Part shown: positions 1 through 64,000 of the stretch, piece after piece
Numbering within the stretch: the first letter of the stretch is position 1
How the letters are laid out: the number at the start of each line of letters is the position of its first letter
Assembly: GCA_009930475.1 (NCBI GenBank)
Contig: RZYC01000002.1
Coordinates: 1,121 to 65,120 of the forward strand
Source: Spartobacteria bacterium
GTDB lineage: Bacteria > Verrucomicrobiota > Kiritimatiellia > RZYC01
Length of the DNA stretch: 64,000 bases
Direction of reading: 5' to 3'
Notes under the pieces: generated by a model
What the model was told of the DNA's origin: nothing
The model's database searches: none
What the model saw: the letters and a program-made list of their open reading frames with translations, nothing else
Made by a program: the position numbers and the translations under genes

Positions 1-1737
1 ACCCAGGGTGCTCATGGTTCCAAAGAGAGCAATCCCGAAGACCGCACCGATCCCTAAGTAGGTGGTATTAAAAGCCTCCTCAAAGATAGAATATTCCCCC
101 ATGGTGGACGTGAACATAATACAGGCATTTTCCGCCTGCAATTTCCACATCTGTTCGGCAAAGGGATAGACTGCTGACGGGACTTCATTCAGTCCCCAGA
201 TAAAGTTCATAAAGAAGATCGATGCGATCAGAATAATGGGGAACAGCACCACCTGGGTTTTCCAGATACTGGTAAACTTGGTACCGGTCAGTTCGCACTG
301 CTTATAAAACACCACCATCTGGCCGTAATTCGCCATAGGGATGGGCAGGAACCAGCATTTCACCCCGGTATACCCACTGAGGATCAGCGATGCCTCCCGA
401 ATAAAGGGAATTTCCACCACCTGTCCGACCATGCCTTCCAGCCGTGTGGTCACATAACTGAGAATAGGCGTATAGACAAATCCAAGTAAAATCAGCACCA
501 CCATGATGCCCTTATGCCAGTCGATAAGCCAGCCCGACACCAGAATATAGGTAATGGTGACGAGGAAATAGACAAAGACCACAAACCAGGTATTGATATC
601 GCCGCGATCCTTTTTGACATCCATGGGATTCTTCGACCGTTTCTTCGTCGATTTATCCCGATTGCGGAAACTCTGATAGACCTGCCAGAAACCGGCCACG
701 GCCACGGCCACGGCAATCCCTATCTGGAAACTGAAGTAGAAATCGATGTTATTCTTATAGAGCGTAGAGATCGTTCCGTCGCCGGGCGTCCAGTGTTGCA
801 GGATACCGTAATGATAGAGCGTCGGATTCAGCACCATGGTCACGATCAGTCCAACAAAACTGCCCACCATAGCATAGAACGGCAGCACCATACCGAAGAT
901 GATATTCCCGAAATCCCAGGACATCCCTGTGGCCACGGCGCTCAGGTAATCGCCGGTGGTCTGAGTCCAGTCGGAGAACGGAATAGGCAGCACCTGGATG
1001 GTTTCTCCGGTCAGTGCGCCGGACAATGTAGGCAATAGCAGGTAGATAAAGCCGAAGCCCAATCCAATGGCTCCTCCAATGGAAAACACACGCCAGCGCC
1101 AGCGGCCCTCCTCATTTTCAATGGATTTCTCATCGGCATCTTCCGCCAGCGCACAGACACCCTGTGCACCCACTGGGGCCATGGGGAACGGCAGGCGTTC
1201 CACATCATTGGCGACACGAAACAAACCGTATCCCAGAACCGTACTGGCCAACTGACCAAAAAAGGTTCCAAAAATCATCATACCGATGACCGGCAGCCAG
1301 TCGGCATGGAAGAACGTGCGATCACCATAGGACGCCGAATCGGCGGCAGGGGCAAACCAGACCGGCAGCTGATCGGCAATACCGTGGGCAATAGCCGCAT
1401 CACTGCGTGCAAAGAACTGATTCCATATTAATCCGCCGAAAGGCGACCCCATTGCGGCGGCGGCCATAAAGAACAGCACAAAAATCTCGGGTCGTTTCAG
1501 GTTTTTGTGAGCCCGCTTGGCCACCTCAATAAAGAGAATCACCGTCACCCACTGCGAGGCGGCACCAATATTATCCACACCGGCCAGCAGTCCCATATAA
1601 ATGGCGCCCGGCACCATCAGCAGCGCGATAAACAGCGCCCCGACCAATGCCGTCCAGTTAAAGCCATCCTCGAACGTATCGGGGACTTCCATGACCTGCC
1701 GAAACTCTTCCAGTTCTTTATCTACTCTCGTTGCCAT
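1..1737 (-). CDS. Large polytopic membrane protein, family unknown. Partial: the C-terminus runs off the window start; at least 579 aa are visible.
   Basis: The ATG is the complement of 1735-1737 and translates MATRVDKELEEF... The frame is open to nt 1 and is not in the ORF track because there is no stop. Many hydrophobic helices and Gly/Pro-rich loops. The plus-strand ORF 514-1038 is antisense to it and is rejected. Confidence 0.55.
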   Translation of the reverse strand, partial: MATRVDKELEEFRQVMEVPDTFEDGFNWTALVGALFIALLMVPGAIYMGLLAGVDNIGAASQWVTVILFIEVAKRAHKNLKRPEIFVLFFMAAAAMGSPFGGLIWNQFFARSDAAIAHGIADQLPVWFAPAADSASYGDRTFFHADWLPVIGMMIFGTFFGQLASTVLGYGLFRVANDVERLPFPMAPVGAQGVCALAEDADEKSIENEEGRWRWRVFSIGGAIGLGFGFIYLLLPTLSGALTGETIQVLPIPFSDWTQTTGDYLSAVATGMSWDFGNIIFGMVLPFYAMVGSFVGLIVTMVLNPTLYHYGILQHWTPGDGTISTLYKNNIDFYFSFQIGIAVAVAVAGFWQVYQSFRNRDKSTKKRSKNPMDVKKDRGDINTWFVVFVYFLVTITYILVSGWLIDWHKGIMVVLILLGFVYTPILSYVTTRLEGMVGQVVEIPFIREASLILSGYTGVKCWFLPIPMANYGQMVVFYKQCELTGTKFTSIWKTQVVLFPIILIASIFFMNFIWGLNEVPSAVYPFAEQMWKLQAENACIMFTSTMGEYSIFEEAFNTTYLGIGAVFGIALFGTMSTLG

Positions 1738-1761
1738 ATATGCGCTCTCGTGTTGCGAAAT

Positions 1762-4700
1762 TTATTTAGATACTTTCGTCGACTTCAAATGGACCAGTGT
1801 TTCTGAACGATAATGCTCCATGGTTGCCTGCGGCAAGGAACGCCACAGCAGGAACTGCTGACGCAGATCATTCAACAACACCCGATTCAAACGTGCCCAG
1901 TCTTTCGGCTGGCCGGAAAGTCGTACAATGCGGATATTCACCTCATCGATACCCTCGATTTCGCTCTTAGCTGAGCGCAGGGCAAATTCCTGCGTGACAC
2001 CCAGATCGAAGGGAGCCAGAGCCAGCGTGGCCGACATGCCCAAGGCTCCATCCTTATAGACATCAATTTTTGCATTCTTCGACATAAACGATCCCAGTCC
2101 TGTATCGCTGAACTGGTCAAAATGCTCCTTCAGGAAACTCACCACACCGGTCAGGTCATAGGCCGACACCGTGAACGGGAAAATCAGATCAAACTCATCA
2201 TTATCCGGTTTCGGCAGTTTCCAGGAACGCAGGAGGCCGGGATTGGCACTTTTCGAGGCCTTGATAGCGGGATAAATGGCCGAAATCATAACCGTACCCA
2301 TGACAATCAGGATGGTGACAATCGCATTGGTGGAAGAATAATTCATTTCCGGCAGCTGCATCAGACCGTAGTTTGCCGCAATGCTCATCACCTTCATAGA
2401 TCCCTGAGCAATCAGATAGCCGCCCAGACCGCCCAACACACTGTACACCAGTGCTTCGGAGAAAAACAAACTGGCCACATGCGGGGGAGCGAGTCCCAGC
2501 GCACTGAAGGTGTAAATTTCTTTTTCACGGTCAGCCACAGAGCCCAGCATGGTGCCAAAAATCACCAGCCCGCCCAACAGAATCGGAAAAAATAAATCGG
2601 CGATACCACTGGCGGCAACAATCGTTCCCTGAATGTGGCGATACACCCCGTCGCGGCGCGTCCCCACAATGGGCGTTTTATCCATCATGCGCGCCATATC
2701 TTCGGCTATCGTGGTCGACTGCTGTGAATCTTCGGTATAAAGCGTAATAATATGAGGTTTTCCGCCCAAGCGACGCGCATTGCGCTCAGAGGTAATCACA
2801 ATCGAGTCAATGGGAAGGCTGGCCCAGGAACCCTGATCCGCCATGATATCATCCATGGATGACGTATCGCTCGATCCCGACTGCTTCATCTGCGCAAAAT
2901 CCACAGGAAGAATACTGCTTCCATCCATATCACGGGCGGCCGACAGCGATGAGGCACTCACAAATTCACCCACGCGCAACCGCAATCCCTTAAGAATCAC
3001 TTCCGCCCCCGGCTGCACATCCAGCAGATCCCCTACCGCATCGGTCATAAAGACCATGTCCTCGACATCTTCGGGATTTTCCAGCTTCAGCAGTTCCCGC
3101 AAATCTTCACGCTGCGAGAGTTCCGCTGCGGATAACCCGAGAATACCCTTCAAAATTACCGGATGAGTCGCATCGGAATGCGCCACTGCAAAATCCGGAT
3201 CAGAAGGAAATTCCGGACAGAGCCAGTAGCGATAAGACACCACGGAATCATCACTCCAGCGACCATTGATAATATCCAGAAAATCAGGATTAAAGGAGGT
3301 CCAGTTAGGCTGATGCAGTTCCACGCCCGTATAGGCGGGTGCCGGTGCGGTAAAGAGCTTCACAATCCCCTTCTGCGTATCAAAAGACGCAAAACCCAGA
3401 ATGGTAAAGGTCAGCAAAATAATCGTGACAGCCGTCAGCGCGGTACGCAATGGACGGCGGCGCATGGTGGAAATGCCCATATTCATGGCAGCAATCATCG
3501 TATTAATACGCGAAATATCCGACGCATGCACGGAAGTCGACATCCCCTGCATGGCTTTCAGTTCAAACTCGAACTTCTGCATAATAATCACGATCACCAG
3601 CACCGATAATACAACGATGGCGAATCCCAAGAAAATAATCACCGGCGTCTTGGCAATGGCAAAGGCCGGATGGGACATATACAGCACGAGGAACGTCAGG
3701 ACAAAGAAGAAGGTAAACCAGGCCACCTGTTTGTAAATCATGGTCGATCCCACCAGCAACCGTTCCAGTGCAAAGGCAAAAGGGACGCACAGTGCCAGCA
3801 GTACCAGCACCGCCTTCACCAGGTCATCCATGCTCGTGCGGATAATTTCATAGACCGGCTCCGACGACATATAGGCTGCACTGGACAGGGCTTCGGCGCG
3901 TACCGCATTATCGATGGTGGAGGCTTCCTCGATCATATCCTTCACACGGCCATGAGCCGCTTCCAGCGAACTGTTCATGATATCTCTGTCGCGCAGAATA
4001 TTCATGCGGCGTTCATTCAGCCGCCATAAATCACCGGCGGACCGCCTGGCATTGAGCAGCGAAAGCCAGTCGGTGGTCACCGGATAGCCTACGCCGTAAT
4101 TATCGTCCCTGCTCGTACCCACACTGGCCGGATCATTCACCAGCGCAACAATGGATCGCAAAGCAAAGGCTTTATAGCCCTTAATGGTGGAATCGGCGTA
4201 CCAATAGACCAATCCGTCCGTGGTTTCACAATAAGAACGTTCCGAACTTCCATCGGACAAAATGGCATTGGAGCGGGCATCCAGCAACTTCGCAGGTTTT
4301 GGCCAATATCCCGGAGGAAGCATCAGCACACCGCTTTCGCAGGGAAAGGTATTCAGCCGTTTCATCGCCGTGCTACGCGTGGTCATATCCGAGGCCATAG
4401 CCACCTGACCCCGCTCATCCAGTTTTGCGGCAAAGCCCACGGGTTTGGGATATTCCGATGGCAGGGCACCGGCCTCATAGGCGCCATTCTGATCGGTCAG
4501 CAAGACCCAGTAGGGTTCAAAAGCATAGGGCTTGGTATGATACCAGAAACAGGCATTCCAAGGCGTCCGCAAGCTGAGCTGCACAACAGCTCCGGCCTGA
4601 GCCGTATTGGGAATGGAGCTGCCGCGCTGGCGACCCATAACAATAGCACCGGTGGTACGCCCATTATCAAATCCCGGTACAATATACGTGGCATCCACGG

Positions 4701-6561
4701 GCATGGAGCGGCGCAGGGAAAGGCCTTCCTGATCGGCGATGGCCTCGGGTTCCGTCAGCTTCGAATCCTGACTGCCCACGGCAGTGAGAATGTGACCGAT
4801 TTCGTCCACATTGTTTTCCATCATGGTCAAATCATACTGATCTACGCGATCATCGGGCGTGCCTTCCAGCTCCAGCCGTTCAAAGACCGTACCCAGCACG
4901 ACATTATAAATGCCGTACCGTCCCGCCACTTCCCCGCCATGAATGAGATAGGGAGAAGCCCAGAGCAGACGGGGATTTCTAACCTTGCCGTCGATGGACG
5001 AAATTTCAAAATGTTCAGGACGCCCGCCCGTTTTTTCCAGCGACTGATAGGCCCGCATAAAACTGGACTGAACCTTCCCGTATAAGCCGGGACGATCCCG
5101 CTCGGCGTGCATTTCCGAATCGCCACCCACAATCAGACCCCAGCGATCGGTGCTCTGTCCCAGCATCAACGTGGAATGCAACGTAATCCACTTGTCTTTC
5201 ATCAGCATCTGCAGCGCTTCTGAACCGGCAAGAACAGCACTCAGCTGTGTCAGTTCCTTTTTACGGGCGGCCACGCTGTCGCGCAGCATCGACATGATAG
5301 CAAGAAAGTTAGGATCCTTCAGATTCTTAACATCTTTTCTACCCAGCTGTTTGCGCAGGGCATTCCACGCCTGATACTCCTTATCCAGATCGGCCACCCG
5401 TTTGGTTGCCACGGAACGGTCGCCATCTTTGGGAATAACAGCAAGGGCTTTTCTGGCATCGGCTAAATCGGCACGCACGGCATAGGACAAATCCTGAGCA
5501 TAATTACGTAAACGAAAAAGTAAATCACGCCCTTCGTCGCTGATGGTATCATCCAGCGGATTGGCCTCATTCATTTGCGCTTCTAATTTAGCAATGAAGG
5601 CGTCCTCTTCCTTGGCGGCCTTCAGACGATCGGCAATGGTTGCGCGGTTACCCTCGCCGTCCAGTGCCCAATAAAAATTAATGGTGCCGGAAAAATTGCG
5701 GGCTTCTCCGTCAAAAAAGGCAATGAGGATATGACGACGGGGACGGTTTTCCTTGATATATTCCGCCAGTTTCAGCAGACCCGCGCAATTGATCGCGGCC
5801 CGCCCGCCCGGCGATCGACGCGGCACTTCACCAAAGGAGTCATAGGGCGCGGCCAGAATAATCACCTCTTCTTTTTCTAAGTCAAAAACCGGATCGGTGC
5901 CCTTGAAAAAGGCCAGCACATTATGACCTGTCTCGCGTTTCCATTGAATGGCGCTCCTGATGGTGACCTGTGTCCCGTCAGGCAGTGCATCGCGGGAGCC
6001 GTCATAATAAAACCGGGGGAGATTGGCGTTGGCGCGGACATAATGGAAATTGCTGGCATCGGCCTTTTCACTTGAGACAAATACAACCGCTTTGGCACCC
6101 AGACGAAAGGCCCGCTGCCAATGGGTTCCGGCATTGTACTCCATAACCGCAATTTTATCGTGGGGATTGGCATTCTTAAAATCAGCATCGGTGCCATGCC
6201 CCACGTAGATCAGTTCGCCGGTCACACCTGCTTCATCTGTTACCGGAGGAATGACTACATTGGGACGCATGGGCACCAAATTGATTTTCTGGCCGTCCGG
6301 TAGCAGCATTTCGCATTCGATGACCTGGGTCTGTGCCACCGAAAAATCCTGGGTCAACAGCTCATCAGGAGCCATTTCCTCCAGACGTTTCGTAATGTAC
6401 GCGGCCGCCGCACTTCCATTCGCTGTACCAACAAGGCGATGGGGATATTTCCCGATTTCCCGGCTGTCCCGCTCAAAATCGGCCGTGACTCCATAAGACA
6501 GGGAGCATAACACCGAGGCGAGAAATGCTGTCACGCACCATTTTAAATACCGTCCATTCAT
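1762..6561 (-). CDS. Giant (1,599 aa) double-FtsX/MacB-type ABC permease with an N-terminal signal peptide, a PA domain, a catalytically degenerate M28 peptidase-like ectodomain, a coiled-coil region and a C-terminal cytoplasmic domain
   Basis: FtsX-like TM blocks: MRRRPLRTALTAVTIILLTF..., and a C-terminal ...GTMLGSVADREKEIYTFSALGLAPPHVASLFFSEALVYSVLGGLGGYLIA. N-terminal PA-like segment: KIAVMEYNAGTHWQRAFRLGAKAVVFV. M28-like motifs have their metal ligands replaced: PYDS for HxDS, GGRAAINCAG for GAxDDxSG, FFDGEAR for FxxEE. Confidence 0.6.
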   Translation of the reverse strand: MNGRYLKWCVTAFLASVLCSLSYGVTADFERDSREIGKYPHRLVGTANGSAAAAYITKRLEEMAPDELLTQDFSVAQTQVIECEMLLPDGQKINLVPMRPNVVIPPVTDEAGVTGELIYVGHGTDADFKNANPHDKIAVMEYNAGTHWQRAFRLGAKAVVFVSSEKADASNFHYVRANANLPRFYYDGSRDALPDGTQVTIRSAIQWKRETGHNVLAFFKGTDPVFDLEKEEVIILAAPYDSFGEVPRRSPGGRAAINCAGLLKLAEYIKENRPRRHILIAFFDGEARNFSGTINFYWALDGEGNRATIADRLKAAKEEDAFIAKLEAQMNEANPLDDTISDEGRDLLFRLRNYAQDLSYAVRADLADARKALAVIPKDGDRSVATKRVADLDKEYQAWNALRKQLGRKDVKNLKDPNFLAIMSMLRDSVAARKKELTQLSAVLAGSEALQMLMKDKWITLHSTLMLGQSTDRWGLIVGGDSEMHAERDRPGLYGKVQSSFMRAYQSLEKTGGRPEHFEISSIDGKVRNPRLLWASPYLIHGGEVAGRYGIYNVVLGTVFERLELEGTPDDRVDQYDLTMMENNVDEIGHILTAVGSQDSKLTEPEAIADQEGLSLRRSMPVDATYIVPGFDNGRTTGAIVMGRQRGSSIPNTAQAGAVVQLSLRTPWNACFWYHTKPYAFEPYWVLLTDQNGAYEAGALPSEYPKPVGFAAKLDERGQVAMASDMTTRSTAMKRLNTFPCESGVLMLPPGYWPKPAKLLDARSNAILSDGSSERSYCETTDGLVYWYADSTIKGYKAFALRSIVALVNDPASVGTSRDDNYGVGYPVTTDWLSLLNARRSAGDLWRLNERRMNILRDRDIMNSSLEAAHGRVKDMIEEASTIDNAVRAEALSSAAYMSSEPVYEIIRTSMDDLVKAVLVLLALCVPFAFALERLLVGSTMIYKQVAWFTFFFVLTFLVLYMSHPAFAIAKTPVIIFLGFAIVVLSVLVIVIIMQKFEFELKAMQGMSTSVHASDISRINTMIAAMNMGISTMRRRPLRTALTAVTIILLTFTILGFASFDTQKGIVKLFTAPAPAYTGVELHQPNWTSFNPDFLDIINGRWSDDSVVSYRYWLCPEFPSDPDFAVAHSDATHPVILKGILGLSAAELSQREDLRELLKLENPEDVEDMVFMTDAVGDLLDVQPGAEVILKGLRLRVGEFVSASSLSAARDMDGSSILPVDFAQMKQSGSSDTSSMDDIMADQGSWASLPIDSIVITSERNARRLGGKPHIITLYTEDSQQSTTIAEDMARMMDKTPIVGTRRDGVYRHIQGTIVAASGIADLFFPILLGGLVIFGTMLGSVADREKEIYTFSALGLAPPHVASLFFSEALVYSVLGGLGGYLIAQGSMKVMSIAANYGLMQLPEMNYSSTNAIVTILIVMGTVMISAIYPAIKASKSANPGLLRSWKLPKPDNDEFDLIFPFTVSAYDLTGVVSFLKEHFDQFSDTGLGSFMSKNAKIDVYKDGALGMSATLALAPFDLGVTQEFALRSAKSEIEGIDEVNIRIVRLSGQPKDWARLNRVLLNDLRQQFLLWRSLPQATMEHYRSETLVHLKSTKVSK

Positions 6562-6576
6562 TCGTTTGCCTTGCTC

Positions 6577-7464
6577 CTATTCAATACTGCCAAGTTCAAC
6601 TTCGACTTCATCGCGTTTTGCGATGCGTTCAATCTGTCCGTCGCGAATCCATAAAAGTCTATCGCACACATTCATCATGCGATGATCATGCGTGGCGCAA
6701 ATGATGGTGACCCCCTTCTCTTTATTCAGCTTCTGGAGAATATCTAGAATCTCCTGCCCCGTATGCTGATCCAGGTTGGCGGTGGGTTCATCACATAATA
6801 AAATGCCGGGCTGATTCGCCAGCGAACGGGCAATGGCCACACGCTGTTGCTGCCCGCCGGACATTTCGATAGGTTTATGAAACCAGCGCTGTTTCAATCC
6901 CACCAGATCCAGTAAATCCATGCCTCTGTTACGCGCCACATCGGGTTCCACACCGCCAAAAGCCATGGGTGTGGTCACATTTTCCAGTGCGGTCATATAT
7001 TGAATCAAATTGTACTGCTGGAAAATATACCCGATTTTCCGGCAACGCAGAAAAGCCAGTTCTTCCGCCGTCAGCTGAGCGACATCCACCTCATCGATAA
7101 AAACGCGGCCTTCACTGGGACTGTCCAGCGCACCAATCATATTAAAGAAGGTGCTTTTACCCGATCCCGACGGACCCATCACCACAATAAATTCTCCGGT
7201 ATAGATTTCCATATCTACCCCGCGCAGCGCATGAGTGACTTCCCCGCCTCGATTATAAATCTTTTTCATCCCGATGGATCGGATGATAACGCGAGAGGAG
7301 GCGCCCGCTGCCGGTTTCGCGTCCTCTGCCTGGGTCAGCGCCTCCGACACCGATTCTTCTTTAACGACAGGCTTTTCGCTGTCGCACTCCCTGTTCGATG
7401 TCATGTCTGCCTTTGCCGGCTTATTTTTTTTCTGAGTCTTTTTATTTTTCGCCATTTGAATCAC
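6577..7464 (-). CDS. ABC transporter ATP-binding protein of the MacB/LolD type, with a roughly 70-aa Lys/Glu-rich N-terminal extension
   Basis: Walker A GPSGSGKST, signature LSGGQQQRVAIARSL, Walker B ILLCDEPTANLD, H-loop ATHD. It lies 8 nt from the upstream FtsX gene. Confidence 0.85.
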   Translation of the reverse strand: MIQMAKNKKTQKKNKPAKADMTSNRECDSEKPVVKEESVSEALTQAEDAKPAAGASSRVIIRSIGMKKIYNRGGEVTHALRGVDMEIYTGEFIVVMGPSGSGKSTFFNMIGALDSPSEGRVFIDEVDVAQLTAEELAFLRCRKIGYIFQQYNLIQYMTALENVTTPMAFGGVEPDVARNRGMDLLDLVGLKQRWFHKPIEMSGGQQQRVAIARSLANQPGILLCDEPTANLDQHTGQEILDILQKLNKEKGVTIICATHDHRMMNVCDRLLWIRDGQIERIAKRDEVEVELGSIE

Positions 7465-7472
7465 CCTGAAAA

Positions 7473-8942
7473 TTATTCGATTCGCATCGCTTCCATCGGA
7501 GCCAGTCGCGCGGCTCTCATGGACGGATACACCGCCGACACCGCCGCCAGAACAATGCCCAGCAGCACAGATATCACACCTGAAATCAATAAGGACTCAA
7601 CCGGAATAGATTGAAACATAAGAGATTTAAATTCAAAGGCCATGCGGGACATCCCGATGATCAGGCCAATTAGCGAACCGAGCAATCCGCCCATAAGACC
7701 CAAAATCGAGGATTCAATAAGAAACACCAGCATGATAAATCCATCCAGTGCACCAAGACACTTGAGCGTAGCAATTTCGCGAAAACGTTCGGTCACCGAC
7801 ATCAGCATGGCGTTGGCAATTCCCACCGCACAAACCAGCATAGAGACAAACAGCAGCCAGCTCATCCGTTTCCCCATACCGAGGAATCCGGTGCCGGAAT
7901 CGGCGGTGGCCAATTCGGCGCGCACCAGCAGCCGCTGCTTTTTGACTCCTTCCGCCAGCGTCACCAAACGTGAGGCGCTCATCTCGGAAATGGTCACACC
8001 GGCGGCCTGCATGGCGTTCATATACCATTGGGCATGCTCTTTGGATAGAAGCAGCTTCCAGATCATTTCCACCTTTACGTCGGCGGGAAGAATGTTTTCT
8101 TTGGCGGCAATATCGCGGCGCAATGAAATATTATTGATGGTATCTTCAATAATGTGACGGTCAATCATCGCCTGCGCCTGCGAGGCCAGTGTGACCGACT
8201 CGGCCTGAGGCAGATAAAAACCCGACTGACGAATCACGTCGCCGAATGCACCGTCCGCCTGCGTTAACGCCGCCAGCATCAATTGTCCGTCCAGCTGACT
8301 CTGCACCTTTTTCAATACCAGCTGCTGGCTCTTGCGGATTTGTTTACAAAACGCATCCAGTGCCGTCCATGACGTCAAATACGGCACCAGCGCCTGAGGA
8401 TCGCCGGGAAATTCAACGGTTTTCAATTTAGCCAGATGGTCGTAAAAAGAGGCGCGATGGGTCTCATCCGCGAGATAATCGAAGATGTAGGAGCCCTCGG
8501 AACGACCTGCCAGCAACCGGCGCTTCCCGTAATCCAGCGCGTCAAAGAAATCGAGATACCCACTGGCCTGCACGGCCAGTTCGTGCATTTCCTGAGGATT
8601 GGCGTCACTACCGCTAAACTGCATCATTTCTGCAAAGACATCGGAATCTGCGGCGTTTTCCGACAAAATTTCTATGATTTCATCGCGTGATTGCGGCACC
8701 GACAGCTTGGCAATCCACTGATCCGACAAATGCATCGCATGAATCTCGTCGCGCGCGGTTTCCGCCACGGCCCGTTTGATCATGCTCTCTGATAAAATAT
8801 TCATCAGGAAAGACATCGCCACGGTGATCACCACCACGGTAACCATAGCACGAAAAAGACGGTATTTGACACCGGCCAGCGCAATGCTCACGGTTCGGCT
8901 AAGACTAAGGATGGGTTGGTCTTTTACATCAATTGTTTTCAT
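7473..8942 (-). CDS. FtsX-like ABC permease (489 aa)
   Basis: C-terminal FtsX block: ...MSVTERFREIATLKCLGALDGFIMLVFLIESSILGLMGGLLGSLIGL... It is adjacent to the ABC ATPase. Confidence 0.75.
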   Translation of the reverse strand: MKTIDVKDQPILSLSRTVSIALAGVKYRLFRAMVTVVVITVAMSFLMNILSESMIKRAVAETARDEIHAMHLSDQWIAKLSVPQSRDEIIEILSENAADSDVFAEMMQFSGSDANPQEMHELAVQASGYLDFFDALDYGKRRLLAGRSEGSYIFDYLADETHRASFYDHLAKLKTVEFPGDPQALVPYLTSWTALDAFCKQIRKSQQLVLKKVQSQLDGQLMLAALTQADGAFGDVIRQSGFYLPQAESVTLASQAQAMIDRHIIEDTINNISLRRDIAAKENILPADVKVEMIWKLLLSKEHAQWYMNAMQAAGVTISEMSASRLVTLAEGVKKQRLLVRAELATADSGTGFLGMGKRMSWLLFVSMLVCAVGIANAMLMSVTERFREIATLKCLGALDGFIMLVFLIESSILGLMGGLLGSLIGLIIGMSRMAFEFKSLMFQSIPVESLLISGVISVLLGIVLAAVSAVYPSMRAARLAPMEAMRIE

Positions 8943-8954
8943 ATCAATAAGCCC

Positions 8955-11057
8955 TTAGGATGGCATAATAATAAACGGCTTCGGCTGATCACCGGTAATC
9001 AAATAGTAAATCGCACTGATGATCATGGGCAGAACCCCGCCCAGCATCTCGCCTGCAATCAACCCGAACATCAAAGGCTTCAATTTCTGATAGAATCCGG
9101 CTCCGCCATACTTGGTCACCGCCATTTTAATCAGCCATCCAATCAGGAAGGACTGGGCAAAACACTTACCGGAATAGGTCGACCACACTAGGAACATAAC
9201 CGGATGGAAAGGCCACTTGGTAAAACGCAGACGCAGTGCAGAGAAGAGCAGCACACAGCCCGCAGCCACGCCAAAAACAATCATACCCTGTTTGTGGGGC
9301 TGAGCACCGGTATAACGAGCCAGCCCCGTTGCCGTTCCGGCGTCCTGCAGCTGGCCCTGTGCTTCGAGGCGCTGCATGTTGGCAATGGTTTCATTGAAAG
9401 GATTCTGCGACTGCTGATTCTGCCATGCCGACAAGTCAATGCCGCGATTATACTGGAAATAAAGCGTCACCGGAATCCCCACACCCAGTCCGACCACCAG
9501 TGCCAAAACAATCATGGCGGCGGAACGGCCGACTTTCACCTTGGTATCGTCAGCCAGTTTCAGGGCATTAACCACAAAAGGCATCAGGGCTTCGCGCGGG
9601 TCGTAAAACAATATGAGACAGAACATGAACATGGTCAGAATGGCCGCCGGCCCCAGTGCTTTCGGCCCCAGCACCGCCAGAATAATCGTTGCCGGCGTGC
9701 CGGCGGTCACAATAAAGAAGACGCCGGTTTCCGCGATCATTCGGCCCATTACCAGATACACCGCCATGGTACACAGACCGAACAGCACCGCAATAGACCA
9801 GGGAAGCCCCGCATAATAGGTGCTGTAAAAGGTAAACAGAATCAGGGAAAGGACAAACAGCCGGGCACCCCAGATCGAGGTCGGCGCAATCTTTTCTTTT
9901 CCGCCCATGCCAAAGGATTTGCGGAAGACCGCCAGATAGTAATAGCGACCGGTATACAACAGCACCAGCAACATGGCGAAATACGCGCCCATATTGAACA
10001 TGTTTTCACGATTGATGCCGAAGGGCCACTGTCCCTGCCACCCGGAATTGGCCACCCCGTACATGGACAGCATACCCGTCAAAGTAATCCATATAAAGGG
10101 TCCGATACCCATGGAAAACGATACGTCCGTGGGCAGGAAAAAGGCGATGGCGATCACTGTGAAGAAAATCGAATAGTACCCGGAAAGGAAGCCGACGCCC
10201 CCGCCCTGTTTAAAGGCTGGAAACAATTCACCCAGCGAACTGAAGTCCACGCCGCTGGGAATCGCCCCCATCAGATAGGATGGGAACCAGACATTGAGGT
10301 AGTTGTAGACATAAATACCGAAGACAATAAACATCGCGACCCAGAAAGAACGATCTTTGAAAACCGGGCTCTCACTGCCGTCCTCATTAGGCAGCAGCGA
10401 CTTGGTAAAAGTCACCAGCGGATAGGGTAAATGCTCGTGATCCACCCATTGCTTGTGCACCACCAGCGATAGACCGAGCAGGCCGAGCCATAGCGATAAA
10501 ATAATCGGCAGCCAGAATTTCATACTGGGCAGCCATGCCTTCCAGGGGATTTCCGAGAAGGCCACACTCTTGTTACCCTCGCCCAGTCCGCGAATAAATC
10601 CGTTCAGCACCGTATCTTCATTCTGCGGGGTCACCTCAGCCAGCATCCCGTCGGGGACCATCTCCATGACGTTCTGCTTTTCCCAGCCCGGTTCGGTTTT
10701 TTCAAAACGATGCGGCATAATCAGCGACGGCGTAAACAGTCGCAGCAGATTGGCTCCGGGAATGGCACAGGCAGGTAGCATGATCACCAGAATCGTCGCA
10801 ATTTCCGCGCGGGTCAGACAGAATCTTCTCCCGAATTTACGTAGCAGCGGATACAGCAGAATCATAAATAAAACCAGCGCCCCATAAATGGATATCGGCA
10901 TATTATTACCGATAAACATCGTCTGGCGCATGATACTATCATTAAAGTAGGTATAACTGGTGACAAATGCCACGCCAAGCAACCCAATCAACACAGCCCT
11001 GATTGACACGAATACAACCTCACTCACATACGATTTATCACCACTCTGCAAACACAC
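8955..11057 (-). CDS. Polytopic integral membrane protein (700 aa), family unknown
   Basis: Hydrophobic helices throughout; no recognisable catalytic motif. It lies 11 nt downstream of the PqqD-like gene and 12 nt upstream of the FtsX gene. The antisense ORF 9204-10430 is rejected. Confidence 0.55.
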   Translation of the reverse strand: MCLQSGDKSYVSEVVFVSIRAVLIGLLGVAFVTSYTYFNDSIMRQTMFIGNNMPISIYGALVLFMILLYPLLRKFGRRFCLTRAEIATILVIMLPACAIPGANLLRLFTPSLIMPHRFEKTEPGWEKQNVMEMVPDGMLAEVTPQNEDTVLNGFIRGLGEGNKSVAFSEIPWKAWLPSMKFWLPIILSLWLGLLGLSLVVHKQWVDHEHLPYPLVTFTKSLLPNEDGSESPVFKDRSFWVAMFIVFGIYVYNYLNVWFPSYLMGAIPSGVDFSSLGELFPAFKQGGGVGFLSGYYSIFFTVIAIAFFLPTDVSFSMGIGPFIWITLTGMLSMYGVANSGWQGQWPFGINRENMFNMGAYFAMLLVLLYTGRYYYLAVFRKSFGMGGKEKIAPTSIWGARLFVLSLILFTFYSTYYAGLPWSIAVLFGLCTMAVYLVMGRMIAETGVFFIVTAGTPATIILAVLGPKALGPAAILTMFMFCLILFYDPREALMPFVVNALKLADDTKVKVGRSAAMIVLALVVGLGVGIPVTLYFQYNRGIDLSAWQNQQSQNPFNETIANMQRLEAQGQLQDAGTATGLARYTGAQPHKQGMIVFGVAAGCVLLFSALRLRFTKWPFHPVMFLVWSTYSGKCFAQSFLIGWLIKMAVTKYGGAGFYQKLKPLMFGLIAGEMLGGVLPMIISAIYYLITGDQPKPFIIMPS

Positions 11058-11068
11058 ACCGACCCGTC

Positions 11069-11464
11069 TTAAATGATCTGAACGGCCAGTGCACCTTTTT
11101 TTACTAAAACGCTAATATAGTTTATAACGGAGATGCGTGCCTCATGGAAAGTAATAAAATACTTTTTCGAAAAAGCCTCCACAACCTCTTCTACCATAGG
11201 ACTTTCTGAACACATATCTAAAACCTCCGCGCCCAGTTTATCGATCTCCAGCACCTTTTCATCCGGTAAACGCATAATCCAGCTGATGGGCGGTATACAC
11301 CATTTCGGTTTACGGTTTTTTACCGCAATGTACAACATACCCTCCTCGTCGGGCCCTTCGACCTTGACCGCCACATTACGTATGACACGCGAACGCAGCA
11401 TGGATTCCCAGGAACTGTCCCCGACACGAAAACAGGCATCCGGCTTTTTTTTCTGTTTAGACAT
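11069..11464 (-). CDS. PqqD-like protein (RiPP recognition element fold), stand-alone
   Basis: C-terminal three-helix segment KVLEIDKLGAEVLDMCSESPMVEEVVEAFSKKYFITFHEARISVINYISVLVKKGAL is typical of PqqD/RRE, preceded by beta-strand-like VKVEGPDEEGMLYIAV. Its start codon overlaps the upstream stop (TAATG). Confidence 0.55.
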   Translation of the reverse strand: MSKQKKKPDACFRVGDSSWESMLRSRVIRNVAVKVEGPDEEGMLYIAVKNRKPKWCIPPISWIMRLPDEKVLEIDKLGAEVLDMCSESPMVEEVVEAFSKKYFITFHEARISVINYISVLVKKGALAVQII

Positions 11465-12327
11465 TATTTGATGCCTCCGAAAGGCTGACAGCAGCTCACA
11501 TAATCAAAAGGCGCTTTTTCACACGCCGGCTTTCCCGTCGGGCGCACCACTAAAAAGCGATATATCCGCTGATCCACCGGACAGCGCCAGCACATAGACT
11601 GATAGGTTCCATTAGGATGCGCCAGCCCCTTGCGCACAAAATCCCCCGACATATCCCAGATTTTATGTCCGCCCGCCGTTCGCGTGCTTAATTCGCCGTG
11701 CACACATTGTTTATCCAGCCGGTTTACCGCCCAGTCCTCCAGCGGCACCGTCAACCAGGTGTCCACCATACCCAGGCGTTCGATCTGCCAGAAATTGTTT
11801 TTCTTTCCATAGGTATATCGCGCCAGCGCCGGCTGAATCAGGCATTCGGTCATAGGAAAACGACGGGGAACCCGCACATTTAATCCCCAGGCCCGGCGTG
11901 TAATCATCCCCTGCCCGTCTGCCGCATTGAACTGCACACTGAATAAAATGGTATTTTCCAAACGTACATCACGCTGATCCGGCCACAGAAAAACCAGTTC
12001 CACCAAAATCCCGGGCTGCTCCAGATAGATCCCGAACCGGCTGACCATGATGCCGTTCTGCATTCCGCACAGCCCGTGAAATCCAGCCCCGCCTTTCACA
12101 TTGACCGCATCCTTTAATCCGCCCCTATCTGTCAGACGATGCTGATAGTCCGACATCATGCGATCGAAGTCCGGTTCTCCCCCCACTTCTTTCCAGTCGA
12201 CTTCTAAACGAAATCGATAGCGATCCGCAAAGGCACAGCGCCCCGACACATCACTGCGTGAAAATTGCAACATCTCCCATTCATCCGGGATATCCAGCGA
12301 AATCTGATTCCAACACACGTTTTGCAT
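11464..12327 (-). CDS. Hypothetical Cys-rich cytoplasmic protein (287 aa), no recognisable family
   Basis: No TM segments. C-terminal CWRC ... CEKAPFDYVSCC resembles a zinc ribbon. Translationally coupled to the PqqD-like gene. Confidence 0.5.
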   Translation of the reverse strand: MQNVCWNQISLDIPDEWEMLQFSRSDVSGRCAFADRYRFRLEVDWKEVGGEPDFDRMMSDYQHRLTDRGGLKDAVNVKGGAGFHGLCGMQNGIMVSRFGIYLEQPGILVELVFLWPDQRDVRLENTILFSVQFNAADGQGMITRRAWGLNVRVPRRFPMTECLIQPALARYTYGKKNNFWQIERLGMVDTWLTVPLEDWAVNRLDKQCVHGELSTRTAGGHKIWDMSGDFVRKGLAHPNGTYQSMCWRCPVDQRIYRFLVVRPTGKPACEKAPFDYVSCCQPFGGIK

Positions 12328-12385
12328 AGCAGATATGCATAGTTAAACGCGCAAATCATTGCAATAAAGATATAACGAATACGAA

Positions 12386-12895
12386 TTATCGCTCAAGAAA
12401 ACGACGGAGCGTGTCGTTTACCGCGCGATGAATGGCGGTACAGGTACGGGTTGCGCCGCTCACCGCATCCACCGCGAGCGGCTGGCCGGATGCGATGTCT
12501 TTTCCCGCAAACCGGTCAAGAAAACCTTCTGATATCACCATGTCAACATAGGGCGGCGTATCACCGCTTTCTACTAAAATAACGCGCACCAGTTTCGTTC
12601 CGGACGGATCGATGTGAAGCATCAGCGATGTGGGACCGCGATAACCGACGGGCGCGGAAACATCTCCGGTTAGAACAACCCATCCGACATGAGGCGCATA
12701 GCCCCAACGGAATGGGTCGGAATGCAGCTCGAGCTCTGTCACTCCCAGCTTTGACGCAGCGATGTCACGCCATTGCGCATCAGAGACGGGGGTCAAGTCA
12801 TCATGACGGCCTTTGGCATAGCCCATCGAACCGGCCAGGCCGGTTACGATGAGAATAATACATATGTACCAACTGTTTTTCATTAGAACGTCCAC
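12386..12895 (-). CDS. Secreted FMN-binding domain protein (FMN_bind; candidate flavinylated extracytoplasmic redox protein)
   Basis: Signal peptide or N-terminal anchor WYICIILIVTGLAG. Hallmark VDAVSGATRTCTAIHRAVNDTL: in FMN_bind proteins the Thr in SGAT is the flavinylation site. Confidence 0.7.
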   Translation of the reverse strand: MDVLMKNSWYICIILIVTGLAGSMGYAKGRHDDLTPVSDAQWRDIAASKLGVTELELHSDPFRWGYAPHVGWVVLTGDVSAPVGYRGPTSLMLHIDPSGTKLVRVILVESGDTPPYVDMVISEGFLDRFAGKDIASGQPLAVDAVSGATRTCTAIHRAVNDTLRRFLER

Positions 12896-13839
12896 ATGGC
12901 AATGCAGTTGACCGTATAATCCGGTGATGCACCCGTGCGCGAAGCATAGGGAACCGTTCCCTGAAGCACGATTTTTCTTTTACTGTAATCGGTGGTCATT
13001 GGGTAGAACTGTATTCCCGCCAATACATTGTGACTGTATGTATACTGCTCCTCCGTCCCGTCCAAAATGGTGTCATCTTTCTGTGTGGACATCCATCCGC
13101 CGGCACCCAGTTTCATTTCAAACCAGCGGCCCAGCGTTTTTTCCACCACCATCTGATAGTTCACCACATCGGGTACGTCCTGACCGGAACGTTTGAACGG
13201 AAATCCCGTGACGCCATCGCTTTCAGCGGCATCGCCCCGCCATTCGTAAATAACGTGAGCGGCATATTCGACAAAATCGTCATGGATTCCACCGTGCAGC
13301 AACGCGCCCAGCTGCGCTTTATTGCATCCGGCAGAAAGTCCGGCGACCAATGCTTCATCATCGTCTACAACCCCATAACCAAAAGCCGCACCCAGGCTGA
13401 CTTTGGTATAATTGAATTCCGATTCCGGATTATGCGAGTCGATGATAAAGTATTTACCCGCCAGCCAAATTTCGGTCAGACCCGATTCGCTGAACGAGGC
13501 CGTTTTACCTGCCAAATTCTTTTTCTCGGTATCCACTGATGCATATTTCAATTCCACACCGATATCGCAGCGCGATGAAAGTCCGTACCCCAGACGCACA
13601 TTACTGCTAATCAATTCTTTTTTGGTCAAACCGGCCCCGTCGTCGATATCAACCATTTCGCCTTTCTGGGCATTCCATTTTTCGGTCATATCCGCATATG
13701 TCACACTCAATCGCGGCCAGATCGTTCCTTTCATAATCCCATTGGGACATCCCAGAATATCTGCCGCCATGGTTGGCACACTCAACGTGGTTACCCCGAT
13801 CGCAGCCACCACGGCCATCATCGTTTTCCTGTTTTTCAT
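12883..13839 (-). CDS. Outer-membrane beta-barrel protein (porin-like), with signal peptide
   Basis: MKNRKTMMAVVAAIGVTTLSVPTMAAD signal. Alternating amphipathic strands. C-terminal aromatic residue ...AMWTF, typical of BAM substrates. Confidence 0.55.
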   Translation of the reverse strand: MKNRKTMMAVVAAIGVTTLSVPTMAADILGCPNGIMKGTIWPRLSVTYADMTEKWNAQKGEMVDIDDGAGLTKKELISSNVRLGYGLSSRCDIGVELKYASVDTEKKNLAGKTASFSESGLTEIWLAGKYFIIDSHNPESEFNYTKVSLGAAFGYGVVDDDEALVAGLSAGCNKAQLGALLHGGIHDDFVEYAAHVIYEWRGDAAESDGVTGFPFKRSGQDVPDVVNYQMVVEKTLGRWFEMKLGAGGWMSTQKDDTILDGTEEQYTYSHNVLAGIQFYPMTTDYSKRKIVLQGTVPYASRTGASPDYTVNCIAMWTF

Positions 13840-13917
13840 TTGTATCCTTTTCTGTTTTTTATTGGTTACTGTTTCAAATATCAGAACGATCTGATATTTG
13901 TGATAAATACCTGCATT

Positions 13918-14082
13918 TTATAAACTTCCAATCATTGGAACTTTTTTTTGGGCGGCATTTTGCATGGGGCAGTGACGACAATGTCCTGTGCAGCCGCTGC
14001 CCCCCTTCGTTTCTTTGTGAAGGAAACGGAAAACGCTCCATCCAGCAACTGCAACGAGTGCGATAATGATCATCATTTCCAT
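13918..14082 (-). CDS. FeoB-associated Cys-rich membrane mini-protein (about 54 aa)
   Basis: MEMMIIIALVAVAGWSVFRFLHKETKGGSGCTGHCRHCP: one TM helix plus a Gly/Cys cluster, as in FeoB-associated Cys-rich proteins. Its start is 3 nt from the feoB stop. The last 9 codons (KKVPMIGSL) are contributed by a REP palindrome. The longer 114-aa ORF-track version is rejected because it overlaps feoB. Confidence 0.55.
   Translation of the reverse strand: MEMMIIIALVAVAGWSVFRFLHKETKGGSGCTGHCRHCPMQNAAQKKVPMIGSL
13921..13948. repeat. REP-like palindrome (cttccaatcattggaac plus T-run)
   Basis: Member of the dispersed GTTCCAATCATTGGAAC hairpin family. Overlaps the 3' end of the FeoC-like mini-gene. Confidence 0.7.
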
Positions 14083-14084
14083 TG

Positions 14085-16163
14085 TCAGACCCCTATTCCG
14101 GCGAGTGAACCGATTTGATAGACAGCGGTCGTGAGAACCCAGGCAAGCAGCGTCAGACCACCCAGCTGGAATAAGGCCCAGCGCCATGAATTGGACTCGC
14201 GTTTCGTTACGGCGATCGTCGCCATGCAGGGCGCACTGATGAGACAAAAGAGCATGATGCAAAATCCGGTCAGCGGATTGTAATGCTTCTGTAGCTGTTC
14301 ACGCAGCGGCTGCGAGGTCTCGTCGCTTTCCCCCACCGAATAGACAATGCCAAGCTGAGCGACAAACACTTCTTTGGCGGCAAACGCTCCGATTAATGCC
14401 GTCCCAATGCGCCAGTCAAATCCCATAGGTTTGATCACCGGCTCCATCACATGCCCGATTCTCCCGGCAAAGGTATGAGCAAGCTGTTGAGATTGTTGCA
14501 ATTCCTCGGACAGTGATGGATCCGGCGTAGATTGTGGAAAAGTCGTCAGTGCCCACAAAAGAATAGAGATTCCCAAAATCAGGGTTCCCGCTTTTTTAAG
14601 GTACAGTTTACTGCGTTCCCACACGTGAATCATGATTCCGCTGAACGTAGGCACACGATAGGGCGGCAGTTCCATCACAAAAGGTTCTGTGGGACCTTGT
14701 AAAACACTGATGCGTAAAATCTTTGCAACCACAACGGCCAGAACGAGTCCGATGATATAAATCAGCCACAGCAGCGGGGCCTGCCATGGTTTGGCAAAGA
14801 AAGCCGGAATAATCAGTGCATAAATGGGCAGACGAGCCCCGCAACTGGACAGGGGAACAACAAACATTGTGGTAAGCCGATCGCGCCGGTTATCCAGCGT
14901 ACGTGTGGCCATAATCGCCGGAACCGAACAACCGAATCCTATGAGCATCGGAATAAAACTTTTGCCATGCAGCCCGATTTTATTCATCAGGCGATCCATA
15001 AGAAAGGCGGCGCGCGCCATATAACCGGTGTCTTCGAGTACGGCAATGGCCAAAAACAACAGCAATATATTGGGAAGGAAAATGAGCACGCCGCCCACGC
15101 CGGCAATAATCCCGTCTGTCACCAGGGAATGAATCAGTTCCATTTGATCCGCCGGCCAGATGCTGTCGACCCATCCCGTCAACGCACCAAATCCCGCATC
15201 AATCCAGTCCATAGGCAACGCACCAAAAGTAAACGTCATATAAAAAACGCAATACATAAGCACGGCGAAAATAGGCAGGCCCAGCACGCGATGTGTGACA
15301 ATATGATCCACGCGATCGGACATGGAAACACGCTGTTCGACGGATGATCGTATGGATTGCTGAATGACCCCGGATATAACCCCGTAGCGCTGCTCTGCAA
15401 TAAGAATATCCGGTTCATCTCCGGTGACATGTATCAGGCGCTCTACTTCCTTGTCCACCACGGCCAGCACAGCCGGAGTCGTCGCGTCCATCATCTCATC
15501 ATCACGTTCCAGCAGTTTCACCGCAGTCCAGCGTATCTGTTCCGGGTTTTTTGAGGAATCCTCCGAAAAGAGCTGCCAACCGATCAGATCCAGACTTTTC
15601 TCAACTTCCTTTCCGTACCGTACATCCAGCGGTGCAGGTCGCGATGATGCCGTCATGACGGCTTCGATCTCCGCAGTCACATCGTCCAGCCCCCGCCCCT
15701 TTGACGCAACCACTGGAATGACTGGAACCCCCAGCAAAACCGCCATTTTCTTCAAATCAATGGCCATTCCGCGCGACTGGGCCACATCCATCATGTTCAA
15801 CACCACAATCAGAGGAACCTTCATCTCCAATAATTGAAAAGTCAGATAAAGGTTGCGTTCAATATTTGATGCATCCACCACGTTGACCACGACGTCCGGC
15901 GTCTGATGCAGCAATTCCTGACGCGCCACCCGCTCTTCCACACTATGAGCCGCCAGACTATAGGTGCCGGGCAGATCGGTGATTTCCATGCGCCATTGAC
16001 CCGACTCACGAACCCCTTCCTTTTTTTCGACGGTAACACCCGGATAATTCCCCACGTGCTGCCGTGAACCGGTCAATCGATTAAATAATGTTGTCTTGCC
16101 GGAATTGGGATTCCCGGCCAATGCAATACGTATCGTCTGCATGTATATCTCACTCCTTGTCAT
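14085..16163 (-). CDS. feoB: Ferrous iron transporter FeoB
   Basis: N-terminal G-domain IALAGNPNSGKTTLFN..., DLPGTYSL, NMMD, then a large polytopic permease domain. The true start may be the internal M at complement 16142. Confidence 0.9.
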   Translation of the reverse strand: MTRSEIYMQTIRIALAGNPNSGKTTLFNRLTGSRQHVGNYPGVTVEKKEGVRESGQWRMEITDLPGTYSLAAHSVEERVARQELLHQTPDVVVNVVDASNIERNLYLTFQLLEMKVPLIVVLNMMDVAQSRGMAIDLKKMAVLLGVPVIPVVASKGRGLDDVTAEIEAVMTASSRPAPLDVRYGKEVEKSLDLIGWQLFSEDSSKNPEQIRWTAVKLLERDDEMMDATTPAVLAVVDKEVERLIHVTGDEPDILIAEQRYGVISGVIQQSIRSSVEQRVSMSDRVDHIVTHRVLGLPIFAVLMYCVFYMTFTFGALPMDWIDAGFGALTGWVDSIWPADQMELIHSLVTDGIIAGVGGVLIFLPNILLLFLAIAVLEDTGYMARAAFLMDRLMNKIGLHGKSFIPMLIGFGCSVPAIMATRTLDNRRDRLTTMFVVPLSSCGARLPIYALIIPAFFAKPWQAPLLWLIYIIGLVLAVVVAKILRISVLQGPTEPFVMELPPYRVPTFSGIMIHVWERSKLYLKKAGTLILGISILLWALTTFPQSTPDPSLSEELQQSQQLAHTFAGRIGHVMEPVIKPMGFDWRIGTALIGAFAAKEVFVAQLGIVYSVGESDETSQPLREQLQKHYNPLTGFCIMLFCLISAPCMATIAVTKRESNSWRWALFQLGGLTLLAWVLTTAVYQIGSLAGIGV

Positions 16164-16209
16164 TAGGACTTCCTAACTTTTGGTATAAAAAAAACACAAT
16201 GAAAAATCC

Positions 16210-16443
16210 CTACGACGGGGCCACCAGAATGCCGTGCGCCATACCGCGTCCAATCGCAAAACGACTTTCCTTCATTTTGATGAGCAGCGGCCCCGGCTGA
16301 CTGCTGATCACCTCCAGAGAACAACCGGGATAAATGCCCAGCGAAGCCAGCCTCGCACAGCGATGATGTCCCCCGTTCACACTGCAAACCGTAAGCGGTG
16401 TACCACTGGGAGCCATAGTCAACGACATGCCGGACTTAATCAT
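16210..16443 (-). CDS. feoA: FeoA
   Basis: 77 aa, SH3-like FeoA pattern ...RLASLGIYPGCSLEVISSQPGPLLIKMKESRFAIGRGMAHGILV. The ORF 16163-16387 in another frame is rejected. Confidence 0.75.
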   Translation of the reverse strand: MIKSGMSLTMAPSGTPLTVCSVNGGHHRCARLASLGIYPGCSLEVISSQPGPLLIKMKESRFAIGRGMAHGILVAPS

Positions 16444-17185
16444 GATGCACCTGCACTAAAATAGCAGCGGCTTCCGTTTTTCGCAGCGAAAGATGATAGC
16501 CCCGAATTTTGAAATCAATGGGATCACCCATGGGGGCTTTGCGTACAACCTCAATCGTCACGCCCCTGGAAACGCCCATTTCCGCCAATTTCAGGCGTAA
16601 CGCCCCCGTCGCCTCAATCTTTTCGACAACACCCCGATCCCCGGCATCCATCGCTTCGGCAAGGATCGAAGTACATGTTTGCTCTCTCATTTTTTCTGCC
16701 TCCTCCAGCTGCGTCAGACACGACTCTATACAGGGACGACACTGACTTTCCTTATTCATTTCACTACACTGATAACTCAGCCCGCGAATCCATTTCAATC
16801 CGGCACGCGGACACGTCTCGATAAATTCAGTAAACTGCACCAGCCGATCAATCACCTCGCGCGACGCCGCATGTTCCAGCAGACACGCCTGTTCATCCGC
16901 AACCGCAGGATCAATACACAAAACAGACGTCAAAAAAAGCCGCAATATCTCATGCTTACGCACGACCGCTTTGGCAAGTGCCTCCCCTTCATCAGTCAAT
17001 GTAACAGCGGCATATTTCTTATAATGCACCAGCTTCTTTTCTGCCAGCGTTTGAAGCATCTCCGTCACAGAAGGTTTTCGCACGGATAAGCGGTTGGCAA
17101 TATCGGTTGTCCGCGCACCGCCTCCTTCGCGTGATAACATCCAGATCGCTTCTAAATAATCTTCAAGTGCCGCACTGATCGCCAT
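16436..17185 (-). CDS. DtxR/IdeR-family metal-dependent transcriptional repressor with a C-terminal FeoA/SH3-like domain
   Basis: N-terminal HTH MAISAALEDYLEAIWMLSREGGGARTTDIANRLSVRKPSVTEMLQTL. The C-terminal FeoA-like segment GVTIEVVRKAPMGDPIDFKIRGYHLSLRKTEAAAILV. The gene overlaps feoA by 8 nt. Confidence 0.85.
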   Translation of the reverse strand: MAISAALEDYLEAIWMLSREGGGARTTDIANRLSVRKPSVTEMLQTLAEKKLVHYKKYAAVTLTDEGEALAKAVVRKHEILRLFLTSVLCIDPAVADEQACLLEHAASREVIDRLVQFTEFIETCPRAGLKWIRGLSYQCSEMNKESQCRPCIESCLTQLEEAEKMREQTCTSILAEAMDAGDRGVVEKIEATGALRLKLAEMGVSRGVTIEVVRKAPMGDPIDFKIRGYHLSLRKTEAAAILVQVHHD

Positions 17186-17210
17186 GACAATATCCTCTCT
17201 CGTTCAATAT

Positions 17211-17224
17211 TTAGGGCAACCTAA
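17211..17224. promoter_or_regulatory. Candidate DtxR/IdeR-type operator (TTAGG-GCAA-CCTAA inverted repeat) about 26 bp upstream of dtxR
   Basis: Perfect 5+5 inverted repeat with the TTAGG/CCTAA half-site of iron boxes, in the leader of the dtxR-feoAB array. Confidence 0.4.
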
Positions 17225-17368
17225 CTACCGACTCCCTTCGTGTCAACAAGAGAATTGGCAAAAACAATCATCGTGGCACCCATGCGACGTTTAATCAATC
17301 ATATATTCTTATATAGGCTGGAGATATTTATTCAAACAGCCATAATGATCCAATAATGAACAGGTGAA

Positions 17369-18940
17369 TTACGTCCGGGCAATGAACTGACCGGCCCGCT
17401 GCCGAGTTTGTCTTCCTCCAGAAACAGCAACTCTTCCGTTGACTACAACGGTAGTGATGCCCTCCGCCAATTGATGAGGCTGCGCGTAAGTTGTGCGCGC
17501 GGCAACCTCTTGGGTAAACAAGCAAATATCGGCGACATACCCCGCTTTGAGGCGTCCTCGTTTTCCTAACTGAAAGTGGTTGGCGGGCATAGAAGTCATT
17601 TTCCTGACGGCTTCCGGCAGGGACACCGTTTTACCAGCGATGGCACTGGCGAGAAATCCTGCGGTGGAGCCATAAGCACGGGGATGCGGGTGATCTTCGG
17701 CTAAAAAGCCGGTGGTTGCACGCAATGAGGCGTCACTGCCAATCATAACCCATGGCTTTGCGAGAATCTTCCACATATTGTCTTCGGACATGCCAAAAAA
17801 GATGCCGCTGGTCTTACTACGATCTAACAGCAGCACGCGAAACAGTGTTTCGACCGGATCGAGGTTCCATATTTCCGCCAATGTGAGCAGCGGAGTTCCT
17901 TTGTACACCTGCAACGAAGGATGAAGGGTATTACCAATGAGAACGCCTTCCCAGTAATCTGCATCACGCTCCCGATTAATCTCTTCCGCCATTTTGCTGC
18001 GCATCGATGCATCATTAAGACACTCCAGTGCGGCTTGCGGCCCGTTTTTAAAAACCCATGATGGCAAAAGTACGTCCAAATCGGTACAGGACGCCGTATA
18101 GGGATAGCGATCGGATCGAATGGATACGCCTTCAGCCTGCGCAGATTCAATTTTGCCAAAGACATCGTTTAGTTTATGCCAGTTGCGTTTTCCTGCTGTT
18201 TTTAAATGGGAAATCTGTAATTTCAGTCCGGCAGAGCGAACAATATGCAGCGTTTCATCCAGCGCCTCCAGCAATGAATCGCCTTCGTTGCGCATATGTG
18301 TCGCATAGATACCATTGTATTTGGCAACGATCTTTGCCAAGTCGATCACTTCTTCTATCGGCGCAAAACAACCCGGCGGATAAAGCAATCCCGTGCTTAA
18401 TCCCAAACTCCCCTCATCCATGGCCTGTTCAAGAACTCGCTGCATGGTGCGCTGTTCGTCGTGTGACAGCGGATGATCGGCATACCCGACCACCCCGGCC
18501 CGCAGCGCATTATGCCCTGTGAACATGGCGATATTCACGGCAGGCTGCACCTGATCCAGCAAGGAGCGATACTCCCCCAGCGTCGACCATGTCCCGGGAT
18601 AAGGCAGATTTCGCCAATCCGAAGGCATTTTATATAAGGGCAGCAAGGGCGCGGCAGATGCGCCGCATTGACCGACAACCTCCGTCGTGACGCCCTGGGT
18701 GATTTTACTTTCGGCCGAGGGTTCCAAAAGAATAAACGCATCGGAATGGGAATGGACATCAATGAAACCCGGAGCCGCATAGGCCCCCTGCCCGTCAATC
18801 ACACATTCAGCGTCACAGCAGTCGTCCACTCCAGCCCCGACATCGACAATCCGATCTCCGCGAACAGCGATACCGCCTTTCACTACTGAATCACCAGATC
18901 CATCAAGCAAAAGCACATTTTTTATCAGTAAATCAATCAT
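17369..18940 (-). CDS. N-acyl-D-amino-acid deacylase (D-aminoacylase), amidohydrolase superfamily
   Basis: MIDLLIKNVLLLDGSG..., GFIDVHSHSD metal-binding motif, about 520 aa, typical of D-aminoacylases. Confidence 0.75.
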   Translation of the reverse strand: MIDLLIKNVLLLDGSGDSVVKGGIAVRGDRIVDVGAGVDDCCDAECVIDGQGAYAAPGFIDVHSHSDAFILLEPSAESKITQGVTTEVVGQCGASAAPLLPLYKMPSDWRNLPYPGTWSTLGEYRSLLDQVQPAVNIAMFTGHNALRAGVVGYADHPLSHDEQRTMQRVLEQAMDEGSLGLSTGLLYPPGCFAPIEEVIDLAKIVAKYNGIYATHMRNEGDSLLEALDETLHIVRSAGLKLQISHLKTAGKRNWHKLNDVFGKIESAQAEGVSIRSDRYPYTASCTDLDVLLPSWVFKNGPQAALECLNDASMRSKMAEEINRERDADYWEGVLIGNTLHPSLQVYKGTPLLTLAEIWNLDPVETLFRVLLLDRSKTSGIFFGMSEDNMWKILAKPWVMIGSDASLRATTGFLAEDHPHPRAYGSTAGFLASAIAGKTVSLPEAVRKMTSMPANHFQLGKRGRLKAGYVADICLFTQEVAARTTYAQPHQLAEGITTVVVNGRVAVSGGRQTRQRAGQFIART

Positions 18941-19146
18941 GGGCGAAGCATGATAAAATAGATCGGGTTTGCAAGTTTTTTAAAAAATGAGGATGGACGC
19001 ACCATCTAATTGACTAGAAATGACGCACATGGCGATGTCTATTACCTTGACCTTCCCATGGTGTTCCTGCAACGTGAACTCCTTATGAAGACAACGCTGT
19101 CGACCCCACAGTAATTCAATGACGATGTCATGTAGAGGATAACACG

Positions 19147-20961
19147 ATGCGAAGAAGAACAGAAAATAGACTGAATTACCATCGAATGCATTTTGTGCTA
19201 TTAATGGTCGTGACGCTATTCTCAGTAACTGCGGCTTTTGCAGCAAAAACTGATCAGACCGGTGCCACGGCCAACGAAGTATTTCACGACACCATGATCT
19301 GGGCCAATCTATCCAGTCCCCACAGCACTTGGCACTCCATGATTTCATTGATCGATGAATATAACAGCATCATCAAAAAAGCCGGATTTACACCAGAAAA
19401 TGTCCAGGGCTTGATGCATCTGGAAACGGAAATCGCCAACTGCATCGATTTACGGGATGTCGCCCCGTCGGTACGCGTGAGCACCGCCATGGAAACCGCT
19501 GTTTACCTGCGCGAACTTCTGGCACGGTTTGAAACCCCGCCATCCGATTTTCTGCCCGACCGCGACGAGGCTTATCAGGAAATCAAACAAGGCCAGCCTC
19601 CTATTTGGCGCATTGCCGACTCCCCTATTTCCATCACATTGATGAAAGAAGGAGAACACGCCGGCGATTTCCAATTTTCAGCCCGTACAATTACCATTGC
19701 GCAAAGTGCTTTTGAACTGCTGAAAGATCGCCCGTACGTGGATAAGTCCGTAGAAGGTCTGTTTGAAAACTATTTTCTCACACCGGGAGCCCATATTCCG
19801 CAGGCATGGATTCGTCGCCTGCCGCTATGGATGAGCTACCAGTACCTGCACAACACCGTGTGGCAATGGCTCAGCACGCTGCTTGGTCTGATCCTTATTA
19901 TCGCATTTATTTTTTTCTCGGGTCGATGGATTCACCGCATGGGACAAAAACGTCAGGTACTGAGCCGCACTATGATTCGCATAACATGGCCGCTTTTAAG
20001 CAGTCTGGTCACCATATTTGTCATCCACTTTCTGGCAAATGAAATATTCATTACCGGGCAGCTCTTATTGTCTGTGCGATTTATGCAGTATGTCATCCTC
20101 TTGGTTGCTGGCGTGGCCATGGTTATTTCTATGGGAAATCTCCTGGCCGAATGGGCTGTTCATTTAACCAGATACACGCAGAAATCCATCGACACCTATC
20201 TCATTCGACTGGGCATCCGCCTCGTCAGCATGACCATTGCTGTCATTGTGATCATCGAAGGATTGCAAAAAATGGGGTTTTCACTCGCAACGGTGCTGGC
20301 CGGCGCCGGAGTTACCGGGTTGGCCATTGCATTGGCGGCTCAGGAATCTCTGCGCAATATCTTCGGCAGCATCATGCTGTTGCTGGACAAACCCTTTACG
20401 GTCGGTCAGCGGGTATTGATTCGCGGCCATGACGGCGTCGTAGAAAATATAGGGATGCGCTCCACAAAGATCCGCCTGCTATCCGGTCATCTTTCATCCA
20501 TTCCCAATGACGATGTAGCACGTGCTGATATTGAAAATGTGGGAGAACGCCCTTATATTCGCCGCAAATTCAGTGTCACCATCACCTATGATACCCCGCT
20601 GGAAAAAATCGATGAAGCCGTTGCTATTTTGCGTGATATCCTTGCCGTAAAAGAATGCAAAGGCGGACTCAATGCACCGGAACGACAGATCAATACACCC
20701 GACCATCCACCCAGGGTGTACTTCAATGACCTTAATGCCGATTCTCTTAATATTCTGGTCATATATTGGTTTGTGCCTGCGGATTACTGGGCGGCAGTAG
20801 CCTTTGATCACCACGTCAACCGCGAGATCATACGACGTTTTAACGAGGCCGGCATTGAGTTTGCCTTCCCGACCCAGACCCTGTTTATGGCGGGGGATCC
20901 CAATCGTCCCTTGGATATCGGACTGCAACCTGACCCGGAACCGAATAAGAAGAGCGATTGA
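19147..20961 (+). CDS. Mechanosensitive ion channel, MscS family (large, multi-TM N-terminus)
   Basis: Conserved MscS core ...PFTVGQRVLIRGHDGVVENIGMRSTKIRLLSGHLSSIPNDDVARADIEN. Confidence 0.8.
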   Translation: MRRRTENRLNYHRMHFVLLMVVTLFSVTAAFAAKTDQTGATANEVFHDTMIWANLSSPHSTWHSMISLIDEYNSIIKKAGFTPENVQGLMHLETEIANCIDLRDVAPSVRVSTAMETAVYLRELLARFETPPSDFLPDRDEAYQEIKQGQPPIWRIADSPISITLMKEGEHAGDFQFSARTITIAQSAFELLKDRPYVDKSVEGLFENYFLTPGAHIPQAWIRRLPLWMSYQYLHNTVWQWLSTLLGLILIIAFIFFSGRWIHRMGQKRQVLSRTMIRITWPLLSSLVTIFVIHFLANEIFITGQLLLSVRFMQYVILLVAGVAMVISMGNLLAEWAVHLTRYTQKSIDTYLIRLGIRLVSMTIAVIVIIEGLQKMGFSLATVLAGAGVTGLAIALAAQESLRNIFGSIMLLLDKPFTVGQRVLIRGHDGVVENIGMRSTKIRLLSGHLSSIPNDDVARADIENVGERPYIRRKFSVTITYDTPLEKIDEAVAILRDILAVKECKGGLNAPERQINTPDHPPRVYFNDLNADSLNILVIYWFVPADYWAAVAFDHHVNREIIRRFNEAGIEFAFPTQTLFMAGDPNRPLDIGLQPDPEPNKKSD

Positions 20962-21064
20962 TTTGGGATTGAATTGCGCGAAAGAATGCGCATCATGTAC
21001 AACTTTTCCTGCAACCAAAATCCGGACAGTCCGGCAGAAAACAATTAACACAAAGGATACAGCG

Positions 21065-21376
21065 ATGGCGAATATGATGAAATTGATGAAACAGGCTGCC
21101 AGCATGCAGAAAAATATGGAAAAAGCGCAACGCGAACTGGCCGATAAATCCGTAGAATTCACCAGCGGCGGCGGCATGGTGACGGTGGAAGCTACAGGCG
21201 ACGGACAAATCAAATCCCTGCGCATTGATCCCAAAGCCGTCGACCCCGACGACGTGGAAATGCTGGAAGATCTTGTTTTGGCGGCCGTTCAGGGCGCACT
21301 GAATTCCGCAAAAGATATGGCCGCAGCCGAAATGTCTAAATTGACCAACGGAATGAATATCCCCGGCTTATTCTAA
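21065..21376 (+). CDS. ybaB: Nucleoid-associated protein YbaB/EbfC
   Basis: MANMMKLMKQAASMQKNMEKAQRELADKSVEFTSGGGMVTVEATGDGQIKSLRIDP... The longer 20804-21376 ORF is rejected. Confidence 0.85.
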   Translation: MANMMKLMKQAASMQKNMEKAQRELADKSVEFTSGGGMVTVEATGDGQIKSLRIDPKAVDPDDVEMLEDLVLAAVQGALNSAKDMAAAEMSKLTNGMNIPGLF

Positions 21377-21377
21377 T

Positions 21378-21977
21378 ATGATTCCCCAATTTGACCAACT
21401 GGTTCGCGTGCTGGCTCGACTGCCAGGCGTCGGACGCCGTTCCGCTGAACGCATGGCACTGCGTCTGATCCAAGATAAAGACCGATTGCTGACCGAACTT
21501 CAGCAGACACTCGCCATGGCGCAGGAAAACATTTGTTGCTGCCGCTTATGCGGCGGCATCACTTCTACCGAACGCAACCCCTGTTCACTGTGCAAAGATC
21601 CCACGCGCGAACCCGTTTTATGCGTCGTAGAATCCGCCAGCGACATCCAGCTTCTTGAAGAATCGGGCGGTTATCGCGGTTATTATCATGCCTTATCGTC
21701 TAAACTATCGCCCATAAATGGTCAGGGAACCAAAGCCCTGCGTATCGAGATCCTATTGGAACGACTGCGTGAAAATGACTTCAAGGAAGTGATTCTGGCC
21801 ATGGATACCGACGTCGAAAGCGATGCAACAGCCGCCCTCCTTGTGGAAAAACTGCGCGATACCGATGTAGCCGTCACACGCATTGCTCAGGGCATCCCCG
21901 TGGGCAGTGCCGTGGGGTACGTCGATGGTTTAACCCTATCCCGCGCCATGCGTGCCCGCTATGAATGCGGCACCTGA
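21378..21977 (+). CDS. recR: Recombination protein RecR
   Basis: HhH LARLPGVGRRSAERMALRL, C4 zinc finger CCRLCGGITSTERNPCSLC, Toprim domain. Conserved ybaB-recR order. Confidence 0.9.
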   Translation: MIPQFDQLVRVLARLPGVGRRSAERMALRLIQDKDRLLTELQQTLAMAQENICCCRLCGGITSTERNPCSLCKDPTREPVLCVVESASDIQLLEESGGYRGYYHALSSKLSPINGQGTKALRIEILLERLRENDFKEVILAMDTDVESDATAALLVEKLRDTDVAVTRIAQGIPVGSAVGYVDGLTLSRAMRARYECGT

Positions 21978-22005
21978 CCAGATCTGAGTTCCACGGCCTC
22001 ATCCT

Positions 22006-22035
22006 AAAAAGTTCCAATGAGTGGAATTTTTATTT
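22006..22035. repeat. REP-like palindrome variant (gttccaatgagtggaat) directly after recR
   Basis: aaaaagttccaatgagtggaattttt; hairpin plus T-run in a terminator position. Confidence 0.6.
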
Positions 22036-22207
22036 AGCGCAATAAATCGGCGCAAAAAAGCAGGATAACAATTCCGTGCGGAGCTATCAAACAAAAAATT
22101 ATAATTAGCCTGACTTATAATATGATATATATTTCCGTTGCATTTTTTGTTAGAGTGCATGAAGCTGGTCGTATAAAGTACACAGAACAATTTACGTGAG
22201 GTGAAAG

Positions 22208-22693
22208 ATGAAGCAGTTATGGGCTCCTTGGCGCATGGAATACATTAAGGACAATACAACGAATGGCGGTTGCTTTATGTGCGCGATTTTTGCATCGAAT
22301 GATGACCGGGAAAATCTGGTCATTCAGCGAGGCGAGCATTGTGCAATTGTTATGAACCGGTATCCCTATTCTAATGGACATCTGATGGTTGCGCCCTATC
22401 GCCACATCGCACAGATGGAAGACATGACAGTGGACGAACAGCTGGAAATGATGCAGCTGAGTACGCGCTGTGTGCAGCTATTGAAAAAAACGGTGAATCC
22501 ACAGGGGTTCAATATCGGCATTAACATCGGAGATGTGGCAGGTGCCGGATTGAAGGATCACATTCATCTGCATGTGGTTCCGCGCTGGAACGGCGACACG
22601 AATTTCATGCCGATTTTTGGTGAAACGAAGGTTATTCCGCAATCACTGCTGGAAGTACGGGATTTACTGGTCGAGGCGGGCCAGCTCGGGTAA
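22208..22693 (+). CDS. HIT-family nucleotide hydrolase/transferase
   Basis: APWRMEYI N-terminus and histidine triad HIHLHVVPRW. Confidence 0.75.
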   Translation: MKQLWAPWRMEYIKDNTTNGGCFMCAIFASNDDRENLVIQRGEHCAIVMNRYPYSNGHLMVAPYRHIAQMEDMTVDEQLEMMQLSTRCVQLLKKTVNPQGFNIGINIGDVAGAGLKDHIHLHVVPRWNGDTNFMPIFGETKVIPQSLLEVRDLLVEAGQLG

Positions 22694-22718
22694 CCAGAGG
22701 ACTCAGGGAGGTTGTATC

Positions 22719-23885
22719 ATGGCTAAGAAAAAGGTGATGATTCTATCGGTGAGCGCAGGCAGCGGTCATCTGCGTGCGGCGGAAGCACTGGAAGAGGCAT
22801 GCCGCAAAGATGACCGCGTGGAAGAGGTTCGCCACATCGATGCGCTGGCTTTTACCAATAAGGTTTTTCAGGAAATTTATTCCAAAGGGTATATTGAAGC
22901 GGTCAAAAAAGCTCCGGAACTGTGGGCGATTGCTTTTGACGAAACCGATGTACCATGGCATCGCACCAAGGCGTTGTCCGTCATGCAGCGACTCAACGCA
23001 CAGCCACTGGTGAATGAGCTGAAGCGGTTTGAGCCGGATATCTGTCTGTGTACCCATTTTATGCCGGCGGATATTATTTCACGACTGATTCAGGCCGATA
23101 AACTGCACACGAATGTCGGCGTCGTCGTGACCGATTATTACGTACATGCCACTTGGTTATGTGATATTTTCACGCGGTATTTTGTGGGAAAACAGGAGAG
23201 CAAGGTGTTTCTCGAGGCCATCGGATTGCCCACCGATCGTATCGAGGTGTCCGGCATTCCCATATCCCAGGATTTTTCACAGGTGATGGATCGCGGGGGG
23301 TTATTAAAAAAACATGGACTGCTGCCCGATCGCCCGGTGGTTCTGTTGTCCGCCGGCACCTTTGGCGTCATGCCTGCCAAGGATATTTTCCGTATTCTTG
23401 AACGTATAAAAACCCCCGCGCAGCTGGTTGTAGTCTGCGGGCATAACGACAAGTTGAAGGAGGCATTAAACGATTATGCCGACACGGCGCTTACGGACAG
23501 CAATAAACGGTACGTGATACTTGGCTACACCGACGTGATGCATGAATTGCTGGCTGTGGCGGATCTTTTCATCGGCAAGCCGGGCGGCCTGACCACCAGC
23601 GAATGTATGGCGGCCGGCGTACCTATGATTGTCTGGGATCCCATTCCCGGACAGGAATGGTTCAATGCCTGTTATTTACTGGAAAGCGGTGCGGGCATTA
23701 TTCCCGATAATGCCGTAACCATCGGCTACAAAGTGGATTCCATTCTCGGTGATGCAGAAAAACTCAAAAAAATGAGCAATGCGGCGAGGGCTATAGCCAA
23801 ACCCGATGCCGCATCACATATCGTTGATGCCATGTTGAAAAACGAGAATGAAACACCGGTAAAAGCTTTTAAAAAGAAAATGTAA
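22719..23885 (+). CDS. GT28-family glycosyltransferase (MGDG synthase / UgtP-like diacylglycerol glycosyltransferase)
   Basis: MAKKKVMILSVSAGSGHLRAAEALEEA... N-terminus typical of MGDG-synthase-like proteins, and a C-terminal GT-B domain. AGGGAGG sits about 9 nt upstream of the ATG. The longer 22572 start is rejected. Confidence 0.65.
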   Translation: MAKKKVMILSVSAGSGHLRAAEALEEACRKDDRVEEVRHIDALAFTNKVFQEIYSKGYIEAVKKAPELWAIAFDETDVPWHRTKALSVMQRLNAQPLVNELKRFEPDICLCTHFMPADIISRLIQADKLHTNVGVVVTDYYVHATWLCDIFTRYFVGKQESKVFLEAIGLPTDRIEVSGIPISQDFSQVMDRGGLLKKHGLLPDRPVVLLSAGTFGVMPAKDIFRILERIKTPAQLVVVCGHNDKLKEALNDYADTALTDSNKRYVILGYTDVMHELLAVADLFIGKPGGLTTSECMAAGVPMIVWDPIPGQEWFNACYLLESGAGIIPDNAVTIGYKVDSILGDAEKLKKMSNAARAIAKPDAASHIVDAMLKNENETPVKAFKKKM

Positions 23886-23898
23886 CGATCAAAAGCAC

Positions 23899-25377
23899 GT
23901 GTCAGGATTAACTATGGTGAATACAGTTGTTGTCGCACATAAAACACAGGCCGCCTACCCGGAAAAAGAACCTTTTCATCCGGAAGGAGGCTATCCCGAA
24001 TATCCCTTTTCACAGGAATTAACGCAGGAACGAAATGACGTTTATGCGATGGTGCGCGATGTTTTTCGCGAAATGGAACTGGATGCCGGATACTTCGGAA
24101 CACCGCAGTGGAATCCGCTGGGAACCTTTATTAAACCGGGGATGACCGTGGTGTTAAAACCCAACCTGGTGCAGGATCGACATTATCGAGGCGGCGATAT
24201 GGACTGTTTAATCACACATGGTTCTATGGTGCGTGCCGTCATGGACTATGTGTATATCGCGCTGCACGGATCGGGAAAAGTCATCATGGGCGATGCACCG
24301 GTGCTCAGCACGGTGTTTGATAAAGCGGTGGAAAAGGCCCATCTGAATGAAGTCATTGCCTTCTATAAAGAACAGAAGCTGCCGGGTTTCGAGGTCTTTG
24401 ATTTCCGCAAAGTGGTGGGACGTCTGGATGATCGGTTTCATGTGACCGGCTGGGACGAATGCAGGGGCGACCCCCATGGCACGGTGCAGTTTGACCTGGG
24501 CAGCGACAGCATGCTCGAACCCATTGCTAAGTATGCAAAACTGTTCCGTCTGCCTCATTACCGGGTGGGTGATACGGAGCAATATCACAGCAGCTCTTAT
24601 AATAAATTTGTCGTCGCCCGATCAGTTATTGATGCGCAGGTGGTCATCAATATGCCCAAAATGAAAACCCACTGCAAGGCGGGCATGACCGGTGCACTCA
24701 AAAACTTCGTGGGTATGGTGGCCGTGCGACATTGCTATACGAACTATCGCAAAGGTAGTCCGGAACATCATGGTGATGAATACCCCTACCCCAGCACCAT
24801 CAAAACCATCAGCGATGCCATCGAACGCAAGGTGGATGGATTACAGGCGGGGCCGACCCGCAGCCTGCTGACACTGGCGCACCGAGTTAATGAACGTATT
24901 CGCAACATGCTGGGCATCGATGGAATACGCGACGGAGCCTGGTCCGGAAACGATACGGTGTGGCGTGCCATTGTGGATCTGGTCCGCATTGCGCGATATG
25001 GTAAAACGGATGGAACCATGAGCAGCGACCCGCAACGGATCCTGTTTACTATCATGGACGGAATCATTGCCGGCGAGGGCGAAGGCCCGCTGGAATCGCA
25101 ATCCATACACGCCAACTGTCTGATCGCGGGAGTCGACCCCATTGCCGTTGATGCTGTGACATCGAAGCTTATGGGCTTCGACTTTCGCAAGGTTCCTGTA
25201 ATCAAAAACGGAGCAGAGTTAACCACCTGGCCGCTGCTCGACGGGAAGCTTGACGAAATAACCTGCAGAGTAAACGGCAGCGAAACCAATATAAACAACG
25301 TGAACGGCATACTGGAATGCGGCCCGTTCAAACCGGCTCGGGGCTGGATTGGACGGATCGAAGAGGAAAGGCGCTGA
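23899..25377 (+). CDS. DUF362-like domain protein (function unknown)
   Basis: Central segment ...INMPKMKTHCKAGMTGALKNFVGMV... resembles DUF362. No other assignable motif. Confidence 0.4.
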   Translation: MSGLTMVNTVVVAHKTQAAYPEKEPFHPEGGYPEYPFSQELTQERNDVYAMVRDVFREMELDAGYFGTPQWNPLGTFIKPGMTVVLKPNLVQDRHYRGGDMDCLITHGSMVRAVMDYVYIALHGSGKVIMGDAPVLSTVFDKAVEKAHLNEVIAFYKEQKLPGFEVFDFRKVVGRLDDRFHVTGWDECRGDPHGTVQFDLGSDSMLEPIAKYAKLFRLPHYRVGDTEQYHSSSYNKFVVARSVIDAQVVINMPKMKTHCKAGMTGALKNFVGMVAVRHCYTNYRKGSPEHHGDEYPYPSTIKTISDAIERKVDGLQAGPTRSLLTLAHRVNERIRNMLGIDGIRDGAWSGNDTVWRAIVDLVRIARYGKTDGTMSSDPQRILFTIMDGIIAGEGEGPLESQSIHANCLIAGVDPIAVDAVTSKLMGFDFRKVPVIKNGAELTTWPLLDGKLDEITCRVNGSETNINNVNGILECGPFKPARGWIGRIEEERR

Positions 25378-25483
25378 TGCAGCAATCCTATGGCAAACAA
25401 AGTGTTTGTTTGACGATTGTGTTTGTGCTATTCTGCCTCCGTTTTATTCTGTCTGGCTTGTCGTAAATAAGGAAGGGATTTTT

Positions 25484-25924
25484 ATGAATATACTGGTGAT
25501 ACACGGACCTAATTTAAATTTACTGGGGCTGCGCGAGCCCGATAAATACGGAATTGTCGGACTGGATGAAGTAAATCAGCTGGTGCGCGATGAGGCGGAT
25601 CTTCTCGAAATCAGCGTAGAATGCTTTCAGTCAAACATCGAAGGAAATATCGTCACGGCCATTCATAAAGCCATGGGCCGTATCAGCGGAATTATTATTA
25701 ATGCTGCGGCCTATACACATACAAGTATTGCCATCCGTGATGCCATTGCGGCAGTTCAGATACCAACGATTGAAGTGCATTTGACGCAGACTGCCGCCCG
25801 CGAATCCTTTCGTCACGTCAGCATGATTGCACCGGTTTGTATAGGAAGCATTTCCGGGTTTGGTGCCGACAGCTACGTACTGGCTCTTCGCGGAATGTAT
25901 AACTATTTAAATATAAAAGAATAA
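25484..25924 (+). CDS. aroQ: 3-dehydroquinate dehydratase, type II
   Basis: MNILVIHGPNLNLLGLREPDKYG ... INAAAYTHTSIAIRDA, classical AroQ motifs. Conserved aroQ-accB-accC synteny. Confidence 0.85.
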   Translation: MNILVIHGPNLNLLGLREPDKYGIVGLDEVNQLVRDEADLLEISVECFQSNIEGNIVTAIHKAMGRISGIIINAAAYTHTSIAIRDAIAAVQIPTIEVHLTQTAARESFRHVSMIAPVCIGSISGFGADSYVLALRGMYNYLNIKE

Positions 25925-25948
25925 GACCAGAAAGAAGAGGGATGTTGC

Positions 25949-26386
25949 ATGGAATATCGTGAAATTAAGAAACTAGTTGATCTCATTGATGAAAAAGATT
26001 TTTCTGAATTTGAACTGGAGACAGAAGCGTTTCGGGTGAGCATCAAAAAAGGTGGACAGCAGCCGACGATGATGCCAACCGCCATCGCCGCCGCTCCCGC
26101 CGCATCACTGCCCGTGGCCGAACCGGTCGAGGCCGTCGAAGAAAGCGGAGAAGTGGTAAAATGCCCCATTGTCGGAACATTTTATCGTTCCCCTTCACCA
26201 GAATCTGATGTTTTTGTAAAAGTGGGCAGTCCGGTCGAAGAAGATACCGTGGTCTGTATTGTCGAAGCGATGAAAGTAATGAATGAAATCAAAGCGGAAG
26301 TCTGCGGTGTCGTCAAAAAAATATTAGTCGACAACGCTACACCTGTGGAATACGGGCAGCCGCTGTTTCTTATTGAAACAAAATAA
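25949..26386 (+). CDS. accB: Biotin carboxyl carrier protein of acetyl-CoA carboxylase
   Basis: Pro/Ala linker and biotinyl domain with EAMKVMNEI (biotinyl-lysine motif). Confidence 0.9.
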   Translation: MEYREIKKLVDLIDEKDFSEFELETEAFRVSIKKGGQQPTMMPTAIAAAPAASLPVAEPVEAVEESGEVVKCPIVGTFYRSPSPESDVFVKVGSPVEEDTVVCIVEAMKVMNEIKAEVCGVVKKILVDNATPVEYGQPLFLIETK

Positions 26387-26421
26387 TTGCTCAATTTTGA
26401 ACAACGCGGAGAACATTTATT

Positions 26422-27786
26422 ATGTTTCAACGAATACTTATCGCGAACCGAGGCGAGATTGCGGTGCGTATTATACGTGCCTGTAAAGAATTAGGAATAA
26501 GTACCGTCGCTATTTACTCGCAGGCGGACGAACATTCGCTTCATGTACAGCTGGCCGACGATGCCATATGCGTAGGACCGGCACCGGCCGCCGAAAGCTA
26601 TCTGAAGATTTCCAATATCATCAGTGCCGCTGAAGTGGCTGACGTAGATGCCATTCACCCCGGCTACGGATTCATGTCTGAAAATGCGCACTTTGCGGAG
26701 ATCTGCGAAAACTGCAATATCACCTTTATAGGCCCCTCGCCCGACAACATCCGGCGTATGGGAGATAAGGCCATGGCGCGTGAAACCATGCGCTCCGCCG
26801 GCGTTCCTGTAACCCCCGGAAGTGAAGGAGTCGTCGCCACCAAAGATGAAGCCTTGCGGCTTGCGCAGGATATTGGGTATCCCGTCCTGGTCAAAGCCGT
26901 CTCAGGCGGCGGCGGCAAAGGCATGCGGGTGGCTCATAATGCGGTCAGCCTGGTGCAGGCATTTATGACGGCGGCAAGTGAAGCAGAACGCGCCTTCGGC
27001 GATTCGACGCTCTATTTGGAAAAATATATCGAAAGTGCACGCCACATCGAAGTGCAGCTCATCGGTGATAAACACGGTCACGCCATTCACCTGGGAGAAC
27101 GCGACTGCAGTATCCAGCGGCGACATCAGAAAATGATCGAAGAAGCGCGCTGCCCGGCCCTGAATGATGATGTGCGAGACAAAATGTTTGAAGCCGCCCT
27201 GCTGGCCGCCCATGCGGTGAAATACTCCAGTGTGGGAACGGTTGAATTTCTTTATGATGAAAACGAAAAAAACGCGTATTTCATGGAAATGAATACGCGC
27301 GTTCAAGTGGAGCACCCCGTAACGGAAGAAATCACAGGCGTTGACATCATCAAAGAGCAGATCAAAGTGGCCGCCGGTCATGAATTAAGCTTCAAACAAG
27401 AAGATATTCAATTCAACGGACATGCCATCGAGCTGCGCATCAATGCGGAAGATCCCTATAACAATTTCGCTCCGTCCCCGGGTGTGATTAACTGGATTCA
27501 CTTTCCGGGCGGGAAAGGAGTCCGGGTAGATACCCATGTATATCCCGGCTACATGGTGTCTCCCTATTATGACAGCATGATCGGCAAACTGATCGTGCAT
27601 GGCCATAACAGAGAGTCGGCCATTCAGCGTATGGCGAGTGCCATTGATGAGTTTATGATTGAAGGTGTCTGCACGACCGTGCCTCTGGCACAGACGTTGA
27701 TCGCCGACCCCCGTTTCAAACAGGGCAAATACAACACCCATTTCCTCGATAAGTTCCTTCGGGAAGGTTATTTAGTTCAACGATAA
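26422..27786 (+). CDS. accC: Biotin carboxylase subunit of acetyl-CoA carboxylase
   Basis: MFQRILIANRGEIAVRIIRAC..., ATP-grasp motifs, 454 aa. Confidence 0.95.
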   Translation: MFQRILIANRGEIAVRIIRACKELGISTVAIYSQADEHSLHVQLADDAICVGPAPAAESYLKISNIISAAEVADVDAIHPGYGFMSENAHFAEICENCNITFIGPSPDNIRRMGDKAMARETMRSAGVPVTPGSEGVVATKDEALRLAQDIGYPVLVKAVSGGGGKGMRVAHNAVSLVQAFMTAASEAERAFGDSTLYLEKYIESARHIEVQLIGDKHGHAIHLGERDCSIQRRHQKMIEEARCPALNDDVRDKMFEAALLAAHAVKYSSVGTVEFLYDENEKNAYFMEMNTRVQVEHPVTEEITGVDIIKEQIKVAAGHELSFKQEDIQFNGHAIELRINAEDPYNNFAPSPGVINWIHFPGGKGVRVDTHVYPGYMVSPYYDSMIGKLIVHGHNRESAIQRMASAIDEFMIEGVCTTVPLAQTLIADPRFKQGKYNTHFLDKFLREGYLVQR

Positions 27787-27798
27787 GGAGACATTACC

Positions 27799-28353
27799 AT
27801 GAGAGTTATACATACATTGGTTCGTTGGTTTTTTTATGCATTACTGCTGGCCGAAGCGGCTTTCGCAGTGTACGCCACGATGTTTGATCAGCCGCGGTGG
27901 AGTCAGTTATTGCAACTGGCAAAAGATGAGTGGTTTTTAGCCTTTTTTGGAGGGCTGGTTGTTCTGCTGCTCATGTTGATTTATGTACTGACCTTTACGC
28001 GCAAAAAAGTGCCGTCAAAGAATATATCCTTTGATGGCCCCAACGGCAGAGTGACCATTAGTGTCAAAGCCGTACGAGACTTCGTACAGCGCGTTTCTGC
28101 TGAATTTTCTGAACTGGTCAGCGTGCAGCCGACACTGGAATACGAAGGCAAAGGCCTGCATATCGATTTGGAAGTGCGGGTTATCGACGGAACAAGCCTG
28201 CCTGAACTGAGCCAGGCGCTTCAGGAACGGGTTATCGAGCGGCTGAACGAACAGCTGGGGCTGAAATCGGTTAAATCGGTGAAGGTCAATGTACGTGAAA
28301 TCGTAGACCGCCCGCCCGTGTATACCAAGACCGAAGGGGAAACCTCTCTTTAA
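27799..28353 (+). CDS. Membrane-anchored Asp23/Gls24-like (alkaline shock protein family) protein
   Basis: N-terminal TM helices followed by a segment resembling Asp23 family proteins. Weak assignment. Confidence 0.45.
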   Translation: MRVIHTLVRWFFYALLLAEAAFAVYATMFDQPRWSQLLQLAKDEWFLAFFGGLVVLLLMLIYVLTFTRKKVPSKNISFDGPNGRVTISVKAVRDFVQRVSAEFSELVSVQPTLEYEGKGLHIDLEVRVIDGTSLPELSQALQERVIERLNEQLGLKSVKSVKVNVREIVDRPPVYTKTEGETSL

Positions 28354-28395
28354 TATTTTTTTGCACATAATGCATAGGACAGCAGGAGTTTTTTA

Positions 28396-29310
28396 ATGAC
28401 AGAAAATGATATTCAAGTCGCAGTGGTCGGCTCTATCGGCATCGATACCGTCGAAACACCAAAAGATAAGCGAGTAGATATTCTTGGCGGATCTTCCAGC
28501 TTTGCGGCCGTAGCCGCTGCTTGGTTTGCCAATGTGGGACTGGTGGGTGTGGTCGGCACCGATTTCACAGACCAGTATATGGATATCTATCGCAACGCAG
28601 GCGTTGACCTCGCCGGATTGCAGGTAAAAGAAGGCCAGACCTTCCGCTGGTCGGGCGTATACGAAAACAATATGAACAAACGCCGCACATTGAGCACGGA
28701 ACTTAATGTATTCCAATCGTTTATGCCGGAACTGCCTGAAGCGTATAAAACCGCGCCGTTTCTGTTTTTGGGCAATATTTCACCCGATTTGCAGTTGCAC
28801 GTGCTGAATCAGATGAAAGGAGATGTGTTTTCGCTGGTGGACACCATGGATCTGTGGATCAACACCGCCCGCAAAGACCTGGATGAGGTGGTCAAACGTG
28901 TCGACATGCTCACGCTTAACGATGCCGAAGCCCGCCAATATACCGGCGAAGATAATATCATTAAGGCAGCAAAAATGATGCTGGAGCGCGGACCAGCACA
29001 CGTTCTGATCAAAAAAGGTGAACACGGCAGCATCCTGTTCTCCAAGGAAGACACCTTCCTGATGTCGGCCTTCCCCATTGAATCACTGGTCGACCCAACC
29101 GGTGCCGGAGATACATTTGCCGGCGCACTGATCGGCGCACTGGCCCGATCCGGTTCTGTTTCGCATGAAACGCTGCGCGAAGCGATTATGTATGGCAATA
29201 TTATTGCCTCTTTTGTTGTAGAGGACTTCAGTCTGAATCGGCTCATCACGCTGGATATGGATCAGATTGAAGAACGGGCAAGCCTTTTCTGCGATATGAT
29301 CTGCATTTAA
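28396..29310 (+). CDS. PfkB-family carbohydrate kinase (ribokinase-like)
   Basis: N-terminal VAVVGSIGIDTV and C-terminal DPTGAGDTFAGALIGAL anion-hole motif. Confidence 0.75.
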   Translation: MTENDIQVAVVGSIGIDTVETPKDKRVDILGGSSSFAAVAAAWFANVGLVGVVGTDFTDQYMDIYRNAGVDLAGLQVKEGQTFRWSGVYENNMNKRRTLSTELNVFQSFMPELPEAYKTAPFLFLGNISPDLQLHVLNQMKGDVFSLVDTMDLWINTARKDLDEVVKRVDMLTLNDAEARQYTGEDNIIKAAKMMLERGPAHVLIKKGEHGSILFSKEDTFLMSAFPIESLVDPTGAGDTFAGALIGALARSGSVSHETLREAIMYGNIIASFVVEDFSLNRLITLDMDQIEERASLFCDMICI

Positions 29311-29393
29311 GCGTTACCTATTGCAAAGAGCGTATCTGCTGTGTTCGCCAACGGATCGCACCCGCAATGTTGCGGGTCGCGCGCGCGCGAATA

Positions 29394-29490
29394 AAAGTTC
29401 CAATGTCTGGAAGTTTTTTCAAAAAAAGTTCCAATCATTGGAACTTTTTGTAAATCCGTCATGGGAAAAGTTCCAATCATTGGAACTTTT
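29394..29490. repeat. Cluster of three REP-like palindromes (BIME-like) between the pfkB-family gene and kdtA
   Basis: Copies at 29394-29420 (variant gttccaatgtctggaag), 29421-29450 and 29466-29490 (both perfect gttccaatcattggaac). An independent GC hairpin acccgcaatgttgcgggt lies at about 29361-29378. ORF 29321-29506 is a translation artefact of these repeats. Confidence 0.75.
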
Positions 29491-29549
29491 AAATGGTTGC
29501 CCCTGATGCGACAGGACGCTATTGTTCGTTTTTTGAATTTTGAGAGTAC

Positions 29550-30881
29550 ATGATGAATAAAACGATGCTCCGGCTGGTTTACAACACCCTTTTCCCTTTG
29601 TGTTTTTTATGTCTTGTGCCGCGCTTTCTGATGAGAATGAAACGGCGCGGCGGCTATAAAAAAGACTTCGGTCAACGCTTCGGGTTATATCGGCCTGATG
29701 TATTGCAGCACCTGACACAGCAACAGAACAGTATCTGGATTCAGGCCGTCAGTGTAGGCGAAATATTTATTGCACTTGAATTCATCGACACCTACCGGAA
29801 GGCCTGCCCTGACGCGCACTTCGTTTTATCCACGAATACATCAACAGCCTATGCCATCGGCAAAAAAAGGGTTTCTTCCCAAGATGCCATTATTTATTTT
29901 CCGCTAGATATGTCCCTGATCATACGTAAGGTTTTTCGAATCATCAGGCCGGCGGCAATCATTCTCGTTGAATGCGAATTATGGCCCAACCTTATTAATC
30001 TCGCCGCACAAAAACATATCCCCACCATGTTATTGAACGGGAGAATGTCGGATCACTCGTTCAGAGGCTACCGAAAATTGCACTGGTTTACCCGGGCTCT
30101 CCTGCAGGATGTTCAGCTCCTGCTGGTTCAGACCCGCGCCGACGCACAACGATTCATTGAACTCGGCGCATCGCCGGAACGCCTTCATATTACCGGTTCA
30201 GCTAAATACGATGTAATCAAACGGGATGTGCCGGGAGAACAGCGTACAGAATCTGCACTGAAACAGATGGGCTGGTCGCCGCAAACCCGCATACTGCTGG
30301 GCGGCTCCACGTGGGATGGCGAAGAAACGATTCTTGCAGAAATCTATGTTGAATTAAAACAAACCTATCCCGACCTGTTGCTGGTGCTCATTCCGCGTCA
30401 TGCAGAACGTCGGAACGCCGTGTGCGCGGTTCTGGATGAACTCCATTTAAAAGTGCTGCGACGTACCGATATGACCGAAACATCGACGCATGAGCGCCCT
30501 GATGTACTGCTTGTGGATACCACCGGCGAGATGAAAAACTTCTTTTCCTGCGCTGATATCATTTTTATTGGCAAGAGCTTAACGCAGAATGGCGGACAAA
30601 ATATCATTGAACCGGCGTTCTATGGAAAAACGGTTATCGTCGGACCGAATATGCAGAATTTCCCCGGTGTTATGATCGATTTCCTTGTGGCAAAAGCAGT
30701 CGTACAAGTGCAGAACAGACAGGAGCTGAAACAGCAATTTCTTCATTTTATGGAAAATCCGGAATCGGGCAAAGCACTGGGACGCAATGCGGCTGCCCTC
30801 GTGGAAAAGAAATCGGGTTCCTTGAAAAAATCTGCCGCATGTATTGCTCAACATATCACTTTGCCTACCCCCGGTGTGTAA
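29550..30881 (+). CDS. kdtA: 3-deoxy-D-manno-octulosonic acid (Kdo) transferase
   Basis: WIQAVSVGE...ILVECELWPNLI... N-terminal motifs of WaaA/KdtA, and a C-terminal GT-B domain. Confidence 0.85.
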   Translation: MMNKTMLRLVYNTLFPLCFLCLVPRFLMRMKRRGGYKKDFGQRFGLYRPDVLQHLTQQQNSIWIQAVSVGEIFIALEFIDTYRKACPDAHFVLSTNTSTAYAIGKKRVSSQDAIIYFPLDMSLIIRKVFRIIRPAAIILVECELWPNLINLAAQKHIPTMLLNGRMSDHSFRGYRKLHWFTRALLQDVQLLLVQTRADAQRFIELGASPERLHITGSAKYDVIKRDVPGEQRTESALKQMGWSPQTRILLGGSTWDGEETILAEIYVELKQTYPDLLLVLIPRHAERRNAVCAVLDELHLKVLRRTDMTETSTHERPDVLLVDTTGEMKNFFSCADIIFIGKSLTQNGGQNIIEPAFYGKTVIVGPNMQNFPGVMIDFLVAKAVVQVQNRQELKQQFLHFMENPESGKALGRNAAALVEKKSGSLKKSAACIAQHITLPTPGV

Positions 30882-32153
30882 ATGGAACGTAAAGTACGTA
30901 AAAACACGATCTCTCTCTGGGTAACGATCATGGTTGTTCTGTTTATCCTGTCGCAAATCGGGCTCGTCGCATACTTTCAAATCCTGCGCGTGGAGAGCAT
31001 AAAGCGAGCGGCGCAAATGGCTGAACAAACGCCGGAAGAATCCATTTCATTGCCAACGCAAACGCCTCCAGTCAATCCAACGGTTCCGCCGGTTGTTCCA
31101 ACACGAAAACCTGCGGCAACCAGCACGCCGCGGCAACCGACGGCTGCTGCAACGGCAACTCCCACCCCCTGGCCTACGTCAACGCCGTCCCCCACTCCTA
31201 CTCCCGCTGCAACGGCAACTCCAACCCCCTGGCCTACGTCAACGCCGTCCCCTACCCCCACAGCGACTGCTTCACCCACCCCCCGGCCCACATCAACACC
31301 TACACCACAACCCACGTCAACCCCGACACCATGGCCCACGTCAACCCCTGCACCAAAACCAACGTTGACCCCGACACCATGGCCCACATGGACTCCTGCA
31401 CCAAAACCCACATGGACGCCCACGCCGCGACCACGTCCCACAGCAACTCCCACACGTCGACCGCGCCCCACCAGAACGCCCATCCCCACGCCAACCCCTA
31501 CGCCTACGCCTACCCCCACGCCCTGGCCCACGCCAACACGTACTCCAAGACCGAGGCCGACCTATACTCCCGTCCCCACCTTGACACCCACACCACTCCC
31601 GCGACCAACCGCAACGCCACAACCAACCAGAAAACCCAGACCCAAACGAACACCCCGGATCTATCTCACTGTCACTCCGGAACCGCGACCAACCAAACGA
31701 TCTCTGCTTGATATTCTGCCCAAAGTCGTAACAGTTCGTCAGCAGCAGATACGCATCGTTTCCGCCGATGAACGACGTTTTCACCCTCAAAAAGACGCCG
31801 ACGAAACGCGTGTACTTACGCTGAAATTTGTCGTTGATCCCGATATCCAATTTATTAAAAATGAAAAAGCGCAGATAGATGTCATATTCTATGATCTGTT
31901 GGCGAACAGAGATAAACCCACCAAATCATGCCGCTTTTCGATCAAGCTCCCCTTGGCGGATGTCATCAGAAAGCAGCAGAGCTGGGTCTTTTCGGTCAAT
32001 GCAAACTATACCATTCCCAAAGGACGCCGCGCACTGGACAAGGCCAAATACGGCGTGGAACCACATTATTATGGTTATGTTGCATCCATTGAATACGGCG
32101 GCGTTATTCAGGACACCCTCTCACGTCCGGATAAGCTACGTACGCTGGAGTAA
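30882..32153 (+). CDS. Membrane-anchored protein with an approximately 250-aa Pro/Thr-rich tandem-repeat linker and a C-terminal globular domain of unknown function
   Basis: N-terminal TM anchor [21 protein letters not shown]. Repeats [16 protein letters not shown].../[11 protein letters not shown].... The ATG directly follows the kdtA TAA (gtgTAAATGgaa). The antisense G/V-rich ORFs 30977-31531 and 31341-31850 are rejected. Confidence 0.6.
31146..31265. repeat. Near-perfect 60-nt tandem duplication (2 copies, 3 mismatches) inside the Pro/Thr linker coding region. The wider region 31100-31700 is a degenerate repeat array.
   Basis: gctgcaacggcaactcccaccccctggcctacgtcaacgccgtcccccactcctactccc repeated. 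Encodes [20 protein letters not shown] twice. Confidence 0.8.
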
Positions 32154-32158
32154 ATAAA

Positions 32159-33007
32159 ATGAATCATTCCATATCGCTTATTCTTGAGGGCGGAGGATTG
32201 CGAGGCATCTATTCCGCAGGCATTCTTGAATGTCTAATGGATGCGCATATCCAGTTTCCTGCAGTTTACGGCGTGTCTATGGGCGCCTGCAATGCCGCCA
32301 ATTTTATTTCGGGGCAAGCAAAACGAAATCGCTGCGTCAGCATTGATTATGTCAATGATCCGCGCTACCTGAGCTTTCGGCGTCTGTTCTCTCACGGGGA
32401 GCTTTTCGGCATGGATTTCATTTTCGATACATTGCCTAATAAACTGAATCTTTTCGATTATGATGCTTTTTTCAAGAATCCAGCACGATTTGTTATCGGA
32501 ACCACGGACATCGTTACCGGTAAAGCCATCTATTACGAAAAAAACAATCAATCTGATATCCTTCGCATTCTACAGGCATCCAGCAGCTTACCGATGATTT
32601 CAAAACCTGTTCATCACGATGGACGCCTCCTCATGGATGGAGGGCTGGCTGATGCCATTCCCCTTGCTAAAAGCATCGAAGACGGGAATACCAAACACGT
32701 CATTATTCTCACCCGCCCCGCATCCTACCGAAAAGAAAAAACGCGCGTTGCCACTTTTATGCCGCTTCTCTACCATCGCTATCCCGGCTTATGCCACTGC
32801 CTTAAAACACGACATATACGCTACAATAAAACACTGGATGATATCGCAGCCCGCGAACAAGCCGACGAGGTATTTGTATTCCGCCCTGAAACTGCTTTAC
32901 GTCCGCGGCGAATAGAACGCAATCAAGAGCTGCTCCATGAAGCGTATGACATCGGCTATCAGCAGGCTAAAAAAGCACTCCCGCTACTACTGGAATTCCT
33001 CAAATAA
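32159..33007 (+). CDS. Patatin-like phospholipase
   Basis: Oxyanion LEGGGLRG, nucleophile elbow GVSMGA, catalytic-dyad Asp in MDGGL. Confidence 0.8.
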   Translation: MNHSISLILEGGGLRGIYSAGILECLMDAHIQFPAVYGVSMGACNAANFISGQAKRNRCVSIDYVNDPRYLSFRRLFSHGELFGMDFIFDTLPNKLNLFDYDAFFKNPARFVIGTTDIVTGKAIYYEKNNQSDILRILQASSSLPMISKPVHHDGRLLMDGGLADAIPLAKSIEDGNTKHVIILTRPASYRKEKTRVATFMPLLYHRYPGLCHCLKTRHIRYNKTLDDIAAREQADEVFVFRPETALRPRRIERNQELLHEAYDIGYQQAKKALPLLLEFLK

Positions 33008-33785
33008 ACGCCTTAACCTGCCCGATAATCTGTTCTGGCTGCTCCACAATCATCATATGAGCCGATATGATGGACACCAAACGGGCATCCGATAACCGTT
33101 CTGCCAAGGCTCTCACATATCCCGCAGGGACTAACAGATCCTTTGTCCCTGCCAATAAAAGGACCGATTGATGTACTTTTGATAACGCACTGCGCACATC
33201 ACAGTGCATTAAAGCCGCAATCTGATTTTCAAAAGCATACAAAGCCTGTACCGGTTTCTGCGACGCCGCAAACGATACCATATCATCCACCAGCGCGCGA
33301 TTTGCCAGTAGAGAATCAGAGAATAACCAAGGCATAATAATCTGAAATAACGCCCCCTGCGACAGGCCGTTCCGCCACAATTGTGCGTTGGTCTGAAAAG
33401 GAAACAAGGCACCAGCACGCAAGAAACTAAACGGATTACACAACACCAGTTTTAAAACTCGTGCAGGGTACTGTGAAGCCATTGACAAGGCCACCGCCGT
33501 TCCCATGGAATGCCCCATTAGCACAGCAGAATCAATCTCCAGTGCGTCCATAAGTCCAATGACATCTGCGGCCATCTGCTCAATGCTGTAGGGTTCTTTG
33601 GGCGACGTTGTCCTGCCAATACCGCGCGGATCAAACCGAATCAGCTGATATGCGGATCTCAATCCGGGCACCATCGCCCCCCAGACTTCATGAGTCGATG
33701 CCAGACCGGGCAGGCAAACAAGTGGAATCCCCTTCCCTTCTTTTTGATAAAACATATCAATTCCATTTACATGTACTGTACTCAT
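33000..33785 (-). CDS. Alpha/beta-fold hydrolase
   Basis: Nucleophile elbow GHSMGT and an HGxP-like N-terminus (LPGLASTHEVW). 261 aa. Confidence 0.7.
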   Translation of the reverse strand: MSTVHVNGIDMFYQKEGKGIPLVCLPGLASTHEVWGAMVPGLRSAYQLIRFDPRGIGRTTSPKEPYSIEQMAADVIGLMDALEIDSAVLMGHSMGTAVALSMASQYPARVLKLVLCNPFSFLRAGALFPFQTNAQLWRNGLSQGALFQIIMPWLFSDSLLANRALVDDMVSFAASQKPVQALYAFENQIAALMHCDVRSALSKVHQSVLLLAGTKDLLVPAGYVRALAERLSDARLVSIISAHMMIVEQPEQIIGQVKAFI

Positions 33786-33827
33786 AGAATTACCTCACAT
33801 AACTTCTCAATTATTAATCTAACCATT

Positions 33828-34787
33828 CTACCAATCAACAAGTTCCCTTACCGCATACAAATGATTCCATCCCCCTTTAAATTTCCGTGAACCGCACGTC
33901 CTTTTGGAACCAAAAGCATCCCGATTCTCCTCAAAAAACGCCTCAACAAATGCCTCGCCGCCCACAACCCGTCCATCGGTAAAATAGCGACAGCGACACA
34001 TCAACCGTTCGAAATCTGTCAGTTTTAACCGCGCTCCCAGTTTTTTTCGTAAATAATCATGATCTGTACACGCCCGTTCAGGATGTCGACGAACCTCATC
34101 ATACATCAAAATACGTTCCAAATAGAACGTAGATACATCATTCCACTCACGTAGTGCAGCTTCCATCGTCATGACCAGCTTCCGAATCCCCCGCTGTGCC
34201 GTGGCCAACCCTCTCATCGCCTCGCCAAAACCACAATACTTGTAATGCTGAGGCTCAGTCACCATACCAGCACGCACAGGATTCATCTCTATATAGGCGG
34301 ACACCACACGCAACGGCGTACCCTCTTCGACCCATACACTTTTAAAACGGTCATCCCATAAGGTTCCCTTCCGCTGATGCACCCGGTTATACCAACGAGC
34401 AAAACGCTGCTTAACCTGCTTCATAAATTCGCTGATATCGTGCATTCGGCGCACATACCGCAGCCGGTCTGCCTCAACAGATGCATCATCCCACATAGAC
34501 CACATCTCATACAATGCAGCTAACTCATCATCCGAATAAAAACACGCCATCCGACACCGAAACACGTCATCTGAAACAACTTCGTCGCGATCCGGCTCTT
34601 CCAGCAGCAAATGCACATGATTCGACATAACTGCGTACGTCAACACATGCACACCCGTAAATCCCTCCACCCGCCGAATCAATGCACGCATATGTTCTTT
34701 CTCGACCTCCCCAAACAGCAGCAACTGCCCCGCAGTTCGACTCATGCAGTGATAATACGCCTTCTCTTTTCGTTTGATTCGTTTCAT
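33828..34787 (-). CDS. IS200/IS605-family Y1 HUH transposase, RAYT-like (REP-associated tyrosine transposase), with a long C-terminal extension (319 aa)
   Basis: HUH motif NHVHLLLE. RAYT-type block GTLWDDRFKSVWVE...LRVVSAYIEMNPVRAGMV, which includes the candidate catalytic Tyr. Paralog of the 54049-55029 gene. Confidence 0.7.
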   Translation of the reverse strand: MKRIKRKEKAYYHCMSRTAGQLLLFGEVEKEHMRALIRRVEGFTGVHVLTYAVMSNHVHLLLEEPDRDEVVSDDVFRCRMACFYSDDELAALYEMWSMWDDASVEADRLRYVRRMHDISEFMKQVKQRFARWYNRVHQRKGTLWDDRFKSVWVEEGTPLRVVSAYIEMNPVRAGMVTEPQHYKYCGFGEAMRGLATAQRGIRKLVMTMEAALREWNDVSTFYLERILMYDEVRRHPERACTDHDYLRKKLGARLKLTDFERLMCRCRYFTDGRVVGGEAFVEAFFEENRDAFGSKRTCGSRKFKGGWNHLYAVRELVDW

Positions 34788-34915
34788 GCCAGGAATAATT
34801 ATTTAAATACTTCCGAATGTCAACCTGAAAATTATTATTAACCTGTTTTATATTCTTTATACCGCAAAAAAACCATGGGATATCCCATGGTTGTATATTA
34901 AATGATTATGGCTAC

Positions 34916-36697
34916 CTACGCATCTTCGCGGACACTAAATTCCAGCTTCCATTTATCGTCAGAAACAGTGCTGACGCACCAGAGTTCGAACATTCCCAGT
35001 TCAGTGATGCGCGATTCGAATGTGACGGGAACGAATTCATCATCCACTTTTTCCGATTTGGGGAGCGTGGCCTCCATCGAATCAGATTCTTCCAACTCGT
35101 TAGAATTCCAGCGGGGCAGGAGCGCGCCCGCAACATCTTCTTTGCGTGTGTTGGAGCTGAAAAACCGGAACTTCACGGGCTCTCCAACAACTAGGCCAAT
35201 GTCGCCACCGGGAACCTGACACGCCGTACCTTCTTCCATGCCACACGGTACAACGCACAACGCTTTTAGTGGACGCGGGGCTCCGGGAATGGCCAATCCT
35301 GCTGTTTCGATGCCAATATAATAGGCATGGGCTGTTCCGCCACGAATGCGAATTCCTCCACTTTGTTTGGTAAATCCGTAAAAGGCCGCTCCGCGAGCTA
35401 CCGCGTAATCGAGGTCTTTGTTACTGGTGATCTGCTGAATCTGACTATCGCTGTACCAAGACTGCAGAACAGACAACACCTTATCACGCAAGGCATTGGA
35501 TTTCAAAACGCCACCATTGAACAACACATGGGTCGGCTTGGCCGGCTGTCCACCTGCTCCATGACTGGATAAAAAAGATGCTAAGTGCCGTGTTATGGCG
35601 GCATCTGATTCGAATGGCAGTCCCAGTTCGCGAAAGCCCGAAGCCATCCTACGCGCCGGTCTATCCGAAAGAGTACATTCGGGGGCAAATCCATCAATCA
35701 ATAACTGTGTTATTTCATCGCGGTTTAAATCAACAGAAATACTACCGCCAATCAGTTTGCTGCCACGTCCGAGAACTGTCACAGGAAACGTCGTGTCGCC
35801 ACCTTCAGTCAACAGGCTTTCCTTAGCACTGCGACAGGAATGCCACAGAGCAACAGACTGCCAAGCATCAACTTCTGTTCCTTTCTCGGCAAAGGCTTCG
35901 CGGGCATAATGCGCCAGCGTCAAGTCCATGTTATCTCCGCCTACGAGAATATGATCCCCCACAGCGACGCGCTGTAACTGTAAATCACCTTCTTCGCTGG
36001 CAATCTGAACAAGGGTAAAATCAGTAGTTCCGCCACCCACATCGCAAACAAGCAGCGAATCGCCCTCATCGAGATTTTTACGCCAGTCGTCACCGACATC
36101 GGCCAGCCAGGCATAAACGGCGGCCTGCGGTTCTTCCAACAGGACAAAATCCGTCGGAAATCCTGCAGCGAGGGCTGCTTCATGGGTGAGTTCACGGGCA
36201 CTGACATCGAAGGACGCAGGAACCGTCAACACTACCTGCTGATCAGCAAAGGCCTCATCATTATGGGCATCATTCCAAGCATCCACCATATGTGACAGAT
36301 AGATACGGGTCGCATCCAGCGGAGAAATCTTCGCAATATCCTCCGGAGCATTCCACGGCAGAATCGCATCCTTACGATCTGCCTTATTGTAGCATAACCA
36401 GGATTTAGCTGCGGCCACGGTACGAATCGGATTATCTGCCGACTGTTTGCGTGCCCATGTTCCTACGACATAAGCAGGATCGGTGTCCCACGGAAGGGAA
36501 TACGTTCCTTCTGTTTTTTCATTTTCTAGCGGAATATAGAGGAACGAGGGTAGTTCATTCTTCGATTCCACGGTTCCGGGTGCCGTGATTTGAGGGATGG
36601 GCAATAACTCGACACCGGCCTCGGCATCATCCATATTGCGAAATGCAACCACACTGTTTGTTGTACCTAAGTCGATACCAATCGCGTATTTTTTCAT
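34916..36697 (-). CDS. Hsp70-family ATPase (HscC/DnaK-like, atypical substrate-binding domain)
   Basis: MKKYAIGIDLGTTNSVVAF (phosphate-1), DVGGGTTDFTLV (phosphate-2). The ATG is the complement of 36695-36697, with a GGAGG-like site upstream. The ORF-track N-terminal extension of 97 aa is rejected. Confidence 0.85.
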   Translation of the reverse strand: MKKYAIGIDLGTTNSVVAFRNMDDAEAGVELLPIPQITAPGTVESKNELPSFLYIPLENEKTEGTYSLPWDTDPAYVVGTWARKQSADNPIRTVAAAKSWLCYNKADRKDAILPWNAPEDIAKISPLDATRIYLSHMVDAWNDAHNDEAFADQQVVLTVPASFDVSARELTHEAALAAGFPTDFVLLEEPQAAVYAWLADVGDDWRKNLDEGDSLLVCDVGGGTTDFTLVQIASEEGDLQLQRVAVGDHILVGGDNMDLTLAHYAREAFAEKGTEVDAWQSVALWHSCRSAKESLLTEGGDTTFPVTVLGRGSKLIGGSISVDLNRDEITQLLIDGFAPECTLSDRPARRMASGFRELGLPFESDAAITRHLASFLSSHGAGGQPAKPTHVLFNGGVLKSNALRDKVLSVLQSWYSDSQIQQITSNKDLDYAVARGAAFYGFTKQSGGIRIRGGTAHAYYIGIETAGLAIPGAPRPLKALCVVPCGMEEGTACQVPGGDIGLVVGEPVKFRFFSSNTRKEDVAGALLPRWNSNELEESDSMEATLPKSEKVDDEFVPVTFESRITELGMFELWCVSTVSDDKWKLEFSVREDA

Positions 36698-36764
36698 GAG
36701 AAACCTCCATATAAAGGTGAGAGGATATATAAATTGAATTGAATGGGAAAACGGAAGCGTCTGC

Positions 36765-37277
36765 TTAGACTTCCACTTCCACAGGAGCCGCGACAAAGAT
36801 AGAATCTTCGCGACCAGTCCACTGAGGTAATTCACACCGGGCGGCTTTCCAACCGTGATGACACACTTTCCCTTTATAGGGCGGCTCACCGGTAACATTG
36901 CCAGTGAGATGATAGGCAGCAGGATCAAACCCGGCAGGCACTTCGATAGAAGCCCCCTCGGCCTTGTCCGATTGCGGCTGAAAATCAAAGAATCGTTTTA
37001 GTGTGGCGGCACAGCCACGATGCACATCACGCACAGCGGCACCAATCTGGGCATCATTATACTCGTCGAGCGACTCCATCATAAAGTCGATGAAACGCCC
37101 TTCACGTTGCATTGCTGACAACACCGTTAATGCATCACTGCGATGAACAGGCTCTTTTTCCGGAAGAACTTCCACTGCCGGCTCCGATTCTTTTTTCATC
37201 AGTTCCTGCACCTGCTGCGCGAACGCGGCATTGCCCAGCACCTTGAACATCGCTTTAAAAGCTAAACCTAAACTCAT
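36765..37277 (-). CDS. Hypothetical protein (possibly DUF2760), upstream partner of the Hsp70 gene
   Basis: 170 aa, no TM, conserved-looking Cys/His patch KGKVCHHGWKAARC. It ends 68 nt upstream of the Hsp70 start on the same strand. Confidence 0.4.
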   Translation of the reverse strand: MSLGLAFKAMFKVLGNAAFAQQVQELMKKESEPAVEVLPEKEPVHRSDALTVLSAMQREGRFIDFMMESLDEYNDAQIGAAVRDVHRGCAATLKRFFDFQPQSDKAEGASIEVPAGFDPAAYHLTGNVTGEPPYKGKVCHHGWKAARCELPQWTGREDSIFVAAPVEVEV

Positions 37278-37428
37278 TTTTTAAACTCCATTTTTATTAC
37301 CGTGTGTTCGGACTCCCAGTAATACGAAAATCTGCCCGAACCATCTCAAGGCCCCCAACGGTATGTAGCACCTCCATAAAATAAAGTCTCTTTTTAAAAA
37401 AAATAAAGGAAGTTACACGCATAAAATT

Positions 37429-37464
37429 CACAACCTGTTCTTAATCATCAAAAAACAGGTTGTG
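37429..37464 (-). terminator. Candidate intrinsic terminator hairpin (11-bp perfect stem CACAACCTGTT / AACAGGTTGTG, 14-nt loop) downstream of the 37503-38801 gene
   Basis: Perfect inverted repeat about 40 nt after the stop, followed on the minus strand by a T-rich tract. Confidence 0.3.
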
Positions 37465-37502
37465 TTAAAAAAGTGACTTTTAGCGTATCCGATTCCTGAT
37501 TC

Positions 37503-38801
37503 TTACTCATCCATCAAAATGAGATAGGGAACATAAGCTCCGGCAGCACCCTGCGTCACGTCCACACTATCGATTAATCCGTCAAAGAATCGGTCATAAA
37601 AACAGATCGATCCCTCACGTTTCACACTGGTATCGTTCTTAAAGACATTCATTACTAGAGACTGATCGCCCTTGAATTTATAGCCATAACCATATCCATT
37701 CTGATAGCCATATCCTAGAGAATGCCCTCTGGTTGCTTCAGAGAACGTGATCCATGAGACCATCTGTTGCGCATACCAAGTACAGGCCGAACCATAATCC
37801 ACAGAAACAGTGAAGCTTCCGCCATTTTTCGATTTCGTCACGCTTTTCGGGCTAAACTTGAATTCACATGCGGTTTGATCAACATCAAAGGTCTGATCCT
37901 TAAACAGAACACTGCCGCTGCGCTGTGAACGCGAATCATTGGCAAAGACGGACAACTCTACCGTTTGAGGTCCAGTGAAGGCATAATTATATCCGTAGCT
38001 ATAACCATAATTCGTGGATTTCATGGCCACCCAGCTCAGCGTTTTCACATACCATTCACAATTGCTACCAGCGGTGATCGTTACACCCACCGTCGATGCT
38101 TCACTTGGAGCGGCATAACTTGAGGGATTCATCGTAAACGGCACTGCAGGCTGAGTTATCGTCACTGTTTTTCCTGCAATAATGCAGGAACCAGAACGTG
38201 CAGCACATCCTTCATTACTTTCGAGATGGATCAGTAGATTGTTTACTGTTCCGGTAAAGACCGTTTGCACCGATTTTAAAGAAATCCAATCGGACACGGG
38301 AATAAACTGCCACTCGCAGGATTCATTGGATGTGCCCACCTTAATCGTCACATCCTGCGCGATCGATTTACTGCATTCAATGTTCTGAGGCGTAACCGTC
38401 GAGGTGCAGACGGCCACTTCCTGAGTCAGCGTAAATACAGCATCCTTAACCGTCACTGTTCCCACGCGATTCGACGCAGATGAATTTTCAAAAGCTATCA
38501 AATGAACGGTGCCGGAGCCTTGATATCCATATCCAGCAGTATAAGTCGCATTATCAACAGAAGAAATGGTGATCCAAGATTCAGACTCGGCTGGAATCCA
38601 ATATAGGTCAGGTGCATCAATGCCCACATTAAATGAAGGGGTTCCTCCAAAAGCATCTACAGAATCCGATGCCGGATCAAGACTGATACCAGCACGTCCA
38701 TACGCTAGAGATGACAACATCATAACGACACCCAACGACACGACAAACTTCAGCGAATTCATCCGATTCATATATCTATCTCCTATTAGTAACCATCTCA
38801 A
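37503..38801 (-). CDS. Secreted protein with three internal approximately 100-aa repeats (Gly/Tyr-rich motif, beta-rich), function unknown
   Basis: Signal peptide MNSLKFVVSLGVVMMLSSLAYG. The three-fold motif is listed in the finding on this gene. The exact start is uncertain: MNRMNSLKF is an internal start and a TTG start may be in use. Confidence 0.5.
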   Translation of the reverse strand: MRWLLIGDRYMNRMNSLKFVVSLGVVMMLSSLAYGRAGISLDPASDSVDAFGGTPSFNVGIDAPDLYWIPAESESWITISSVDNATYTAGYGYQGSGTVHLIAFENSSASNRVGTVTVKDAVFTLTQEVAVCTSTVTPQNIECSKSIAQDVTIKVGTSNESCEWQFIPVSDWISLKSVQTVFTGTVNNLLIHLESNEGCAARSGSCIIAGKTVTITQPAVPFTMNPSSYAAPSEASTVGVTITAGSNCEWYVKTLSWVAMKSTNYGYSYGYNYAFTGPQTVELSVFANDSRSQRSGSVLFKDQTFDVDQTACEFKFSPKSVTKSKNGGSFTVSVDYGSACTWYAQQMVSWITFSEATRGHSLGYGYQNGYGYGYKFKGDQSLVMNVFKNDTSVKREGSICFYDRFFDGLIDSVDVTQGAAGAYVPYLILMDE

Positions 38802-39038
38802 TGAGGAATCAGCTTCCGGTGGATAGTTAATGTAACGGTGGTTGCCCGATTATGCAACATCTAACAAACAAGACTCGGCATAGATGATCAACAAAAACGC
38901 TACATAACAATTTCCGAACTCAAACGAACCGCCGATCTGCACGAAAATATCCAAAGGGTGTCAAGAAGTAAATTATAGTTAGTCTGATTTATTATATGAT
39001 ATGCCTGTGGGTGGTATGGGCGGGCGAGAAAACATAAA

Positions 39039-40661
39039 TCAGAAGGGAGCGCCACAGGCACGCCAGAAGCGAATTTGGGCCTCGCGGGCGGCGTGACGAA
39101 AGGCTCTGGTTTCAAGGGTGATATCGGCAATTTGTCGAGATAACTGAATGTAGGCATCGGGGGTTAGCTGGCCGCCATTGTTCAATTTTTCAATGAGTCT
39201 TCTTAGGTGATCGACCTGAGGGCGTGTGTTCTGTTCAAACTGGATCTCGGCATCAATGGCCTCGTTCCACTCGCGAAAACGGATGTGGAGATCATTTTCA
39301 GCAGCAATGCGGCTTTTTTCGACTTCACTCCAAGCGGCGAGGACGGAATCTCGGGCATCGGACGAGTGATCAAACCAGTCAAATATCGGGATCGTCACAG
39401 CCGCTTCGATCGACCATTCATGATCGTCGCGGGAGTTGCTGCTTCCGCCTGTTTCGGCTTCACGGCTCCACGAGCGTTCTAGGGAAGAGCCCGTTTCGAC
39501 GCGCTGACTTCCACTGAAAAAGTCTGATACGGAGCTTTCAGAACGATTATCCAGTCCCGTGGCGGTGGTCGTTCCTGTTAACCCGCTGGTTTCATCGCGT
39601 TCCCCCTGTGCATAGGACACATCGATATGACGAATCCATGGCAACAGCCGGGCCTGACTAACACGGTAGCGCGCCTGTATTTCGCCGGCAGACCAATAGA
39701 CGACGGCCACATCGGGACGACCGGTAACGGCATGCTCCAACCATTGTGCGATCGAAGGACGGTCATTCCAGTTGGCCGACAGCCACGACCAGTCAAATAT
39801 AAAACCGGTTTGTGGAACGCGCAGTCCTGTGGCCTGTTCAATATCGGTGCGTGCATCGCGAAGATCGCGTTCACTGCGTGCGCGATCGGACTGAATATCG
39901 AGGGATCGGCGCAAGGCACCGGCGTAATCGGATGCTTTCATTTTTTGAGCGCGTTTCATTTCCTGCTGGCAGATTTCCGTTAGTTTTTCATAGACATGCT
40001 GCTCATACTGGAGCGTTTCCAGTCGAAGAAGCAGCAGTGCCGCTTCAGTCACGGTATCAATTTGCTCCACATGCAGCTTTGCTTCGGCCAGATGCAGTCG
40101 CGCCTGCATTTCACTGGATTCCGCCCGGAACTGCCATGGATTGGGTGGATAGAGTCGCAGTCCAATAGACCAGCCGGTTTGGTCGATATTCTCCCAGCCC
40201 GATCGTTCCCGGTCAGATTGACTGACTGACGTCTGATTTCGTGTACCTGACTGAGTGGAACGTGGTTCTTCGAAAGAAGGATAAACATCCTTGTCCTGGC
40301 TGGAGGATGAACGAAAAGAGGCACCTGTTTCTTCAGAGTGATTCCAGCTGGATGAGGAGCCACCGGCCTGAGACTGCTCCACACCAAAACGAATTTCCGG
40401 AGCCCGAATACGCCCGGCGAATGCGGTACGGGCGGCAGCCTGTCGCACATCAGTGAGACGCGACTGCACACGAGGATTATGTTGAAGTGCGGCATTAACC
40501 AGTTGAAGCATATTGGTTCCGGCACTACCCTCAGCGACCATTTCCAATTCGGCCAGTTCGACATAGATTTCCGGCGGAGCACTGCTTTCGGGCAGGTGCG
40601 TACAGCCGGTGAATCCCAGCAGGCCAATGATTATCCCGAATGTGGCAGGGATCCGCTTCAT
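39039..40661 (-). CDS. TolC-family outer membrane efflux lipoprotein (outer membrane factor)
   Basis: Lipobox LLGFTGC, two-fold repeated OMF helices. Its ATG overlaps the HlyD stop (ATGA). Confidence 0.8.
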   Translation of the reverse strand: MKRIPATFGIIIGLLGFTGCTHLPESSAPPEIYVELAELEMVAEGSAGTNMLQLVNAALQHNPRVQSRLTDVRQAAARTAFAGRIRAPEIRFGVEQSQAGGSSSSWNHSEETGASFRSSSSQDKDVYPSFEEPRSTQSGTRNQTSVSQSDRERSGWENIDQTGWSIGLRLYPPNPWQFRAESSEMQARLHLAEAKLHVEQIDTVTEAALLLLRLETLQYEQHVYEKLTEICQQEMKRAQKMKASDYAGALRRSLDIQSDRARSERDLRDARTDIEQATGLRVPQTGFIFDWSWLSANWNDRPSIAQWLEHAVTGRPDVAVVYWSAGEIQARYRVSQARLLPWIRHIDVSYAQGERDETSGLTGTTTATGLDNRSESSVSDFFSGSQRVETGSSLERSWSREAETGGSSNSRDDHEWSIEAAVTIPIFDWFDHSSDARDSVLAAWSEVEKSRIAAENDLHIRFREWNEAIDAEIQFEQNTRPQVDHLRRLIEKLNNGGQLTPDAYIQLSRQIADITLETRAFRHAAREAQIRFWRACGAPF

Positions 40662-41845
40662 GGAATGATCTCTGCGGAAGTGCATTTACGAATAAGAGCA
40701 CCCCAAAAAGATTTTTCGACACGAGGCAGAGTGATTTCCACCACCTCGCCCGCGATAAGCAAACTCTTTTCCGGCTGTTCCAGGCGTAATATAGCCCGAC
40801 GGGAACGCATCGGCACCATTCGTCCACCAATATTCAACAGCGCCGCCTCCACCCGCACTTCTTCAGACAAAGACTCCACGACGGCGGACAGGTTGACGCG
40901 ACCCTTTTCCCGACAATTCAACGCTCCGATCCTCACAACTTCATTTTCATGCATGCTCATACTCTGCTGCTCCGGAATCAGTGCCACAACCGTGCTCAGC
41001 GATTCGGGAACGATGCGTAAAACAGTGCGGTCAGCACGGATCACTTCCCCCTCTTCGCTACGGACTTCGGAAATAGTCCCCCGACAGGGTGAACGTAAAA
41101 CATAACTGTCTCTATATCGTTTTGTTTCCTGTTCGATGCGCTGCACCATATGCTGTACGTCATCTACGGATATACGCTCGCGATCAAATTGTTCCAGTGC
41201 CTGTTCGGACAATAGAACCTGTCGTTTCGCATCTGCAATAACCTCTTGCAGAGACTGCATGAGCTGCGCATGAATCTGCACAGATTCCTGGAGTTTAGCC
41301 CGCCGCGGCTCCAGCTCCGTTTTTTCGATTTCGTCGATCATGCCCTCGGCAAACGCGACTGAACGACGCGTCTGCTCAATAATCAGCTGCTCCAATTCTG
41401 CCTGATCAATGGCCTGGGTCATACGATACTTCGCCAGTGCCGTTTGACTGTCCGCAAGCCATTCTTTACGTTGCGACAGGTTGTTCACAAGACTGTAACG
41501 ACGGTCATAAATTGACTGCGCAGTGCGCTGCGCATCCAGCAGATCGCCGGCCAGTTCATAATCAATAGAGGCGGTATCCATTTCAACCAGCGGCTGCCCA
41601 TTCGTCACCGTTTCACCGGGAACAACCAGAATACGGCGAATTCGCGCCGTTTCCACAGGGGAAACAACAATGGTTTCCCTCCCTACAATTCCGAGAATAC
41701 GCGTACCAAGCACCCAGTCACTGTCTTTTAAAACCAGCGGTACAGCCAGCAGTGCGGCCAGCACCCACACAAAAAAAGGCCAAGAAGAGTGCAGACGTAC
41801 TTTCCAAGACAAACGAACGGGCACAGACGACCTTTTTCGATTCAT
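40658..41845 (-). CDS. HlyD-family periplasmic adaptor (membrane fusion protein)
   Basis: N-terminal TM anchor, biotinyl/lipoyl-like hairpin GQPLVEMDTASIDYEL, long coiled coil, C-terminal beta-barrel. Confidence 0.8.
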   Translation of the reverse strand: MNRKRSSVPVRLSWKVRLHSSWPFFVWVLAALLAVPLVLKDSDWVLGTRILGIVGRETIVVSPVETARIRRILVVPGETVTNGQPLVEMDTASIDYELAGDLLDAQRTAQSIYDRRYSLVNNLSQRKEWLADSQTALAKYRMTQAIDQAELEQLIIEQTRRSVAFAEGMIDEIEKTELEPRRAKLQESVQIHAQLMQSLQEVIADAKRQVLLSEQALEQFDRERISVDDVQHMVQRIEQETKRYRDSYVLRSPCRGTISEVRSEEGEVIRADRTVLRIVPESLSTVVALIPEQQSMSMHENEVVRIGALNCREKGRVNLSAVVESLSEEVRVEAALLNIGGRMVPMRSRRAILRLEQPEKSLLIAGEVVEITLPRVEKSFWGALIRKCTSAEIIP

Positions 41846-41859
41846 GGAATGTCCCTCCT

Positions 41860-42543
41860 TTATAATTCGACGGTTGTCCGATGCATCATCAACGACGCAT
41901 CCTGCACATGATCCATTTTTTTCACGGCCTCCACTAAATCCATCCGATAGCTCGGATCATACAGGCGCACGTGATACGCGAGCTCCAGCTGATGTCCCTG
42001 ACTGGTCTCGCGCATGGCTACCAAATCAAACTTTCGGCAAAAGTCTGCCAGAATCTTTTCCACCGCATCCTGCACGGCATCGGCCTCCACATTCATGGAG
42101 AAACGCAGCAGGCCCTCCATATTACGCCGCGAAGCGAAAGGCGAAAAATGAAGAAACAAGGCGGCCAGCCCGACACAGATCGCACCGACAACACCCACCA
42201 GGTACGTCGTCGCACCGCAGGCAATCCCCGAAGCGAGACAGGCAAAAAGAAAAATCATATCCCGTGGATCACGAACAGGCGTCCGAAAACGTATGACGGC
42301 CAGCGTCCCGAGAATACCCAGCCCTCTCGCCAGATTATTCCCGATCGCCATAATCAGCATGGCCGTAACCATGCCCCCCAGCACCATGGCATGGATAAAA
42401 GCGCGGGAATAAGAGAACCCCTGAAACGTCCAGCGGTAGATGGCCGCGAACCACATACATAGAACAAAGGAACACAACATGGCCGTGACAATATCCAGCG
42501 TTCCCATAATGCGAGCGGATTCAAATACGGTGGAAAAATCCAT
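41860..42543 (-). CDS. DUF4956-domain inner membrane protein
   Basis: Hallmark AVIRFRTPVRDPRDMIFLFACLASGIACGA between TM helices. It lies 14 nt upstream of the HlyD gene. Confidence 0.6.
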   Translation of the reverse strand: MDFSTVFESARIMGTLDIVTAMLCSFVLCMWFAAIYRWTFQGFSYSRAFIHAMVLGGMVTAMLIMAIGNNLARGLGILGTLAVIRFRTPVRDPRDMIFLFACLASGIACGATTYLVGVVGAICVGLAALFLHFSPFASRRNMEGLLRFSMNVEADAVQDAVEKILADFCRKFDLVAMRETSQGHQLELAYHVRLYDPSYRMDLVEAVKKMDHVQDASLMMHRTTVEL

Positions 42544-42715
42544 GCGTCATTTCCTCAATGGTTTAAAAATAAAGAACAGCGAAAAAGTAACACATCTGTG
42601 AAGAAATGCAAAAATTCATTCATAAAACAAATCGAGCGGGCGTACCGACTGAAAACAACATGAAAAAAGTTGAAAAATATACCCTCCTTGGGTAGACATA
42701 TTGTGGAGGTACAAT

Positions 42716-43774
42716 ATGAATACTACTATAAATGGAATAATCAACGTCTGGAACGCAACCTGGGAAACGGTCGTTGAGATGGCACCCTATCTGCTACTCG
42801 GGTTTGCCATAGCAGGTATTTTCAAAGTACTTATTCGGCGCGCATGGGTGATCGATCATCTGGGGGGCAAAGGCTGGCTGACGACCATCAAGGCCACACT
42901 GATAGGTGTACCCATGCCTCTGTGTTCCTGCGGGGTCATTCCAGTGGCCACCGCGCTAAAAAATCGCGGAGCTGGTAAAGGGGCCACCGCCGCGTTTTTG
43001 TCATCGACACCACAAACCGGAGTGGACAGTGTTCTCGCAACATGGGGTATGCTGGGTTGGCCGGTGGCCATCGTACGGCTGATATCAGCCTTCGCATCGG
43101 GTATTCTCTCTGGATGGCTGGTGGATCATTTTGATCACGAAAGAATTCCGCAGACCTCACCCGATCCGAAAGAAAAATCATCGGCACCGGTGGTGCATAC
43201 ATCACTACGGCAAAAGATAAAAGCAGCACTGAAATATGGCTTTTATGATTTGCCGGGCGATATCGGGGGCTCCGTAATCATCGGATTACTGATCGCAGGT
43301 GTGGTAAGTGCCGTTATTCCACAGAATGCGCTGCCCGGTTATGTGACCGGCGGCTTTACCGGACTGGTTCTCGTCACGCTGATGGCTGTTCCAGTGTACG
43401 TGTGTTCGACAGGTTCCATACCCATTGCTGTGGCACTGGTTCATGCCGGTTTTCCAGTGGGTACCGCCTTTGTTTTTCTAGTGGCGGGTCCGGCCACCAA
43501 CGCGGCGACGGTTAGTGCGTTATGGAAAGTGATGGGACGTCAGAGCGTCATGCTGTACCTGACATCAATCATTGTCGTGTCCTGGATCACGGGCGGCCTG
43601 CTGAATTTGATGAACGCACAAGTCCTCGGATATGTAACCCACAGCGGCATGGATCACAGCGGCATGAGCGAAAGCACGTGGACGGACCCCTTGGCGGGCG
43701 GGCTGCTCCTGCTCGTTCTGGTCTTTCCCATTATACGGGAAAAAATGACAAAGAACGGAAAGACAGAGAAATAA
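42716..43774 (+). CDS. DUF318/YraQ/ArsP-like permease
   Basis: Motif PMPLCSCGVIPVATAL and internally duplicated TM bundles. GGAGG sits 7 nt upstream of the MNTTING start. It is divergent from the DUF4956 gene. Confidence 0.65.
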   Translation: MNTTINGIINVWNATWETVVEMAPYLLLGFAIAGIFKVLIRRAWVIDHLGGKGWLTTIKATLIGVPMPLCSCGVIPVATALKNRGAGKGATAAFLSSTPQTGVDSVLATWGMLGWPVAIVRLISAFASGILSGWLVDHFDHERIPQTSPDPKEKSSAPVVHTSLRQKIKAALKYGFYDLPGDIGGSVIIGLLIAGVVSAVIPQNALPGYVTGGFTGLVLVTLMAVPVYVCSTGSIPIAVALVHAGFPVGTAFVFLVAGPATNAATVSALWKVMGRQSVMLYLTSIIVVSWITGGLLNLMNAQVLGYVTHSGMDHSGMSESTWTDPLAGGLLLLVLVFPIIREKMTKNGKTEK

Positions 43775-43846
43775 AGACAGCTTTCAACCGATAGATCTGC
43801 ACATTGCAAACCTCGCCCAGCCCCTCCCTCGCAAGGCATAAAAAAT

Positions 43847-43920
43847 AAAAAAGTTCCAGACATTGGAACTTTTTAACCACCGCTCCACGAAAAAGTTCCA
43901 ATCATTGGAACTTTTTTTTG
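43847..43920. repeat. Pair of REP-like palindromes between the permease and the regulator
   Basis: 43847-43875 (gttccagacattggaac variant) and 43890-43920 (perfect copy plus T8). Confidence 0.75.
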
Positions 43921-44038
43921 CGCTCCTTCAGCACACCTTCTGTCTATTTTTGTTTTTGCAAATCAGCATTTGTGTGAAAGAATGTTGAACCTTCATAGGG
44001 GTGTTTTCAGATCCACAGAGCAAAGACAGGATGTTTAT

Positions 44039-45394
44039 ATGGCAAAGGTGCTGCTATCCGATAATGATGAACAAACGCTTAAATTACTTCAGGCGCTCAT
44101 GACCAAAGAAGGACATCACGTCTACATAGGTCATACGCCGGAAATCACGGCTCATTTGATGGATACGCTAACCTATGACATATTCATCCTCGGCCTTCAG
44201 AGCAACACAGATGGCGGAATACATCTTCTGGAAAAAAGCTTATCCGCGCATCCCGGCACGCCGGTTATCCTGATGGCCGCAAAAGTTGATATCCCTACCG
44301 CATTGCTTGCGTTGAAGCGCGGTGCCTATGATTTTCTCGTCAAACCCATTTACATCAATGATTTCCTGTCGATTTTCTCCCATTGCGTAAAATGCCTGGA
44401 AATGAAAACAAACATGATCAATGGAAACGGTCTTTATAAAACCAATGAATCCTATCGTGATCTGATTGCCGAATCCGATTACATGAAGAAAATTCTCAAG
44501 AAACTTCCCCTGCTAGTCCATGGAAATATCAACTATCTCATTCACGGAGAATTTGGTACCGGACGGTCGACGATTGCATCAATCCTGAGTAAAAAAGAGC
44601 ACCTCAAACGAAAATCGAAATGCATAACCCTCTCCTGTCTGGAATACTCCACGAACATTGATGAAGCCATTATCTATGGCGGAAAATGCAATCTCAACGC
44701 ACTTAAAAACCAGGTCGAAGGCGCCATAGCCAACCTGCGTCCCGATGATGTCCTCATTATTAAAGATGCTCAGGCGATGCCCTTTGAAATCATGGACATG
44801 CTCTTGCCATTCATTGCCGGCGACCAGTTAAGCAGAGCATGGATTCAACAGCTGAAAAGCGCGACACTGCCCGAATCACGCATCAAAAAAACGGTTTGCC
44901 AAATTATTCTGATTACTTCTGACATCAGCAAAGGACATAACGCTACCAATCCTTTTCTGCGAAATTTCATCCATCTCATCCCCCATGCCCAGCTGTTTCT
45001 TCCGCCTCTGCGAGAGCGACGTGAAGCCATTCTTCCGCTGGCCTCTTTCTTTCTGGATCGCAATACCAGTGCGGGAATGCCGGCCTTCCACCTCAGCAAT
45101 GATCTTCAGCGTATTCTCGAATCCTATACCTGGCCGGGCAATATCAATGAGCTGCAGCAGGCCATCTTTTTTATGCAGACGCAGGCCTATGACAATATGC
45201 TGCGGCCGGAATATCTGCCCATGCTGATCCAGGTATCCATAGGCATACTAGCATCGGAAACACTGGCGGAATCCTATATGAGACAATTCAAAGGCCACGC
45301 ATTTCGAGCCTTTTTGGAACGCCACATGAATGAGGCATCCAAGCGATTGAAAAAAATGAAATCGTCAACCCAAACTTCGCCCGAGTCCATCTAA
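44039..45394 (+). CDS. NtrC-family-like regulator with REC domain and a degenerate sigma54-interaction AAA+ domain, no recognisable HTH
   Basis: REC: VLLSDNDE ... DIFILGL ... LVKP. AAA+: GEFGTGRST instead of GESGTGKE, no GAFTGA, Walker B IIKD, conserved C-terminal YTWPGNINEL. The tail has no Fis-type HTH. Confidence 0.55.
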   Translation: MAKVLLSDNDEQTLKLLQALMTKEGHHVYIGHTPEITAHLMDTLTYDIFILGLQSNTDGGIHLLEKSLSAHPGTPVILMAAKVDIPTALLALKRGAYDFLVKPIYINDFLSIFSHCVKCLEMKTNMINGNGLYKTNESYRDLIAESDYMKKILKKLPLLVHGNINYLIHGEFGTGRSTIASILSKKEHLKRKSKCITLSCLEYSTNIDEAIIYGGKCNLNALKNQVEGAIANLRPDDVLIIKDAQAMPFEIMDMLLPFIAGDQLSRAWIQQLKSATLPESRIKKTVCQIILITSDISKGHNATNPFLRNFIHLIPHAQLFLPPLRERREAILPLASFFLDRNTSAGMPAFHLSNDLQRILESYTWPGNINELQQAIFFMQTQAYDNMLRPEYLPMLIQVSIGILASETLAESYMRQFKGHAFRAFLERHMNEASKRLKKMKSSTQTSPESI

Positions 45395-45409
45395 CCTGTC
45401 GCATCAAGT

Positions 45410-46777
45410 TTATTTCGATGGCAGTGCTTTTGCAATCAGATCGTATTCCATAGACCCGATGACCGCCGCCTTTATGCGCTGGCCAGCCTGCCGAATGAAG
45501 GGGGATTTCGGCAGGAAGGTTACACCATCGACATCGGGAGCCTGCCCCTGTATACGTCCCTGCCAGCGGATACCATGTCGACCGATGCGACGGCTTCGCT
45601 CAATCAACACCTCCTGTGTCGTATTGCGCAGAGTCAGCAATTTGTTTTTAGAAGCCTCCTGCTGTGCCTCCATCAGCCGATCATAACGCCGCTCTTTTTC
45701 CTCGGCAGAAATAGGATCGCCCAGATGAAAGGCAGGTGTTCCCGGTTCCGGCGAATAAGTAAAAGCCCCAGCATGGACAAAATACCCCTGTTTCACAAAA
45801 TCAAGTAATTCCTCAAACTGGGCGGACGTCTCTGTGGGAAATCCCACGATAAAAGTGGTACGCAATAACGCCGAAGGGAGCAGTGTATGAATCGAATCCA
45901 GTAACGTATCGATGCTGCTGCGGGTAACCGGACGCCCCATGGACGCCAGCACCTCATCGTTAACATGCTGCAGTGGCAAGTCAAAATACGGACAGCAGCG
46001 AACATCCGATGCCATGGCACGAAGAATATCTTCCGTTAAATGTGCCGGATGACAGTACATAATCCGCAACCAGAAAGGACACTCGATCCGTAATATTTCA
46101 TATATCAGCTCAGGCAGCATGGCCTTTCCCTCTGAATCAATCCCGTACGCACTGGTATCCTGTGCAATGAGAATAATCTCCTGAACACCCGCCTCAAGCA
46201 GCTGCTGCACTTCCAAAATAATAGCAGCCATAGGCCGACTGATGTGCTCCCCTCGAATCAGCGGAATAGCACAATAATGACAACAATTCGAACACCCTTC
46301 CGATATCTTCACCGTTGCAGAAACCCCGCTCCCGGTCAGCATGCGCGGCAAATCATAAAAACGCTTATCCATTTTCCCCGTATGAACAAAAGACGGCGCA
46401 GCTTGTCCTTCAAGCAGTTCACGGCACATCTCTGGCAACGCTCTATAACGAGCAAAAGGCACCAGGGAATCCGCCTCTTGCATAAACGTCGAAAAATCAG
46501 GATGTTGCTGCAGCCGTTCAACCAAACACCCCATAGCCACAATCAACGGCCGCCCATGGCTGCGTAATGCCGCCAATTCGTTCATCACTTCAGCCGCTTC
46601 TTCCCTCGCCGATTGAATAAACCCGCATGTATTAACCAGGCAAATCGCTGCATCCCGTGGTTCGGGAGTATAAACAAATCCAGATTGTGCCATAAGCGCA
46701 AGCAATCGTTCGGAGTCCACTGTATTTTTTTCGCAACCTAAGCTAACCAGATGAAAAAGCACATGTTTAGTATTCAT
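45410..46777 (-). CDS. rimO: Ribosomal protein S12 methylthiotransferase RimO (radical SAM MTTase)
   Basis: MTTase N-domain Cys (LGCEKN..NTCGF), radical-SAM CHYC in EGCSNCCHYCAIP, C-terminal TRAM. The ATG is the complement of 46775-46777. Confidence 0.75.
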   Translation of the reverse strand: MNTKHVLFHLVSLGCEKNTVDSERLLALMAQSGFVYTPEPRDAAICLVNTCGFIQSAREEAAEVMNELAALRSHGRPLIVAMGCLVERLQQHPDFSTFMQEADSLVPFARYRALPEMCRELLEGQAAPSFVHTGKMDKRFYDLPRMLTGSGVSATVKISEGCSNCCHYCAIPLIRGEHISRPMAAIILEVQQLLEAGVQEIILIAQDTSAYGIDSEGKAMLPELIYEILRIECPFWLRIMYCHPAHLTEDILRAMASDVRCCPYFDLPLQHVNDEVLASMGRPVTRSSIDTLLDSIHTLLPSALLRTTFIVGFPTETSAQFEELLDFVKQGYFVHAGAFTYSPEPGTPAFHLGDPISAEEKERRYDRLMEAQQEASKNKLLTLRNTTQEVLIERSRRIGRHGIRWQGRIQGQAPDVDGVTFLPKSPFIRQAGQRIKAAVIGSMEYDLIAKALPSK

Positions 46778-46894
46778 AGGCCGTGAACCTATGCCATGAC
46801 ATCCCTGTATGTCAATAGTATGATTATAAATCAGACTTACTATTGATTTTCTCTTGATCATCACGGTACAAATCATAATATCAAAAGTTATGCA

Positions 46895-47473
46895 TCAATG
46901 TTTGATGAATCGATGCAGTCGGCCTATCAGCCATACAGGAAAGACAACGCATGCCACCACACCCAGTTCGCTGAAAAACGTTCTGACATGTTGCCATGAA
47001 AGAAAGCCATCCGACCAGCGAACACCGGAAAACAAAACTATGGGTGACTGATAACGCTGTGTTGATACGGGCCAAAACAACATAACGCCACGGCCAAAAC
47101 AGCAATAATCCAACATTACGTGTACCGCATAACCTGTAACGACCAATATACTCCAAGCCCGTCCCGTTCCCCTTCGCAACGTCTCTGCTGTCATACCTGC
47201 TATCAACGCAACAACACACGCGACGAGCAGACTGTGCATCCCCTGATTGTGATAATCGCGCATATTTCTGCATAGCATCCCTATGGCGGCATCTATGTCG
47301 GGCAGCATGGAAAAAAATACGCATAAAAATAACAGCGTCCATGCTGTCCCAAAATATTTTTGCAGCCGCTCCGGGTTAACAAATCGTCGTATACCCATAA
47401 ATAGTCCGCAACCAGCGGCCACATGAATGACCGGCGAGGGCATCAGGATCTCCGGCGAAAAAGCGATTGCCAA
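46895..47473 (-). CDS. Membrane-bound metal-dependent hydrolase-like protein (YdjM/DUF457-like)
   Basis: Four to five TM helices with conserved His/Asp residues typical of DUF457. Weak assignment. Confidence 0.4.
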   Translation of the reverse strand: MAIAFSPEILMPSPVIHVAAGCGLFMGIRRFVNPERLQKYFGTAWTLLFLCVFFSMLPDIDAAIGMLCRNMRDYHNQGMHSLLVACVVALIAGMTAETLRRGTGRAWSILVVTGYAVHVMLDYCCFGRGVMLFWPVSTQRYQSPIVLFSGVRWSDGFLSWQHVRTFFSELGVVACVVFPVWLIGRLHRFIKH

Positions 47474-48252
47474 AAACTGCGACGTGACGCTGCTGTTCGA
47501 TATGCAGTCATCGGCTCCAGCTGTTCAATATCTTCCCCCTCCAAAATGTGACGTGGATTGCCGTCAAAAAGCAGCGCAGCGGCTTCTTCTCCTCTGACAG
47601 CAACGACGACCGAACGCGCATTACTAAGTACGGGAGGCCGTGTTTTTGCATTATGGGTGTCGCTGGCAATGACGTGTATCCATCCCTGCTGCAACCAGTG
47701 AGACAGCATACCATGCATTCCGTTGCGTTGCTCCTCCACAAGTGAACCTGCGGTAACCTGAATGACCGCACCCTGTGCTACAGAGCGTTCGATCAACGCA
47801 TCTGACTGATCCTGCAAAAACATGCGGAGCCGCTCAGGATGGGCTAATACGGGCACGATGTCATTGAGTTGACACTGAAATATCAGGTCGCCCAAAGCAT
47901 CTGAAAATTCACCTACATGCGGAAATTCCAACAAAAAATATCTGGGTTTCGCTCCATAAAAAGGTATGACGCTGTTTCGAAGCTGCTGGATCACATCGGG
48001 TACCACACGGATCTCGCCCCCGGCGTGCAGCTGTAATGGAATATGCTGGTCATGAAGTGTGCACCTCAATGCATCCAATGCGCGTGATACATCATCCATT
48101 GACGGATTTCCTGCATCACACAGCATGTGCGGCGTCGCCACCATTTCCGTGATACCGTCCGATACAGCTATGCGTGCCATCGCGACACTCATGTCCATGT
48201 TCTTCGCACCGTCATCTATCCGAGGAAGAATATGGGCATGAATATCAATCAT
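47443..48252 (-). CDS. PHP-family protein-tyrosine phosphatase (CpsB/YwqE type)
   Basis: MIDIHAHILPRIDDGA...ATPH motifs of Mn-dependent CpsB phosphatases. Confidence 0.75.
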   Translation of the reverse strand: MIDIHAHILPRIDDGAKNMDMSVAMARIAVSDGITEMVATPHMLCDAGNPSMDDVSRALDALRCTLHDQHIPLQLHAGGEIRVVPDVIQQLRNSVIPFYGAKPRYFLLEFPHVGEFSDALGDLIFQCQLNDIVPVLAHPERLRMFLQDQSDALIERSVAQGAVIQVTAGSLVEEQRNGMHGMLSHWLQQGWIHVIASDTHNAKTRPPVLSNARSVVVAVRGEEAAALLFDGNPRHILEGEDIEQLEPMTAYRTAASRRSFWQSLFRRRS

Positions 48253-48282
48253 AATGACGCGATTTCATTCTGTGAAAGCGAG

Positions 48283-50433
48283 CTATGCTCTGTCCGCTTT
48301 TTCGTCCTCTTCATATTTGTAATATTTGCCATAATAGCGGCCATAATAGTAGCCACCGTAATAACCACGGCTTTTCGGCTCATCTATATTGTTCAGGATA
48401 ACACCAAGCAATCGGATATTTGTGGCCTGATGAATACGATCCGCGACGCTTTTTGCCGCCTGTTTTGGGGTGGAGAAACTGCGGACAACCAACATAATAC
48501 CGTCGATCATTTTGCCGATTACCATGGAATCCACTAGATTATGTGACGGGGGGGTATCAAAAACAACAAAATCAAAACGTTCTTTTACGTGAGCAACCAA
48601 ACGTGCAAATTCAGGTTTTTCAAGCAATTCCACCGGATGGGGCGGAATCGGACCGCACGGCATAAAATAGAGATTTTCCACTTCCGTCTGCATGATGACA
48701 TCATCTAGGCGTACTGAATCATCCCCGATAAGAATGTTCGATAATCCTTTTTTATTATCCATGCCAAACACCTTGTTCAATCGGGGCTTACGCATATCGG
48801 TATCCACAAGCAGTGTTCGTTTTCCTACCTGAGCCTGAGCCACAGCCAAGTTAATGGAAATAATAGATTTCCCTTCCTGCGGAAAAGTACTGGTAACGGC
48901 AACGGCGTGGAGTGCGGTAGTGGTTTCTCTGAACCCCAGCACGGTTCGTAGCGCACGAAACGCTTCGGCAAACTGACTTCGATGGTTCCCCAATGCGGAA
49001 AGATCCGCCGCCCCTTTGCCTTTCTCATCCGTTTCGGCACTGGGCACACCAACCAACAAATCCGTCTTCAACATATGACGTACGTCAAAATCGCTTTTCA
49101 CGGTCATATCCATATAATCGACGAAGAAAGCCAACCCCACAGCCATACCCATCGCCAGAACAATCGTAATCGCCAGATTTCTCATTTTTCGCGGCCATGA
49201 TGGATTTTGCGGAACCAGTGCCTTGGAAATGACGAATACATTTTCACCCTGCCGGCTCATTCTGTTCACATCAATTTCCTGAATACGTTTGATAATACGG
49301 TTGTAGGCACTTTCTATGGTCGTTCTGCTCTGTTGTAGCAGCTGATACTCTGAATTCAGTTCCGCCATGCGAAACACTTCCAGCTTATGCTCATTCAAGG
49401 CCTCTCTTGCCAGACGCTCTTCTTCTATTGCCTGATTATATTGTATGCCCAGTGACTGCAAAATAGATGATGCCTCAAAGGCAATTTTCATCTGAAGGGT
49501 TTGCATTTCATTGCGAAGGGCGGCCAGCTGCGGATGACTCTCACCCAGTCGTTCCTGCTTCTGCGAATATTCTGTTTCCAACCGCGCTAAATCAATTTTT
49601 AGCGAGCGAATAACGGGTGAATCAATAACATCAGGCAGGCTGTCGACCGACACCCCTTCTTCCACTGCGTGATCTGCCGACTGTTTTTTAGCCTGCAGCC
49701 CCATCCGCAGCGGTTCTATCTTAGTCAGATTGCGGCTCAGATCCTGAAGACGCTCGATGATAATATTCTGCGTTTTCTCAAAAGAAACCACATTATTTTT
49801 TACCATAAAATCCTGTAAAGCACGCGTTGATACATCCAGATCCTGCCGAAGCGAATCAGCCTGGCGCCGCAACTCTTCAATCCCCTCTTCTGAAATGCCC
49901 TGACGGCGTTTACGAGTTTCGTCAAGATAAGATTCAATTACGGCATTCACAATGCGGGCGGCGTACACAGGATTGGGATGACTGATCGATACATCTATAA
50001 GCGACGTTCGTCTTAAGATGCTTATTTCCAATGAGTCCGCCAGTGCTTTAACCGGATTTTTCATTTCACCGAAAACTGGATCATTGGCCAAATTCGCTTT
50101 AACAAAGGTAGCTTCCAACACAGGCTGAGACTTCAGCAGCTCCGCCTGCGTGTTCATAAATTCCGCCTGCTGCGACATGCGACCATCCTCCATCGCATCC
50201 TGCATCCCCGTCAGGTTTACCGAAGAGGCTTCAACAAGCACGCGGCTCGTCGCCTCATAAAGAGGCGTACGAGTCCACGTATAAATAATACCCAGGATAA
50301 GTATAATGCTGAATACTGCAATGACCATGGGAAGTCTGCGCAGAACAATGCCTACATAATCCCAGAGATGAATCTCTGATTCATCTCCACCTGCCTGCTG
50401 AAAATCGACATCGTCCTGATCCATCTGATTCAT
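48283..50433 (-). CDS. Polysaccharide co-polymerase / BY-kinase (Wzc-like) with a C-terminal Tyr-rich tail
   Basis: Wzz-type periplasmic coiled coil. Cytoplasmic Walker A TSTFPQEGKS. Tail YYGGYYYGRYYGKYYKYEED. Confidence 0.85.
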   Translation of the reverse strand: MNQMDQDDVDFQQAGGDESEIHLWDYVGIVLRRLPMVIAVFSIILILGIIYTWTRTPLYEATSRVLVEASSVNLTGMQDAMEDGRMSQQAEFMNTQAELLKSQPVLEATFVKANLANDPVFGEMKNPVKALADSLEISILRRTSLIDVSISHPNPVYAARIVNAVIESYLDETRKRRQGISEEGIEELRRQADSLRQDLDVSTRALQDFMVKNNVVSFEKTQNIIIERLQDLSRNLTKIEPLRMGLQAKKQSADHAVEEGVSVDSLPDVIDSPVIRSLKIDLARLETEYSQKQERLGESHPQLAALRNEMQTLQMKIAFEASSILQSLGIQYNQAIEEERLAREALNEHKLEVFRMAELNSEYQLLQQSRTTIESAYNRIIKRIQEIDVNRMSRQGENVFVISKALVPQNPSWPRKMRNLAITIVLAMGMAVGLAFFVDYMDMTVKSDFDVRHMLKTDLLVGVPSAETDEKGKGAADLSALGNHRSQFAEAFRALRTVLGFRETTTALHAVAVTSTFPQEGKSIISINLAVAQAQVGKRTLLVDTDMRKPRLNKVFGMDNKKGLSNILIGDDSVRLDDVIMQTEVENLYFMPCGPIPPHPVELLEKPEFARLVAHVKERFDFVVFDTPPSHNLVDSMVIGKMIDGIMLVVRSFSTPKQAAKSVADRIHQATNIRLLGVILNNIDEPKSRGYYGGYYYGRYYGKYYKYEEDEKADRA

Positions 50434-50490
50434 TAATTTATCCTGCTATCCTTTTAAATATTAATCACTTACAAAAGCACCAAACTGGGA

Positions 50491-51582
50491 TCAATTATCA
50501 TCCAAGCGGTAAGTAAATGTGAAGACACCTCTAAATACATCCCATGCTTCAGCCATAACGAACTTGCCACCCGACTGCGGCACATGGATAACGTCATCCT
50601 GATGAACGAAAATGTTAGGAGCTTCGCCACGTTCAATTGCTGTAATACTGACAGGTATGCGCTGTTCGTTTCCATTGTCGAAACGACGGATAATGTAACA
50701 TCCGCTTTGATCCGCATCCCACTGCAGACCGCCGGCAAGGGCCACGGCTTCAAGAATGCGCAGCGATCTTGAAATCGTATATCCGCCCGGGTTTGCGACT
50801 TTCCCATAAACAAAGAAACTCGGTGCACGAGGAATCTGAATCACGTCGCCGCCCTGCAAAATAGCATTGTATTCGTAGTTTCCTTTTTCAAGCAGGTCTT
50901 CCAAATCAATGGCAATACGCAGTTGTTTACCCTTTTCATCAGGACGCAGTACATAGGCCGCACGTCCGGCATCAGCTGACGGACCGCCCGCCAGTGTCAA
51001 CATATCCAGCAGTGTCGTCACATTCTGATGAATAGCATAGACGCCTGGAAGATTGACCGCACCAATAACAGAAATACGCAAACTGCGATATTCTTTAACC
51101 GAAACGGCGACACGGGGGTTTTGTATCAGATTACTGGACTCAAGTTCTTCCACCAGTGCCTGCTGAATTTCTTTAACGCTCTTATTAACGACATTCATCG
51201 CCCCGATAGATGGCAGAACAATGTCGCCAGTTTCTGATACGCGGAATTCCAGCGTTTCGGTTTTTTCTCCCATCTGCCATTCGAAAACGGAAATCTCCAA
51301 CACATCATCAGGCCCCACGCGATAATCTTCATCCATGATGCTTTTTAACTTTTGCGTCTGACGGATCCATTCACGACTTTGTTCATCACTGAACTGCATA
51401 GGATCATCCGATGCAGTCATCGTATACGAACTAGTCTGCAATTTACCTGGACCAGATGCGGCACAACCGGCAAACATAGCAATGCCAGCTAAAGCTAGAA
51501 TTCCAGAAAGAATTCTACATGAATTTTTTATATAACCATTATCACTCATCGGGGCTCCTTCGTTGTTTAGGAATACAGACAC
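50491..51582 (-). CDS. Outer-membrane polysaccharide export protein (Wza-like), lipoprotein
   Basis: Lipobox MFAGC, PES motif YRVGPDDVLEISVF, SLBB repeats. Confidence 0.8.
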   Translation of the reverse strand: MSVFLNNEGAPMSDNGYIKNSCRILSGILALAGIAMFAGCAASGPGKLQTSSYTMTASDDPMQFSDEQSREWIRQTQKLKSIMDEDYRVGPDDVLEISVFEWQMGEKTETLEFRVSETGDIVLPSIGAMNVVNKSVKEIQQALVEELESSNLIQNPRVAVSVKEYRSLRISVIGAVNLPGVYAIHQNVTTLLDMLTLAGGPSADAGRAAYVLRPDEKGKQLRIAIDLEDLLEKGNYEYNAILQGGDVIQIPRAPSFFVYGKVANPGGYTISRSLRILEAVALAGGLQWDADQSGCYIIRRFDNGNEQRIPVSITAIERGEAPNIFVHQDDVIHVPQSGGKFVMAEAWDVFRGVFTFTYRLDDN

Positions 51583-51631
51583 TAAAAAACGCGTCTAAAC
51601 TACACGTCCTGCGCAAATAATCAAGCGCAAA

Positions 51632-53871
<2,240 letters not shown>

Positions 53872-54048
53872 TCATAAACACGAGCCATACTCCACACCCG
53901 TCACGTCACATGGAAAACCGATGCAGAGGATGCTATTTTGAGTACGCCAAATCAAATTAAAAATGGAAATATGCCTATGCATATATTAATCTGACTTATT
54001 ATTAATTTCTCCTTGACTTACAATCACACACACGCCACATTCACAGAC

Positions 54049-55029
54049 ATGAAACAGCGAATTAAAATGAAGCCATTGGCATACTACCACTGCATGAGCC
54101 GTATTGTTGGACGTCAAATGTTGCTGGGGGATGTGGAAAAAGAGCATATGCATCGATTAATCCGGCGAATCGAGGGGTTTACAGGTGTGCGTGTTCTGAC
54201 TTACGCCATCATGACCAATCACGTACACCTGCTTCTTGAGGAGCCGGATCAGGATACGGTCATTTCGGATGATGTGTTTCGGCGGCGACTGACCTGTTTG
54301 TATTCCAAGGATGAAATCGACGAACTTTATGAGTGCTGGAGCCTTTGGGAGCTCGACGGCTGCGCCGCAGCTGTACGGGAAGATAAACAGCGATACATGA
54401 ATAGAATGCACGACATCAGTGAATTCATGAAACAATTAAAACAACGGTTTTCTCGTTGGTACAACAAACGAAATCAACGTTCCGGTGCTTTGTGGGACAC
54501 ACGATTCAAGAGTGTTTTAGTGGAAGCAGGAACCCCGCTGAGAGTTGTGGCGGCCTATATCGAAATGAATCCGGTGCGGGCGGGCATGGTTAAAGAACCT
54601 CAGCATTATCGCTTTGGCGGGTTCGGCGAAGCATTGGGCGGCGGAATGGCGGCACGTGACGGCCTTCGCAAAATTGCCGCATGGATAGAACCGAACGTAA
54701 CGACCTGGAGCGAAGTATCGTCGCACTATTTGGAGCGCATTCTGATGTACGACGAGGTGCGCACCCATCCGGAACAAGCATGTACGGATCATGATTTTCT
54801 GCGTAAAAAGCTGGGTGACCGAGCGGAACTGACCGCCCATGAACGGCTACTTTGTCGCAGCCGTTATTTCACTGATGGCAGGATTATTGGTGGAAAAGCC
54901 TTTGTTGAAGCTTTTTTTCAGGAAAATAAAGATTATTTCGGGCCTAAACGAACGAAAGGTTCGAAAAAAGTCAAAGGCGGCTGGCAGGATTTATTCGCTA
55001 TTCGTGATTTGATGGACTGGCAGTCCTGA
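54049..55029 (+). CDS. IS200/IS605-family Y1 HUH transposase, RAYT-like, second paralog
   Basis: MKQRIKMKPLAYYHCMSR..., HUH NHVHLLLE, GALWDTRFKSVLVE...AAYIEMNPVRAGMV. About 70 % identical to the 33828-34787 protein over its full length. A REP palindrome lies 15 nt after the stop. Confidence 0.7.
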   Translation: MKQRIKMKPLAYYHCMSRIVGRQMLLGDVEKEHMHRLIRRIEGFTGVRVLTYAIMTNHVHLLLEEPDQDTVISDDVFRRRLTCLYSKDEIDELYECWSLWELDGCAAAVREDKQRYMNRMHDISEFMKQLKQRFSRWYNKRNQRSGALWDTRFKSVLVEAGTPLRVVAAYIEMNPVRAGMVKEPQHYRFGGFGEALGGGMAARDGLRKIAAWIEPNVTTWSEVSSHYLERILMYDEVRTHPEQACTDHDFLRKKLGDRAELTAHERLLCRSRYFTDGRIIGGKAFVEAFFQENKDYFGPKRTKGSKKVKGGWQDLFAIRDLMDWQS

Positions 55030-55044
55030 TTTGCCCAAAATATA

Positions 55045-55067
55045 AAGTTCCAATCATTGGAACTTTC
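55045..55067. repeat. REP-like palindrome immediately downstream of RAYT paralog 2
   Basis: aaagttccaatcattggaacttt. Confidence 0.75.
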
Positions 55068-55096
55068 TAAACCCCAGGAAAAGGGATTCTACACGT

Positions 55097-56272
55097 ATGT
55101 TTGTGGGTTTAATAAGTTGCTTATTGATCATCATTTATATCTACATTGGATATCCCGCACTGATCAGTTTATGGTCAAAGCTATGTTGCAAATCAGAGCA
55201 GGATGAATGCGTTTTCAGTGGTTGTACCGTGGTTATTGCGGCGCACAATGAAGCGACGCATGCAGAACGAAAGCTACATGAACTCTTGTCGGGAGACAAC
55301 GGCCGGATGGTTCAGCGAATTGTGGTGATTTCTGACTGCTCGGATGATGGCACAACAGAACGTATTCGCTCATTAAATGACCCGCGTATCCATCTCATTG
55401 AGCAGGACATCCGATCGGGCAAGTCGGCCTGTTTAAATATTGCGAGGCAGCACATCATCAGCGATGCGGTGGTGATGATGGACATGCGGCAGCGTGTTCC
55501 CGACGGCTGTATTCGGGCATTATTAGAACGTCTTGGGCATGAGCAGGTGGGCGTGGTTTCCGGAGAGCTGCTATTTGGTCAGACCGACGGAGCTTCGGCC
55601 GCAAAACAGGGTATGGGCGTATACTGGCATTATGAAAAATGGATTCGCAGACGAGAAGCGCAAACAGCCTCTGTCCCCGGCGCAACGGGAGCCTGTTACG
55701 CTATTCGACATAATTTATGGAAAGCCATTCCAGCATCAACATTATTGGATGATGTGGCCATCCCCATGCAGGCGGTCATGCAGGGATTTCGATGCGTATT
55801 TGAAGAGCGCGCCGTTGTTTACGATTCGCCGTCACAGCATTCGGCACAGGAATCGGTTCGCAAAAGGCGTACACTGGCGGGCAATGTGCAGTTGGCCATA
55901 CTCTTCCCTGAGCTGCTGCTTCCATGGCGCAATCCCATCTGGATTCAGTACGTGTCACACAAAATCATGCGGCTGACCTCCCCTTTTGTCATTCTTACTG
56001 CATTGATTCTGACGATTTCGGGTTTGTTCCGCACGACATCCGGAATGGAGTCCTTTTTTTTTAAAGCAAGCGGCCTCGGAGAACTCGTCTTCCTCCTTTG
56101 CGGACTGACAGGCCTATACATGGAATATCAGGGCAGAAAAAACGTTCCAAAAATATTTGCGATCAGCTGGATGTTTATGATGCTCAACTGGATCACTCTG
56201 CTCGGGGTGATCGACGGACTGCGAGGGAAACACACCGCAACCTGGAACCGGGCCTATACCAATCAGAACTGA
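55097..56272 (+). CDS. Family 2 glycosyltransferase, membrane-anchored (processive-synthase-like)
   Basis: GT-A motifs ...TVVIAAHNE..., DCSDDGT, and a C-terminal TM region. Confidence 0.7.
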   Translation: MFVGLISCLLIIIYIYIGYPALISLWSKLCCKSEQDECVFSGCTVVIAAHNEATHAERKLHELLSGDNGRMVQRIVVISDCSDDGTTERIRSLNDPRIHLIEQDIRSGKSACLNIARQHIISDAVVMMDMRQRVPDGCIRALLERLGHEQVGVVSGELLFGQTDGASAAKQGMGVYWHYEKWIRRREAQTASVPGATGACYAIRHNLWKAIPASTLLDDVAIPMQAVMQGFRCVFEERAVVYDSPSQHSAQESVRKRRTLAGNVQLAILFPELLLPWRNPIWIQYVSHKIMRLTSPFVILTALILTISGLFRTTSGMESFFFKASGLGELVFLLCGLTGLYMEYQGRKNVPKIFAISWMFMMLNWITLLGVIDGLRGKHTATWNRAYTNQN

Positions 56273-56277
56273 CCTCA

Positions 56278-57414
56278 TCACCCAGCCACAAAATCTTCGG
56301 GTCGATTCAGACTGTACTGAATAATCGCCGAAATGTGAGAGGCCTCGATATTGCGCCAGAATACCCGCCATTTAGTATCATTAAAATAACCGTGAGCCTG
56401 CTTCTCATACCAGGAATTAATCGGATTAGAAATGCGTGCCCGCCAGAACAGACGGGGATGATCATGACACATTTCATGCCAAAGTTCCTGTGCGAGACCC
56501 TCTCCACGCGCCTCGGTTCCTACAGCAAACTTAGATAGATACATCCCCTCCAGCGTCTCCTCCAGCAATCCGGCACCACAATAATTTTTATCGATATAAA
56601 ACGCACGAATGCAAGATAGTGCCTGCGTTTCATCCACCAGCTTCTTGCGGAAACTATCCTCCAGAAGACACACCAGCCGCGGGACATCAACTTGATCGAC
56701 CGAATCGTATCGACAGATAACCGATCCGCGTCGAATAACGCATCCCGCACCGCGCACCGTAAAGAGCTCCTGCAGCAGATTCCAGGATGATGCAACGGAC
56801 ACATGCGCCGAAGGAACCTGCCTGAGCACCTGATCAGCGAGCGAAACGATCCATTGATCATCCGGCACCACTGGAACCTGATGAGGACGTCGGGTATAGT
56901 GGTAAGATTGTTCAACGCCGTCTCTTCCGGTGAGCATACCTTTCGGACGAATAATATGCAGGCGGCGACACAGTTCAGGAACGAGGCGCGAACAACTCTG
57001 CGGCAACGACAGATGCGCAAAAGAAACAACAGGGACAATCCCGTCGTCATGACATTGCCGGGCAAACTGCTCGACCTCCTTCACATTTATTTGCGCTGGA
57101 TCTCGAACGTCATCCATCGTCAGCAACCGAAAAGAATCAGACTCCTCGCGCATACACGTCGACATGGGCACCGCATGATCCCCACACAGCAAAATCAGCG
57201 GCGTCAGCTCCAGCCGTGTAAGCAGTTCAAGGTCAAACCGAAACACCGCAACGGCATCCTCAAACGCCTCATGATACGGACACAACAAGGCAAAAACAGG
57301 AGAAGCATTTTCATGAAATTTCCTCAAATAAAATTCGTACTCATCGCGCTGCCCGATACTATCAAGGAACAGACGAACACTTTTATTGAACAAATTAGGC
57401 ATCAGCCGCACCAA
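56278..57414 (-). CDS. N-acetylglutamate synthase-like protein of the vertebrate/fungal type (AAK-like domain plus DUF619-type NAT domain)
   Basis: C-terminal LFWRARISNPINSWYEKQAHGYFNDTKWRVFW matches the conserved LFWRSRxxNPxNxWYFxxSxG...W block of vertebrate-like NAGS NAT domains. Confidence 0.5.
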   Translation of the reverse strand: MVRLMPNLFNKSVRLFLDSIGQRDEYEFYLRKFHENASPVFALLCPYHEAFEDAVAVFRFDLELLTRLELTPLILLCGDHAVPMSTCMREESDSFRLLTMDDVRDPAQINVKEVEQFARQCHDDGIVPVVSFAHLSLPQSCSRLVPELCRRLHIIRPKGMLTGRDGVEQSYHYTRRPHQVPVVPDDQWIVSLADQVLRQVPSAHVSVASSWNLLQELFTVRGAGCVIRRGSVICRYDSVDQVDVPRLVCLLEDSFRKKLVDETQALSCIRAFYIDKNYCGAGLLEETLEGMYLSKFAVGTEARGEGLAQELWHEMCHDHPRLFWRARISNPINSWYEKQAHGYFNDTKWRVFWRNIEASHISAIIQYSLNRPEDFVAG

Positions 57415-58063
57415 CCAGCTGCTTCAAGAAAGACAGCGACAATTCACTCATCGCATCAATAACGCAGTCCGCCTCATAGAGTCTCTCGGCCGGATGGGAA
57501 TTCGTCACGGCAACCACCTTCATGCCGGCCGCCTTCCCTGCGGCAACCCCCACGGGGGCATCCTCGATGACAACACATCGCGATGGCGGCAATCCCAGCT
57601 GCTGCGCCGCAAACAAAAAGATATCAGGAGCCGGCTTTCCAGCCTGGACATCCGCCGCAGTACAAATGGCATCAAAAGCATTGGCCAAATGAGCCGCCTC
57701 CAGCGCACCTTCAATATTTTCGCGACTGGAAGACGACGCCACCGCATGTGGAATCCCCTGTTCATGAAGAAGCTGAAGCAGTTCACGAACACCTGGCAGC
57801 GGCTCGATTCCCTTGTTGCGGAGATGCTCCAGATACAGGACTTCTTTCCTTTGCGACAAACGTTCCGCCTCCTCCGCATCGCTGGTCCATTTCAGATAAT
57901 CCATAATCGTTTCACAGTTGCGCATGCCAAAACAATGCACATAAAAATCATCGTCGAGCATATAGCCATTCTCTTGCGCCATTTGCTTCCAGCTTCGGTC
58001 GTGGTACTCCCGAGAATCGACAATCACACCATCCCAGTCAAAAATCACCGCCAATGTATCCAT
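57395..58063 (-). CDS. HAD-superfamily hydrolase (beta-phosphoglucomutase-like, subfamily IA)
   Basis: Motif I VIFDWDGVIVDS, motif II VASSS, motif III K...(G)DAPVGVAAG. AGGAG sits upstream of the ATG at complement 58061-58063. Confidence 0.75.
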   Translation of the reverse strand: MDTLAVIFDWDGVIVDSREYHDRSWKQMAQENGYMLDDDFYVHCFGMRNCETIMDYLKWTSDAEEAERLSQRKEVLYLEHLRNKGIEPLPGVRELLQLLHEQGIPHAVASSSSRENIEGALEAAHLANAFDAICTAADVQAGKPAPDIFLFAAQQLGLPPSRCVVIEDAPVGVAAGKAAGMKVVAVTNSHPAERLYEADCVIDAMSELSLSFLKQLVGAADA

Positions 58064-58176
58064 AAATTCTGTTCTCCTGCTACGATCCATATCCAAATGA
58101 TTCCAATAAAAACTTTTTCACACCGCTTGACAAAACAACCATTCTGAAGGACTATGCCAACACTTTTTCATCAAGC

Positions 58177-58251
58177 GGGCGATTAACTCAGCGGAAGAGT
58201 GCTACCTTCACACGGTAGAAGTCACAGGTTCGAACCCTGTATCGCCCACCA
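58177..58251 (+). tRNA. tRNA-Val (anticodon CAC), CCA encoded
   Basis: Acceptor GGGCGAT/ATCGCCC, D-stem ACTC/GAGT, anticodon stem CTACC/GGTAG, loop TTCACAC, T-stem ACAGG/CCTGT, T-loop TTCGAAC. All stems are Watson-Crick. Confidence 0.85.
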
Positions 58252-58431
58252 TTTCCTCCTTCTTCAATTCCTCTTAAAACCCCTGTTTTTACTTGTCGAA
58301 ACGGCACTTTACCGCCCACACCGAATTGTTCTAAGATGTACTAAACGGTCTTAAATTGCAACAGCCAAACCGCTCTATTACATACAAGCTCGAAGTACTC
58401 TAAGCACCTATCGTTTCACCGATACGTGCGC

Positions 58432-61400
58432 TTATTCTGCCAACTGCACACGCACACGATAGAAGACCGTGGCATCGGCACGATTCACGGTATCCGTGTA
58501 ACTGTTCATCGCCGGATTGAGCGACGGGATATGGCCCTGAAGCACTTGCATTCCGTTCAGCAGATTGGTGCTGAAATAAATTGAATAGGAGCGGTTCGAC
58601 TGATCGGTTCCCAACCAGCGAATCACATGACCTTCATCGGTGCTGACAGAAATTAATTCGGATTTAAGCATGGAATCGGCCTGGGTGGGATCGGTTCCGG
58701 CGACATATTCCTCCCAAGCGCGCATCGTATCGTCATCGCTGTCACACCACGCGACATCTTCATAATCACTGTTGGTGGGATAATAAGTATGAATCCATTC
58801 TTCCGGCACAGGAACGGGCGTATTGGTGGTCACCATCGCGGCAAAGCTTGCGTTCAGGGTGCCATCACCGGAGACGTTCAGCCACTTATACTCGTAGGAA
58901 ACAGCGGTGTTATCAAAGGCAACACCAATACTGCTTCCATTGGTACACACATCAGCAATACGATATCGGCCGGCGGCTGTGATCGTGAATAACTGATCCT
59001 CACCATCGACAACGGTCACTTCGCCATCCGGGCTGACAGCTCCATGCTCCCCGGCGGTGACTGAAATGGTATGATTCGGCGCATCAACTTCGACGATGCG
59101 CAGGTACTGAACCAGAGCGCCGTCCGATGTAATCGAGCGATCATCTCCGGTACCGGCATCCAGACTGACCCAGATCCCGTCATCATAGAGTTCTTGACCG
59201 AGTTTCGGGGTGTCCCAGAGGAGCACAAAGGCATCACTGGAGGCCAAGTTCTGCACATTGTAATACTTGGTGACATCCAAACCCAGCGTGTTCCAGGGGC
59301 CCTGCAGGTCATACGTGTCACTTGCGGCGGTATGCGGATCGCCCAGAATCAACGCAAAGGCCAACACGACATCATTGGCAGCAGGTCCGGCACCGGCCGT
59401 TTCATATTTGGCGGTGGCCAGAATTTTCGGGTTGTCATTGCCATCGGCCTTGCGACTGAGAAAATAGCGATTCATGCTGCGCAAAGCCGGGCTGTTCAGA
59501 CGCGCCCAGTTGACCCGACCATACCACTGATCCAATCCATCGGAATATTGTGGCGGGTTTTCCCAGAAGGTCGCCTTGTTCCACTGCTTAAAGTTGACGA
59601 TATATTTACCGAAATTCAGCTCATAGAGCGCAAATCCCTGATCTCGCCCGCCCACTTCACCGGTGGCGGGAATAATGCCCTTTTCCTGACCGTAGAACAT
59701 CATGGGAATCCCGTCGATCATGGCGTTGCAGCCATAGCGCGAAGCCGTCATCCAGCAGTCATCTTCCGGCATCACTTCATCGTGACCGGTCAGATTCAGC
59801 AGCACAGAACCGCCATTATACGCGTTGCGTCGATCTTCATAAGCGTCCTTAAACTGATAGGTCTCGCTGATATGCGCCTGCGTAAATTTAAAGACGATAT
59901 CCTCATTCAGCACATCGAAATGACGATTGGAACGATATCCCGGAATCCCGCCATCCAATGTTTCTGCCATAAAGATGAAGTTCCATTTTTTACTGCGCGT
60001 ATGATTGATGAAATATTCCCAGAACTGCGGAGGCAAACCCTGACCGAAATCACAGCGCAGCCCGTCGATTCCTCGATTATCCTGGCTGTTCACGTAGCTG
60101 TTGGTGCCTGAGTGACCCGTTTTTTCCAGCCAGTAATCAATATAGTAGCCGAAATATTTCCAGAGATCCTTGGTATCCGTGCCCATGCCCGGGAAGTCAT
60201 ACCAGTCGCCTTCATTCAGATAATTAGCATTGTCGGCGGGGTTATTCCTGACCAGCGCAGCGTAATTTCCGAAGAATAATTCCGCCACATCGTCCCATTT
60301 ACCAAAGTCGCCACGATCCGGAGCCGTCGCACAGTCATTGCTGTATACACCGGAATAATAGGTGGCGGGCTGACCATAATCCGTCCAGAGCGAATACCAG
60401 CCCGGCTTGCCCCCGCCGATGCGATCGTCCTTATTGGTGCAGAATCCCAGATCCACGCCGGCCTGTCCAAATTCGGCGTCCCATGCGGTATGATTGAATA
60501 CGCCATCGAGCATGATGTTTATGGTGCCTACGGTACCGGTATAACTGTCGCAGAGTGCCACAAAATTGGTGAATTCGTTCATGGCATCGTCTTCGGTGCC
60601 TTCATCACCAAACCATTTCGATACGGCGAAATAATCGCGCGTCGCATAGGGACTGCCCGGCGTATAGCCCGACGGATCACCGCGCGTGGTATCGGCACTG
60701 GGATGAATGGGCTGGAACCACAGGCAGTTGGCCTGCAGGTAATCCATATGGTTCAAATTAAACTTCCCGTTATCGGGATCGGTTAAACTGCCAAAGGTGC
60801 TGCGCCCCGCCTCGCTGGATTCGGCTGCATTTACCGTCAGTGCGTTCAGCTCGTACATCGTCAGGTCATGCACCTTTTTCGGAGAAACCACGACGGCATG
60901 ATCGCGCAGGCCGTCGCTGCTGTACCAGGTCCAGTTGGTTCCGCTTTGTTCTGTCGTCTGGAAGCGGGCCGTCAAACGATAGGCCCCGCAGCGGCTGACC
61001 CTTCCCGTCCAATAGTAGTCATCCGGTCCACCGGTCATGGCAAAGGCCGTGAAATACGCGCCCACATCGTTGGTGGTCAGCAAATTGCCGTCGGGCGGAC
61101 AAATCCCGTCGGCATAACCATCCGGAGTGATATGCTCATTAGAATAATCCACATCCACATATTCACGACGTCCGACATTGGAAAAGATTTCCACATTTTT
61201 CGCCGTGTCATCGCCGGGATTATAATGCACCTGAATGTCCACCGAATCGCCATTGATTTCATCAATAAAGGCCTTGGAGGTGGTATAATCCGCATTTTGC
61301 CAGCTATTGCCGCCGTCAATGGACACCTGAAGTCCCGACGCACCGGGGGTATACAGGGAAACAATGAACAGGTGGTCAGGATCGGCACTGTATTCGGCAA

Positions 61401-63210
61401 AGCGTTCCACATTATTGCCTTCGCTGTTCCATGCACCGACTTTATAACGAATGGATGATCCCGCATCAACGGGGAGTCCATTGACGGATCCCTGCCACCA
61501 CATGGCATCACCGCCTTCGAATTCATCTTCCTCCACATGATCAAAGACACATTCCAGCACCAACGTATCGGCGTTACCAGCCACACCAAGACCGGTGATC
61601 ACCGGATCGGTACCATTGGTGGTGTAATAAACGACCACATGATCAGCCCAGCGATTGGTGCCCGATCCCTGCGCGTAGCCCACTTTGGTCCAAAACTGCA
61701 ATCCGTCAGCCCCCGTCTTCACCACATTGGTTCCATGATAAATGAATCCCGGTTCATCGCCGGAAGCTCCCGCATACGTGAAATGGAAAGGCTGCGACTG
61801 TGCTCCAGTGGCCGAAGCAAACAAGGTATTATCCATACCAATATAGGTGGTATCGCGATTCTCATAGGTCACCTCCATATAATATTCAACTTCGTTGGTG
61901 GCCACAAACGTATCGGCATCGATTTTCGTCTTCCAATATTTGTTATTATCGACCTCCGAATCAAACCCGAGTCCGGCAGTTTGCCAGCTTTCGGCTCCGA
62001 CCAGGCGGTAGAAGACGGATCCGCCATTCTGATCACCGGCCGTTTCGTCATTCTGAAAACAGTTTCCCGTGTAAAGATAGACATCGCTATCGGCATAAGG
62101 GATCAGCGGATTACGCATAAACGTTCCCTGCGGCTCATAATTGGCAGGGATATGCCAGCAGTTGCCGAGATGGGTAATATGCGCAGCGGTTGTCACACAT
62201 TGCGTGAAAGAATTACCGCTTGTTCCCCCTGCTTTTTTAGCGCGAACACGATAATAATAGGTGGTTTCAGAGATCAGCCCCGTTACCAGACAGGTCGTGA
62301 CACTGTCCGCACTGACATCTTCATATCCAGCAACAAACTTCATAAAATCATTGGTATCACTGACATCCACCCGATATTCCGATGCTCCTGTGCTGGATTC
62401 CCATGCGGCCGTAAAATCAAACTCATTCGTTACAGAAGCGGGCAAAACAGCCGGAGCATCCGGCACCGCAGGCGACGGATCGTGCACCACATAGAAGTAG
62501 TTCGACCCATCATTATTACCACGTAAAGTGCAGAAATCCGTATACTGTTCCACCATCTGCTGCGGGAATGTGGAGGACAGCACATAAAACCGAACTTCCG
62601 TTCCATCCACCTGGTCGGGAATTTCCGCTGTCATCGTAGAGGTATCACCTGTAGCAGCAACAAAAGAAGAACTGCTCCAGTCATTTACCGAATAACGGAC
62701 ATAGACTGTTTCTTCAAATGATTTCATTCGATCCAGCCCGATCGTAACCGTCACCGGATCAAGACCAGCCGTTTCCGCATCGTTCGTCACCGTAGCGATC
62801 GTGGCCGGCCATGCGGTGGTTTCCATAACGAGGAATGGACGATCCCACCAGGTCGAATCCCCCCCCAGACGAAATGTTAAAACGTGATCAGCGGTGAAAC
62901 TGCTGTTCATGTTACCCGCACCAAAACCAATCCGTGCCTGACCAAGCGTTGCATTTGCTGTGGCATTCTGCGAATCCGTTCCCGCCCCCCACTTCGGGTC
63001 GTAATTCCCCTTCTGATCAAAAATAAACCCACAGCTCCCATCTACAGTATTCGTGAGACTCACCGCCCAATAATTACCAAAAGCAATATCCTGAGCCATC
63101 CACGACGGCTCCCATCCGTTCATATCCCCGCGTACCGACTCCGCATCCGCCACACCCGCCCCCAGCAGACAGCAGAAAAACACAGCAAACAGCGCGCGAA
63201 TACCTCCCAT
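58432..63210 (-). CDS. Giant secreted multidomain glycoside hydrolase family 13 (alpha-amylase superfamily) protein, about 1,592 aa
   Basis: Signal peptide MGGIRALFAVFFCCLLGAGVADA. GH13 regions I (VFNHTA), II (GIDGLRCDFGQ), III (FIFMAETLDG) and IV (LTGHDEV). The ORF-track start at 63561 runs through the REP cluster and is rejected. Confidence 0.75.
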   Translation of the reverse strand: MGGIRALFAVFFCCLLGAGVADAESVRGDMNGWEPSWMAQDIAFGNYWAVSLTNTVDGSCGFIFDQKGNYDPKWGAGTDSQNATANATLGQARIGFGAGNMNSSFTADHVLTFRLGGDSTWWDRPFLVMETTAWPATIATVTNDAETAGLDPVTVTIGLDRMKSFEETVYVRYSVNDWSSSSFVAATGDTSTMTAEIPDQVDGTEVRFYVLSSTFPQQMVEQYTDFCTLRGNNDGSNYFYVVHDPSPAVPDAPAVLPASVTNEFDFTAAWESSTGASEYRVDVSDTNDFMKFVAGYEDVSADSVTTCLVTGLISETTYYYRVRAKKAGGTSGNSFTQCVTTAAHITHLGNCWHIPANYEPQGTFMRNPLIPYADSDVYLYTGNCFQNDETAGDQNGGSVFYRLVGAESWQTAGLGFDSEVDNNKYWKTKIDADTFVATNEVEYYMEVTYENRDTTYIGMDNTLFASATGAQSQPFHFTYAGASGDEPGFIYHGTNVVKTGADGLQFWTKVGYAQGSGTNRWADHVVVYYTTNGTDPVITGLGVAGNADTLVLECVFDHVEEDEFEGGDAMWWQGSVNGLPVDAGSSIRYKVGAWNSEGNNVERFAEYSADPDHLFIVSLYTPGASGLQVSIDGGNSWQNADYTTSKAFIDEINGDSVDIQVHYNPGDDTAKNVEIFSNVGRREYVDVDYSNEHITPDGYADGICPPDGNLLTTNDVGAYFTAFAMTGGPDDYYWTGRVSRCGAYRLTARFQTTEQSGTNWTWYSSDGLRDHAVVVSPKKVHDLTMYELNALTVNAAESSEAGRSTFGSLTDPDNGKFNLNHMDYLQANCLWFQPIHPSADTTRGDPSGYTPGSPYATRDYFAVSKWFGDEGTEDDAMNEFTNFVALCDSYTGTVGTINIMLDGVFNHTAWDAEFGQAGVDLGFCTNKDDRIGGGKPGWYSLWTDYGQPATYYSGVYSNDCATAPDRGDFGKWDDVAELFFGNYAALVRNNPADNANYLNEGDWYDFPGMGTDTKDLWKYFGYYIDYWLEKTGHSGTNSYVNSQDNRGIDGLRCDFGQGLPPQFWEYFINHTRSKKWNFIFMAETLDGGIPGYRSNRHFDVLNEDIVFKFTQAHISETYQFKDAYEDRRNAYNGGSVLLNLTGHDEVMPEDDCWMTASRYGCNAMIDGIPMMFYGQEKGIIPATGEVGGRDQGFALYELNFGKYIVNFKQWNKATFWENPPQYSDGLDQWYGRVNWARLNSPALRSMNRYFLSRKADGNDNPKILATAKYETAGAGPAANDVVLAFALILGDPHTAASDTYDLQGPWNTLGLDVTKYYNVQNLASSDAFVLLWDTPKLGQELYDDGIWVSLDAGTGDDRSITSDGALVQYLRIVEVDAPNHTISVTAGEHGAVSPDGEVTVVDGEDQLFTITAAGRYRIADVCTNGSSIGVAFDNTAVSYEYKWLNVSGDGTLNASFAAMVTTNTPVPVPEEWIHTYYPTNSDYEDVAWCDSDDDTMRAWEEYVAGTDPTQADSMLKSELISVSTDEGHVIRWLGTDQSNRSYSIYFSTNLLNGMQVLQGHIPSLNPAMNSYTDTVNRADATVFYRVRVQLAE

Positions 63211-63221
63211 ACGGTCGTTTT

Positions 63222-63339
63222 GAAAAATTCCAATGATTGGAACTTTTTCAGACAAGACTTCCAATGAGTGGAACTTTTTATGGAAATACTTCCAATCATT
63301 GGAACTTTTTTCAGAACGTTTTCCAATCATTGGAAAACG
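63222..63339. repeat. Cluster of four REP-like palindromes (BIME-like) immediately upstream of the GH13 gene start
   Basis: Copies at 63222-63249, 63258-63283, 63289-63312 and 63319-63339. ORFs 63120-63326 and 63233-63544 are translation artefacts (…KVPIIGKSF…). Confidence 0.8.
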
Positions 63340-63600
63340 CATTCGACGCCAAATATCACGCTTTAATAAAACGCTTATACACGCGGATAAAAAACCATTC
63401 CTCATAAATCCACCTTTCGGAAAACGCCTACCACAACCAGAGCAACTGCGGACAAAAAACACACAAATAGAAAGCACACAAATAATAGAAAGCAGGGTAA
63501 AAATGACACGATCCTGGAAAGAAAGCAAAAAGAAAAATGAATGAGCCATCCACTCAACCAAATGAGACTTATCGCATAGAAATGGACGCAGGTCTAGGGA

Positions 63601-63690
63601 ATATTTATTATTTACCTGTCACTATTTACCTGTCACTATTTAGACATAGATATAGATATAGACATAGGACATAGAGACATAGGGGTAATA
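63601..63690. repeat. Non-coding direct-repeat tract: TACCTGTCACTATT x2 followed by ATAGAY hexamer repeats
   Basis: tttacctgtcactatttacctgtcactatttagacatagatatagatatagacataggacatagagacatagg. A further imperfect repeat CACACAAATAGAAAG x2 lies at about 63471-63505. Confidence 0.6.
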
Positions 63691-63700
63691 TACAGGGCCA

Positions 63701-64000
63701 TTATGTAATTCGACCGGGTCGCCTGACGTACAACGCCATCGATGCGGCGCAGAAGACAACACTGACAATCAGGGCAACGCCACTTTTAACAACACCAGGC
63801 GTCGGCCCGAACAACCGCGGATAAATATCAGTCACGCGTTCATCAAACAGAAAATCACCTGCACGCATAGCCCACACCCAGCCGGCATGGAGTCCGATAC
63901 AGAGATACACACTCCCGTAGCGGGCGTATAAAAAACACATGGTCAGGCCCATAAAGAAGAGCAGATAAATTTTGTAACCTTCATAGGGCCAATAAAAATC
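63701..64000 (-). CDS. CPBP-family (CAAX-protease/Abi-like) intramembrane protein, C-terminal part. The gene probably continues beyond the window end.
   Basis: ...GLHAGWVWAM... resembles CPBP motif 3 (His in a TM helix). Hydrophobic throughout. Confidence 0.4.
   Translation of the reverse strand, partial: DFYWPYEGYKIYLLFFMGLTMCFLYARYGSVYLCIGLHAGWVWAMRAGDFLFDERVTDIYPRLFGPTPGVVKSGVALIVSVVFCAASMALYVRRPGRIT

Follow-up and report, generated by a model that had tools for sequence, protein, structure and literature searches.

A ferrous-iron uptake operon adjoins a conserved cassette of MacB/FtsX-type ABC and OPT-fold proteins in a Spartobacteria bacterium

Layout of the array

A long run of minus-strand genes in the 64,000-nt window (the whole stretch of DNA analysed here) raises the question of whether Feo iron-uptake genes, a flavoprotein, a PqqD-like protein and an ABC machine belong to one iron-responsive system, as the original prediction proposed. 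We favour another answer, at a probability of roughly 0.6: the array would consist of two functionally independent units placed head to tail on one strand, the second of which is predicted to import a peptide or chelate.

All thirteen of the consecutive genes originally described were found as tightly packed ORFs between positions 1 and 17185, each where it had been placed (all features below lie on the minus strand). Gap lengths were counted from ATG starts, which are also the ones called independently on L081 (a contig from this organism, with the complete g13 and the ORF after it). They span −8 to +78 nt, as predicted: −8 for dtxR/feoA, +46 or +67 for feoA/feoB by choice of start, +2 for feoB and the mini-protein gene, +78 before g5, −1 (TAATG) for g5/g6, +58 for g6/g7, −1 for g7/g8, where the predicted TAATG at 11464 was confirmed, +11 or +59 for g8/g9, +12 for g9/g10, +8 or +17 for g10/g11, +15 for g11/g12 and +24 for g12/g13. 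The array comprises at least 14 genes, since on L081 g13 is followed, beyond the window start, by a second ABC ATPase (ABC2; ABC_tran 4e-26). Pfam agreed with nearly all of the earlier domain calls (DtxR, FeoA, FeoB, FeoB_associated, FMN_bind, PqqD, FtsX and ABC_tran). Internal promoters or terminators had been named as features that could split the array; a consensus scan listed none in any gap, with site totals that match those of shuffled sequence, and no Rfam family is present.

The iron-uptake unit

Unit A (17185-12386) is a Feo locus of the ordinary kind to which two lineage-specific genes have been added. Its upstream element spans 17211..17246 and includes a promoter-like TTGACA, read from the sequence at 17246-17241. 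Next comes the palindrome TTAGGTTGCCCTAA (17224-17211), a candidate operator for DtxR that lies 26 nt before the start of dtxR. The exact palindrome occurs once in the window, where matches with three mismatches are not above chance, and it is the sole DtxR-like palindrome in the array. Its left half equals the DtxR/IdeR half-site TTAGGTT; the consensus operator is 19 bp, and the spacing of the candidate is shorter than this.

The genes that follow encode a DtxR-family metalloregulator with HTH, dimerisation and FeoA/SH3-like domains (g1, 16436..17185; Pfam Fe_dep_repress 2e-18, Fe_dep_repr_C 1e-20, FeoA 7e-19), FeoA (g2, 16210..16443; Pfam FeoA 4e-16), whose gene overlaps dtxR by 8 nt, the ferrous-iron transporter FeoB (g3, 14085..16163, start at 16163 or 16142; Pfam FeoB_N 2e-66, Gate, FeoB_C and FeoB_Cyto; 685 aa in the L081 gene call) and a 54-aa FeoB-associated Cys-rich membrane peptide (g4, 13918..14082; Pfam PF12669 4e-8). 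FeoA, FeoB and the peptide would form a ferrous-iron uptake operon under DtxR control. The order dtxR-feoA-feoB plus PF12669 peptide, the overlaps or short gaps and the half-site palindrome at the promoter are all common to FeoABC loci under DtxR-family repressors, and the peptide downstream of feoB has already been described (PMC8749426). Unit A differs from such loci in what comes after the peptide, a secreted protein and an FMN_bind protein; the words "FMN", "porin" and "outer membrane" do not occur in the text of that Feo survey.

The first addition, g5 (12883..13839, 318 aa), had been called an outer-membrane beta-barrel. It has a signal-peptide-like N-terminus and a C-terminal Phe (...AMWTF), and no Pfam, NCBIfam or PDB match lent that call a family or structure; it is probably a secreted outer-membrane protein and a candidate beta-barrel. 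The second, g6 (12386..12883), is a membrane-anchored or secreted FMN_bind protein (Pfam FMN_bind 3e-11) with weak RnfG/NqrC similarity, for which a search for close relatives found none. Its translation contains DAVSGAT, an ApbE flavinylation motif, and the domain, N-terminal anchor and DxxSGAT pattern are those of ApbE-flavinylated FMN_bind proteins, for some of which a link to iron assimilation, alongside ferrous transporters of other types, has been published (Meheust et al. 2021, PMC8238504). There the links are to VIT1 and P19/FTR1 systems, whereas g6, likewise beside a ferrous-iron transporter, accompanies Feo. The window yielded neither ApbE, among the ORFs scanned, nor a membrane partner for electron transfer. 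If flavinylated in the periplasm, g6 could carry electrons outside the cytosol or reduce ferric iron and so provide FeoB with Fe2+. A promoter-like site at 12883-12855 coincides with the beginning of the FMN_bind gene, where that gene overlaps g5 by 1 nt.

Components of the downstream cassette

Unit B runs from 12327 past position 1 and forms an autonomous cassette of eight genes. Its first gene, g7 (11464..12327), encodes a cytosolic protein of 287 aa with a tandem PsbP/Mog1/DcrB-like fold, a non-enzymatic binding fold. The start of g8 (11069..11464) overlaps the g7 stop; g8 is a PqqD-like (RRE-type) peptide-binding protein (Pfam PqqD 5.5e-6, 27.1 bits versus a cutoff of 23.4) with weak NCBIfam matches to lasso and WgkC PqqD proteins. 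The above-threshold Pfam match is shared with RiPP recognition elements such as PqqD and lasso-peptide B1; in contrast to these, g8 comes with neither precursor nor tailoring enzyme, and its fixed partner is a PsbP/Mog1-fold protein within a transporter cassette.

The engine-like components resemble MacB, LolCDE and FtsEX (type VII ABC systems). The single-unit FtsX/MacB-type permease g10 (7473..8942; Pfam FtsX 1.5e-15) has an extracytoplasmic domain of about 300 aa and of unknown type, and its PDB sequence matches (MacB, LolF, LolC/E, YtrF, FtsX) cover the C-terminal transmembrane part only. The MacB/LolD-type ATPase g11 (6577..7455; Pfam ABC_tran 3e-31) has LolD, DevA, FtsE and MacB as its best NCBIfam matches, all under the equivalog cutoffs; the nucleotide-binding domains of the same four are nearest to ABC2. 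The giant membrane protein g12 (1762..6561, 1,599 aa; Pfam FtsX 8e-12, Peptidase_M28 1.4e-4) starts with an anchor and an extracytoplasmic region of about 880 aa containing a PA/M28-like domain; a cluster of transmembrane segments separates this region from a second extracytoplasmic domain, after which come an FtsX domain and a tail in the cytosol. Of the double-FtsX/degenerate-M28 architecture first proposed, one FtsX domain and, weakly, the M28 domain were recovered; the second FtsX rested on hydropathy. Zinc ligands are replaced in an alignment to aminopeptidase 2ek8, by which we judge the PA/M28-like domain to be catalytically dead.

Both g10 and the C-terminal half of g12 share with type VII systems the FtsX four-helix domain, whose first helix is followed by a large extracytoplasmic insert. 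The cassette nonetheless scores far under the LolCDE, FtsEX and MacB equivalog cutoffs, its ectodomains lack a MacB_PCD match, and it has no MacA-type adaptor or TolC. One of its permeases, g12, is of giant size (1,599 aa) and contains a dead M28/PA domain, and an obligate link to a PqqD-like protein and a pair of OPT-fold permeases has not been described for any type VII member.

The two OPT-fold permeases are g9 and g13. The former (8955..11009), predicted as a 700-aa membrane protein, is indeed a polytopic membrane protein, of 684 aa from its ATG and with DUF6785 and DUF6784 domains. It has the OPT/Yellow-Stripe fold, although its sequence similarity to OPT is not detectable (hhalign probability 9.6%), and its closest solved relative is the barley Fe(III)-phytosiderophore transporter YS1 (PDB 7wsr). 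The latter (1..1737), predicted as a membrane protein of at least 579 aa, is an OPT-family permease of 659 aa that runs off the window after residue 579 (Pfam OPT 6.8e-12, 45 bits versus a cutoff of 25.8, full gene on L081), with 58-84% identity over 112 loci. Known OPT/YSL members act alone as proton symporters, whereas here they stand inside an ABC cassette. Lone DUF6785 paralogues adjoin catabolic genes (lyase_8, sulfatases, BNR sialidase-like, GFO/IDH/MocA, heparinase); we found no paper on DUF6785 or DUF6784.

Conservation of the cassette and its link to iron

The cassette is widely conserved, in several phyla of the PVC group and in neighbouring ones. Scans seeded with g9 and g13 relatives gave 160 loci, and it was recovered in more than 100, from Kiritimatiellia, Lentisphaerae, Planctomycetota, Sumerlaeia and Fibrobacterota; g12 and g13 occur together in 103 (two further look-ups included). 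The order g10-g11-g12-g13-ABC2 is invariant, while the position of g9 and the flanks vary. Median identities of g11, g13 and ABC2 are high across phyla at 66-79% (79% for g11, over 120 loci). g7 was detected in 44 and g8 in 64 of 163 other loci, several of which have one only; wherever both were detected they are adjacent, and sometimes fused.

By tblastn, none of these 163 loci contains a homologue of dtxR, feoA, feoB, the mini-protein gene, g5, g6 or the upstream amidohydrolase gene, whereas the cassette genes themselves were each detected in 44-121; for about 20 of the loci the sequence extends 6-10 kb upstream of the cassette, and all are distant (g9 identity at most 65%). Nothing is conserved downstream of ABC2 or among 132 flanking ORFs, in which no metal-related Pfam family recurs. 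The one-system proposal is thus not supported by co-occurrence: in no other genome examined is the cassette linked to iron genes. Elsewhere g7 heads its own unit, preceded by 100-250 nt of non-coding DNA and by unrelated, often divergent genes. Comparative genomics therefore places the unit boundary in the AT-rich 58-nt g6/g7 gap (12328..12385), where no terminator, promoter or DtxR-like site scored. Because this gap has no terminator, the cassette may, in this organism only, be transcribed by read-through from the Feo promoter and hence be expressed in an iron-dependent manner; any such read-through would be an accident of position and not a property of the cassette.

These data bear on the best-placed alternative, a single DtxR-controlled, iron-responsive super-operon in which cassette and Feo would work together, for example to import or export a metallophore through Yellow-Stripe-like permeases while the ABC components extract iron chelates in the periplasm. 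The single strand, gaps of at most 78 nt with no terminator-like site, the candidate operator at the head, the redox flavoprotein directly upstream of the cassette and the YS1 and OPT/YSL relationships of g9 and g13 all speak for it. We nevertheless consider it unlikely, given the empty iron-gene counts above, the separate upstream region of the cassette in other genomes, the missing DtxR-like site before g7 and the lack of any metallophore biosynthesis gene in the cassette. Matching the YS1 fold reveals the family but says nothing of the substrate, and the other OPT clade carries peptides; with an iron-phytosiderophore transporter as the nearest solved relative of g9, the substrate may still be a metal chelate.

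The original statement that no such system had been described holds for the distal ABC/FtsX part with its giant partners. We found no paper on the cassette or on a combination of PqqD, FtsX and OPT proteins, and the eight-gene cassette is so far undescribed.

Proposed role of the cassette

Our best guess is that the cassette is a peptide or chelate uptake machine in which MacB-type mechanotransducers are coupled to OPT-fold permeases, a coupling suggested by gene order. There would be two type VII (mechanotransmission) engines, g10 with g11 and g12 presumably with ABC2, and two permeases, the true OPT protein g13 and the DUF6785 protein g9. In the periplasm, ATP-driven extracytoplasmic domains would capture or release the substrate, something peptide-like or a small chelate, with the dead M28/PA domain of g12 as a binding module; the OPT-fold permeases would then take it over and bring it in by proton-driven import. 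On the cytosolic side, g8 would pair with g7 as a PsbP/Mog1-fold adaptor, and the two could receive the substrate or gate the ATPases. We favour import because characterised OPT members are, to our knowledge, importers, and because of the catabolic genes beside lone DUF6785 paralogues. Counting against uptake, the cassette has no periplasmic binding protein or outer-membrane receptor, and peptide biosynthesis, with its export-side logic, is where PqqD-like domains are otherwise known to occur.

That logic underlies a second alternative, in which g8 and its PsbP-fold partner recognise a ribosomal peptide encoded elsewhere, which is then moved through the inner membrane by the OPT-fold proteins and driven out of the periplasm by the MacB-type engines. 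PqqD-like domains are RiPP leader-recognition elements, the g7-g8 fusions argue for joint action on one ligand, MacB-type pumps do expel periplasmic substrates, peptides among them, and the ATPase resembles DevA and bacteriocin/darobactin exporter ATPases, at scores below their cutoffs. Yet no locus has a precursor peptide, tailoring enzyme, leader peptidase, membrane-fusion protein or TolC-like gene in or beside the cassette, the g7 fold is non-enzymatic, OPT transporters are known as importers, and the cross-phylum identities of g11, g13 and ABC2 would be unusual for a natural-product exporter; export ranks next and is improbable. Very improbable is FtsEX-like envelope remodelling, with movements of the g12 dead-peptidase domain and g10 ectodomain activating periplasmic hydrolases and the OPT-fold permeases recycling released peptides: a type VII ABC system with a dead peptidase-like ectodomain resembles FtsEX-EnvC, whose degenerate LytM domain controls amidases, membrane-fusion and outer-membrane partners are absent and strong conservation suggests housekeeping, but the NCBIfam FtsE and FtsX scores are far under cutoffs, the cassette has no linked hydrolase gene, its distribution is limited to few phyla, and the PqqD-like protein is left without a role.

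One further match concerns g12. No CARF domain was seen in it and the surroundings of the cassette contain no CRISPR or defence genes, yet residues 872-1482 match the PADLOC model CARF_m8--CARF_LolE_TM (E 1e-53); the match takes in both transmembrane clusters and the second ectodomain and corresponds to the membrane part of the model alone (positions 30-596 of 810).

Organization of the gene array

The thirteen minus-strand genes at 1-17185 (g1 to g13) had been proposed as a single iron-regulated array of more than 17 kb, and the unbroken run of open reading frames (ORFs) is indeed present, with gaps of -8 to +78 nt when the starts supported by L081, a second contig of the same organism, are used. 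The start codons in the array match the independent gene calls on L081, and TAATG overlaps occur at two junctions, OMP/FMN_bind (12883) and g7/g8 (11464). Pfam and NCBIfam agree with the gene assignments of the original prediction, both for the three-domain DtxR, FeoA, FeoB and the 54-aa PF12669 peptide and for the distal FMN_bind, PqqD, FtsX and LolD/MacB-like ABC ATPase proteins. The protein that had been described by its length of 700 aa is DUF6785+DUF6784 (g9), and the last gene, which is cut by the window start, encodes a 659-aa OPT-family permease (g13; Pfam OPT 6.8e-12); the next gene, outside the window, encodes a second ABC ATPase (ABC2). Splitting of the array by internal promoters or terminators was checked with a consensus scan, which placed none within any intergenic gap and gave totals equal to those of shuffled sequences; the sole promoter-like match close to a junction (12883-12855) lies within the FMN_bind gene, at its very beginning. 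In window 1-22000 Rfam returned no family, and in nine related loci the sequence before g7 gave no Rfam match either. The DNA comes from a metagenome-assembled genome with the label 'Spartobacteria bacterium', and its relatives carry the label Kiritimatiellia.

The cassette is conserved independently of the Feo genes

Comparison loci were gathered by searching one genome per species with an alignment of DUF6785 and then metagenome contigs with one of the OPT-like protein, the two scans together yielding 160 loci, and the cassette content of each was mapped by tblastn with all window proteins. The core order is invariant: g10 (FtsX), g11 (ABC ATPase), g12 (the 1,599-aa giant), g13 (OPT) and the second ABC ATPase. 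Upstream of g10, g7 and g8 are neighbours wherever both are detected and are fused in some proteins (for example the comparison protein P0128), while g9 may precede g7, separate g8 from g10, or follow the second ATPase. The carriers are labelled Kiritimatiellia/Verrucomicrobiota, Lentisphaerae/Victivallales, Planctomycetota (Brocadiia, Phycisphaerae), Sumerlaeia and Fibrobacterota, and median identity across loci is high for g11 (79%), the second ATPase (71%) and g13 (66%).

The genes at the other end of the array behave differently. Homologues of dtxR, feoA, feoB, the mini-protein, the OMP candidate, the FMN_bind protein and the upstream amidohydrolase were found by tblastn in none of 163 other loci, a set in which the sequence of about 20 loci extends 6-10 kb beyond the upstream end of the cassette and all are distant (g9 identity <=65%). 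Co-occurrence, on which the original prediction was to be judged, is very strong for the cassette genes among themselves and absent for the link between Feo and the cassette (0/163), and the proposal of one iron-responsive system joining Feo, a flavoprotein, an RRE and an ABC machine is not supported. On these sequence comparisons the array would divide into a Feo unit (17185-12386) and the cassette from g7 onwards, the absence of the former elsewhere being decisive. In other, annotated loci the cassette is preceded by unrelated genes, such as an RHS toxin gene, a hydrogenase operon, a UDP-glucose pyrophosphorylase gene or a divergent arginine operon, and g7 has 100-250 nt of non-coding DNA in front of it. 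No conserved genes were found downstream of the second ATPase. Among 132 crudely called flanking ORFs, no Pfam family occurred more than four times, and none of the 25 most frequent families listed was metal-related.

Several local variations were also seen. PF05635 (23S_rRNA_IVP, a four-helix bundle) is the commonest family in the cassette flanks (4/132 ORFs), and small PF05635 genes have entered the cassette itself, separating the OPT gene from the second ABC ATPase, in two loci (L082:21433-21969; L084:21396-21827). Two Brocadiia genomes carry a tandem duplication of the DUF6785 gene at the cassette head (L034:9992-14085; L037:7781-12016), and the g7/g8 pair was not detected beside the duplicated gene in either.

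The Feo unit and its regulation

The Feo unit itself is already known biology. FeoB has its expected Pfam domains (FeoB_N 2e-66, Gate 1e-41, FeoB_C 2e-18), accompanied by a small FeoA (4e-16) and, downstream of feoB, by a third small component, the Cys-rich peptide PF12669 (4e-8; 13918-14082). The DtxR-family regulator has all three Pfam domains (HTH, metal-binding/dimerisation and SH3-like), and its leader contains TTGACA followed by the palindrome TTAGGTTGCCCTAA. The left half of TTAGGTTGCCCTAA is identical to the DtxR/IdeR half-site TTAGGTT, a consensus that may not be this regulator's own; judged by its sequence, TTAGGTTGCCCTAA is a plausible candidate for an auto-regulated dtxR operator of atypical spacing. 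No DtxR-like palindrome was found in the g6/g7 gap, and looser matches in the window are at chance level. A second palindrome, TTAGGAAGTCCTAA (16163-16176, minus strand), overlaps the ribosome-binding site and start codon of feoB; it resembles the site before dtxR, within what chance would give (6 matches against 3.3 expected).

The FMN_bind protein (g6; Pfam 3e-11) carries in translation a hydrophobic N-terminus and the ApbE flavinylation motif DAVSGAT, of the [ST]GA[ST] type. No ApbE, RNF, NQR or PepSY-type genes were seen among the window ORFs scanned, and a word-based search for homologues retrieved g6 itself only. Because a link to iron assimilation, alongside VIT1 and P19/FTR1 transporters, has been made for flavinylated FMN_bind proteins (PMC8238504), it is reasonable by analogy to suppose that g6 is a periplasmic reductase supplying FeoB, a modest extension of known biology. 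The Feo part is the less important one, adding one more example of a flavinylatable periplasmic protein beside a ferrous-iron transporter. For g5, the candidate outer-membrane barrel, a PDB sequence search gave nothing useful.

Known families in an undescribed combination

The cassette brings together known families in a combination that is strongly conserved and undescribed: two MacB/Lol/FtsX-type engines, two OPT-fold permeases, and a PqqD-like binder with a non-enzymatic partner. Its engines belong with the type VII (MacB/FtsX) ABC transporters, as g10 and g12 match Pfam FtsX, g11 and ABC2 match ABC_tran, PDB sequence matches run to MacB, LolF, LolC and FtsX, and the hydropathy fits a four-TM domain into which a large extracytoplasmic region is inserted. 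They fall short of the established subtypes, reaching none of the NCBIfam equivalog cutoffs. For LolCDE the scores are LolD 216 bits against 308 and lolCE 55 against 362, and MacAB-TolC is distinguished by its partners, the cassette having no HlyD or OEP gene in any locus.

The giant g12 had been read as a fusion of a double FtsX with a degenerate M28 peptidase. The second element was correctly recognized: the Pfam M28 score is marginal (22.0 against 21.3), and in the alignment with the 2ek8 aminopeptidase the zinc ligands are replaced (HHDS by PYDS, NDDASG by GGRAAI, AEENG by DGEAR), and the M28 set of metal-binding residues and catalytic Glu (H, D, E-E, H) is not conserved. The double FtsX fared less well; hydropathy places TM clusters at residues 9-27, 910-1001, 1037-1062 and 1312-1435, one FtsX domain is detected, and a second would be a reading of the topology, self-comparison of the first TM cluster with FtsX having revealed no detectable similarity.

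On the permease side, g13 matches the OPT/YSL family over its full length (45.3 bits against a gathering score of 25.8; profile positions 104-616 of 623), whereas g9 does not reach the Pfam OPT gathering score. DUF6785/DUF6784 has a Yellow-Stripe (YS1-like) fold, a small new annotation. PDB sequence searches with g9, g13 and g8 gave nothing useful. The g7 family, of the PsbP/Mog1 type, comprises about 900 representative sequences. In the full-text literature we found no paper on DUF6785/DUF6784, nor on the combination of PqqD, FtsX and OPT, and the sole earlier computational trace of the cassette is a PADLOC profile that matches the membrane part of g12.

A possible uptake route

In type VII ABC transporters, cytosolic ATP drives the movement of domains in the periplasm. 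Members of the OPT family import oligopeptides or metal chelates by proton coupling, and PqqD-like domains bind peptides. The reading that we prefer, to which we give about one chance in three, is that the cassette forms an uptake route. A substrate, either peptide-like or a chelate, would be captured or released by the ectodomains, among them the dead M28/PA binding module, as ATP drives them, and handed on to the OPT-fold permeases; the cytosolic PqqD/PsbP pair would receive the substrate or gate the ATPases. The pairing of subunits, the direction of transport and the nature of the substrate are all inferred here.

Each of three other explanations would need partner genes that are missing, and is the weaker for it. 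The first, made in the original prediction, is that the cassette is an iron or metallophore machine. Read-through from the Feo promoter into the cassette may occur in this organism; in that case it would be, taken with the match to the YS1 fold, the only real hint of a connection to metals. The second is a peptide exporter guided by the RRE: g8 does have an RRE (PqqD-like) domain (Pfam PqqD 27.1 bits against 23.4), but unlike a RiPP cluster the cassette has no precursor or tailoring enzyme beside it, consisting of transport proteins and the non-enzymatic g7, and a non-exhaustive look revealed no small conserved ORF nearby. The third is an FtsEX-like device that activates hydrolases and recycles peptides; the NCBIfam cutoffs for FtsEX are missed (FtsE 202 bits against 265, FtsX 27-29 against 225-255). 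A role in defence was rejected because no defence genes recur in the cassette flanks, the PADLOC hits being generic ABC matches and the profile 'CARF_m8--CARF_LolE_TM', which matches only the LolE-like membrane region of g12 and leaves its 117-aa tail outside, with no CARF domain seen in g12.

Should the cassette act as a single machine, it would be the first in which MacB-type mechanotransmission engines are teamed with OPT-family secondary permeases, and the first to place an RRE-type peptide binder inside a transporter instead of a pathway of biosynthesis. DUF6785/DUF6784 and the g7 family, all of them abundant in anaerobic PVC bacteria that have been little studied, would also gain a function. 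Still more broadly, it is conceivable, with the odds against it, that the genes from g7 to ABC2 represent a class of envelope transport machine not recognised before, one in which a cytosolic RRE-type peptide binder and two OPT/Yellow-Stripe-fold permeases are obligate partners of two type VII ABC engines. The cassette is widespread in Kiritimatiellia, Lentisphaerae, Planctomycetota and neighbouring phyla, and may have been captured here by a DtxR/Feo operon, which would point to a metal-chelate or metallopeptide substrate.

Sequences upstream of g7

No shared operator was found upstream of g7 in 39 loci. An AT-centred 26-nt palindrome, GTCTCGGTTATAATTATAACCGAGAC, is perfect in L012:2135-2160 and L019:2284-2309 and has one mismatch in L016:~8541-8566; it stands some 140 nt ahead of the g7 homologue in these three close Kiritimatiellia relatives only, is absent from the window and the other loci, and could be an operator or a hairpin. 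Directly before the g7 start, one subclade keeps a leader of about 75 nt, TTTTGGCTTTCAnGGGG...TTGTGGTTGTCTGCGG...GTGCAGGCGAAAAC (L012:2220-2296, with equivalents in L016, L017, L019, L044 and L050). As a structured RNA this leader is weak in RNAalifold (-8 kcal/mol, without covariation) and has no Rfam match. The possibility that g7 is a transposase was rejected, the Y1_Tnp gene that takes its place in L084 (8587-9501) not being homologous to it.

DUF6785 paralogues and other genes outside the cassette

DUF6785 paralogues also occur outside the cassette, at L083:10001-12022 and in about 30 loci among L036-L080. There are several per genome in some Lentisphaerae and in Planctomycetota, and one in the cultured Oligosphaera ethanolica. 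Since in some loci these lone genes adjoin polysaccharide lyase, sulfatase, BNR sialidase-like, heparinase and GFO/IDH/MocA genes, their neighbourhoods suggest that DUF6785 may be a major unannotated class of importer for glycan breakdown products in these phyla.

Elsewhere in the window, a TolC-like OEP gene and an HlyD-family adaptor gene lie together at 39039-41845 (minus strand) with no neighbouring pump gene, some 22 kb away from the cassette, with which they are not conserved. A 1,709-aa ORF at 58432-63561 (minus strand) is without a Pfam match at E<=1e-5, and two Y1_Tnp (IS200-like) ORFs are present at 33828-34787 (minus strand) and 54013-55029 (plus strand).

Follow-up and report, generated by a model that had tools for sequence, protein, structure and literature searches.

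Few paradigms have been established for type VII ABC systems, namely MacAB, LolCDE, FtsEX, and YbbAP, all of which use an ATPase to set a periplasmic domain or partner in motion. ATPase motion is passed on to periplasmic domains or partners in FtsEX-EnvC, LolCDE, MacAB-TolC, and YbbAP-TesA (PMC5985334; PMC7668044; PMC12646458). LolCDE, a heterodimeric lipoprotein extractor in which two different FtsX-type subunits, LolC and LolE, are encoded by genes lying side by side, and YbbAP of E. coli combine FtsX-type transmembrane (TM) helices and a Porter/Sabre-like domain with a LolD-like ATPase, and serve a periplasmic partner, LolA and the hydrolase TesA, respectively. In FtsEX-EnvC, the mechanotransducer is associated with EnvC, a separate M23/LytM protein with a dead metallopeptidase domain and a long coiled coil, which activates amidases. 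A different metallopeptidase fold, M28, is found in bacterial aminopeptidases that are secreted to the periplasm or the exterior, as well as in the eukaryotic membrane proteins nicastrin (γ-secretase), GPAA1 (GPI transamidase), and TfR1/GCPII, which are built on an M28 scaffold with or without a protease-associated (PA) domain. Of these, nicastrin, GPAA1, and TfR1 lack catalytic activity and act within membrane complexes as receptors for a substrate or ligand.

In the window (the whole stretch of 64,000 nucleotides that was analyzed), an open reading frame on the minus strand (positions 1762..6561; ATG start codon; 1,599 aa plus stop codon) codes for an envelope protein that joins a catalytically dead PA/M28 aminopeptidase-like domain to one MacB/FtsX-type ABC permease unit. 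A sequence-only reading of the same DNA, in which the strand was left unstated, had described a protein encoded here and had proposed a search for homologous fusions in other genomes. The frame is real: an identical protein is present in NCBI, and full-length homologues number more than 120 (45–61% identity). When the membrane half alone served as query, the matches were mostly fragments of the same family, and the literature searched contains no mention of an FtsX-M28 fusion, DUF6785, or DUF6784. The predicted topology places ~880 residues of this giant protein in the periplasm after probable cleavage of the signal peptide. We infer its function from its architecture and gene neighborhood.

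The protein begins with a Sec-type signal peptide (aa 1–27; 6481..6561, minus strand, as are all features described below), characterized by a hydropathy peak at aa 9–27, probable cleavage after V-T-A, and low pLDDT in the structural model. The N-termini of 32 homologues likewise have the n/h/c pattern of a signal peptide with AxA at its end, and their sequence is not conserved, which speaks against a second FtsX unit that includes this segment. The mature ectodomain comprises a complete PA and M28 aminopeptidase fold devoid of a di-zinc site. Its N-terminal part (aa 28–109; 6235..6480) was delimited from the alignment of the family profile to 2ek8 and from the secondary structure of the model. 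It is followed by a ~100-residue PA domain inserted within the peptidase fold (aa ~110–205; 5947..6234), by the M28 core with degenerate motifs (aa 206–305; 5647..5946; Pfam M28 match at aa 214–293), and, after a helical insertion, by the C-terminal part (aa 457–595; 4777..5193), which contains the invariant H462 together with H541. Positions 27–313 of the family profile align to residues 12–295 of 2ek8 (E 1e-12), and the profile also matches YwaD, as well as nicastrin at E 3.5e-5. The AF2 model of aa 1–935 (pLDDT 93.9, pTM 0.91) has the M28 alpha/beta hydrolase-like fold, and the M28-like, PA-containing ectodomain proposed from the sequence is upheld. The PA-domain M28 aminopeptidases AM-1 of Aneurinibacillus (2ek8), YwaD/BSAP of B. 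subtilis (6hc6), PaAP of P. aeruginosa (8ac7), and AAP of Aeromonas/Vibrio (1rtq) share this fold and the same PA insertion site, and the ectodomain resembles them in its location outside the cytoplasm.

Unlike active M28 enzymes, in the giant family the first His is replaced by Pro or Asn, the bridging Asp is gone, the ligand Glu is changed to Ala and the second Asp to Leu, and the general base is mostly Gln. In the query, P239-Y-D241 stands for HxD, GGRAAINCAG for GAxDDxSG, and E286-A287 for EE, so that the ligand positions read P239, no acidic residue at 252–258, A287, and L465, with H541 alone remaining. The same holds across the family (n = 94), in which four of the five co-catalytic zinc ligands (His, bridging Asp, Glu, Asp, His) are lost: an acidic residue is missing from the bridging-Asp motif in 93 members, from the ligand Glu position in all 94, and from the D179-equivalent position in 93. 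The last His is apparently kept, since H541, which according to its motif is probably that ligand, occurs in 93 of the 94. The only second ligand found alongside it is H239, in 12/94, and at most two of the six catalytic positions are kept in any one member. The general-base position is E286 in the query, Q in 76 members, and E in 8; in a site free of metals, a Glu at this position would be unable to act canonically. The claim that every zinc ligand is substituted therefore stands for PYDS and GGRAAINCAG and for four of the five positions but probably not for the last His (H541), and the supposed replacement of EE by GE is corrected by the HMMER alignment to EA (E286-A287; family consensus Q-A). 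The vestigial active site nonetheless shows strong conservation, with D241, D284, and H462 invariant and N258, H290, D469, H541, and E544 nearly so, although the query itself carries F290 and Q469 in place of the H (90/94) and D (85/94) typical of the family. This conservation fits a binding pocket, but would also fit an unconventional catalytic site. Altogether, the residue pattern supports the view that the PA and M28 ectodomain cannot be a canonical di-zinc peptidase.

Two other features set the ectodomain apart from active M28 enzymes, namely a coiled coil within the fold and a covalent tether to a membrane permease. The long coiled coil recognized by the sequence-only reading does exist, as a four-helix insertion at aa 306–456 (5194..5646; helices 309–330, 342–375, 383–408, and 417–454 in the model), but it lies inside the M28 fold, which resumes at aa 457–595, and not after it. 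Its length ranges from 150 to 215 aa across 94 homologues. Homologues of 1,700–1,776 aa cover only ~78% of the query, which fits a variable insertion length. Confident beta strands at aa ~600–830 (4072..4764) form one or more beta-rich periplasmic domains, in agreement with the predicted second ectodomain; fold searches yielded no specific structural match for this region, the lists being filled by M28 matches. A helical stalk (aa 837–913; 3823..4053; model helices 837–858, 864–882, and 886–934) then leads into the membrane.

The membrane part holds a single FtsX unit and not the two bundles that had been proposed. Three extra TM helices (aa 914–995; 3577..3822), delimited by hydropathy and not FtsX-like by sequence, precede a cytoplasmic amphipathic helix and FtsX TM1 (aa 996–1060; 3382..3576; hydropathy, with helices 139–153 and 156–180 in the numbering of a second model); the GISTMRRRP motif, which gives the amphipathic helix its RRRP, is invariant in the family. 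Between TM1 and TM2 lies a MacB-type, Porter/Sabre-like periplasmic domain of ~260 aa (aa 1061–1319; 2605..3381) that had gone unnoticed. The FtsX C-terminal domain of three TM helices (aa 1320–1438; 2248..2604) matches Pfam FtsX (PF02687; aa 1325–1437, E 8e-12) as well as 5xu1, MacB, and YtrF in the PDB. This Pfam match is the only one in the protein, and hhalign relates TM region 905–1010 to 1312–1445 with a probability of only 0.1%; moreover, the first cytoplasmic loop, of ~10 residues, is too short for a coupling helix. Architectures with two FtsX repeats per chain (ADOP, YbbP, or BceB type) were considered and set aside, the duplicated-permease model TIGR03434, whose cut-off is 622 bits, scoring only 29.3. 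The chain ends in a highly conserved cytoplasmic domain (aa 1439–1599; 1765..2247) with a beta-alpha-beta4-alpha2, KA1/helix-grip-like fold; hydropathy and the model give this tail ~160 aa instead of the ~260 first estimated. The TM helices of the second model, which covers the membrane part, have low confidence (pLDDT 45–65), which leaves the packing of the three extra helices poorly defined.

The giant gene belongs to an undescribed operon of seven to eight genes conserved in bacteria of the PVC group and a few others, and detected in 304 of 185,579 species representatives. Across 85 loci, the recurring order on one strand is u287, PqqD, [DUF6785], FtsX489, ABC1, giant, OPT, and ABC2, the brackets marking a gene whose place in the order varies, and the intergenic gaps in the window measure 8–24 nt. 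ABC1 (6577..7464; ABC_tran E 3e-31), 15 nt upstream of the giant frame, is a cognate ATPase of the LolD/MacB type, with matches to LolD (TIGR02211; E 5e-64), FtsE (E 8e-60), and the MacB nucleotide-binding domain (E 8e-59). Its upstream position is conserved in 66 loci, and 67 loci carry a second ATPase gene, ABC2, on the downstream side. Both ATPases retain the Walker A, signature, Walker B D-E, and H-loop motifs, which in ABC1 are intact in 40/40 orthologues. Directly upstream of the ABC1-giant pair, at a position conserved in homologous loci, is a gene for a 489-aa permease with a single FtsX unit (FtsX489; 7473..8942; FtsX E 1.5e-15), 27% identical to the FtsX helices of the giant protein. 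Farther upstream are a polytopic membrane protein with DUF6785 and DUF6784 (8955..11057; Pfam E 3e-80 and 2e-19), whose gene occurs in 45/85 loci within the flanks covered and at varying places in the cassette; a small PqqD-like (RRE-type) protein (11069..11464; Pfam PqqD E 5.5e-6; 57/85 loci); and, invariably preceding the latter, the orphan cytoplasmic protein u287 of 287 aa (11464..12327; 47/85 loci). Neither u287 itself, searched in Pfam, NCBIfam, PADLOC, and PDB, nor a profile of 13 orthologues, searched in PDB and Pfam, gave a match. Directly downstream of the giant gene, an OPT-family permease gene (1..1737, ATG at 1737) extends past the left end of the window; it is present in 84/85 loci, and full-length orthologues score 27.2 and 35.3 against a Pfam OPT gathering score of 25.8. 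Comparison of the OPT-like and DUF6785 families by hhalign gave no significant relationship, an LP(F/Y)P motif being all they have in common. The cassette lacks an obvious substrate gene. No riboswitch was found in the window by Rfam, scans for promoters and terminators did not exceed chance, and the flanks of homologous loci hold glycoside hydrolase, sulfatase, and housekeeping genes.

LolCDE and YbbAP offer a close parallel to this arrangement, and the giant and FtsX489 genes stand side by side as those of LolC and LolE do. The differences are nevertheless substantial: the counterpart of the periplasmic partner is a pseudo-enzyme joined to the permease in one chain, the giant protein has three extra TM helices and a cytoplasmic KA1-like domain, and the cassette includes two distinct ATPase genes and the OPT and DUF6785 companion permeases. 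Moreover, NCBIfam scores are far under the Lol equivalog cut-offs (LolD, 216 vs. 308; LolCE, 55 vs. 362). On balance, the giant protein probably belongs, as its large subunit, to a heteromeric type VII (MacB/LolCDE-like) ABC mechanotransducer, and its pseudo-peptidase ectodomain would bind a ligand, most plausibly a peptide, without cleaving it. The three extra TM helices anchor the ectodomain to one canonical FtsX unit, which would pair with FtsX489 as LolC does with LolE, and the two co-conserved ATPases would power the pair, ATP binding and hydrolysis shifting the periplasmic domains. The pseudo-peptidase would thereby serve as a binding or hand-off module, not as an enzyme, and could either capture its ligand for import or extract and present it. 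The ATP-driven periplasmic binding or extraction device envisaged earlier thus remains a reasonable reading, apart from its double-FtsX architecture, because a non-canonical PA and M28 fold is fused to a MacB/FtsX-type permease with a LolD/MacB-like ATPase adjoining. A peptide or protein N-terminus is favored as ligand because an OPT-family oligopeptide permease is a constant member of the operon and a PqqD/RRE-type peptide-binding protein a usual one. The peptide theme also fits the aminopeptidase ancestry of the ectodomain. OPT transporters are, however, not known to act as partners of ABC ATPases or of FtsX proteins.

Other explanations share part of this evidence. The dead peptidase and the coiled coil might together form an ATP-gated allosteric activator or adaptor, operating in cis as EnvC does for FtsEX, for a separate periplasmic enzyme such as a cell-wall or envelope hydrolase. 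The logic of a pseudo-metallopeptidase, a coiled coil, and an FtsX-type mechanotransducer is the same, the EnvC-FtsX principle being described in PMC7668044, and the coiled coil (150–215 aa and more) varies in length like a spacer arm. This explanation is nonetheless unlikely, as the cassette is without a conserved periplasmic hydrolase gene and offers no evident hydrolase partner, its conserved members being cytoplasmic proteins and the OPT and DUF6785 membrane permeases; the M28 and PA module belongs to another fold than LytM/M23, and the rarity of the cassette argues against a core function in division. An M28-like domain that is still enzymatic, by means of a non-canonical mono-metal or metal-independent site (D241, D284, H290, H462, D469, H541, and E544), would account for the invariant or near-invariant polar residues near the former active-site motifs. 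Mono-zinc glutaminyl cyclases, which have the same fold as M28 and use bridging Asp, ligand Glu, and last His as ligands, provide an analogy. Two of these three are missing in essentially all 94 members, however, F290 and Q469 of the query are hard to square with essential catalysis by the family H and D, and the general-base position is Q in 76/94 members, all of which makes retained catalysis decidedly improbable.

Iron has also been brought into play, since a DtxR-FeoA fusion and FeoB are encoded 2–5 kb upstream in the window, where an FMN-bind gene also adjoins the operon, and OPT/YSL-family transporters in plants can transport metal chelates. In view of the iron-regulated context, the sequence-only reading found an analogy with the transferrin receptor tempting, though unproven; the protein would then be an iron-regulated device capturing iron or a metallo-ligand. 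Searches of the ORFs of homologous loci with phmmer found FeoB, FMN-bind, and a 318-aa neighbor in 0–1 of 85 loci each, DtxR-FeoA likewise occurs in none of the 85, and the family profile has no match to TfR or GCPII up to E 1. Bacterial PA-M28 aminopeptidases are nearer than TfR by structure and alone found by sequence, and, whereas TfR/GCPII (M28B) have an N-terminal type II anchor and a C-terminal helical dimerization domain, the giant protein is anchored C-terminally to its ectodomain and its helices are an insertion. The analogy thus fails, and iron capture is extremely unlikely. A defense-related, CARF-linked membrane effector is very unlikely as well, even though aa 872–1482 match the PADLOC models PDLC01991 (CARF_m8--CARF_LolE_TM; E 1e-53) and PDLC01990 (CARF_Beta-galactosidase_LolE_TM; E 8e-26). 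The match is confined to a shared membrane module of ~600 residues (three TM helices, FtsX TM1, periplasmic domain, and TM2–4; profile positions 30–597 of 810), and the models have no ectodomain or a beta-galactosidase-like one where the giant protein has PA-M28. Their C-terminal cytoplasmic domain is unlike that of the giant protein, which folds as KA1/helix-grip and not as a Rossmann-like CARF, and which alone gives no PADLOC match up to E 10. CRISPR or cyclic-oligonucleotide genes were not found in the neighborhoods inspected.

Returning to the binding mechanotransducer, a bolder version would make the cassette a hitherto unrecognized hybrid envelope machine, in which the tethered pseudo-aminopeptidase captures peptides or the N-termini of proteins or lipopeptides in the periplasm and feeds them to dedicated OPT-family and DUF6785 permeases, with the cytoplasmic RRE-like protein, u287, and the KA1-like tail taking over the cargo or gating it. 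We regard this version as speculative and rather unlikely; if true, an ABC motor would here for the first time be functionally coupled, via a dead peptidase, to permeases of the secondary-transporter type.

The giant family adds to type VII ABC systems a branch whose partner is a fused pseudo-enzyme, and in re-using the M28 scaffold it forms the bacterial counterpart to nicastrin, GPAA1, and TfR. These eukaryotic proteins differ from it in topology and partners, none being coupled to an ABC ATPase, and it resembles them no more closely than it does ordinary bacterial aminopeptidases, which argues for convergent re-use of a fold and not for orthology. The strictly conserved cassette is carried by ~300 species-level lineages of little-studied PVC bacteria, among them Victivallales of the gut and rumen, and occurs in a cultured organism, Oligosphaera ethanolica DSM 24202, at ~4.21–4.23 Mb of NZ_JAUSVL010000001.1, which makes the system testable. 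Once worked out, its function would broaden the known repertoire of mechanotransmission, provide a context for DUF6785/6784 and the u287 family, and possibly reveal how polymer-degrading carriers handle peptides or envelope components.

The minus-strand open reading frame at 1762..6561 comprises 1,599 codons from an ATG start, its frame on the plus strand contains many stops, and its product is identical to a protein deposited for a 'Spartobacteria bacterium' MAG. A search for homologous fusions in other genomes, as the sequence-only reading had recommended, returned over 120 homologues that are full-length (about 1,560-1,950 aa) and share 45-61% identity, from assemblies of Verrucomicrobiota/Kiritimatiellae, Lentisphaeria/Victivallales, Planctomycetota and Sumerlaeia; their sole annotations are 'FtsX-like permease family protein', 'M28 family peptidase' or 'hypothetical'. 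When one genome of each GTDB species was scanned, relatives turned up in 304 species. Given the deposited protein, the full-length homologues and this distribution, the giant gene is real. Oligosphaera ethanolica DSM 24202 is the sole cultured organism among the 80 loci listed from that scan. When residues 1-600 of the giant protein were compared by phmmer with 1.84 billion representatives, 148 clusters were retrieved at E<1e-30, nearly all of 1,500-2,100 aa; thus, the closest relatives of the ectodomain all share the fused architecture. No paper on the FtsX-M28 fusion, on DUF6785/6784 or on the surrounding gene cassette was found in the literature.

The Pfam match to Peptidase_M28 is marginal, covering aa 214-293 and no more than positions 1-73 of the 193 in the profile, and in HMMER the PA+M28 aminopeptidase 2ek8 aligned with aa 110-306. 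Confidence is very high (pLDDT 93.9, pTM 0.91) for an AlphaFold2 model of aa 1-935 that was based on 94 sequences of the family. Fold comparison of the modeled ectodomain gave scores of 24.5 for the Aeromonas aminopeptidase 1rtq (251/291 residues, 2.6 Å), 24.1 for 2ek8 (338 residues, including the PA domain), 22-23 for PaAP and 3iib, about 21.5 for glutaminyl cyclases, 21.1 for TfR1, 18.9 for GCPII and 16.2 for GPAA1. Foldseek placed 2ek8 and Bacillus subtilis YwaD on top, followed by TfR1 and GCPII, and the whole-family profile matched 2ek8 (E 1e-12), YwaD (2e-7) and nicastrin (3.5e-5) by sequence, but neither TfR nor GCPII. Together, these matches establish the predicted PA and M28 assignment, and they place ordinary bacterial PA-M28 aminopeptidases, rather than the transferrin receptor or PSMA, nearest to the ectodomain. 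In the model, the M28 fold begins directly after the signal peptide and contains two insertions, namely the PA domain (about aa 110-205) and a set of long helices (309-330, 342-375, 383-408 and 417-454), after which the M28 sheet picks up again at aa 457 and ends at about 595. The long coiled coil previously placed after the M28 domain therefore exists, but lies inside it; its length is 150-215 aa among the 94 homologues aligned and greater in a subgroup of 1,700-1,776-aa proteins. Next come beta-rich domains of unassigned fold (aa ~600-830), then a helical stalk (aa 837-934).

Alignment to 2ek8 by HMMER places P239 at the first His ligand and GGRAAINCAG, devoid of acidic residues, opposite GAxDDxSG, both as initially described, whereas the counterpart of 'EE' is E286-A287, one position away from the 'GE' named earlier. 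Across the 94 family members, position 239 is N in 47, P in 19 and H in 12; positions 252-258 lack an acidic residue in 93; position 286 is Q in 76 and E in 8; position 287 is A in 78, S in 12 and acidic in none; and the position equated with the second Asp ligand is L in 84. Substitution of every zinc ligand, as first claimed, holds for these positions but probably not for the last His, since the motif HSGExAGxxGIYN, compared with SDHxxFxxxGIP, suggests that H541 (kept in 93/94) is its equivalent; a profile of aa 452-600 matched no M28 structure by sequence. At most two of the six catalytic positions survive in any family member, which, on these alignments, excludes a canonical di-zinc mechanism throughout the family. 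D241, D284 and H462 are nevertheless invariant and N258, H290, D469 and E544 near-invariant, and such strong conservation in the vestigial active-site region suggests that a pocket has been maintained. The protein encoded in the window carries F290 and Q469 where the family has H290 (90/94) and D469 (85/94), a lineage-specific further decay of this region. Its closest relative likewise lacks H290.

Hydropathy analysis revealed a weak N-terminal segment and seven transmembrane helices (~914-934, 946-966, 975-995, 1040-1060, 1322-1342, 1362-1382 and 1411-1431). Across 32 homologues, the N-terminal segments show no sequence conservation and have the n/h/c organization and terminal AxA typical of cleaved Sec signal peptides, in agreement with the initial description. 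The two FtsX four-helix bundles described there are reduced to one: the FtsX match is confined to aa 1325-1437, TIGR03434, the model for duplicated permeases, reaches 29 bits where its cut-off is 622, hhalign of the family sub-alignments TM 905-1010 and TM 1312-1445 gives a probability of 0.1%, and the extra bundle has a first cytoplasmic loop of no more than about 10 residues. A second FtsX repeat was thus rejected, and we read the topology as a periplasmic ectodomain, three anchoring helices, a cytoplasmic amphipathic helix (invariant GISTMRRRP) and one canonical FtsX unit, which contains a periplasmic domain of the MacB type. A second model, of aa 880-1599, is of moderate quality overall (pLDDT 74), low in the helices and confident for two domains. 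The cytoplasmic tail extends about 160 residues past the last helix, not 260, and ranks with the best-conserved portions of the protein.

The giant gene belongs to a conserved operon encoding two FtsX-type subunits and two competent ATPases. Upstream of it, on the same strand, lie genes for an orphan 287-aa protein, u287 (11464-12327), a 131-aa PqqD/RRE-like protein (11069-11464), a DUF6785+DUF6784 polytopic membrane protein (8955-11057), a 489-aa permease, FtsX489 (7473-8942), and a LolD/MacB-like ATPase, ABC1 (6577-7464). An OPT-family permease (1-1737, minus strand) starts 24 nt downstream of the giant gene and is cut off by the window's left edge; its full-length orthologues exceed the Pfam OPT gathering score. 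Gaps between these genes are 8-24 nt. ORFs called in 85 homologous loci and searched with the window's proteins gave a dominant single-strand order of u287, PqqD, DUF6785 (movable), FtsX489, ABC1, giant gene, OPT and ABC2, the second ATPase gene. OPT, the most constant neighbor, follows the giant gene in 84 of the 85 loci, and ABC2, normally next, falls beyond the end of the window. Walker A, signature, Walker B (D-E) and H-loop are all intact in both ATPase families. ABC1 as listed has a GTG start and a ~65-residue Lys-rich N-terminal extension; since its orthologues measure only 256-275 aa, its true start is probably an internal ATG. The cytoplasmic u287 protein has no relative in Pfam, NCBIfam, PADLOC or PDB and conserves the motifs WE(M/L)LQFS...CAFADRYQFRLEL and AAWICPxDGRLY; its gene always precedes the PqqD/RRE-like gene, with stop and start codons overlapping by 1 nt. 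The DUF6785+DUF6784 gene occurs before u287, after PqqD or after ABC2, and its product shares with the OPT-like protein a single feature, the (E/H)xLP(F/Y)P motif, hhalign between the two being not significant. The ~300-residue periplasmic loop of FtsX489, mostly alpha-helical by eye, has no MacB_PCD match in Pfam and may be a docking site for the coiled coil of the giant protein. In one locus (L086, positions 6894-12010 of the locus), which comes from a 2.96-Mb contig, the giant gene appears as two overlapping genes (1,047 + 669 aa) in an otherwise intact cassette; either a frameshift or a true split may account for this. In a distant variant (L087), 30% identical and 1,005 aa long with a 579-aa ORF before it, the FtsX, ABC, DUF6785, u287-like and PqqD partners are all present in a different order.

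An iron cluster (12386-17185, minus strand) adjoins the cassette upstream and comprises genes for a DtxR-type repressor fused to FeoA (16436-17185), FeoB (14085-16163), an unassigned 318-aa ORF (12883-13839) and an FMN_bind/RnfG-like protein (12386-12895). The iron-regulated context earlier thought suggestive is not conserved: FeoB occurs in 1/85 homologous loci, the FMN-bind and 318-aa proteins in 0/85, and the DtxR-FeoA gene is likewise local; the analogy with TfR and iron is disfavored. A defense role linked to CARF would draw on the strong match of aa 872-1482 to the PADLOC model 'CARF_m8--CARF_LolE_TM' (E 1e-53; E 8e-26 for 'CARF_Beta-galactosidase_LolE_TM'), but this match spans the membrane module only (the three extra helices and the FtsX unit), and the C-terminal tail has no match to the PADLOC CARF model and is not Rossmann-like. 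The matches indicate that the '3 TM + FtsX' module also occurs with other ectodomains and cytoplasmic tails. Two further alternatives are that the giant protein follows the activator logic of FtsEX-EnvC in cis, or that its M28-like domain has residual, non-canonical enzymatic activity. Elsewhere in the window, a second giant ORF (58432-63561, minus strand; 1,709 aa), unrelated to the first, lies directly beside a tRNA gene (58177-58248, plus strand) and shows only weak matches to fn3, Ig-like and alpha-amylase domains. No riboswitch or notable signal was found in the window.

The mechanism that we propose draws on type VII ABC systems, namely FtsEX-EnvC, LolCDE-LolA, MacAB-TolC and YbbAP-TesA, as described earlier (PMC5985334, PMC7668044, PMC12646458). 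By analogy, the FtsX unit of the giant protein would pair with FtsX489 in a heterodimer of the LolC/LolE type, with ABC1 and ABC2 as its motors, the stalk helices would move with nucleotide state and relay this movement to the periplasmic domains, and the tethered pseudo-aminopeptidase would serve as a binding or hand-off module. The ectodomain is homologous to PA-M28 aminopeptidases by fold and sequence but is not a peptidase; it resembles nicastrin, GPAA1 and TfR1, the eukaryotic dead-M28 receptors, in its proposed function without being orthologous to them. We class the giant protein and its operon as a new architecture within the MacB/FtsX mechanotransducer superfamily. The direction of traffic through the system is a matter of speculation, as is the ligand; because three cassette components come from peptide-handling families (an aminopeptidase scaffold, an OPT oligopeptide permease and a PqqD/RRE-type domain), the latter would most plausibly be a peptide, or the N-terminus of a protein or lipopeptide.

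Follow-up and report, generated by a model that had tools for sequence, protein, structure and literature searches.

To our knowledge, work on repeated extragenic palindromes has been confined almost entirely to Proteobacteria. In that phylum RAYT transposases are linked to their spread, their sequences vary from genus to genus, and REPs co-vary with their RAYT at the genus level. BIMEs additionally serve as binding sites for proteins (IHF, gyrase), and the DUS pairs of Neisseria are palindromes located at gene ends. REP palindromes carry a conserved 5′ tetranucleotide, usually GTAG, and in Group 3 they are short and perfect (PMC8266576). RAYT genes are single-copy and housekeeping-like (PMC5581495). 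Dimers of the Lrp type recognise inverted repeats of 13–17 bp with an AT-rich centre; their sites are clustered two or three helical turns apart, and ~100 bp of DNA wraps three dimers (PMC2995911).

The window, a 64-kb stretch of DNA that groups with Kiritimatiellia, contains 12 matches to TTCCA-N5-TGGAA (at most one mismatch) at six intergenic sites, against 0 expected. The 25-mer gave 20 strand-matches versus 0.00 in shuffles, and GTTCCA-N5-TGGAAC was observed 11 times versus 0.21. The repeat family described by the sequence-only reading is real, its coordinates were correct to within a few bases, and all 12 copies are intergenic by the gene map. Its title counted two clusters, and three were found (arrays 1, 2 and 3). 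The description of the units as perfect 25-nt palindromes holds for only three of the 12 copies (29424, 29466 and 43891); the remaining copies have one to three non-complementary positions each over 25 nt, and the 15-bp core is perfect in eight of the 12. By a 3-of-4 flank rule, the left flank is an A-run and the right flank a T-run in 11 of the 12 copies.

None of the units is assigned a strand. Three of the six sites hold a single unit. The unit at 13921–13945 (TAAACTTCCAATCATTGGAACTTTT; core start 13926) is bounded by the feoB stop (14085) on one side and by the start of the following minus-strand gene (13839) on the other. A degenerate unit at 22007–22031 (AAAAGTTCCAATGAGTGGAATTTTT; core start 22012) lies 35 nt past the recR stop, and the consensus core is present at this site in a sister strain (L180). 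The third, at 55043–55067 (TAAAGTTCCAATCATTGGAACTTTC; core start 55048), is located 19 nt past the stop of a RAYT-like gene and 35 nt before a glycosyltransferase start. Array 1 is flanked by the stop of a pfkB-family kinase gene (29310) and the start of a Kdo transferase gene (29550), and consists of unit 1 at 29393–29417 (core TTCCAATGTCTGGAA) and two perfect 25-mers, unit 2 at 29424–29448, 31 bp from unit 1, and unit 3 at 29466–29490, 42 bp from unit 2 (core starts 29398, 29429 and 29471). Array 2, between a permease stop (43774) and a sigma-54 response-regulator gene, has unit 1 at 43849–43873 (core TTCCAGACATTGGAA) and, 42 bp away, a perfect 25-mer as unit 2 at 43891–43915 (core starts 43854 and 43896). 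Array 3 has four units at a constant spacing of 31 bp: 63223–63247, 63254–63278 (core TTCCAATGAGTGGAA), 63285–63309 and 63316–63340 (core starts 63228, 63259, 63290 and 63321). The fourth unit has the opposite flank polarity (cgttTTCCAATCATTGGAAaacg), which is the type dominant in metagenome arrays. Array 3 lies upstream of a minus-strand gene for a 1593-aa secreted protein, and its first unit stops 12 nt short of the ATG (63211). This ATG is the true start and opens the signal peptide MGGIRALFAVFFCCLLGAGVADA; a spurious 5′ extension alone makes a long ORF run across the 63223–63340 cluster.

Conservation centres on the 15-bp core TTCCAAT-S-ATTGGAA, which has 5-bp arms, an AT-rich centre (AATSATT) and A/T-tract flanks; its half-sites may resemble parS or IclR boxes. 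No conserved base outside the 25-mer and no GTAG/CTAC was found in 177 copies. The core persists with either flank order, A-run to T-run or T-run to A-run. The sequence-only reading argued that variants preserve pairing, as expected for a structured element. However, aatgAGTgg produces an A·G mismatch and agACattgg produces a G·T and an A·A mismatch, and the 177 copies show no sign of compensatory change, which leaves that argument unsupported. There is no covariation within the core (177 copies, 56 sources): Watson-Crick combinations number 134 versus 136.2 expected under independence at positions 6/10 and 121 versus 121.2 at positions 7/9; combinations of flanks also come close to independence. 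Since covariation is absent and C and G share the central position in roughly equal numbers (98:77), the core fits a symmetric duplex site. Its perfect palindromy also fits recognition of a hairpin or cruciform.

The core is present in at least 14 species-level genomes of Kiritimatiellia/Verrucomicrobiota with GC contents of 43–62% and on more than 120 metagenome contigs, and related genomes contain hundreds of further copies. 'Lentisphaerae bacterium GWF2_57_35' is among the motif-bearing contigs, and its relatives are labelled Kiritimatiellia. The palindrome family is a class-wide feature of Kiritimatiellia-type Verrucomicrobiota. No exact 21-mer match was found in viral contigs. Full-text literature searches for the core and its halves gave nothing relevant, and no paper combining Kiritimatiellaeota with palindromic repeats was found. 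In Rfam, only a tRNA of the window reached the gathering score, and the arrays, searched at an E-value threshold, gave only generic hairpin (miRNA-precursor) matches, all sub-threshold.

The core almost always occurs in arrays, which hold 2–9 copies, and the centre-to-centre spacing is quantised: 31–32 bp is dominant, and 22, 30 and 42 bp also occur. In a scan open to any spacing of 20–50 bp, 120 of the 129 exact-core pairs were 31 or 32 bp apart, and with degenerate copies added, spacings fell only at 21–24, 29–33 and 41–43 bp; the spacing classes are few, and arrays of one lineage are non-independent observations. Both spacings in the window, 31 and 42 bp, belong to this set. The period differs by lineage (31, 32 or 41 bp). 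In three orthologous array pairs between species, copy number and spacing are kept. Identity in these pairs is 112/120 (93%) for the cores, 64/77 for the 5-nt flanks and 14/31 (45%) for the linkers; the linkers have no indels, and the DNA just outside the arrays is unalignable. Fourier analysis of the AT content of the 31-bp unit gave the 10.3-bp harmonic as the strongest low harmonic, although not the dominant one overall, which lends weak support to DNA wrapping. Constraint is not uniformly strong across copies, since a single copy holds 3 of the ~12 intergenic differences between two near-identical strains. The window strain is represented in SRR8327731 and a sister strain in SRR32022287.

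These arrays look more like docking sites for a putative DNA-binding protein than like RAYT-driven REPs or simple terminators. We tentatively consider them helically phased binding sites for a putative dimeric DNA-binding protein, with a BIME-like distribution and the geometry of Lrp-type operator clusters, a reading that we find plausible though short of probable. The 15-bp core, the AATSATT centre and the spacings of 22, 30–32 and 42 bp agree with the geometry of Lrp/AsnC-type operator clusters (PMC2995911), such as those of Ss-LrpB, FL11 and E. coli Lrp, in which inverted repeats of 13–17 bp with an AT-rich centre are spaced by two to three turns. The ~100 bp that Lrp takes for three dimers (PMC2995911) also matches the 3-unit, 93-bp arrays found here. 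Arrays in convergent spacers, on the other hand, do not fit the promoter positions expected of an Lrp-type regulon. Lrp sites in nature are degenerate and belong to the promoter regions of a regulon, whereas those described here hardly vary, amount to tens to hundreds per genome and occupy convergent spacers as well; the neighbouring genes share no functional theme, and no family recurs among them. Clustering of 295 neighbour proteins and a Pfam search of 78 small neighbours revealed no DNA-binding or transposase family recurring beside the arrays, which counts against the binding-site reading. Some of the neighbour-protein clusters were artefactual, arising from ORFs that run through arrays, with '...SNDWK...' as the translated core.

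In the proposed mechanism, a conserved, putative sequence-specific protein would bind each palindrome as a dimer on double-stranded DNA. Since the sites are two, three or four turns apart, neighbouring dimers would lie on the same face of the helix, and this placement would in turn favour cooperative binding and the bending or wrapping of 60–130 bp of intergenic DNA. The role of such complexes may be architectural or regulatory. Rather doubtful in our view is the stronger claim that a dedicated sequence-specific protein binds tens to hundreds of phased intergenic arrays and wraps ~60–130 bp at each, as an undescribed chromosome-architecture system of Kiritimatiellia. If this claim were true, the system would act in boundary formation, supercoil management or global regulation; functionally it would be analogous to BIME/gyrase/IHF sites, while its recognition code would be its own and conserved across the class.

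Among the alternatives, the one that survives best is that the units are of the REP/BIME type, namely ssDNA hairpins recognised and copied by an HUH/Y1 transposase, a RAYT that might belong to the RAYT-like family of the window. The arrays would then be BIMEs, and the insertion mechanism would account for their fixed period. We consider this unlikely. The layout compared with REP/BIME elements by the sequence-only reading is indeed dispersed, intergenic and clustered, and the units resemble the REPs and BIMEs of Enterobacteria and Pseudomonas (REPtrons) in being short, high-copy intergenic palindromes among functionally unrelated genes, with tandem clusters and linkers of fixed length. Group 3 REPs, too, are short perfect palindromes (PMC8266576). 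Copying is suggested by one metagenome lineage in which a whole 22-30-31-22 composite, linkers included, occurs at different loci; its recurrence points to copying as a unit, that is, to mobile-element behaviour. Site density also differs between genomes, with six sites in 64 kb in the window genome versus 17 matches on the listed contigs (~1.6 Mb) of JBFXGK, or ~10-fold more per kb in the former.

The link to RAYTs, however, was not supported, although both genes called RAYT-like by the sequence-only reading are genuine Y1_Tnp (PF01797) genes (33828–34787, minus strand; 54013–55029, plus strand). Their products score 61.3 and 62.8 bits against the NCBIfam model REP_Tyr_transpos (NF047646), below its 80-bit cut-off. 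They are paralogues 67% identical to each other, and at least 70 diverged RAYT-like paralogues in one MAG indicate a multi-copy family rather than a single-copy gene. Neither gene is flanked by the motif on both sides: the first has no unit on either side, and the second has a single unit 19 nt past its stop, an adjacency that would favour the transposase explanation, but none on its other side. A profile built from 120 homologues, run on ~1.05 Mb (380 kb plus 674 kb) of motif-bearing DNA of other genomes, detected no relative, and an initial metagenome scan for proteins related to the RAYT-like ones confirmed nothing. Conversely, the motif is absent from an 18.9-kb contig bearing a RAYT-like gene, and the RAYT-like loci L057/L058 have neither the motif nor a flanking hairpin.

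The units themselves also differ from REPs. They have no conserved GTAG-like 5′ tetranucleotide, and their hairpins are fully symmetric, which makes REP and iREP indistinguishable. Tandem arrays with fixed-length linkers exist, but the central C/G shows no regular alternation, and orientation in the REP/iREP sense is therefore undefinable. In contrast to REPs and BIMEs, linker sequences are mostly not conserved, and one core is kept across the class rather than within a genus. The orthologous arrays are old and locally conserved, which also argues against a transposase-driven family.

The second alternative is that the units are primarily bidirectional intrinsic terminators and mRNA 3′-end stabilisers, in which an RNA hairpin and a U-run would stop RNA polymerase from either direction and which share one sequence by chance. 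We regard this as quite unlikely. The sequence-only reading proposed bidirectional terminators, and the anatomy of A-tract, stem and T-tract in 11 of the 12 window copies is consistent with this for the window lineage; the reading does not extend to many related lineages, in which T-run...A-run flanks leave no U-tail after the hairpin. Flanks without a U-tail (T...A or half-T/A) predominate in the metagenome set. The predicted folding energy of the unit is −10.2 kcal/mol with the A:U pairs included, and the core hairpin alone gives −7.1 kcal/mol; arrays fold strongly (z-scores of −6.4 to −8.1). The stem is nevertheless weak and AT-rich in genomes of 50–62% GC, and an ordinary terminator in the window reaches −14.3 kcal/mol. 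The predictions of a consensus terminator scanner do not include the motif copies in 20001–40000. The lack of covariation noted above also speaks against an RNA hairpin, and G·U-compatible variants are not preferred on the sense strand.

Five of the six window sites lie 19–145 nt past a stop codon, and in several genomes arrays occupy nearly all of the spacer between convergent genes, verified by Pfam matches on both sides. However, arrays occur in convergent, divergent and co-directional spacers alike, and the counts of 27, 26 and 78, respectively, equal the random 1:1:2 ratio by crude gene calls. An apparent 3′-end bias (13 convergent versus 6 divergent) from the first per-locus gene caller disappeared with more data and a pooled model. 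Arrays are also located between divergent start codons and, in the case of array 3, in a 5′ leader immediately ahead of a large gene. Composite arrays have no fixed polarity relative to the upstream gene, and both orientations were seen. Like bidirectional or shared-sequence terminators such as the inverted DUS pairs of Neisseria, the units of the window lineage combine an A-tract, a stem-loop and a T-tract and place one sequence at many gene ends. Unlike them, they have a weak AT-rich stem, form tandem phased arrays and keep the core without a following U-run, also in promoter and leader regions. Terminator function would leave the strict spacing and the conservation of the core sequence unexplained. 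Alongside protein binding, the AAAAG...CTTTT flanks of the window lineage would let the units fold as a weak hairpin with a U-run on either strand, so that they may add some weak bidirectional terminator activity as a secondary property.

A third alternative, which we consider very unlikely, takes the arrays for selfish micro-repeats, decaying or neutral (MITE-like elements or slippage products), that serve no host function and whose conservation would come from recent spread or gene conversion. The composite array dispersed with similar linkers in one lineage and the window single copy that is degenerate relative to the sister strain would fit such repeats. So would the lack of a functional theme among neighbour genes. 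Against this, the core is identical over many species and a wide GC range, cores and spacing are intact in orthologous arrays whose linkers are saturated, and the units are probably too short for efficient gene conversion. Finally, a USS/DUS-like DNA uptake signal that doubles as a terminator when paired is scarcely credible: the motif is short, shared within a clade and palindromic at gene ends, but no copy lies inside any window gene, known uptake signals do not show such strict tandem phasing, and some genomes carry few sites (~one array per 100 kb in JBFXGK).

In contrast to the palindromes of Proteobacteria, one core extends throughout a class of Verrucomicrobiota that has been little studied, array spacing is held at whole helical turns, and sites are conserved one by one between species with no RAYT nearby. 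Phased protein binding at these arrays may represent a genome-organising principle in Kiritimatiellia-type Verrucomicrobiota, and TTCCAATSATTGGAA arrays used as bait would provide a handle on a new sequence-specific DNA-binding (or hairpin-binding) factor. The motif could also be used as a taxonomic marker for binning. Short-read assemblies break at motif sites.

The consensus 25-mer of the sequence-only reading, searched with up to three mismatches, gave 20 strand-matches in the window versus 0.00 in shuffles, and GTTCCA-N5-TGGAAC with up to one mismatch gave 11 versus 0.21 expected. A looser search of the window (TTCCA-N5-TGGAA, up to one mismatch) returned 14 matches, 12 of which belong to the palindrome family: single copies with cores starting at 13926, 22012, and 55048, and clusters of three (29398/29429/29471), two (43854/43896), and four copies (63228/63259/63290/63321), within which the core-to-core distance is 31 or 42 bp. 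On a gene map combining ORFs, translations, and a codon-usage caller, all 12 copies are intergenic, as had been proposed; the apparent overlap of the cluster at 63223-63340 with a long ORF comes solely from a spurious 5' extension, since a signal peptide begins at the true start codon, 63211. The description as perfect 25-nt palindromes applies to only 3 of the 12, while a perfect 15-bp core (TTCCAAT-S-ATTGGAA) is present in 8, and the variants cited as preserving pairing instead give A.G, A.A, or G.T oppositions. The family is real and non-random, and wider than the earlier reader could see. The unit at 13921-13945 lies directly downstream of feoB in a feoB-feoA-DtxR/MntR-type repressor cluster (14085-17185, minus strand); no link between this cluster and the palindrome was seen.

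An exact scan for AAGTTCCAATCATTGGAACTT in one genome per species found 55 loci (GC 43 to 62%) in 14 different assemblies, nearly all labeled Kiritimatiellia, Kiritimatiellales, or Verrucomicrobiota. The window itself is absent from these loci; the nearest relatives of its AccC are Kiritimatiellia-type proteins (≤75% identity), and Logan run SRR8327731 contains a strain identical to that of the window. When metagenomes were scanned for pairs of exact cores separated by 20-50 bp, at least 120 contigs qualified, including 'Lentisphaerae bacterium GWF2_57_35'; the SRP protein of this contig falls among Kiritimatiellia-labeled proteins. Motif contigs also occur in MAGs labeled as other phyla (L032, L037, L039, and L049 in RZYD01, Bacteroidia; L034 in JAKQEE01, Pseudomonadota), and these are probably mis-binned or mislabeled Kiritimatiellia-like sequences. 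The conserved entity is the 15-bp core, which is common to a whole class. The family is a new form of the extragenic-palindrome kind of element and is apparently new to description.

Solitary cores are very rare outside the window, where the motif forms arrays of 2-9 units, with a period of 31 bp in JAKQHR, JBFXGK, JACKPT, and JAQVYB, 32 bp in CAYYAR, CAIVKH, CALMYG, DAOLDL, and JBMTVS, and 41 bp in the RZYD arrays (GC 43-47%). The metagenome scan was unbiased in that any core distance of 20-50 bp was accepted; among the matches listed, exact cores were spaced by 31 bp in 101 pairs, 32 bp in 19, 22 bp in 3, 30 and 33 bp in 2 each, and 42 and 46 bp in 1 each. When degenerate copies were added, three spacing groups emerged among the matches listed, one at 21-24 bp peaking at 22 (n = 75), one at 29-33 bp peaking at 31 (n = 154), and one at 41-43 bp, with nothing outside them except one 46-bp spacing. 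These groups would correspond to approximately 2, 3, and 4 turns of B-DNA. The layouts 31-31, 22-30-31, and 22-30-31-22 recur in metagenomes.

A position table built from 177 copies shows invariant TTCCA and TGGAA, partly by construction of the search, and a strong preference for AAT-S-ATT at the center (midpoint C:G = 98:77). Outward of the core, the next base is S, followed by four A/T positions on each side, beyond which no conserved bases were found in these copies. Left and right flank types pair up nearly independently. No covariation was detected among the 177 copies: Watson-Crick pairs numbered 134 versus 136.2 expected under independence at positions 6/10, and 121 versus 121.2 at positions 7/9. 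When the upstream gene is used to set the orientation of the units, variants compatible with G.U pairing are about as frequent as A.C variants, and composite arrays are found facing either way relative to that gene. The folding energy is -10.2 kcal/mol for the unit and -7.1 kcal/mol for the core hairpin without its A:U extension, and no Rfam family matches the arrays. The palindrome may well fold, but apart from palindromy itself there is no argument for a selected RNA or single-stranded DNA structure.

Three orthologous locus pairs from different species (JAKQHR/JBFXGK twice, CAYYAR/JBMTVS once) were aligned across their arrays. Copy number and spacing are unchanged within each pair, and the linkers contain no indels. 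Identity is 93% in the cores (112/120), 83% in the 5-nt flanks (64/77), and 45% in the linkers (14/31), compared with 72-85% in the flanking DNA (blastn); the intergenic DNA immediately outside the arrays is gap-rich or unalignable. Since cores and spacing are conserved while linkers and surroundings have diverged, the arrays are old, and core and spacing are locally constrained.

We consider, tentatively, that protein docking explains the arrays best. A putative dimeric, sequence-specific protein would bind each palindrome as duplex DNA, and neighboring dimers, all on the same helical face, would bind cooperatively. This reading draws on the symmetry of the 15-bp site, whose 5-bp arms are one helical turn from each other around an AT-rich center, the A/T-tract flanks of either polarity, the strict, lineage-specific spacing at about 2, 3, or 4 turns, the site-by-site conservation with free linkers, and the indifference to gene orientation among neighbors without a functional theme. 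The arrays have the geometry of phased operator clusters, and in particular the published geometry of Lrp-type regulators, which recognize inverted repeats 13-17 bp long whose center is AT-rich, in clusters 2 or 3 turns apart, and wrap ~100 bp with three dimers (PMC2995911); the comparison concerns the working mode and makes no claim of an Lrp protein. Unlike a classical regulon, the arrays also lie in convergent spacers.

It is doubtful that the palindromes belong to a RAYT-type hairpin system. Both RAYT-like genes (33828-34787, minus strand; 54013-55029, plus strand) do encode Pfam Y1_Tnp proteins (E = 9e-13 and 8e-14), but these score only 61-63 bits on NCBIfam REP_Tyr_transpos against a cut-off of 80. 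They are paralogues (67% identical) from a family with at least 70 diverged members (50-75% identity) in one 'Spartobacteria' MAG, whose locus tags begin with EOL87, unlike both RAYTs, which are typically single-copy (PMC5581495), and identical-copy IS elements. Members of this family, of which two are in the window and two in L057, are ~320 aa long and have an extended C-terminal part. Their genes have their own AT-rich upstream regions without flanking hairpins; of the two window genes, one has a single unit 19 nt past its stop, and the other has none. Neither motif nor flanking hairpin was found at L057/L058 (an 18.9-kb locus from a related MAG, carrying two paralogues), and a profile HMM of 120 homologues detected no relatives in the 55 genome loci (~380 kb) or in 120 metagenome loci among the matches listed (674 kb). 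REPs are defined by a conserved tetranucleotide preceding the palindrome and a tnpA-REP gene in immediate proximity (PMC8266576), and the palindrome family has neither. The proposed RAYT link is thus not supported, and the family does not qualify as a canonical REP/RAYT system.

Termination is unlikely to be the primary function. The anatomy behind the suggested bidirectional terminator was borne out in the window, where A-run...T-run flanks border 11 of the 12 units and 5 of 6 sites lie 19-145 nt past a stop codon; in other genomes, arrays occupy nearly the entire spacer between convergent genes (both flanking genes Pfam-supported for L048, L025, L026, and L028). Several results speak against a primary terminator role. 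Among the metagenome matches listed, flank types TA (91), xA (89), and Tx (57), which leave no U-tail on either strand, each outnumber AT (49), T-run...A-run being the commonest. In pooled crude gene calls, arrays were convergent in 27, divergent in 26, and co-directional in 78 cases, with no difference in ratio by flank type (Fisher p = 0.76); an early hint of 3'-end bias disappeared in these calls. The four-unit array of L055 lies between divergent start codons, 45 and 83 nt away, and that of the window (within 63212-63340) is separated by 12 nt from the ATG of the gene for a secreted protein of 1593 aa. Since the nearest gene farther upstream has its end at 63701, the latter array is in the leader or promoter of the 1593-aa gene, which it could control. 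From flank types, random-like contexts, and divergent and leader positions, termination is at most secondary and lineage-specific, and the family does not group with simple terminators. A unique hairpin after an Hsp70-like gene (34866-34893; AACCATGGGATATCCCATGGTT plus a minus-strand T-run, -14.3 kcal/mol) indicates that the organism also uses conventional, GC-richer terminators.

Large secreted protein genes recur next to arrays (window 58432-63211, minus strand; L003:5503-7998; L012:2009-6166; L029:885-3725; L033:7223-7999; L054:2-667; L087:5116-8784; L133:1932-3980), in most cases with the array right behind the stop codon. The proteins share a ~100-aa C-terminal domain ending ...Y.D....FYRV.V, with an fn3 domain in the window copy. 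This recurrence may reflect the mere abundance of that family, and no functional theme was found among array-neighboring genes.

Mobile-element behavior can coexist with protein docking. In one metagenome lineage, the complete 22-30-31-22 composite, including similar linkers, is found again at different loci, and site density in the window genome is roughly ten times that of JBFXGK, both of which may point to mobility. In E. coli, BIMEs have spread through the genome and are also bound by proteins, so the two readings are compatible. That the units are functionless selfish repeats is quite improbable given the age and local constraint of the orthologous arrays, and a DNA uptake signal is hardly credible. 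One counter-example to conservation is the copy at 22012, which carries 3 of the ~12 intergenic differences between the window strain and L180 (sister strain, SRR32022287; roughly 98% identical): it is degenerate in the window, where 22007-22031 has two substitutions and one more in the flank, and consensus at L180:2030-2060, a difference that would represent decay of the unit, or its repair.

At 30882-32153 (plus strand), a putatively coding ORF would encode an extremely Pro/Thr-rich repetitive protein, and the codon-usage caller favored the opposite-strand ORF. Publicly available contigs assembled from short reads of this strain or a sister strain (ends of L056 and L180) stop exactly at units, just after the RAYT-like gene (55029-55067) and inside the three-unit array (29393-29490); the repeat therefore breaks assemblies.

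Follow-up and report, generated by a model that had tools for sequence, protein, structure and literature searches.

To our knowledge, envelope biogenesis in Verrucomicrobiota/Kiritimatiellota has been little studied, many accessory factors of Proteobacteria are absent from these bacteria, and their envelope is poorly understood. Among the described systems with which the locus reported here can be compared, TonB has the same general layout as the protein under study, namely a short cytoplasmic tail, an N-terminal transmembrane (TM) anchor with a conserved polar residue in the membrane, a long proline-rich periplasmic spacer and a small C-terminal domain whose place of action would be distant from the inner membrane. 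The PT-box linkers of, e.g., Cellulomonas fimi cellulases are extended, protease-resistant and sometimes O-glycosylated, and lie between two functional modules. Within the same superphylum, Amuc_1102/MUL2A of Akkermansia muciniphila (7dsz, PF28178) is likewise a small beta-sandwich envelope protein, and it belongs to the pili-like locus Amuc_1098-1102 (PMC5332112, PMC13174399).

Gene context and layout of the protein

The window, i.e., the whole stretch of 64 kb that was analysed, contains an open reading frame for 423 aa that begins at the earliest possible start past an in-frame stop. As the sequence-only reading had stated, its ATG directly follows the stop codon of kdtA (TAAATG, 0-nt gap; junction sequence GTGTAAATGGAA). 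The features of the locus are as follows.

29550..30881, + strand: kdtA/waaA (Kdo transferase), 443 aa (Pfam PF04413, E = 7.6e-58; NCBIfam lipid IV(A) Kdo transferase model NF004388, E = 1.6e-99, under the model's equivalog cut-off)
30882..32153, + strand: the gene under study, coding for a short-form TM - linker - beta-sandwich protein (family profile A1, phmmer)
30903..31025, + strand: predicted N-terminal helix, aa 8-48, signal anchor N-in (AF2, hydropathy, relatives)
31026..31703, + strand: Pro/Thr-rich disordered spacer, aa 49-274 (composition, AF2)
31137..31256, + strand: two tandem 60-nt units of 20 aa each (88% identity)
31273..31417, + strand: tandem array of 24/48-nt units (PTSTPTPQ / WPTSTPAPK / PTLTPTP / WPTWTPAPK ...) (TRF)
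31476..31522, + strand: short (PT)n micro-repeat, period 6/12/18 nt (TRF)
31743..32141, + strand: predicted Ig-like beta-sandwich domain, aa 288-420 (AF2 model, family alignment)
32159..33007, + strand: patatin-like phospholipase, 5 nt past the stop of the gene under study (Pfam Patatin, E = 1.2e-26, plus DUF6363)

The best named homologues of the KdtA encoded in the window are KdtA proteins of Kiritimatiellae/Verrucomicrobia (48-52% identity). Exact-sequence look-up returned no record for this KdtA or for the protein under study; a version of KdtA starting five codons later is present on a 1.9-kb Logan contig, and a contig scan with KdtA gave just chance pattern matches from Negativicutes at 31-32% identity. 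Downstream, the gene is followed by the genes for the patatin-like protein, an alpha/beta hydrolase and a Y1 transposase. The patatin-like gene probably shares a transcript with it, as no terminator-like site was found between the two on the + strand in a promoter/terminator scan whose counts were no better than those of shuffles, and this neighbour is not kept in relatives, other genes being found downstream in L022 and L105. The only Rfam match in the window is a tRNA at 58177-58248, and no rRNA was found there by Rfam.

The protein starts with a basic tail of 11 residues that precedes a hydrophobic core at about aa 12-36. The single N-terminal TM helix proposed earlier is recovered both by the hydropathy scan, which gives one TM segment at aa 12, and by the full-length AF2 model, which contains one helix at aa 8-48 with a pLDDT above 90 over about aa 10-40. 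It carries a Gln in mid-membrane and a Phe-Gln at its end. Basic residues ahead of the TM helix are found in most members of the family to which the protein belongs (see below), and in 39 of the 66 relatives scanned a cytoplasmic FHA / Yop-YscD_cpl domain lies N-terminal to the single TM helix, which in these FHA-type relatives is located at about aa 112-119. From this arrangement, together with the positive-inside rule, we infer an N-in, C-out topology. No match of the C-terminal domain to a known cytoplasmic family, the outcome that would have spoken against the sequence-only reading, was found, and the FHA-type relatives would place this domain in the periplasm.

Between the helix and the C-terminal domain lies the spacer, which in the AF2 model is coil without secondary structure (aa 49 to 274, pLDDT about 46-60). 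Of the 230 residues at aa 56-285, 76 are Pro and 66 Thr (62% Pro+Thr), and no other stretch in the whole 64-kb window reaches at least 55% P+T over 40 aa in any frame. The long Pro/Thr linker described earlier is thus real, while its length is about 225 rather than 250 aa, and the peptide units described for it (e.g., PTSTPTPQ and WPTWTPAPK) were found again. With respect to the DNA, the picture of near-identical, recently expanded repeats holds in part. The repeats exist, yet the two 60-nt units (31137-31196 and 31197-31256) differ by seven mismatches in every register tested, and the three differences originally counted apply just to a 51-nt core; the array at 31273-31417 has 2.6 copies of period 48 with 84% matches (TRF score 184), or 4.8-5.5 copies of period 24 with 72-73% matches. 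Since five of the seven differences between the 60-nt units are synonymous third-position changes and the other two fall in one codon (A->P), so that 19 of 20 residues are kept, the pair looks like an older duplication maintained at the peptide level, and the case for recent expansion is weakened.

Other public copies are restricted to two short-read contigs, L014 and L104, which match the window with 100% identity but break at 31342 and 31321, respectively, i.e., inside the array at 31273-31417. In addition, the gene predicted in public data on L014, a truncated contig, was placed on the reverse strand. Because the repeat breaks short-read assemblies and the gene was called on the wrong strand, the protein is effectively absent from databases.

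The C-terminal domain and its family

Structure prediction of the C-terminal domain, which the sequence-only reading had suggested as a check, confidently gives a seven-strand Ig-like beta-sandwich of about 133 aa (55-sequence alignment; pLDDT 90, pTM 0.81, seven strands and one helix), and the full-length AF2 model likewise has a folded domain at aa 290-420. The description as a domain of about 130 aa without an annotated family is borne out: no Pfam (E <= 0.1), NCBIfam or PDB sequence match was obtained for it, and Pfam assigned no family to the 55 family domains. The only signals were a DUF3426 match in one of the 55 family members (E = 0.041), one stray GH/CBM-type match (BetaGal_dom3, E = 0.035, 1/55 at E <= 10) and, in the PDB sequence profile search, nothing below E = 0.44 (3cfu, DUF4352-type YjhA). 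The fold matches are generic (TM-score <= 0.47) and give no pointer to function; Ig-like domains from GH2 enzymes are among the top ones, as is the domain of Wzt that binds O-antigen.

An exhaustive phmmer search of 1.84 billion representatives returned 68 homologues at E < 1e-3 (best E = 2.7e-13, about 30% identity), in nearly all of which the domain forms the C-terminal end or lies close to it. When 5.8 billion proteins were searched by word index with this domain, nothing was returned; the profile version of that search gave only four matches. The family is defined here by alignment A1; 55 members entered the domain-level Pfam scan and 66 of the homologues the FHA/TM scan. In a six-frame search, the family profile A1 matches the protein with 119 bits (E = 1.6e-35). 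The family domain of about 135 aa has a near-invariant R (DEMR), F.D (FYD), Y..P.G.R (Y.VPKG.R), G (YYGY) and P..L (ARP..L). In all invariant and near-invariant columns the protein holds the family residue (R..., FYD, Y.IPKG.R, YYGY, RP..L), and it also fits the family layout of a single TM helix, a low-complexity linker (about 80-300 aa in the family) and the domain at the extreme C-terminus. Measured across the family, the linkers comprise 76-293 aa with a median of about 196; their composition is not conserved, a P/T-rich linker being present only in the protein under study and in P0149.

The majority form of the family consists of a cytoplasmic FHA domain, the TM helix, the linker, often a periplasmic TPR, and then the sandwich, and the FHA domains are closest to mycobacterial GarA/FhaA-type FHA. 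In the protein under study, neither FHA nor TPR was matched by Pfam; together with its closest relatives it has about 2-20 cytoplasmic residues and no FHA, and further short forms like it are P0121, P0126, P0133, P0149, P0161, P0173 and P0186. Family members sit on Kiritimatiellia-like and Verrucomicrobia-like contigs. As judged from these comparisons, the gene is a genuine one and codes for a bitopic inner-membrane protein, a stripped-down short form within an undescribed domain family of Verrucomicrobiota/Kiritimatiellota type.

The pairing with kdtA and its possible meaning

The coupling to kdtA noted at the outset extends beyond the window. The closest short-form subclade comprises four loci, and in each of them kdtA is the gene immediately upstream, on the same strand; outside the window, the homologues behind it are P0121 (L022), the one in L024, and P0126 (L105). 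The two genes abut in the window, overlap by ATGA in L022 and L024, and are separated by 68 nt in L105. The KdtA proteins of these three loci are 48-50% identical to that of the window, and the other flanking genes differ; the link is not an accident of the window genome. The constant place behind kdtA suggests a role in outer-envelope assembly. However, four loci are a small sample, and the pairing may reflect common ancestry and not selection for the pair.

The pairing was seen only in this subclade. Behind the kdtA genes of L015/L016 and Tichowtungia (L017) there are other genes and no family member nearby, and in other subclades the family members adjoin ProRS, a DUF4388/PatA_N protein or unrelated genes; since these subclades lack the kdtA neighbour, a tie to LPS does not hold for the entire family. 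Some neighbours in these other subclades are nevertheless related to the envelope, namely an FtsX permease of LolC/MacB type whose gene overlaps the start of the family member, an acyltransferase of LpxL type close by and, in the soil clade, an Amidase_3 gene two genes downstream. In the soil clade, a DUF4388/PatA_N gene comes next (its start overlapping the stop), and in L018 a gene for a response-regulator/PatA_N/protein-kinase fusion follows 4 nt downstream of the family member.

Our tentative explanation, which could well be correct, is that the protein is a periplasm-spanning tether or sensor, TonB-like in architecture, whose function is connected with the biogenesis of LPS or of the outer membrane. 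The basic tail would remain in the cytoplasm and the TM helix would anchor the protein in the inner membrane, i.e., at the site of KdtA and of lipid A-core assembly, while the Pro/Thr stalk would act as a flexible-to-extended spacer projecting into the periplasm with the sandwich at its tip, so that the latter might reach and bind a partner in more distal layers of the envelope. Candidate partners would be LPS or the inner leaflet of the outer membrane, peptidoglycan, or an outer-membrane protein. Forming with kdtA/waaA a conserved and usually translationally coupled pair, the short form would be co-produced with the Kdo transferase and might work in the biogenesis or surveillance of LPS or the outer membrane. 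An inner-to-outer-membrane tether, as proposed earlier, is plausible from architecture; the ligand and the LPS role are speculative.

Several other explanations have to be weighed against this one. The family might form a module for signalling in the envelope or for the cell wall that has nothing to do with LPS. In it, FHA-read Ser/Thr phosphorylation would be coupled to a process in the periplasm, e.g., division or the remodelling of peptidoglycan, and the protein under study would be a tail-less paralogue that inherited its position behind kdtA without functional meaning. The FHA domains of 39 of 66 members with their similarity to the GarA/FhaA type, the kinase fusion gene in L018, the DUF4388/PatA_N and Amidase_3 neighbours of the soil clade and the lack of kdtA linkage outside the short-form subclade are all in favour of such a module. 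However, we consider it unlikely, as the protein and its closest relatives have no FHA and almost no cytoplasmic part, and as the kdtA pair outlasts reshuffled flanks with three of the four junctions overlapping or abutting. Alternatively, the N-terminus might serve as an export signal of a surface-exposed or secreted glycan-binding protein with a possibly O-glycosylated PT stalk and the sandwich as carbohydrate-binding module. Kiritimatiellia-like organisms are known as polysaccharide degraders, and the fold matches to GH2 Ig-like domains and to the O-antigen-binding domain of Wzt point in the same direction, even though their TM-scores do not exceed 0.47. Yet the hydrophobic segment of about 25 residues has no obvious signal-peptidase site, and in the FHA-type relatives the equivalent helix is preceded by about 115 residues, so that it cannot be a cleaved signal peptide; as furthermore the stray BetaGal_dom3 hit in the family is the only CBM/GH-type match by Pfam, with none in the protein itself at E <= 0.1, this explanation seems distinctly unlikely.

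A more specialised proposal is that the protein assists a pilus or a secretion machine, either in the manner of PilP/GspC/SctD or as a relative of Amuc_1102/MUL2A, its anchored sandwich docking on an outer-membrane secretin. It draws on the FHA-TM-periplasmic layout and the Yop-YscD_cpl matches, which resemble SctD of type III secretion systems (T3SS), on the presence of Amuc_1102 (7dsz) among the fold matches, and on the Amuc_1102-like, PilM and Amuc_1100 genes that come after kdtA in L015/L016. The DUF4388/PATAN neighbours in L018 and the soil clade belong here as well, as this domain communicates with type IV pilus motors (bioRxiv 10.1101/2021.06.11.447907). Nevertheless, no secretin, PilM, pilin or T3SS gene was found beside any family member inspected or among the window ORFs of at least 200 aa that were scanned, PF28178 is unmatched in the protein and its family, and similarity to Amuc_1102-like proteins is missing at the sequence level, so that we regard such a function as very unlikely. 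Finally, a spurious or mis-assembled ORF arising from the low-complexity, C-rich repeat is extremely improbable. Several overlapping ORFs in other frames do extend across the repeat, the public gene call on L014 took the reverse strand, and with short-read contigs breaking in the repeat the copy number at 31285-31417 rests on the assembly of the window. However, TM helix and linker continue in a single frame into a conserved domain that has a confident fold prediction and all family-invariant residues, homologues share this layout (P0149 even with a P/T-rich linker), and both public contigs agree completely with the window on both sides of the repeat.

Returning to the tether or sensor that we favour, its domain, lacking any Pfam, NCBIfam or PDB annotation, is a tangible candidate for an envelope factor specific to this lineage, because it is widespread there, because a long spacer invariably connects it to the inner membrane, and because it is locked to kdtA in one subclade. 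In the FHA-bearing majority form it would connect Ser/Thr-kinase signalling with the periplasm. A wider generalisation, which we consider rather unlikely, is that the sandwich is a new PVC-type envelope domain whose owners form a trans-envelope system linking the inner membrane, and in most members also FHA-read Ser/Thr phosphorylation in the cytoplasm, with the outer envelope, the kdtA-coupled short forms and their very long Pro/Thr stalks being periplasm-spanning rulers, tethers or LPS-assembly factors.

Comparison with described envelope systems

The similarity to TonB is confined to the layout. The C-terminal domain of TonB (TonB_C) has an alpha/beta fold, in contrast to the Ig-like sandwich described here, its spacer is built of Glu-Pro/Lys-Pro and not of Pro/Thr, and it never carries the FHA and TPR modules present in relatives of the protein. 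Membership in the TonB family was rejected, as PF03544 is unmatched (E <= 0.1 for the protein, E <= 10 for the 55 domains) and the fold is a different one. In the Pfam scan, which covered 36 ORFs of the window, no ExbB/ExbD (or TolQ/TolR) was found.

With regard to Amuc_1102, Foldseek returned a weak match of the domain to 7dsz (E about 4e-3, TMq 0.41, rmsd about 7 A), and in L015/L016 the Amuc_1102-like gene is located directly downstream of kdtA, i.e., in the same position as the gene in the window. However, the N-terminus of Amuc_1102-like proteins is a short signal that no long linker follows, and neither PilM nor Amuc_1100 nor secretin genes were found in the window near the gene. Homology, which this position and a similar C-terminal motif (V.F.YQGK....SRPE versus V.VYY.G.LQD..ARP) had led us to consider, received no support from profile comparison, with an hhalign probability of 1% over 20 columns and about 0 bits in hmmsearch.

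The SctD/YscD and FhaA-type regulators resemble the majority form of the family in having a cytoplasmic FHA, one TM helix and periplasmic domains. The protein itself cannot be assigned to SctD/YscD, as it has no FHA, carries the linker and the Ig-like sandwich instead of ring-building motifs, and has no T3SS genes nearby, none having been found in any of the loci inspected. The PT-box linkers of glycoside hydrolases and CBM proteins share the composition and the repetitive DNA of the spacer; the latter, however, exceeds the usual length of a PT box about tenfold and connects a non-catalytic sandwich with a membrane anchor, and no GH or CBM family matches the protein in Pfam at E <= 0.1. Among zinc-ribbon-TM-linker-DUF3426 and DUF4352-type proteins, the matches to DUF3426 and 3cfu mentioned above are not significant and give no evidence of homology to the family; what these proteins have in common with the family is an architecture in which a small cytoplasmic module is followed by one TM helix, a linker of low complexity and, at the C-terminus, an Ig-like sandwich of unknown function.

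The gene behind kdtA and its product

The ORF behind kdtA, the Kdo transferase gene, is a genuine find and represents a short form, i.e. a member without a cytoplasmic FHA domain, of an unannotated, lineage-restricted family of envelope domains. The features concerned are:

29550-30881, forward strand: Kdo transferase ORF (kdtA), matching Pfam Glycos_transf_N (E = 7.6e-58) and NCBIfam lipid IV(A) Kdo-transferase models (E down to 1.6e-99)
30882-32153, forward strand: target ORF, 423 codons
31137-31256, forward strand: two tandem 60-nt units, 88% identical
31273-31417, forward strand: 24/48-nt array, 84% matches at a 48-nt period
31476-31522, forward strand: short (PT)n micro-repeat

In agreement with the sequence-only reading, the TAA of kdtA directly abuts the target ATG with zero gap (GTGTAAATGGAA), the upstream ORF being a Kdo transferase by both Pfam and NCBIfam. 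The protein starts with a basic tail of 11 residues and a hydrophobic helix about 25 residues long, and in its Pro/Thr stretch these two amino acids make up 142 of 230 positions; a Pro plus Thr content of at least 55% over 40 residues is found nowhere else in the window (all frames scanned). The C-rich low-complexity repeat also keeps other frames, and the opposite strand, open over long stretches; only the forward frame leads from a TM helix through the linker into a conserved, folded domain. On L014, a truncated short-read contig (1558-1923, corresponding to about 30977-31342 of the window, minus strand) the public gene call is a reverse-strand Gly/Val-rich ORF across the repeat, and it is because this call took the wrong strand that a look-up of the true protein in protein collections returned no record.

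The layout read from the sequence, an N-terminal TM helix followed by the Pro/Thr region and a C-terminal domain, is seen again in the AlphaFold2 full-length model (alignment A3), with a helix at residues 8-48 (pLDDT >90 over about 10-40), coil at 49-274 (pLDDT about 46-60) and a compact domain at 290-420 (pLDDT mostly >90). Modelled alone with 55 homologous domains, the C-terminal domain is confidently predicted as a beta-sandwich of 7 strands plus one short helix (pLDDT 90, pTM 0.81). Foldseek against the PDB returned generic Ig-like sandwiches only (TM-scores <=0.47), including GH2 Ig-like domains, the TXNIP/arrestin N-domain, Amuc_1102, ApaG and the Wzt carbohydrate-binding domain.

The domain has no match in Pfam or NCBIfam, a word-indexed protein search found nothing, the 55 homologous domains gave no convincing Pfam match even at E<=10, and the best hit of a PDB sequence profile search had E=0.44. 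By exhaustive phmmer against 1.84 billion cluster representatives, 68 proteins were retrieved at E<1e-3 (best 2.7e-13, about 30% identity), the match being C-terminal, or almost so, in nearly all of them; a repeat protein of 2081 aa, P0136, was left out of the family as apparently spurious. In the 55-sequence alignment Y104, G126, P144 and L147 are invariant and R38, F64, D66, P107, G109 and R111 near-invariant, all being kept in the target. Given these conserved residues, the lack of a database family and the generic Foldseek matches, the domain is therefore a conserved, undescribed family of ordinary fold class.

Repeats and linker

The two 60-nt units had been said to differ by only 3 nt, which is correct for a 51-nt core; the units themselves show at least 7 differences in every 60-nt register. 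Five of the 7 change a third codon position without altering the residue, and the other two share a codon, so that the 20-residue peptides differ at a single position. This argues for a not-so-recent duplication with retained peptide rather than the fresh expansion proposed from the sequence, and the case for rapid repeat-length variation is weakened by the same substitution pattern. Run SRR8327731, which samples dairy-wastewater stabilisation ponds (PMC8929167), yields two Logan contigs (L014 and L104) that match window positions 29420-31342 and 31321-37800 at 100% identity, and both terminate inside the 48-nt array, within 31321-31342. Across the family the linker spans 76-293 residues (median about 196) and its composition is not conserved, being Pro/Thr-rich in the target and P0149 only, which is how a spacer behaves. 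P0149 has no informative neighbours.

Genomic contexts and topology of the family

The closest homologues, P0121 (locus L022), a P0133-like gene (L024) and P0126 (L105/L106), all lie directly 3' of kdtA on the same strand. Their junctions compare as follows:

L022: ATGA overlap
L024: ATGA overlap
window: 0-nt gap
L105: 68-nt gap

The KdtA proteins of L022, L024 and L105 are just 48-50% identical to that of the window, and the flanks vary, with a pfkB kinase, a PAS histidine kinase or AlaRS upstream and patatin, serine dehydratase or GH16 downstream. Since the pair outlasts rearranged flanks, mostly with coupled stop and start codons, there is reasonable evidence that the two genes are functionally linked (four loci, a small sample), and the proposed coupling to the Kdo transferase gene is conserved in the closest subclade. 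Among named proteins, the best homologues of the window's KdtA are 48-52% identical and come from Kiritimatiellae and Verrucomicrobia MAGs, also from Tichowtungia and Pontiella, which makes the source a divergent, Kiritimatiellia-like bacterium. No family member is present at the kdtA loci of Tichowtungia, where a Peptidase_S74 gene follows, or of L015 (4758-9475) and L016 (1398-6115), which belong to a related MAG of the same pond sample. In L015 and L016 the genes behind kdtA are Amuc_1102-like, PilM-like and Amuc_1100-like (the Akkermansia 'pili-like'/MUL2 locus), so that another small envelope protein with a beta-sandwich takes the slot.

Elsewhere, in three loci from different subclades, the gene directly upstream of the family member is a divergently oriented ProRS (L018, 6366-8012; L023, 8377-9816; L025, 2683-4065). 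In L107 (4803-7050), P0173 starts 8 nt within the end of a MacB_PCD/FtsX (LolC/E-like) permease gene, with an LpxL-type lipid A acyltransferase nearby, a further envelope-lipid context for the family.

An N-terminal FHA domain, also matching Yop-YscD_cpl, was found in 39 of the 66 relatives scanned, and TPR repeats in many; the FHA is genuinely of the GarA/FhaA type. The single TM helix lies around aa 112-119 in FHA-bearing relatives and at aa 3-24 in short forms including the target, preceded by basic residues in most members. As FHA domains recognise cytoplasmic phospho-threonine, the region beyond the helix would be periplasmic, and the N-terminal helix of the target is probably an anchor and not a cleaved signal. 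About half of the family (P0121, P0126, P0133, P0161, P0173, P0122, P0134, P0157 and others) carry Gln or Glu in mid-helix, as Q-x8-FQ in every kdtA-linked short form (target helix at window 30915-30989) and as LL.E in many FHA forms; by analogy with TonB, ExbD and TolR, a polar or acidic side chain buried in this way hints at a partner within the membrane.

The target is the only family member in the window. Among other genes, two of the IS200-like Y1 transposase family, encoding about 320-340 aa (33828-34787, minus strand; 54013-55029, plus strand) resemble two 320-aa copies in the unrelated locus L023. All on the minus strand are an atypical Hsp70-like ATPase (34916-36988; its HSP70/MreB match is only partial), paired with a DUF2760 protein called just upstream on L104 (5445-5957); a polysaccharide export set (47443-51582) of Wza-like Poly_export/SLBB, Wzz/tyrosine-kinase-like and CpsB phosphatase genes; a 1709-aa protein (58432-63561) whose sole match is one weak fn3; and a cluster (1762-11057) that looks like an unusual MacB/Lol-like ABC system and encodes a 1599-aa protein carrying just one FtsX permease domain, an ABC ATPase, another FtsX protein and a DUF6785/DUF6784 protein of 700 aa.

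Possible roles

In the best-supported reading, the target would be a bitopic inner-membrane protein carrying a small Ig-like domain on a Pro/Thr stalk, disordered to extended, that would let the domain act away from the membrane. With a polyproline-II rise of 0.31 nm per residue, 225 residues fully in this conformation would reach up to about 70 nm; the real end-to-end distance would be below this, yet easily ample for the periplasm. Because the kdtA pairing is conserved, the process most likely served would be LPS or outer-membrane biogenesis or surveillance.

A DUF4388/PatA_N (PATAN) gene lies directly downstream of family members in the distant subclades of L018 (8888-11698; PatA_N fused to a receiver and a Ser/Thr kinase) and the soil clade (L040, 6378-7055; Amidase_3 two genes beyond the family member), and in the same position in L032, L062 and L082, its start overlapping the family-gene stop or lying 4 nt past it. 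A role in phospho-signalling or the cell wall, the adjacency to kdtA then being inherited gene order, is rather unlikely, and a surface or secreted glycan binder is quite improbable. That the protein is a pilus or secretion accessory related to Amuc_1102, PilP or SctD is very doubtful: the weak fold match to Amuc_1102 (PDB 7dsz), the Amuc_1102-like gene in the same slot behind kdtA in L015/L016 and the PATAN neighbours speak for it; however, sequence comparison with Amuc_1102-like proteins gives it no support, and no pilus genes were found nearby, nor any pilus or secretin genes among the window ORFs scanned.

The anchor, Pro-rich spacer and small C-terminal domain of the target resemble the architecture of TonB; it was rejected as a TonB, as it does not have the C-terminal domain defining that protein. 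Bitopic proteins that combine a Pro-rich spacer with an Ig-like end are already familiar, and the target is not a new kind of system.
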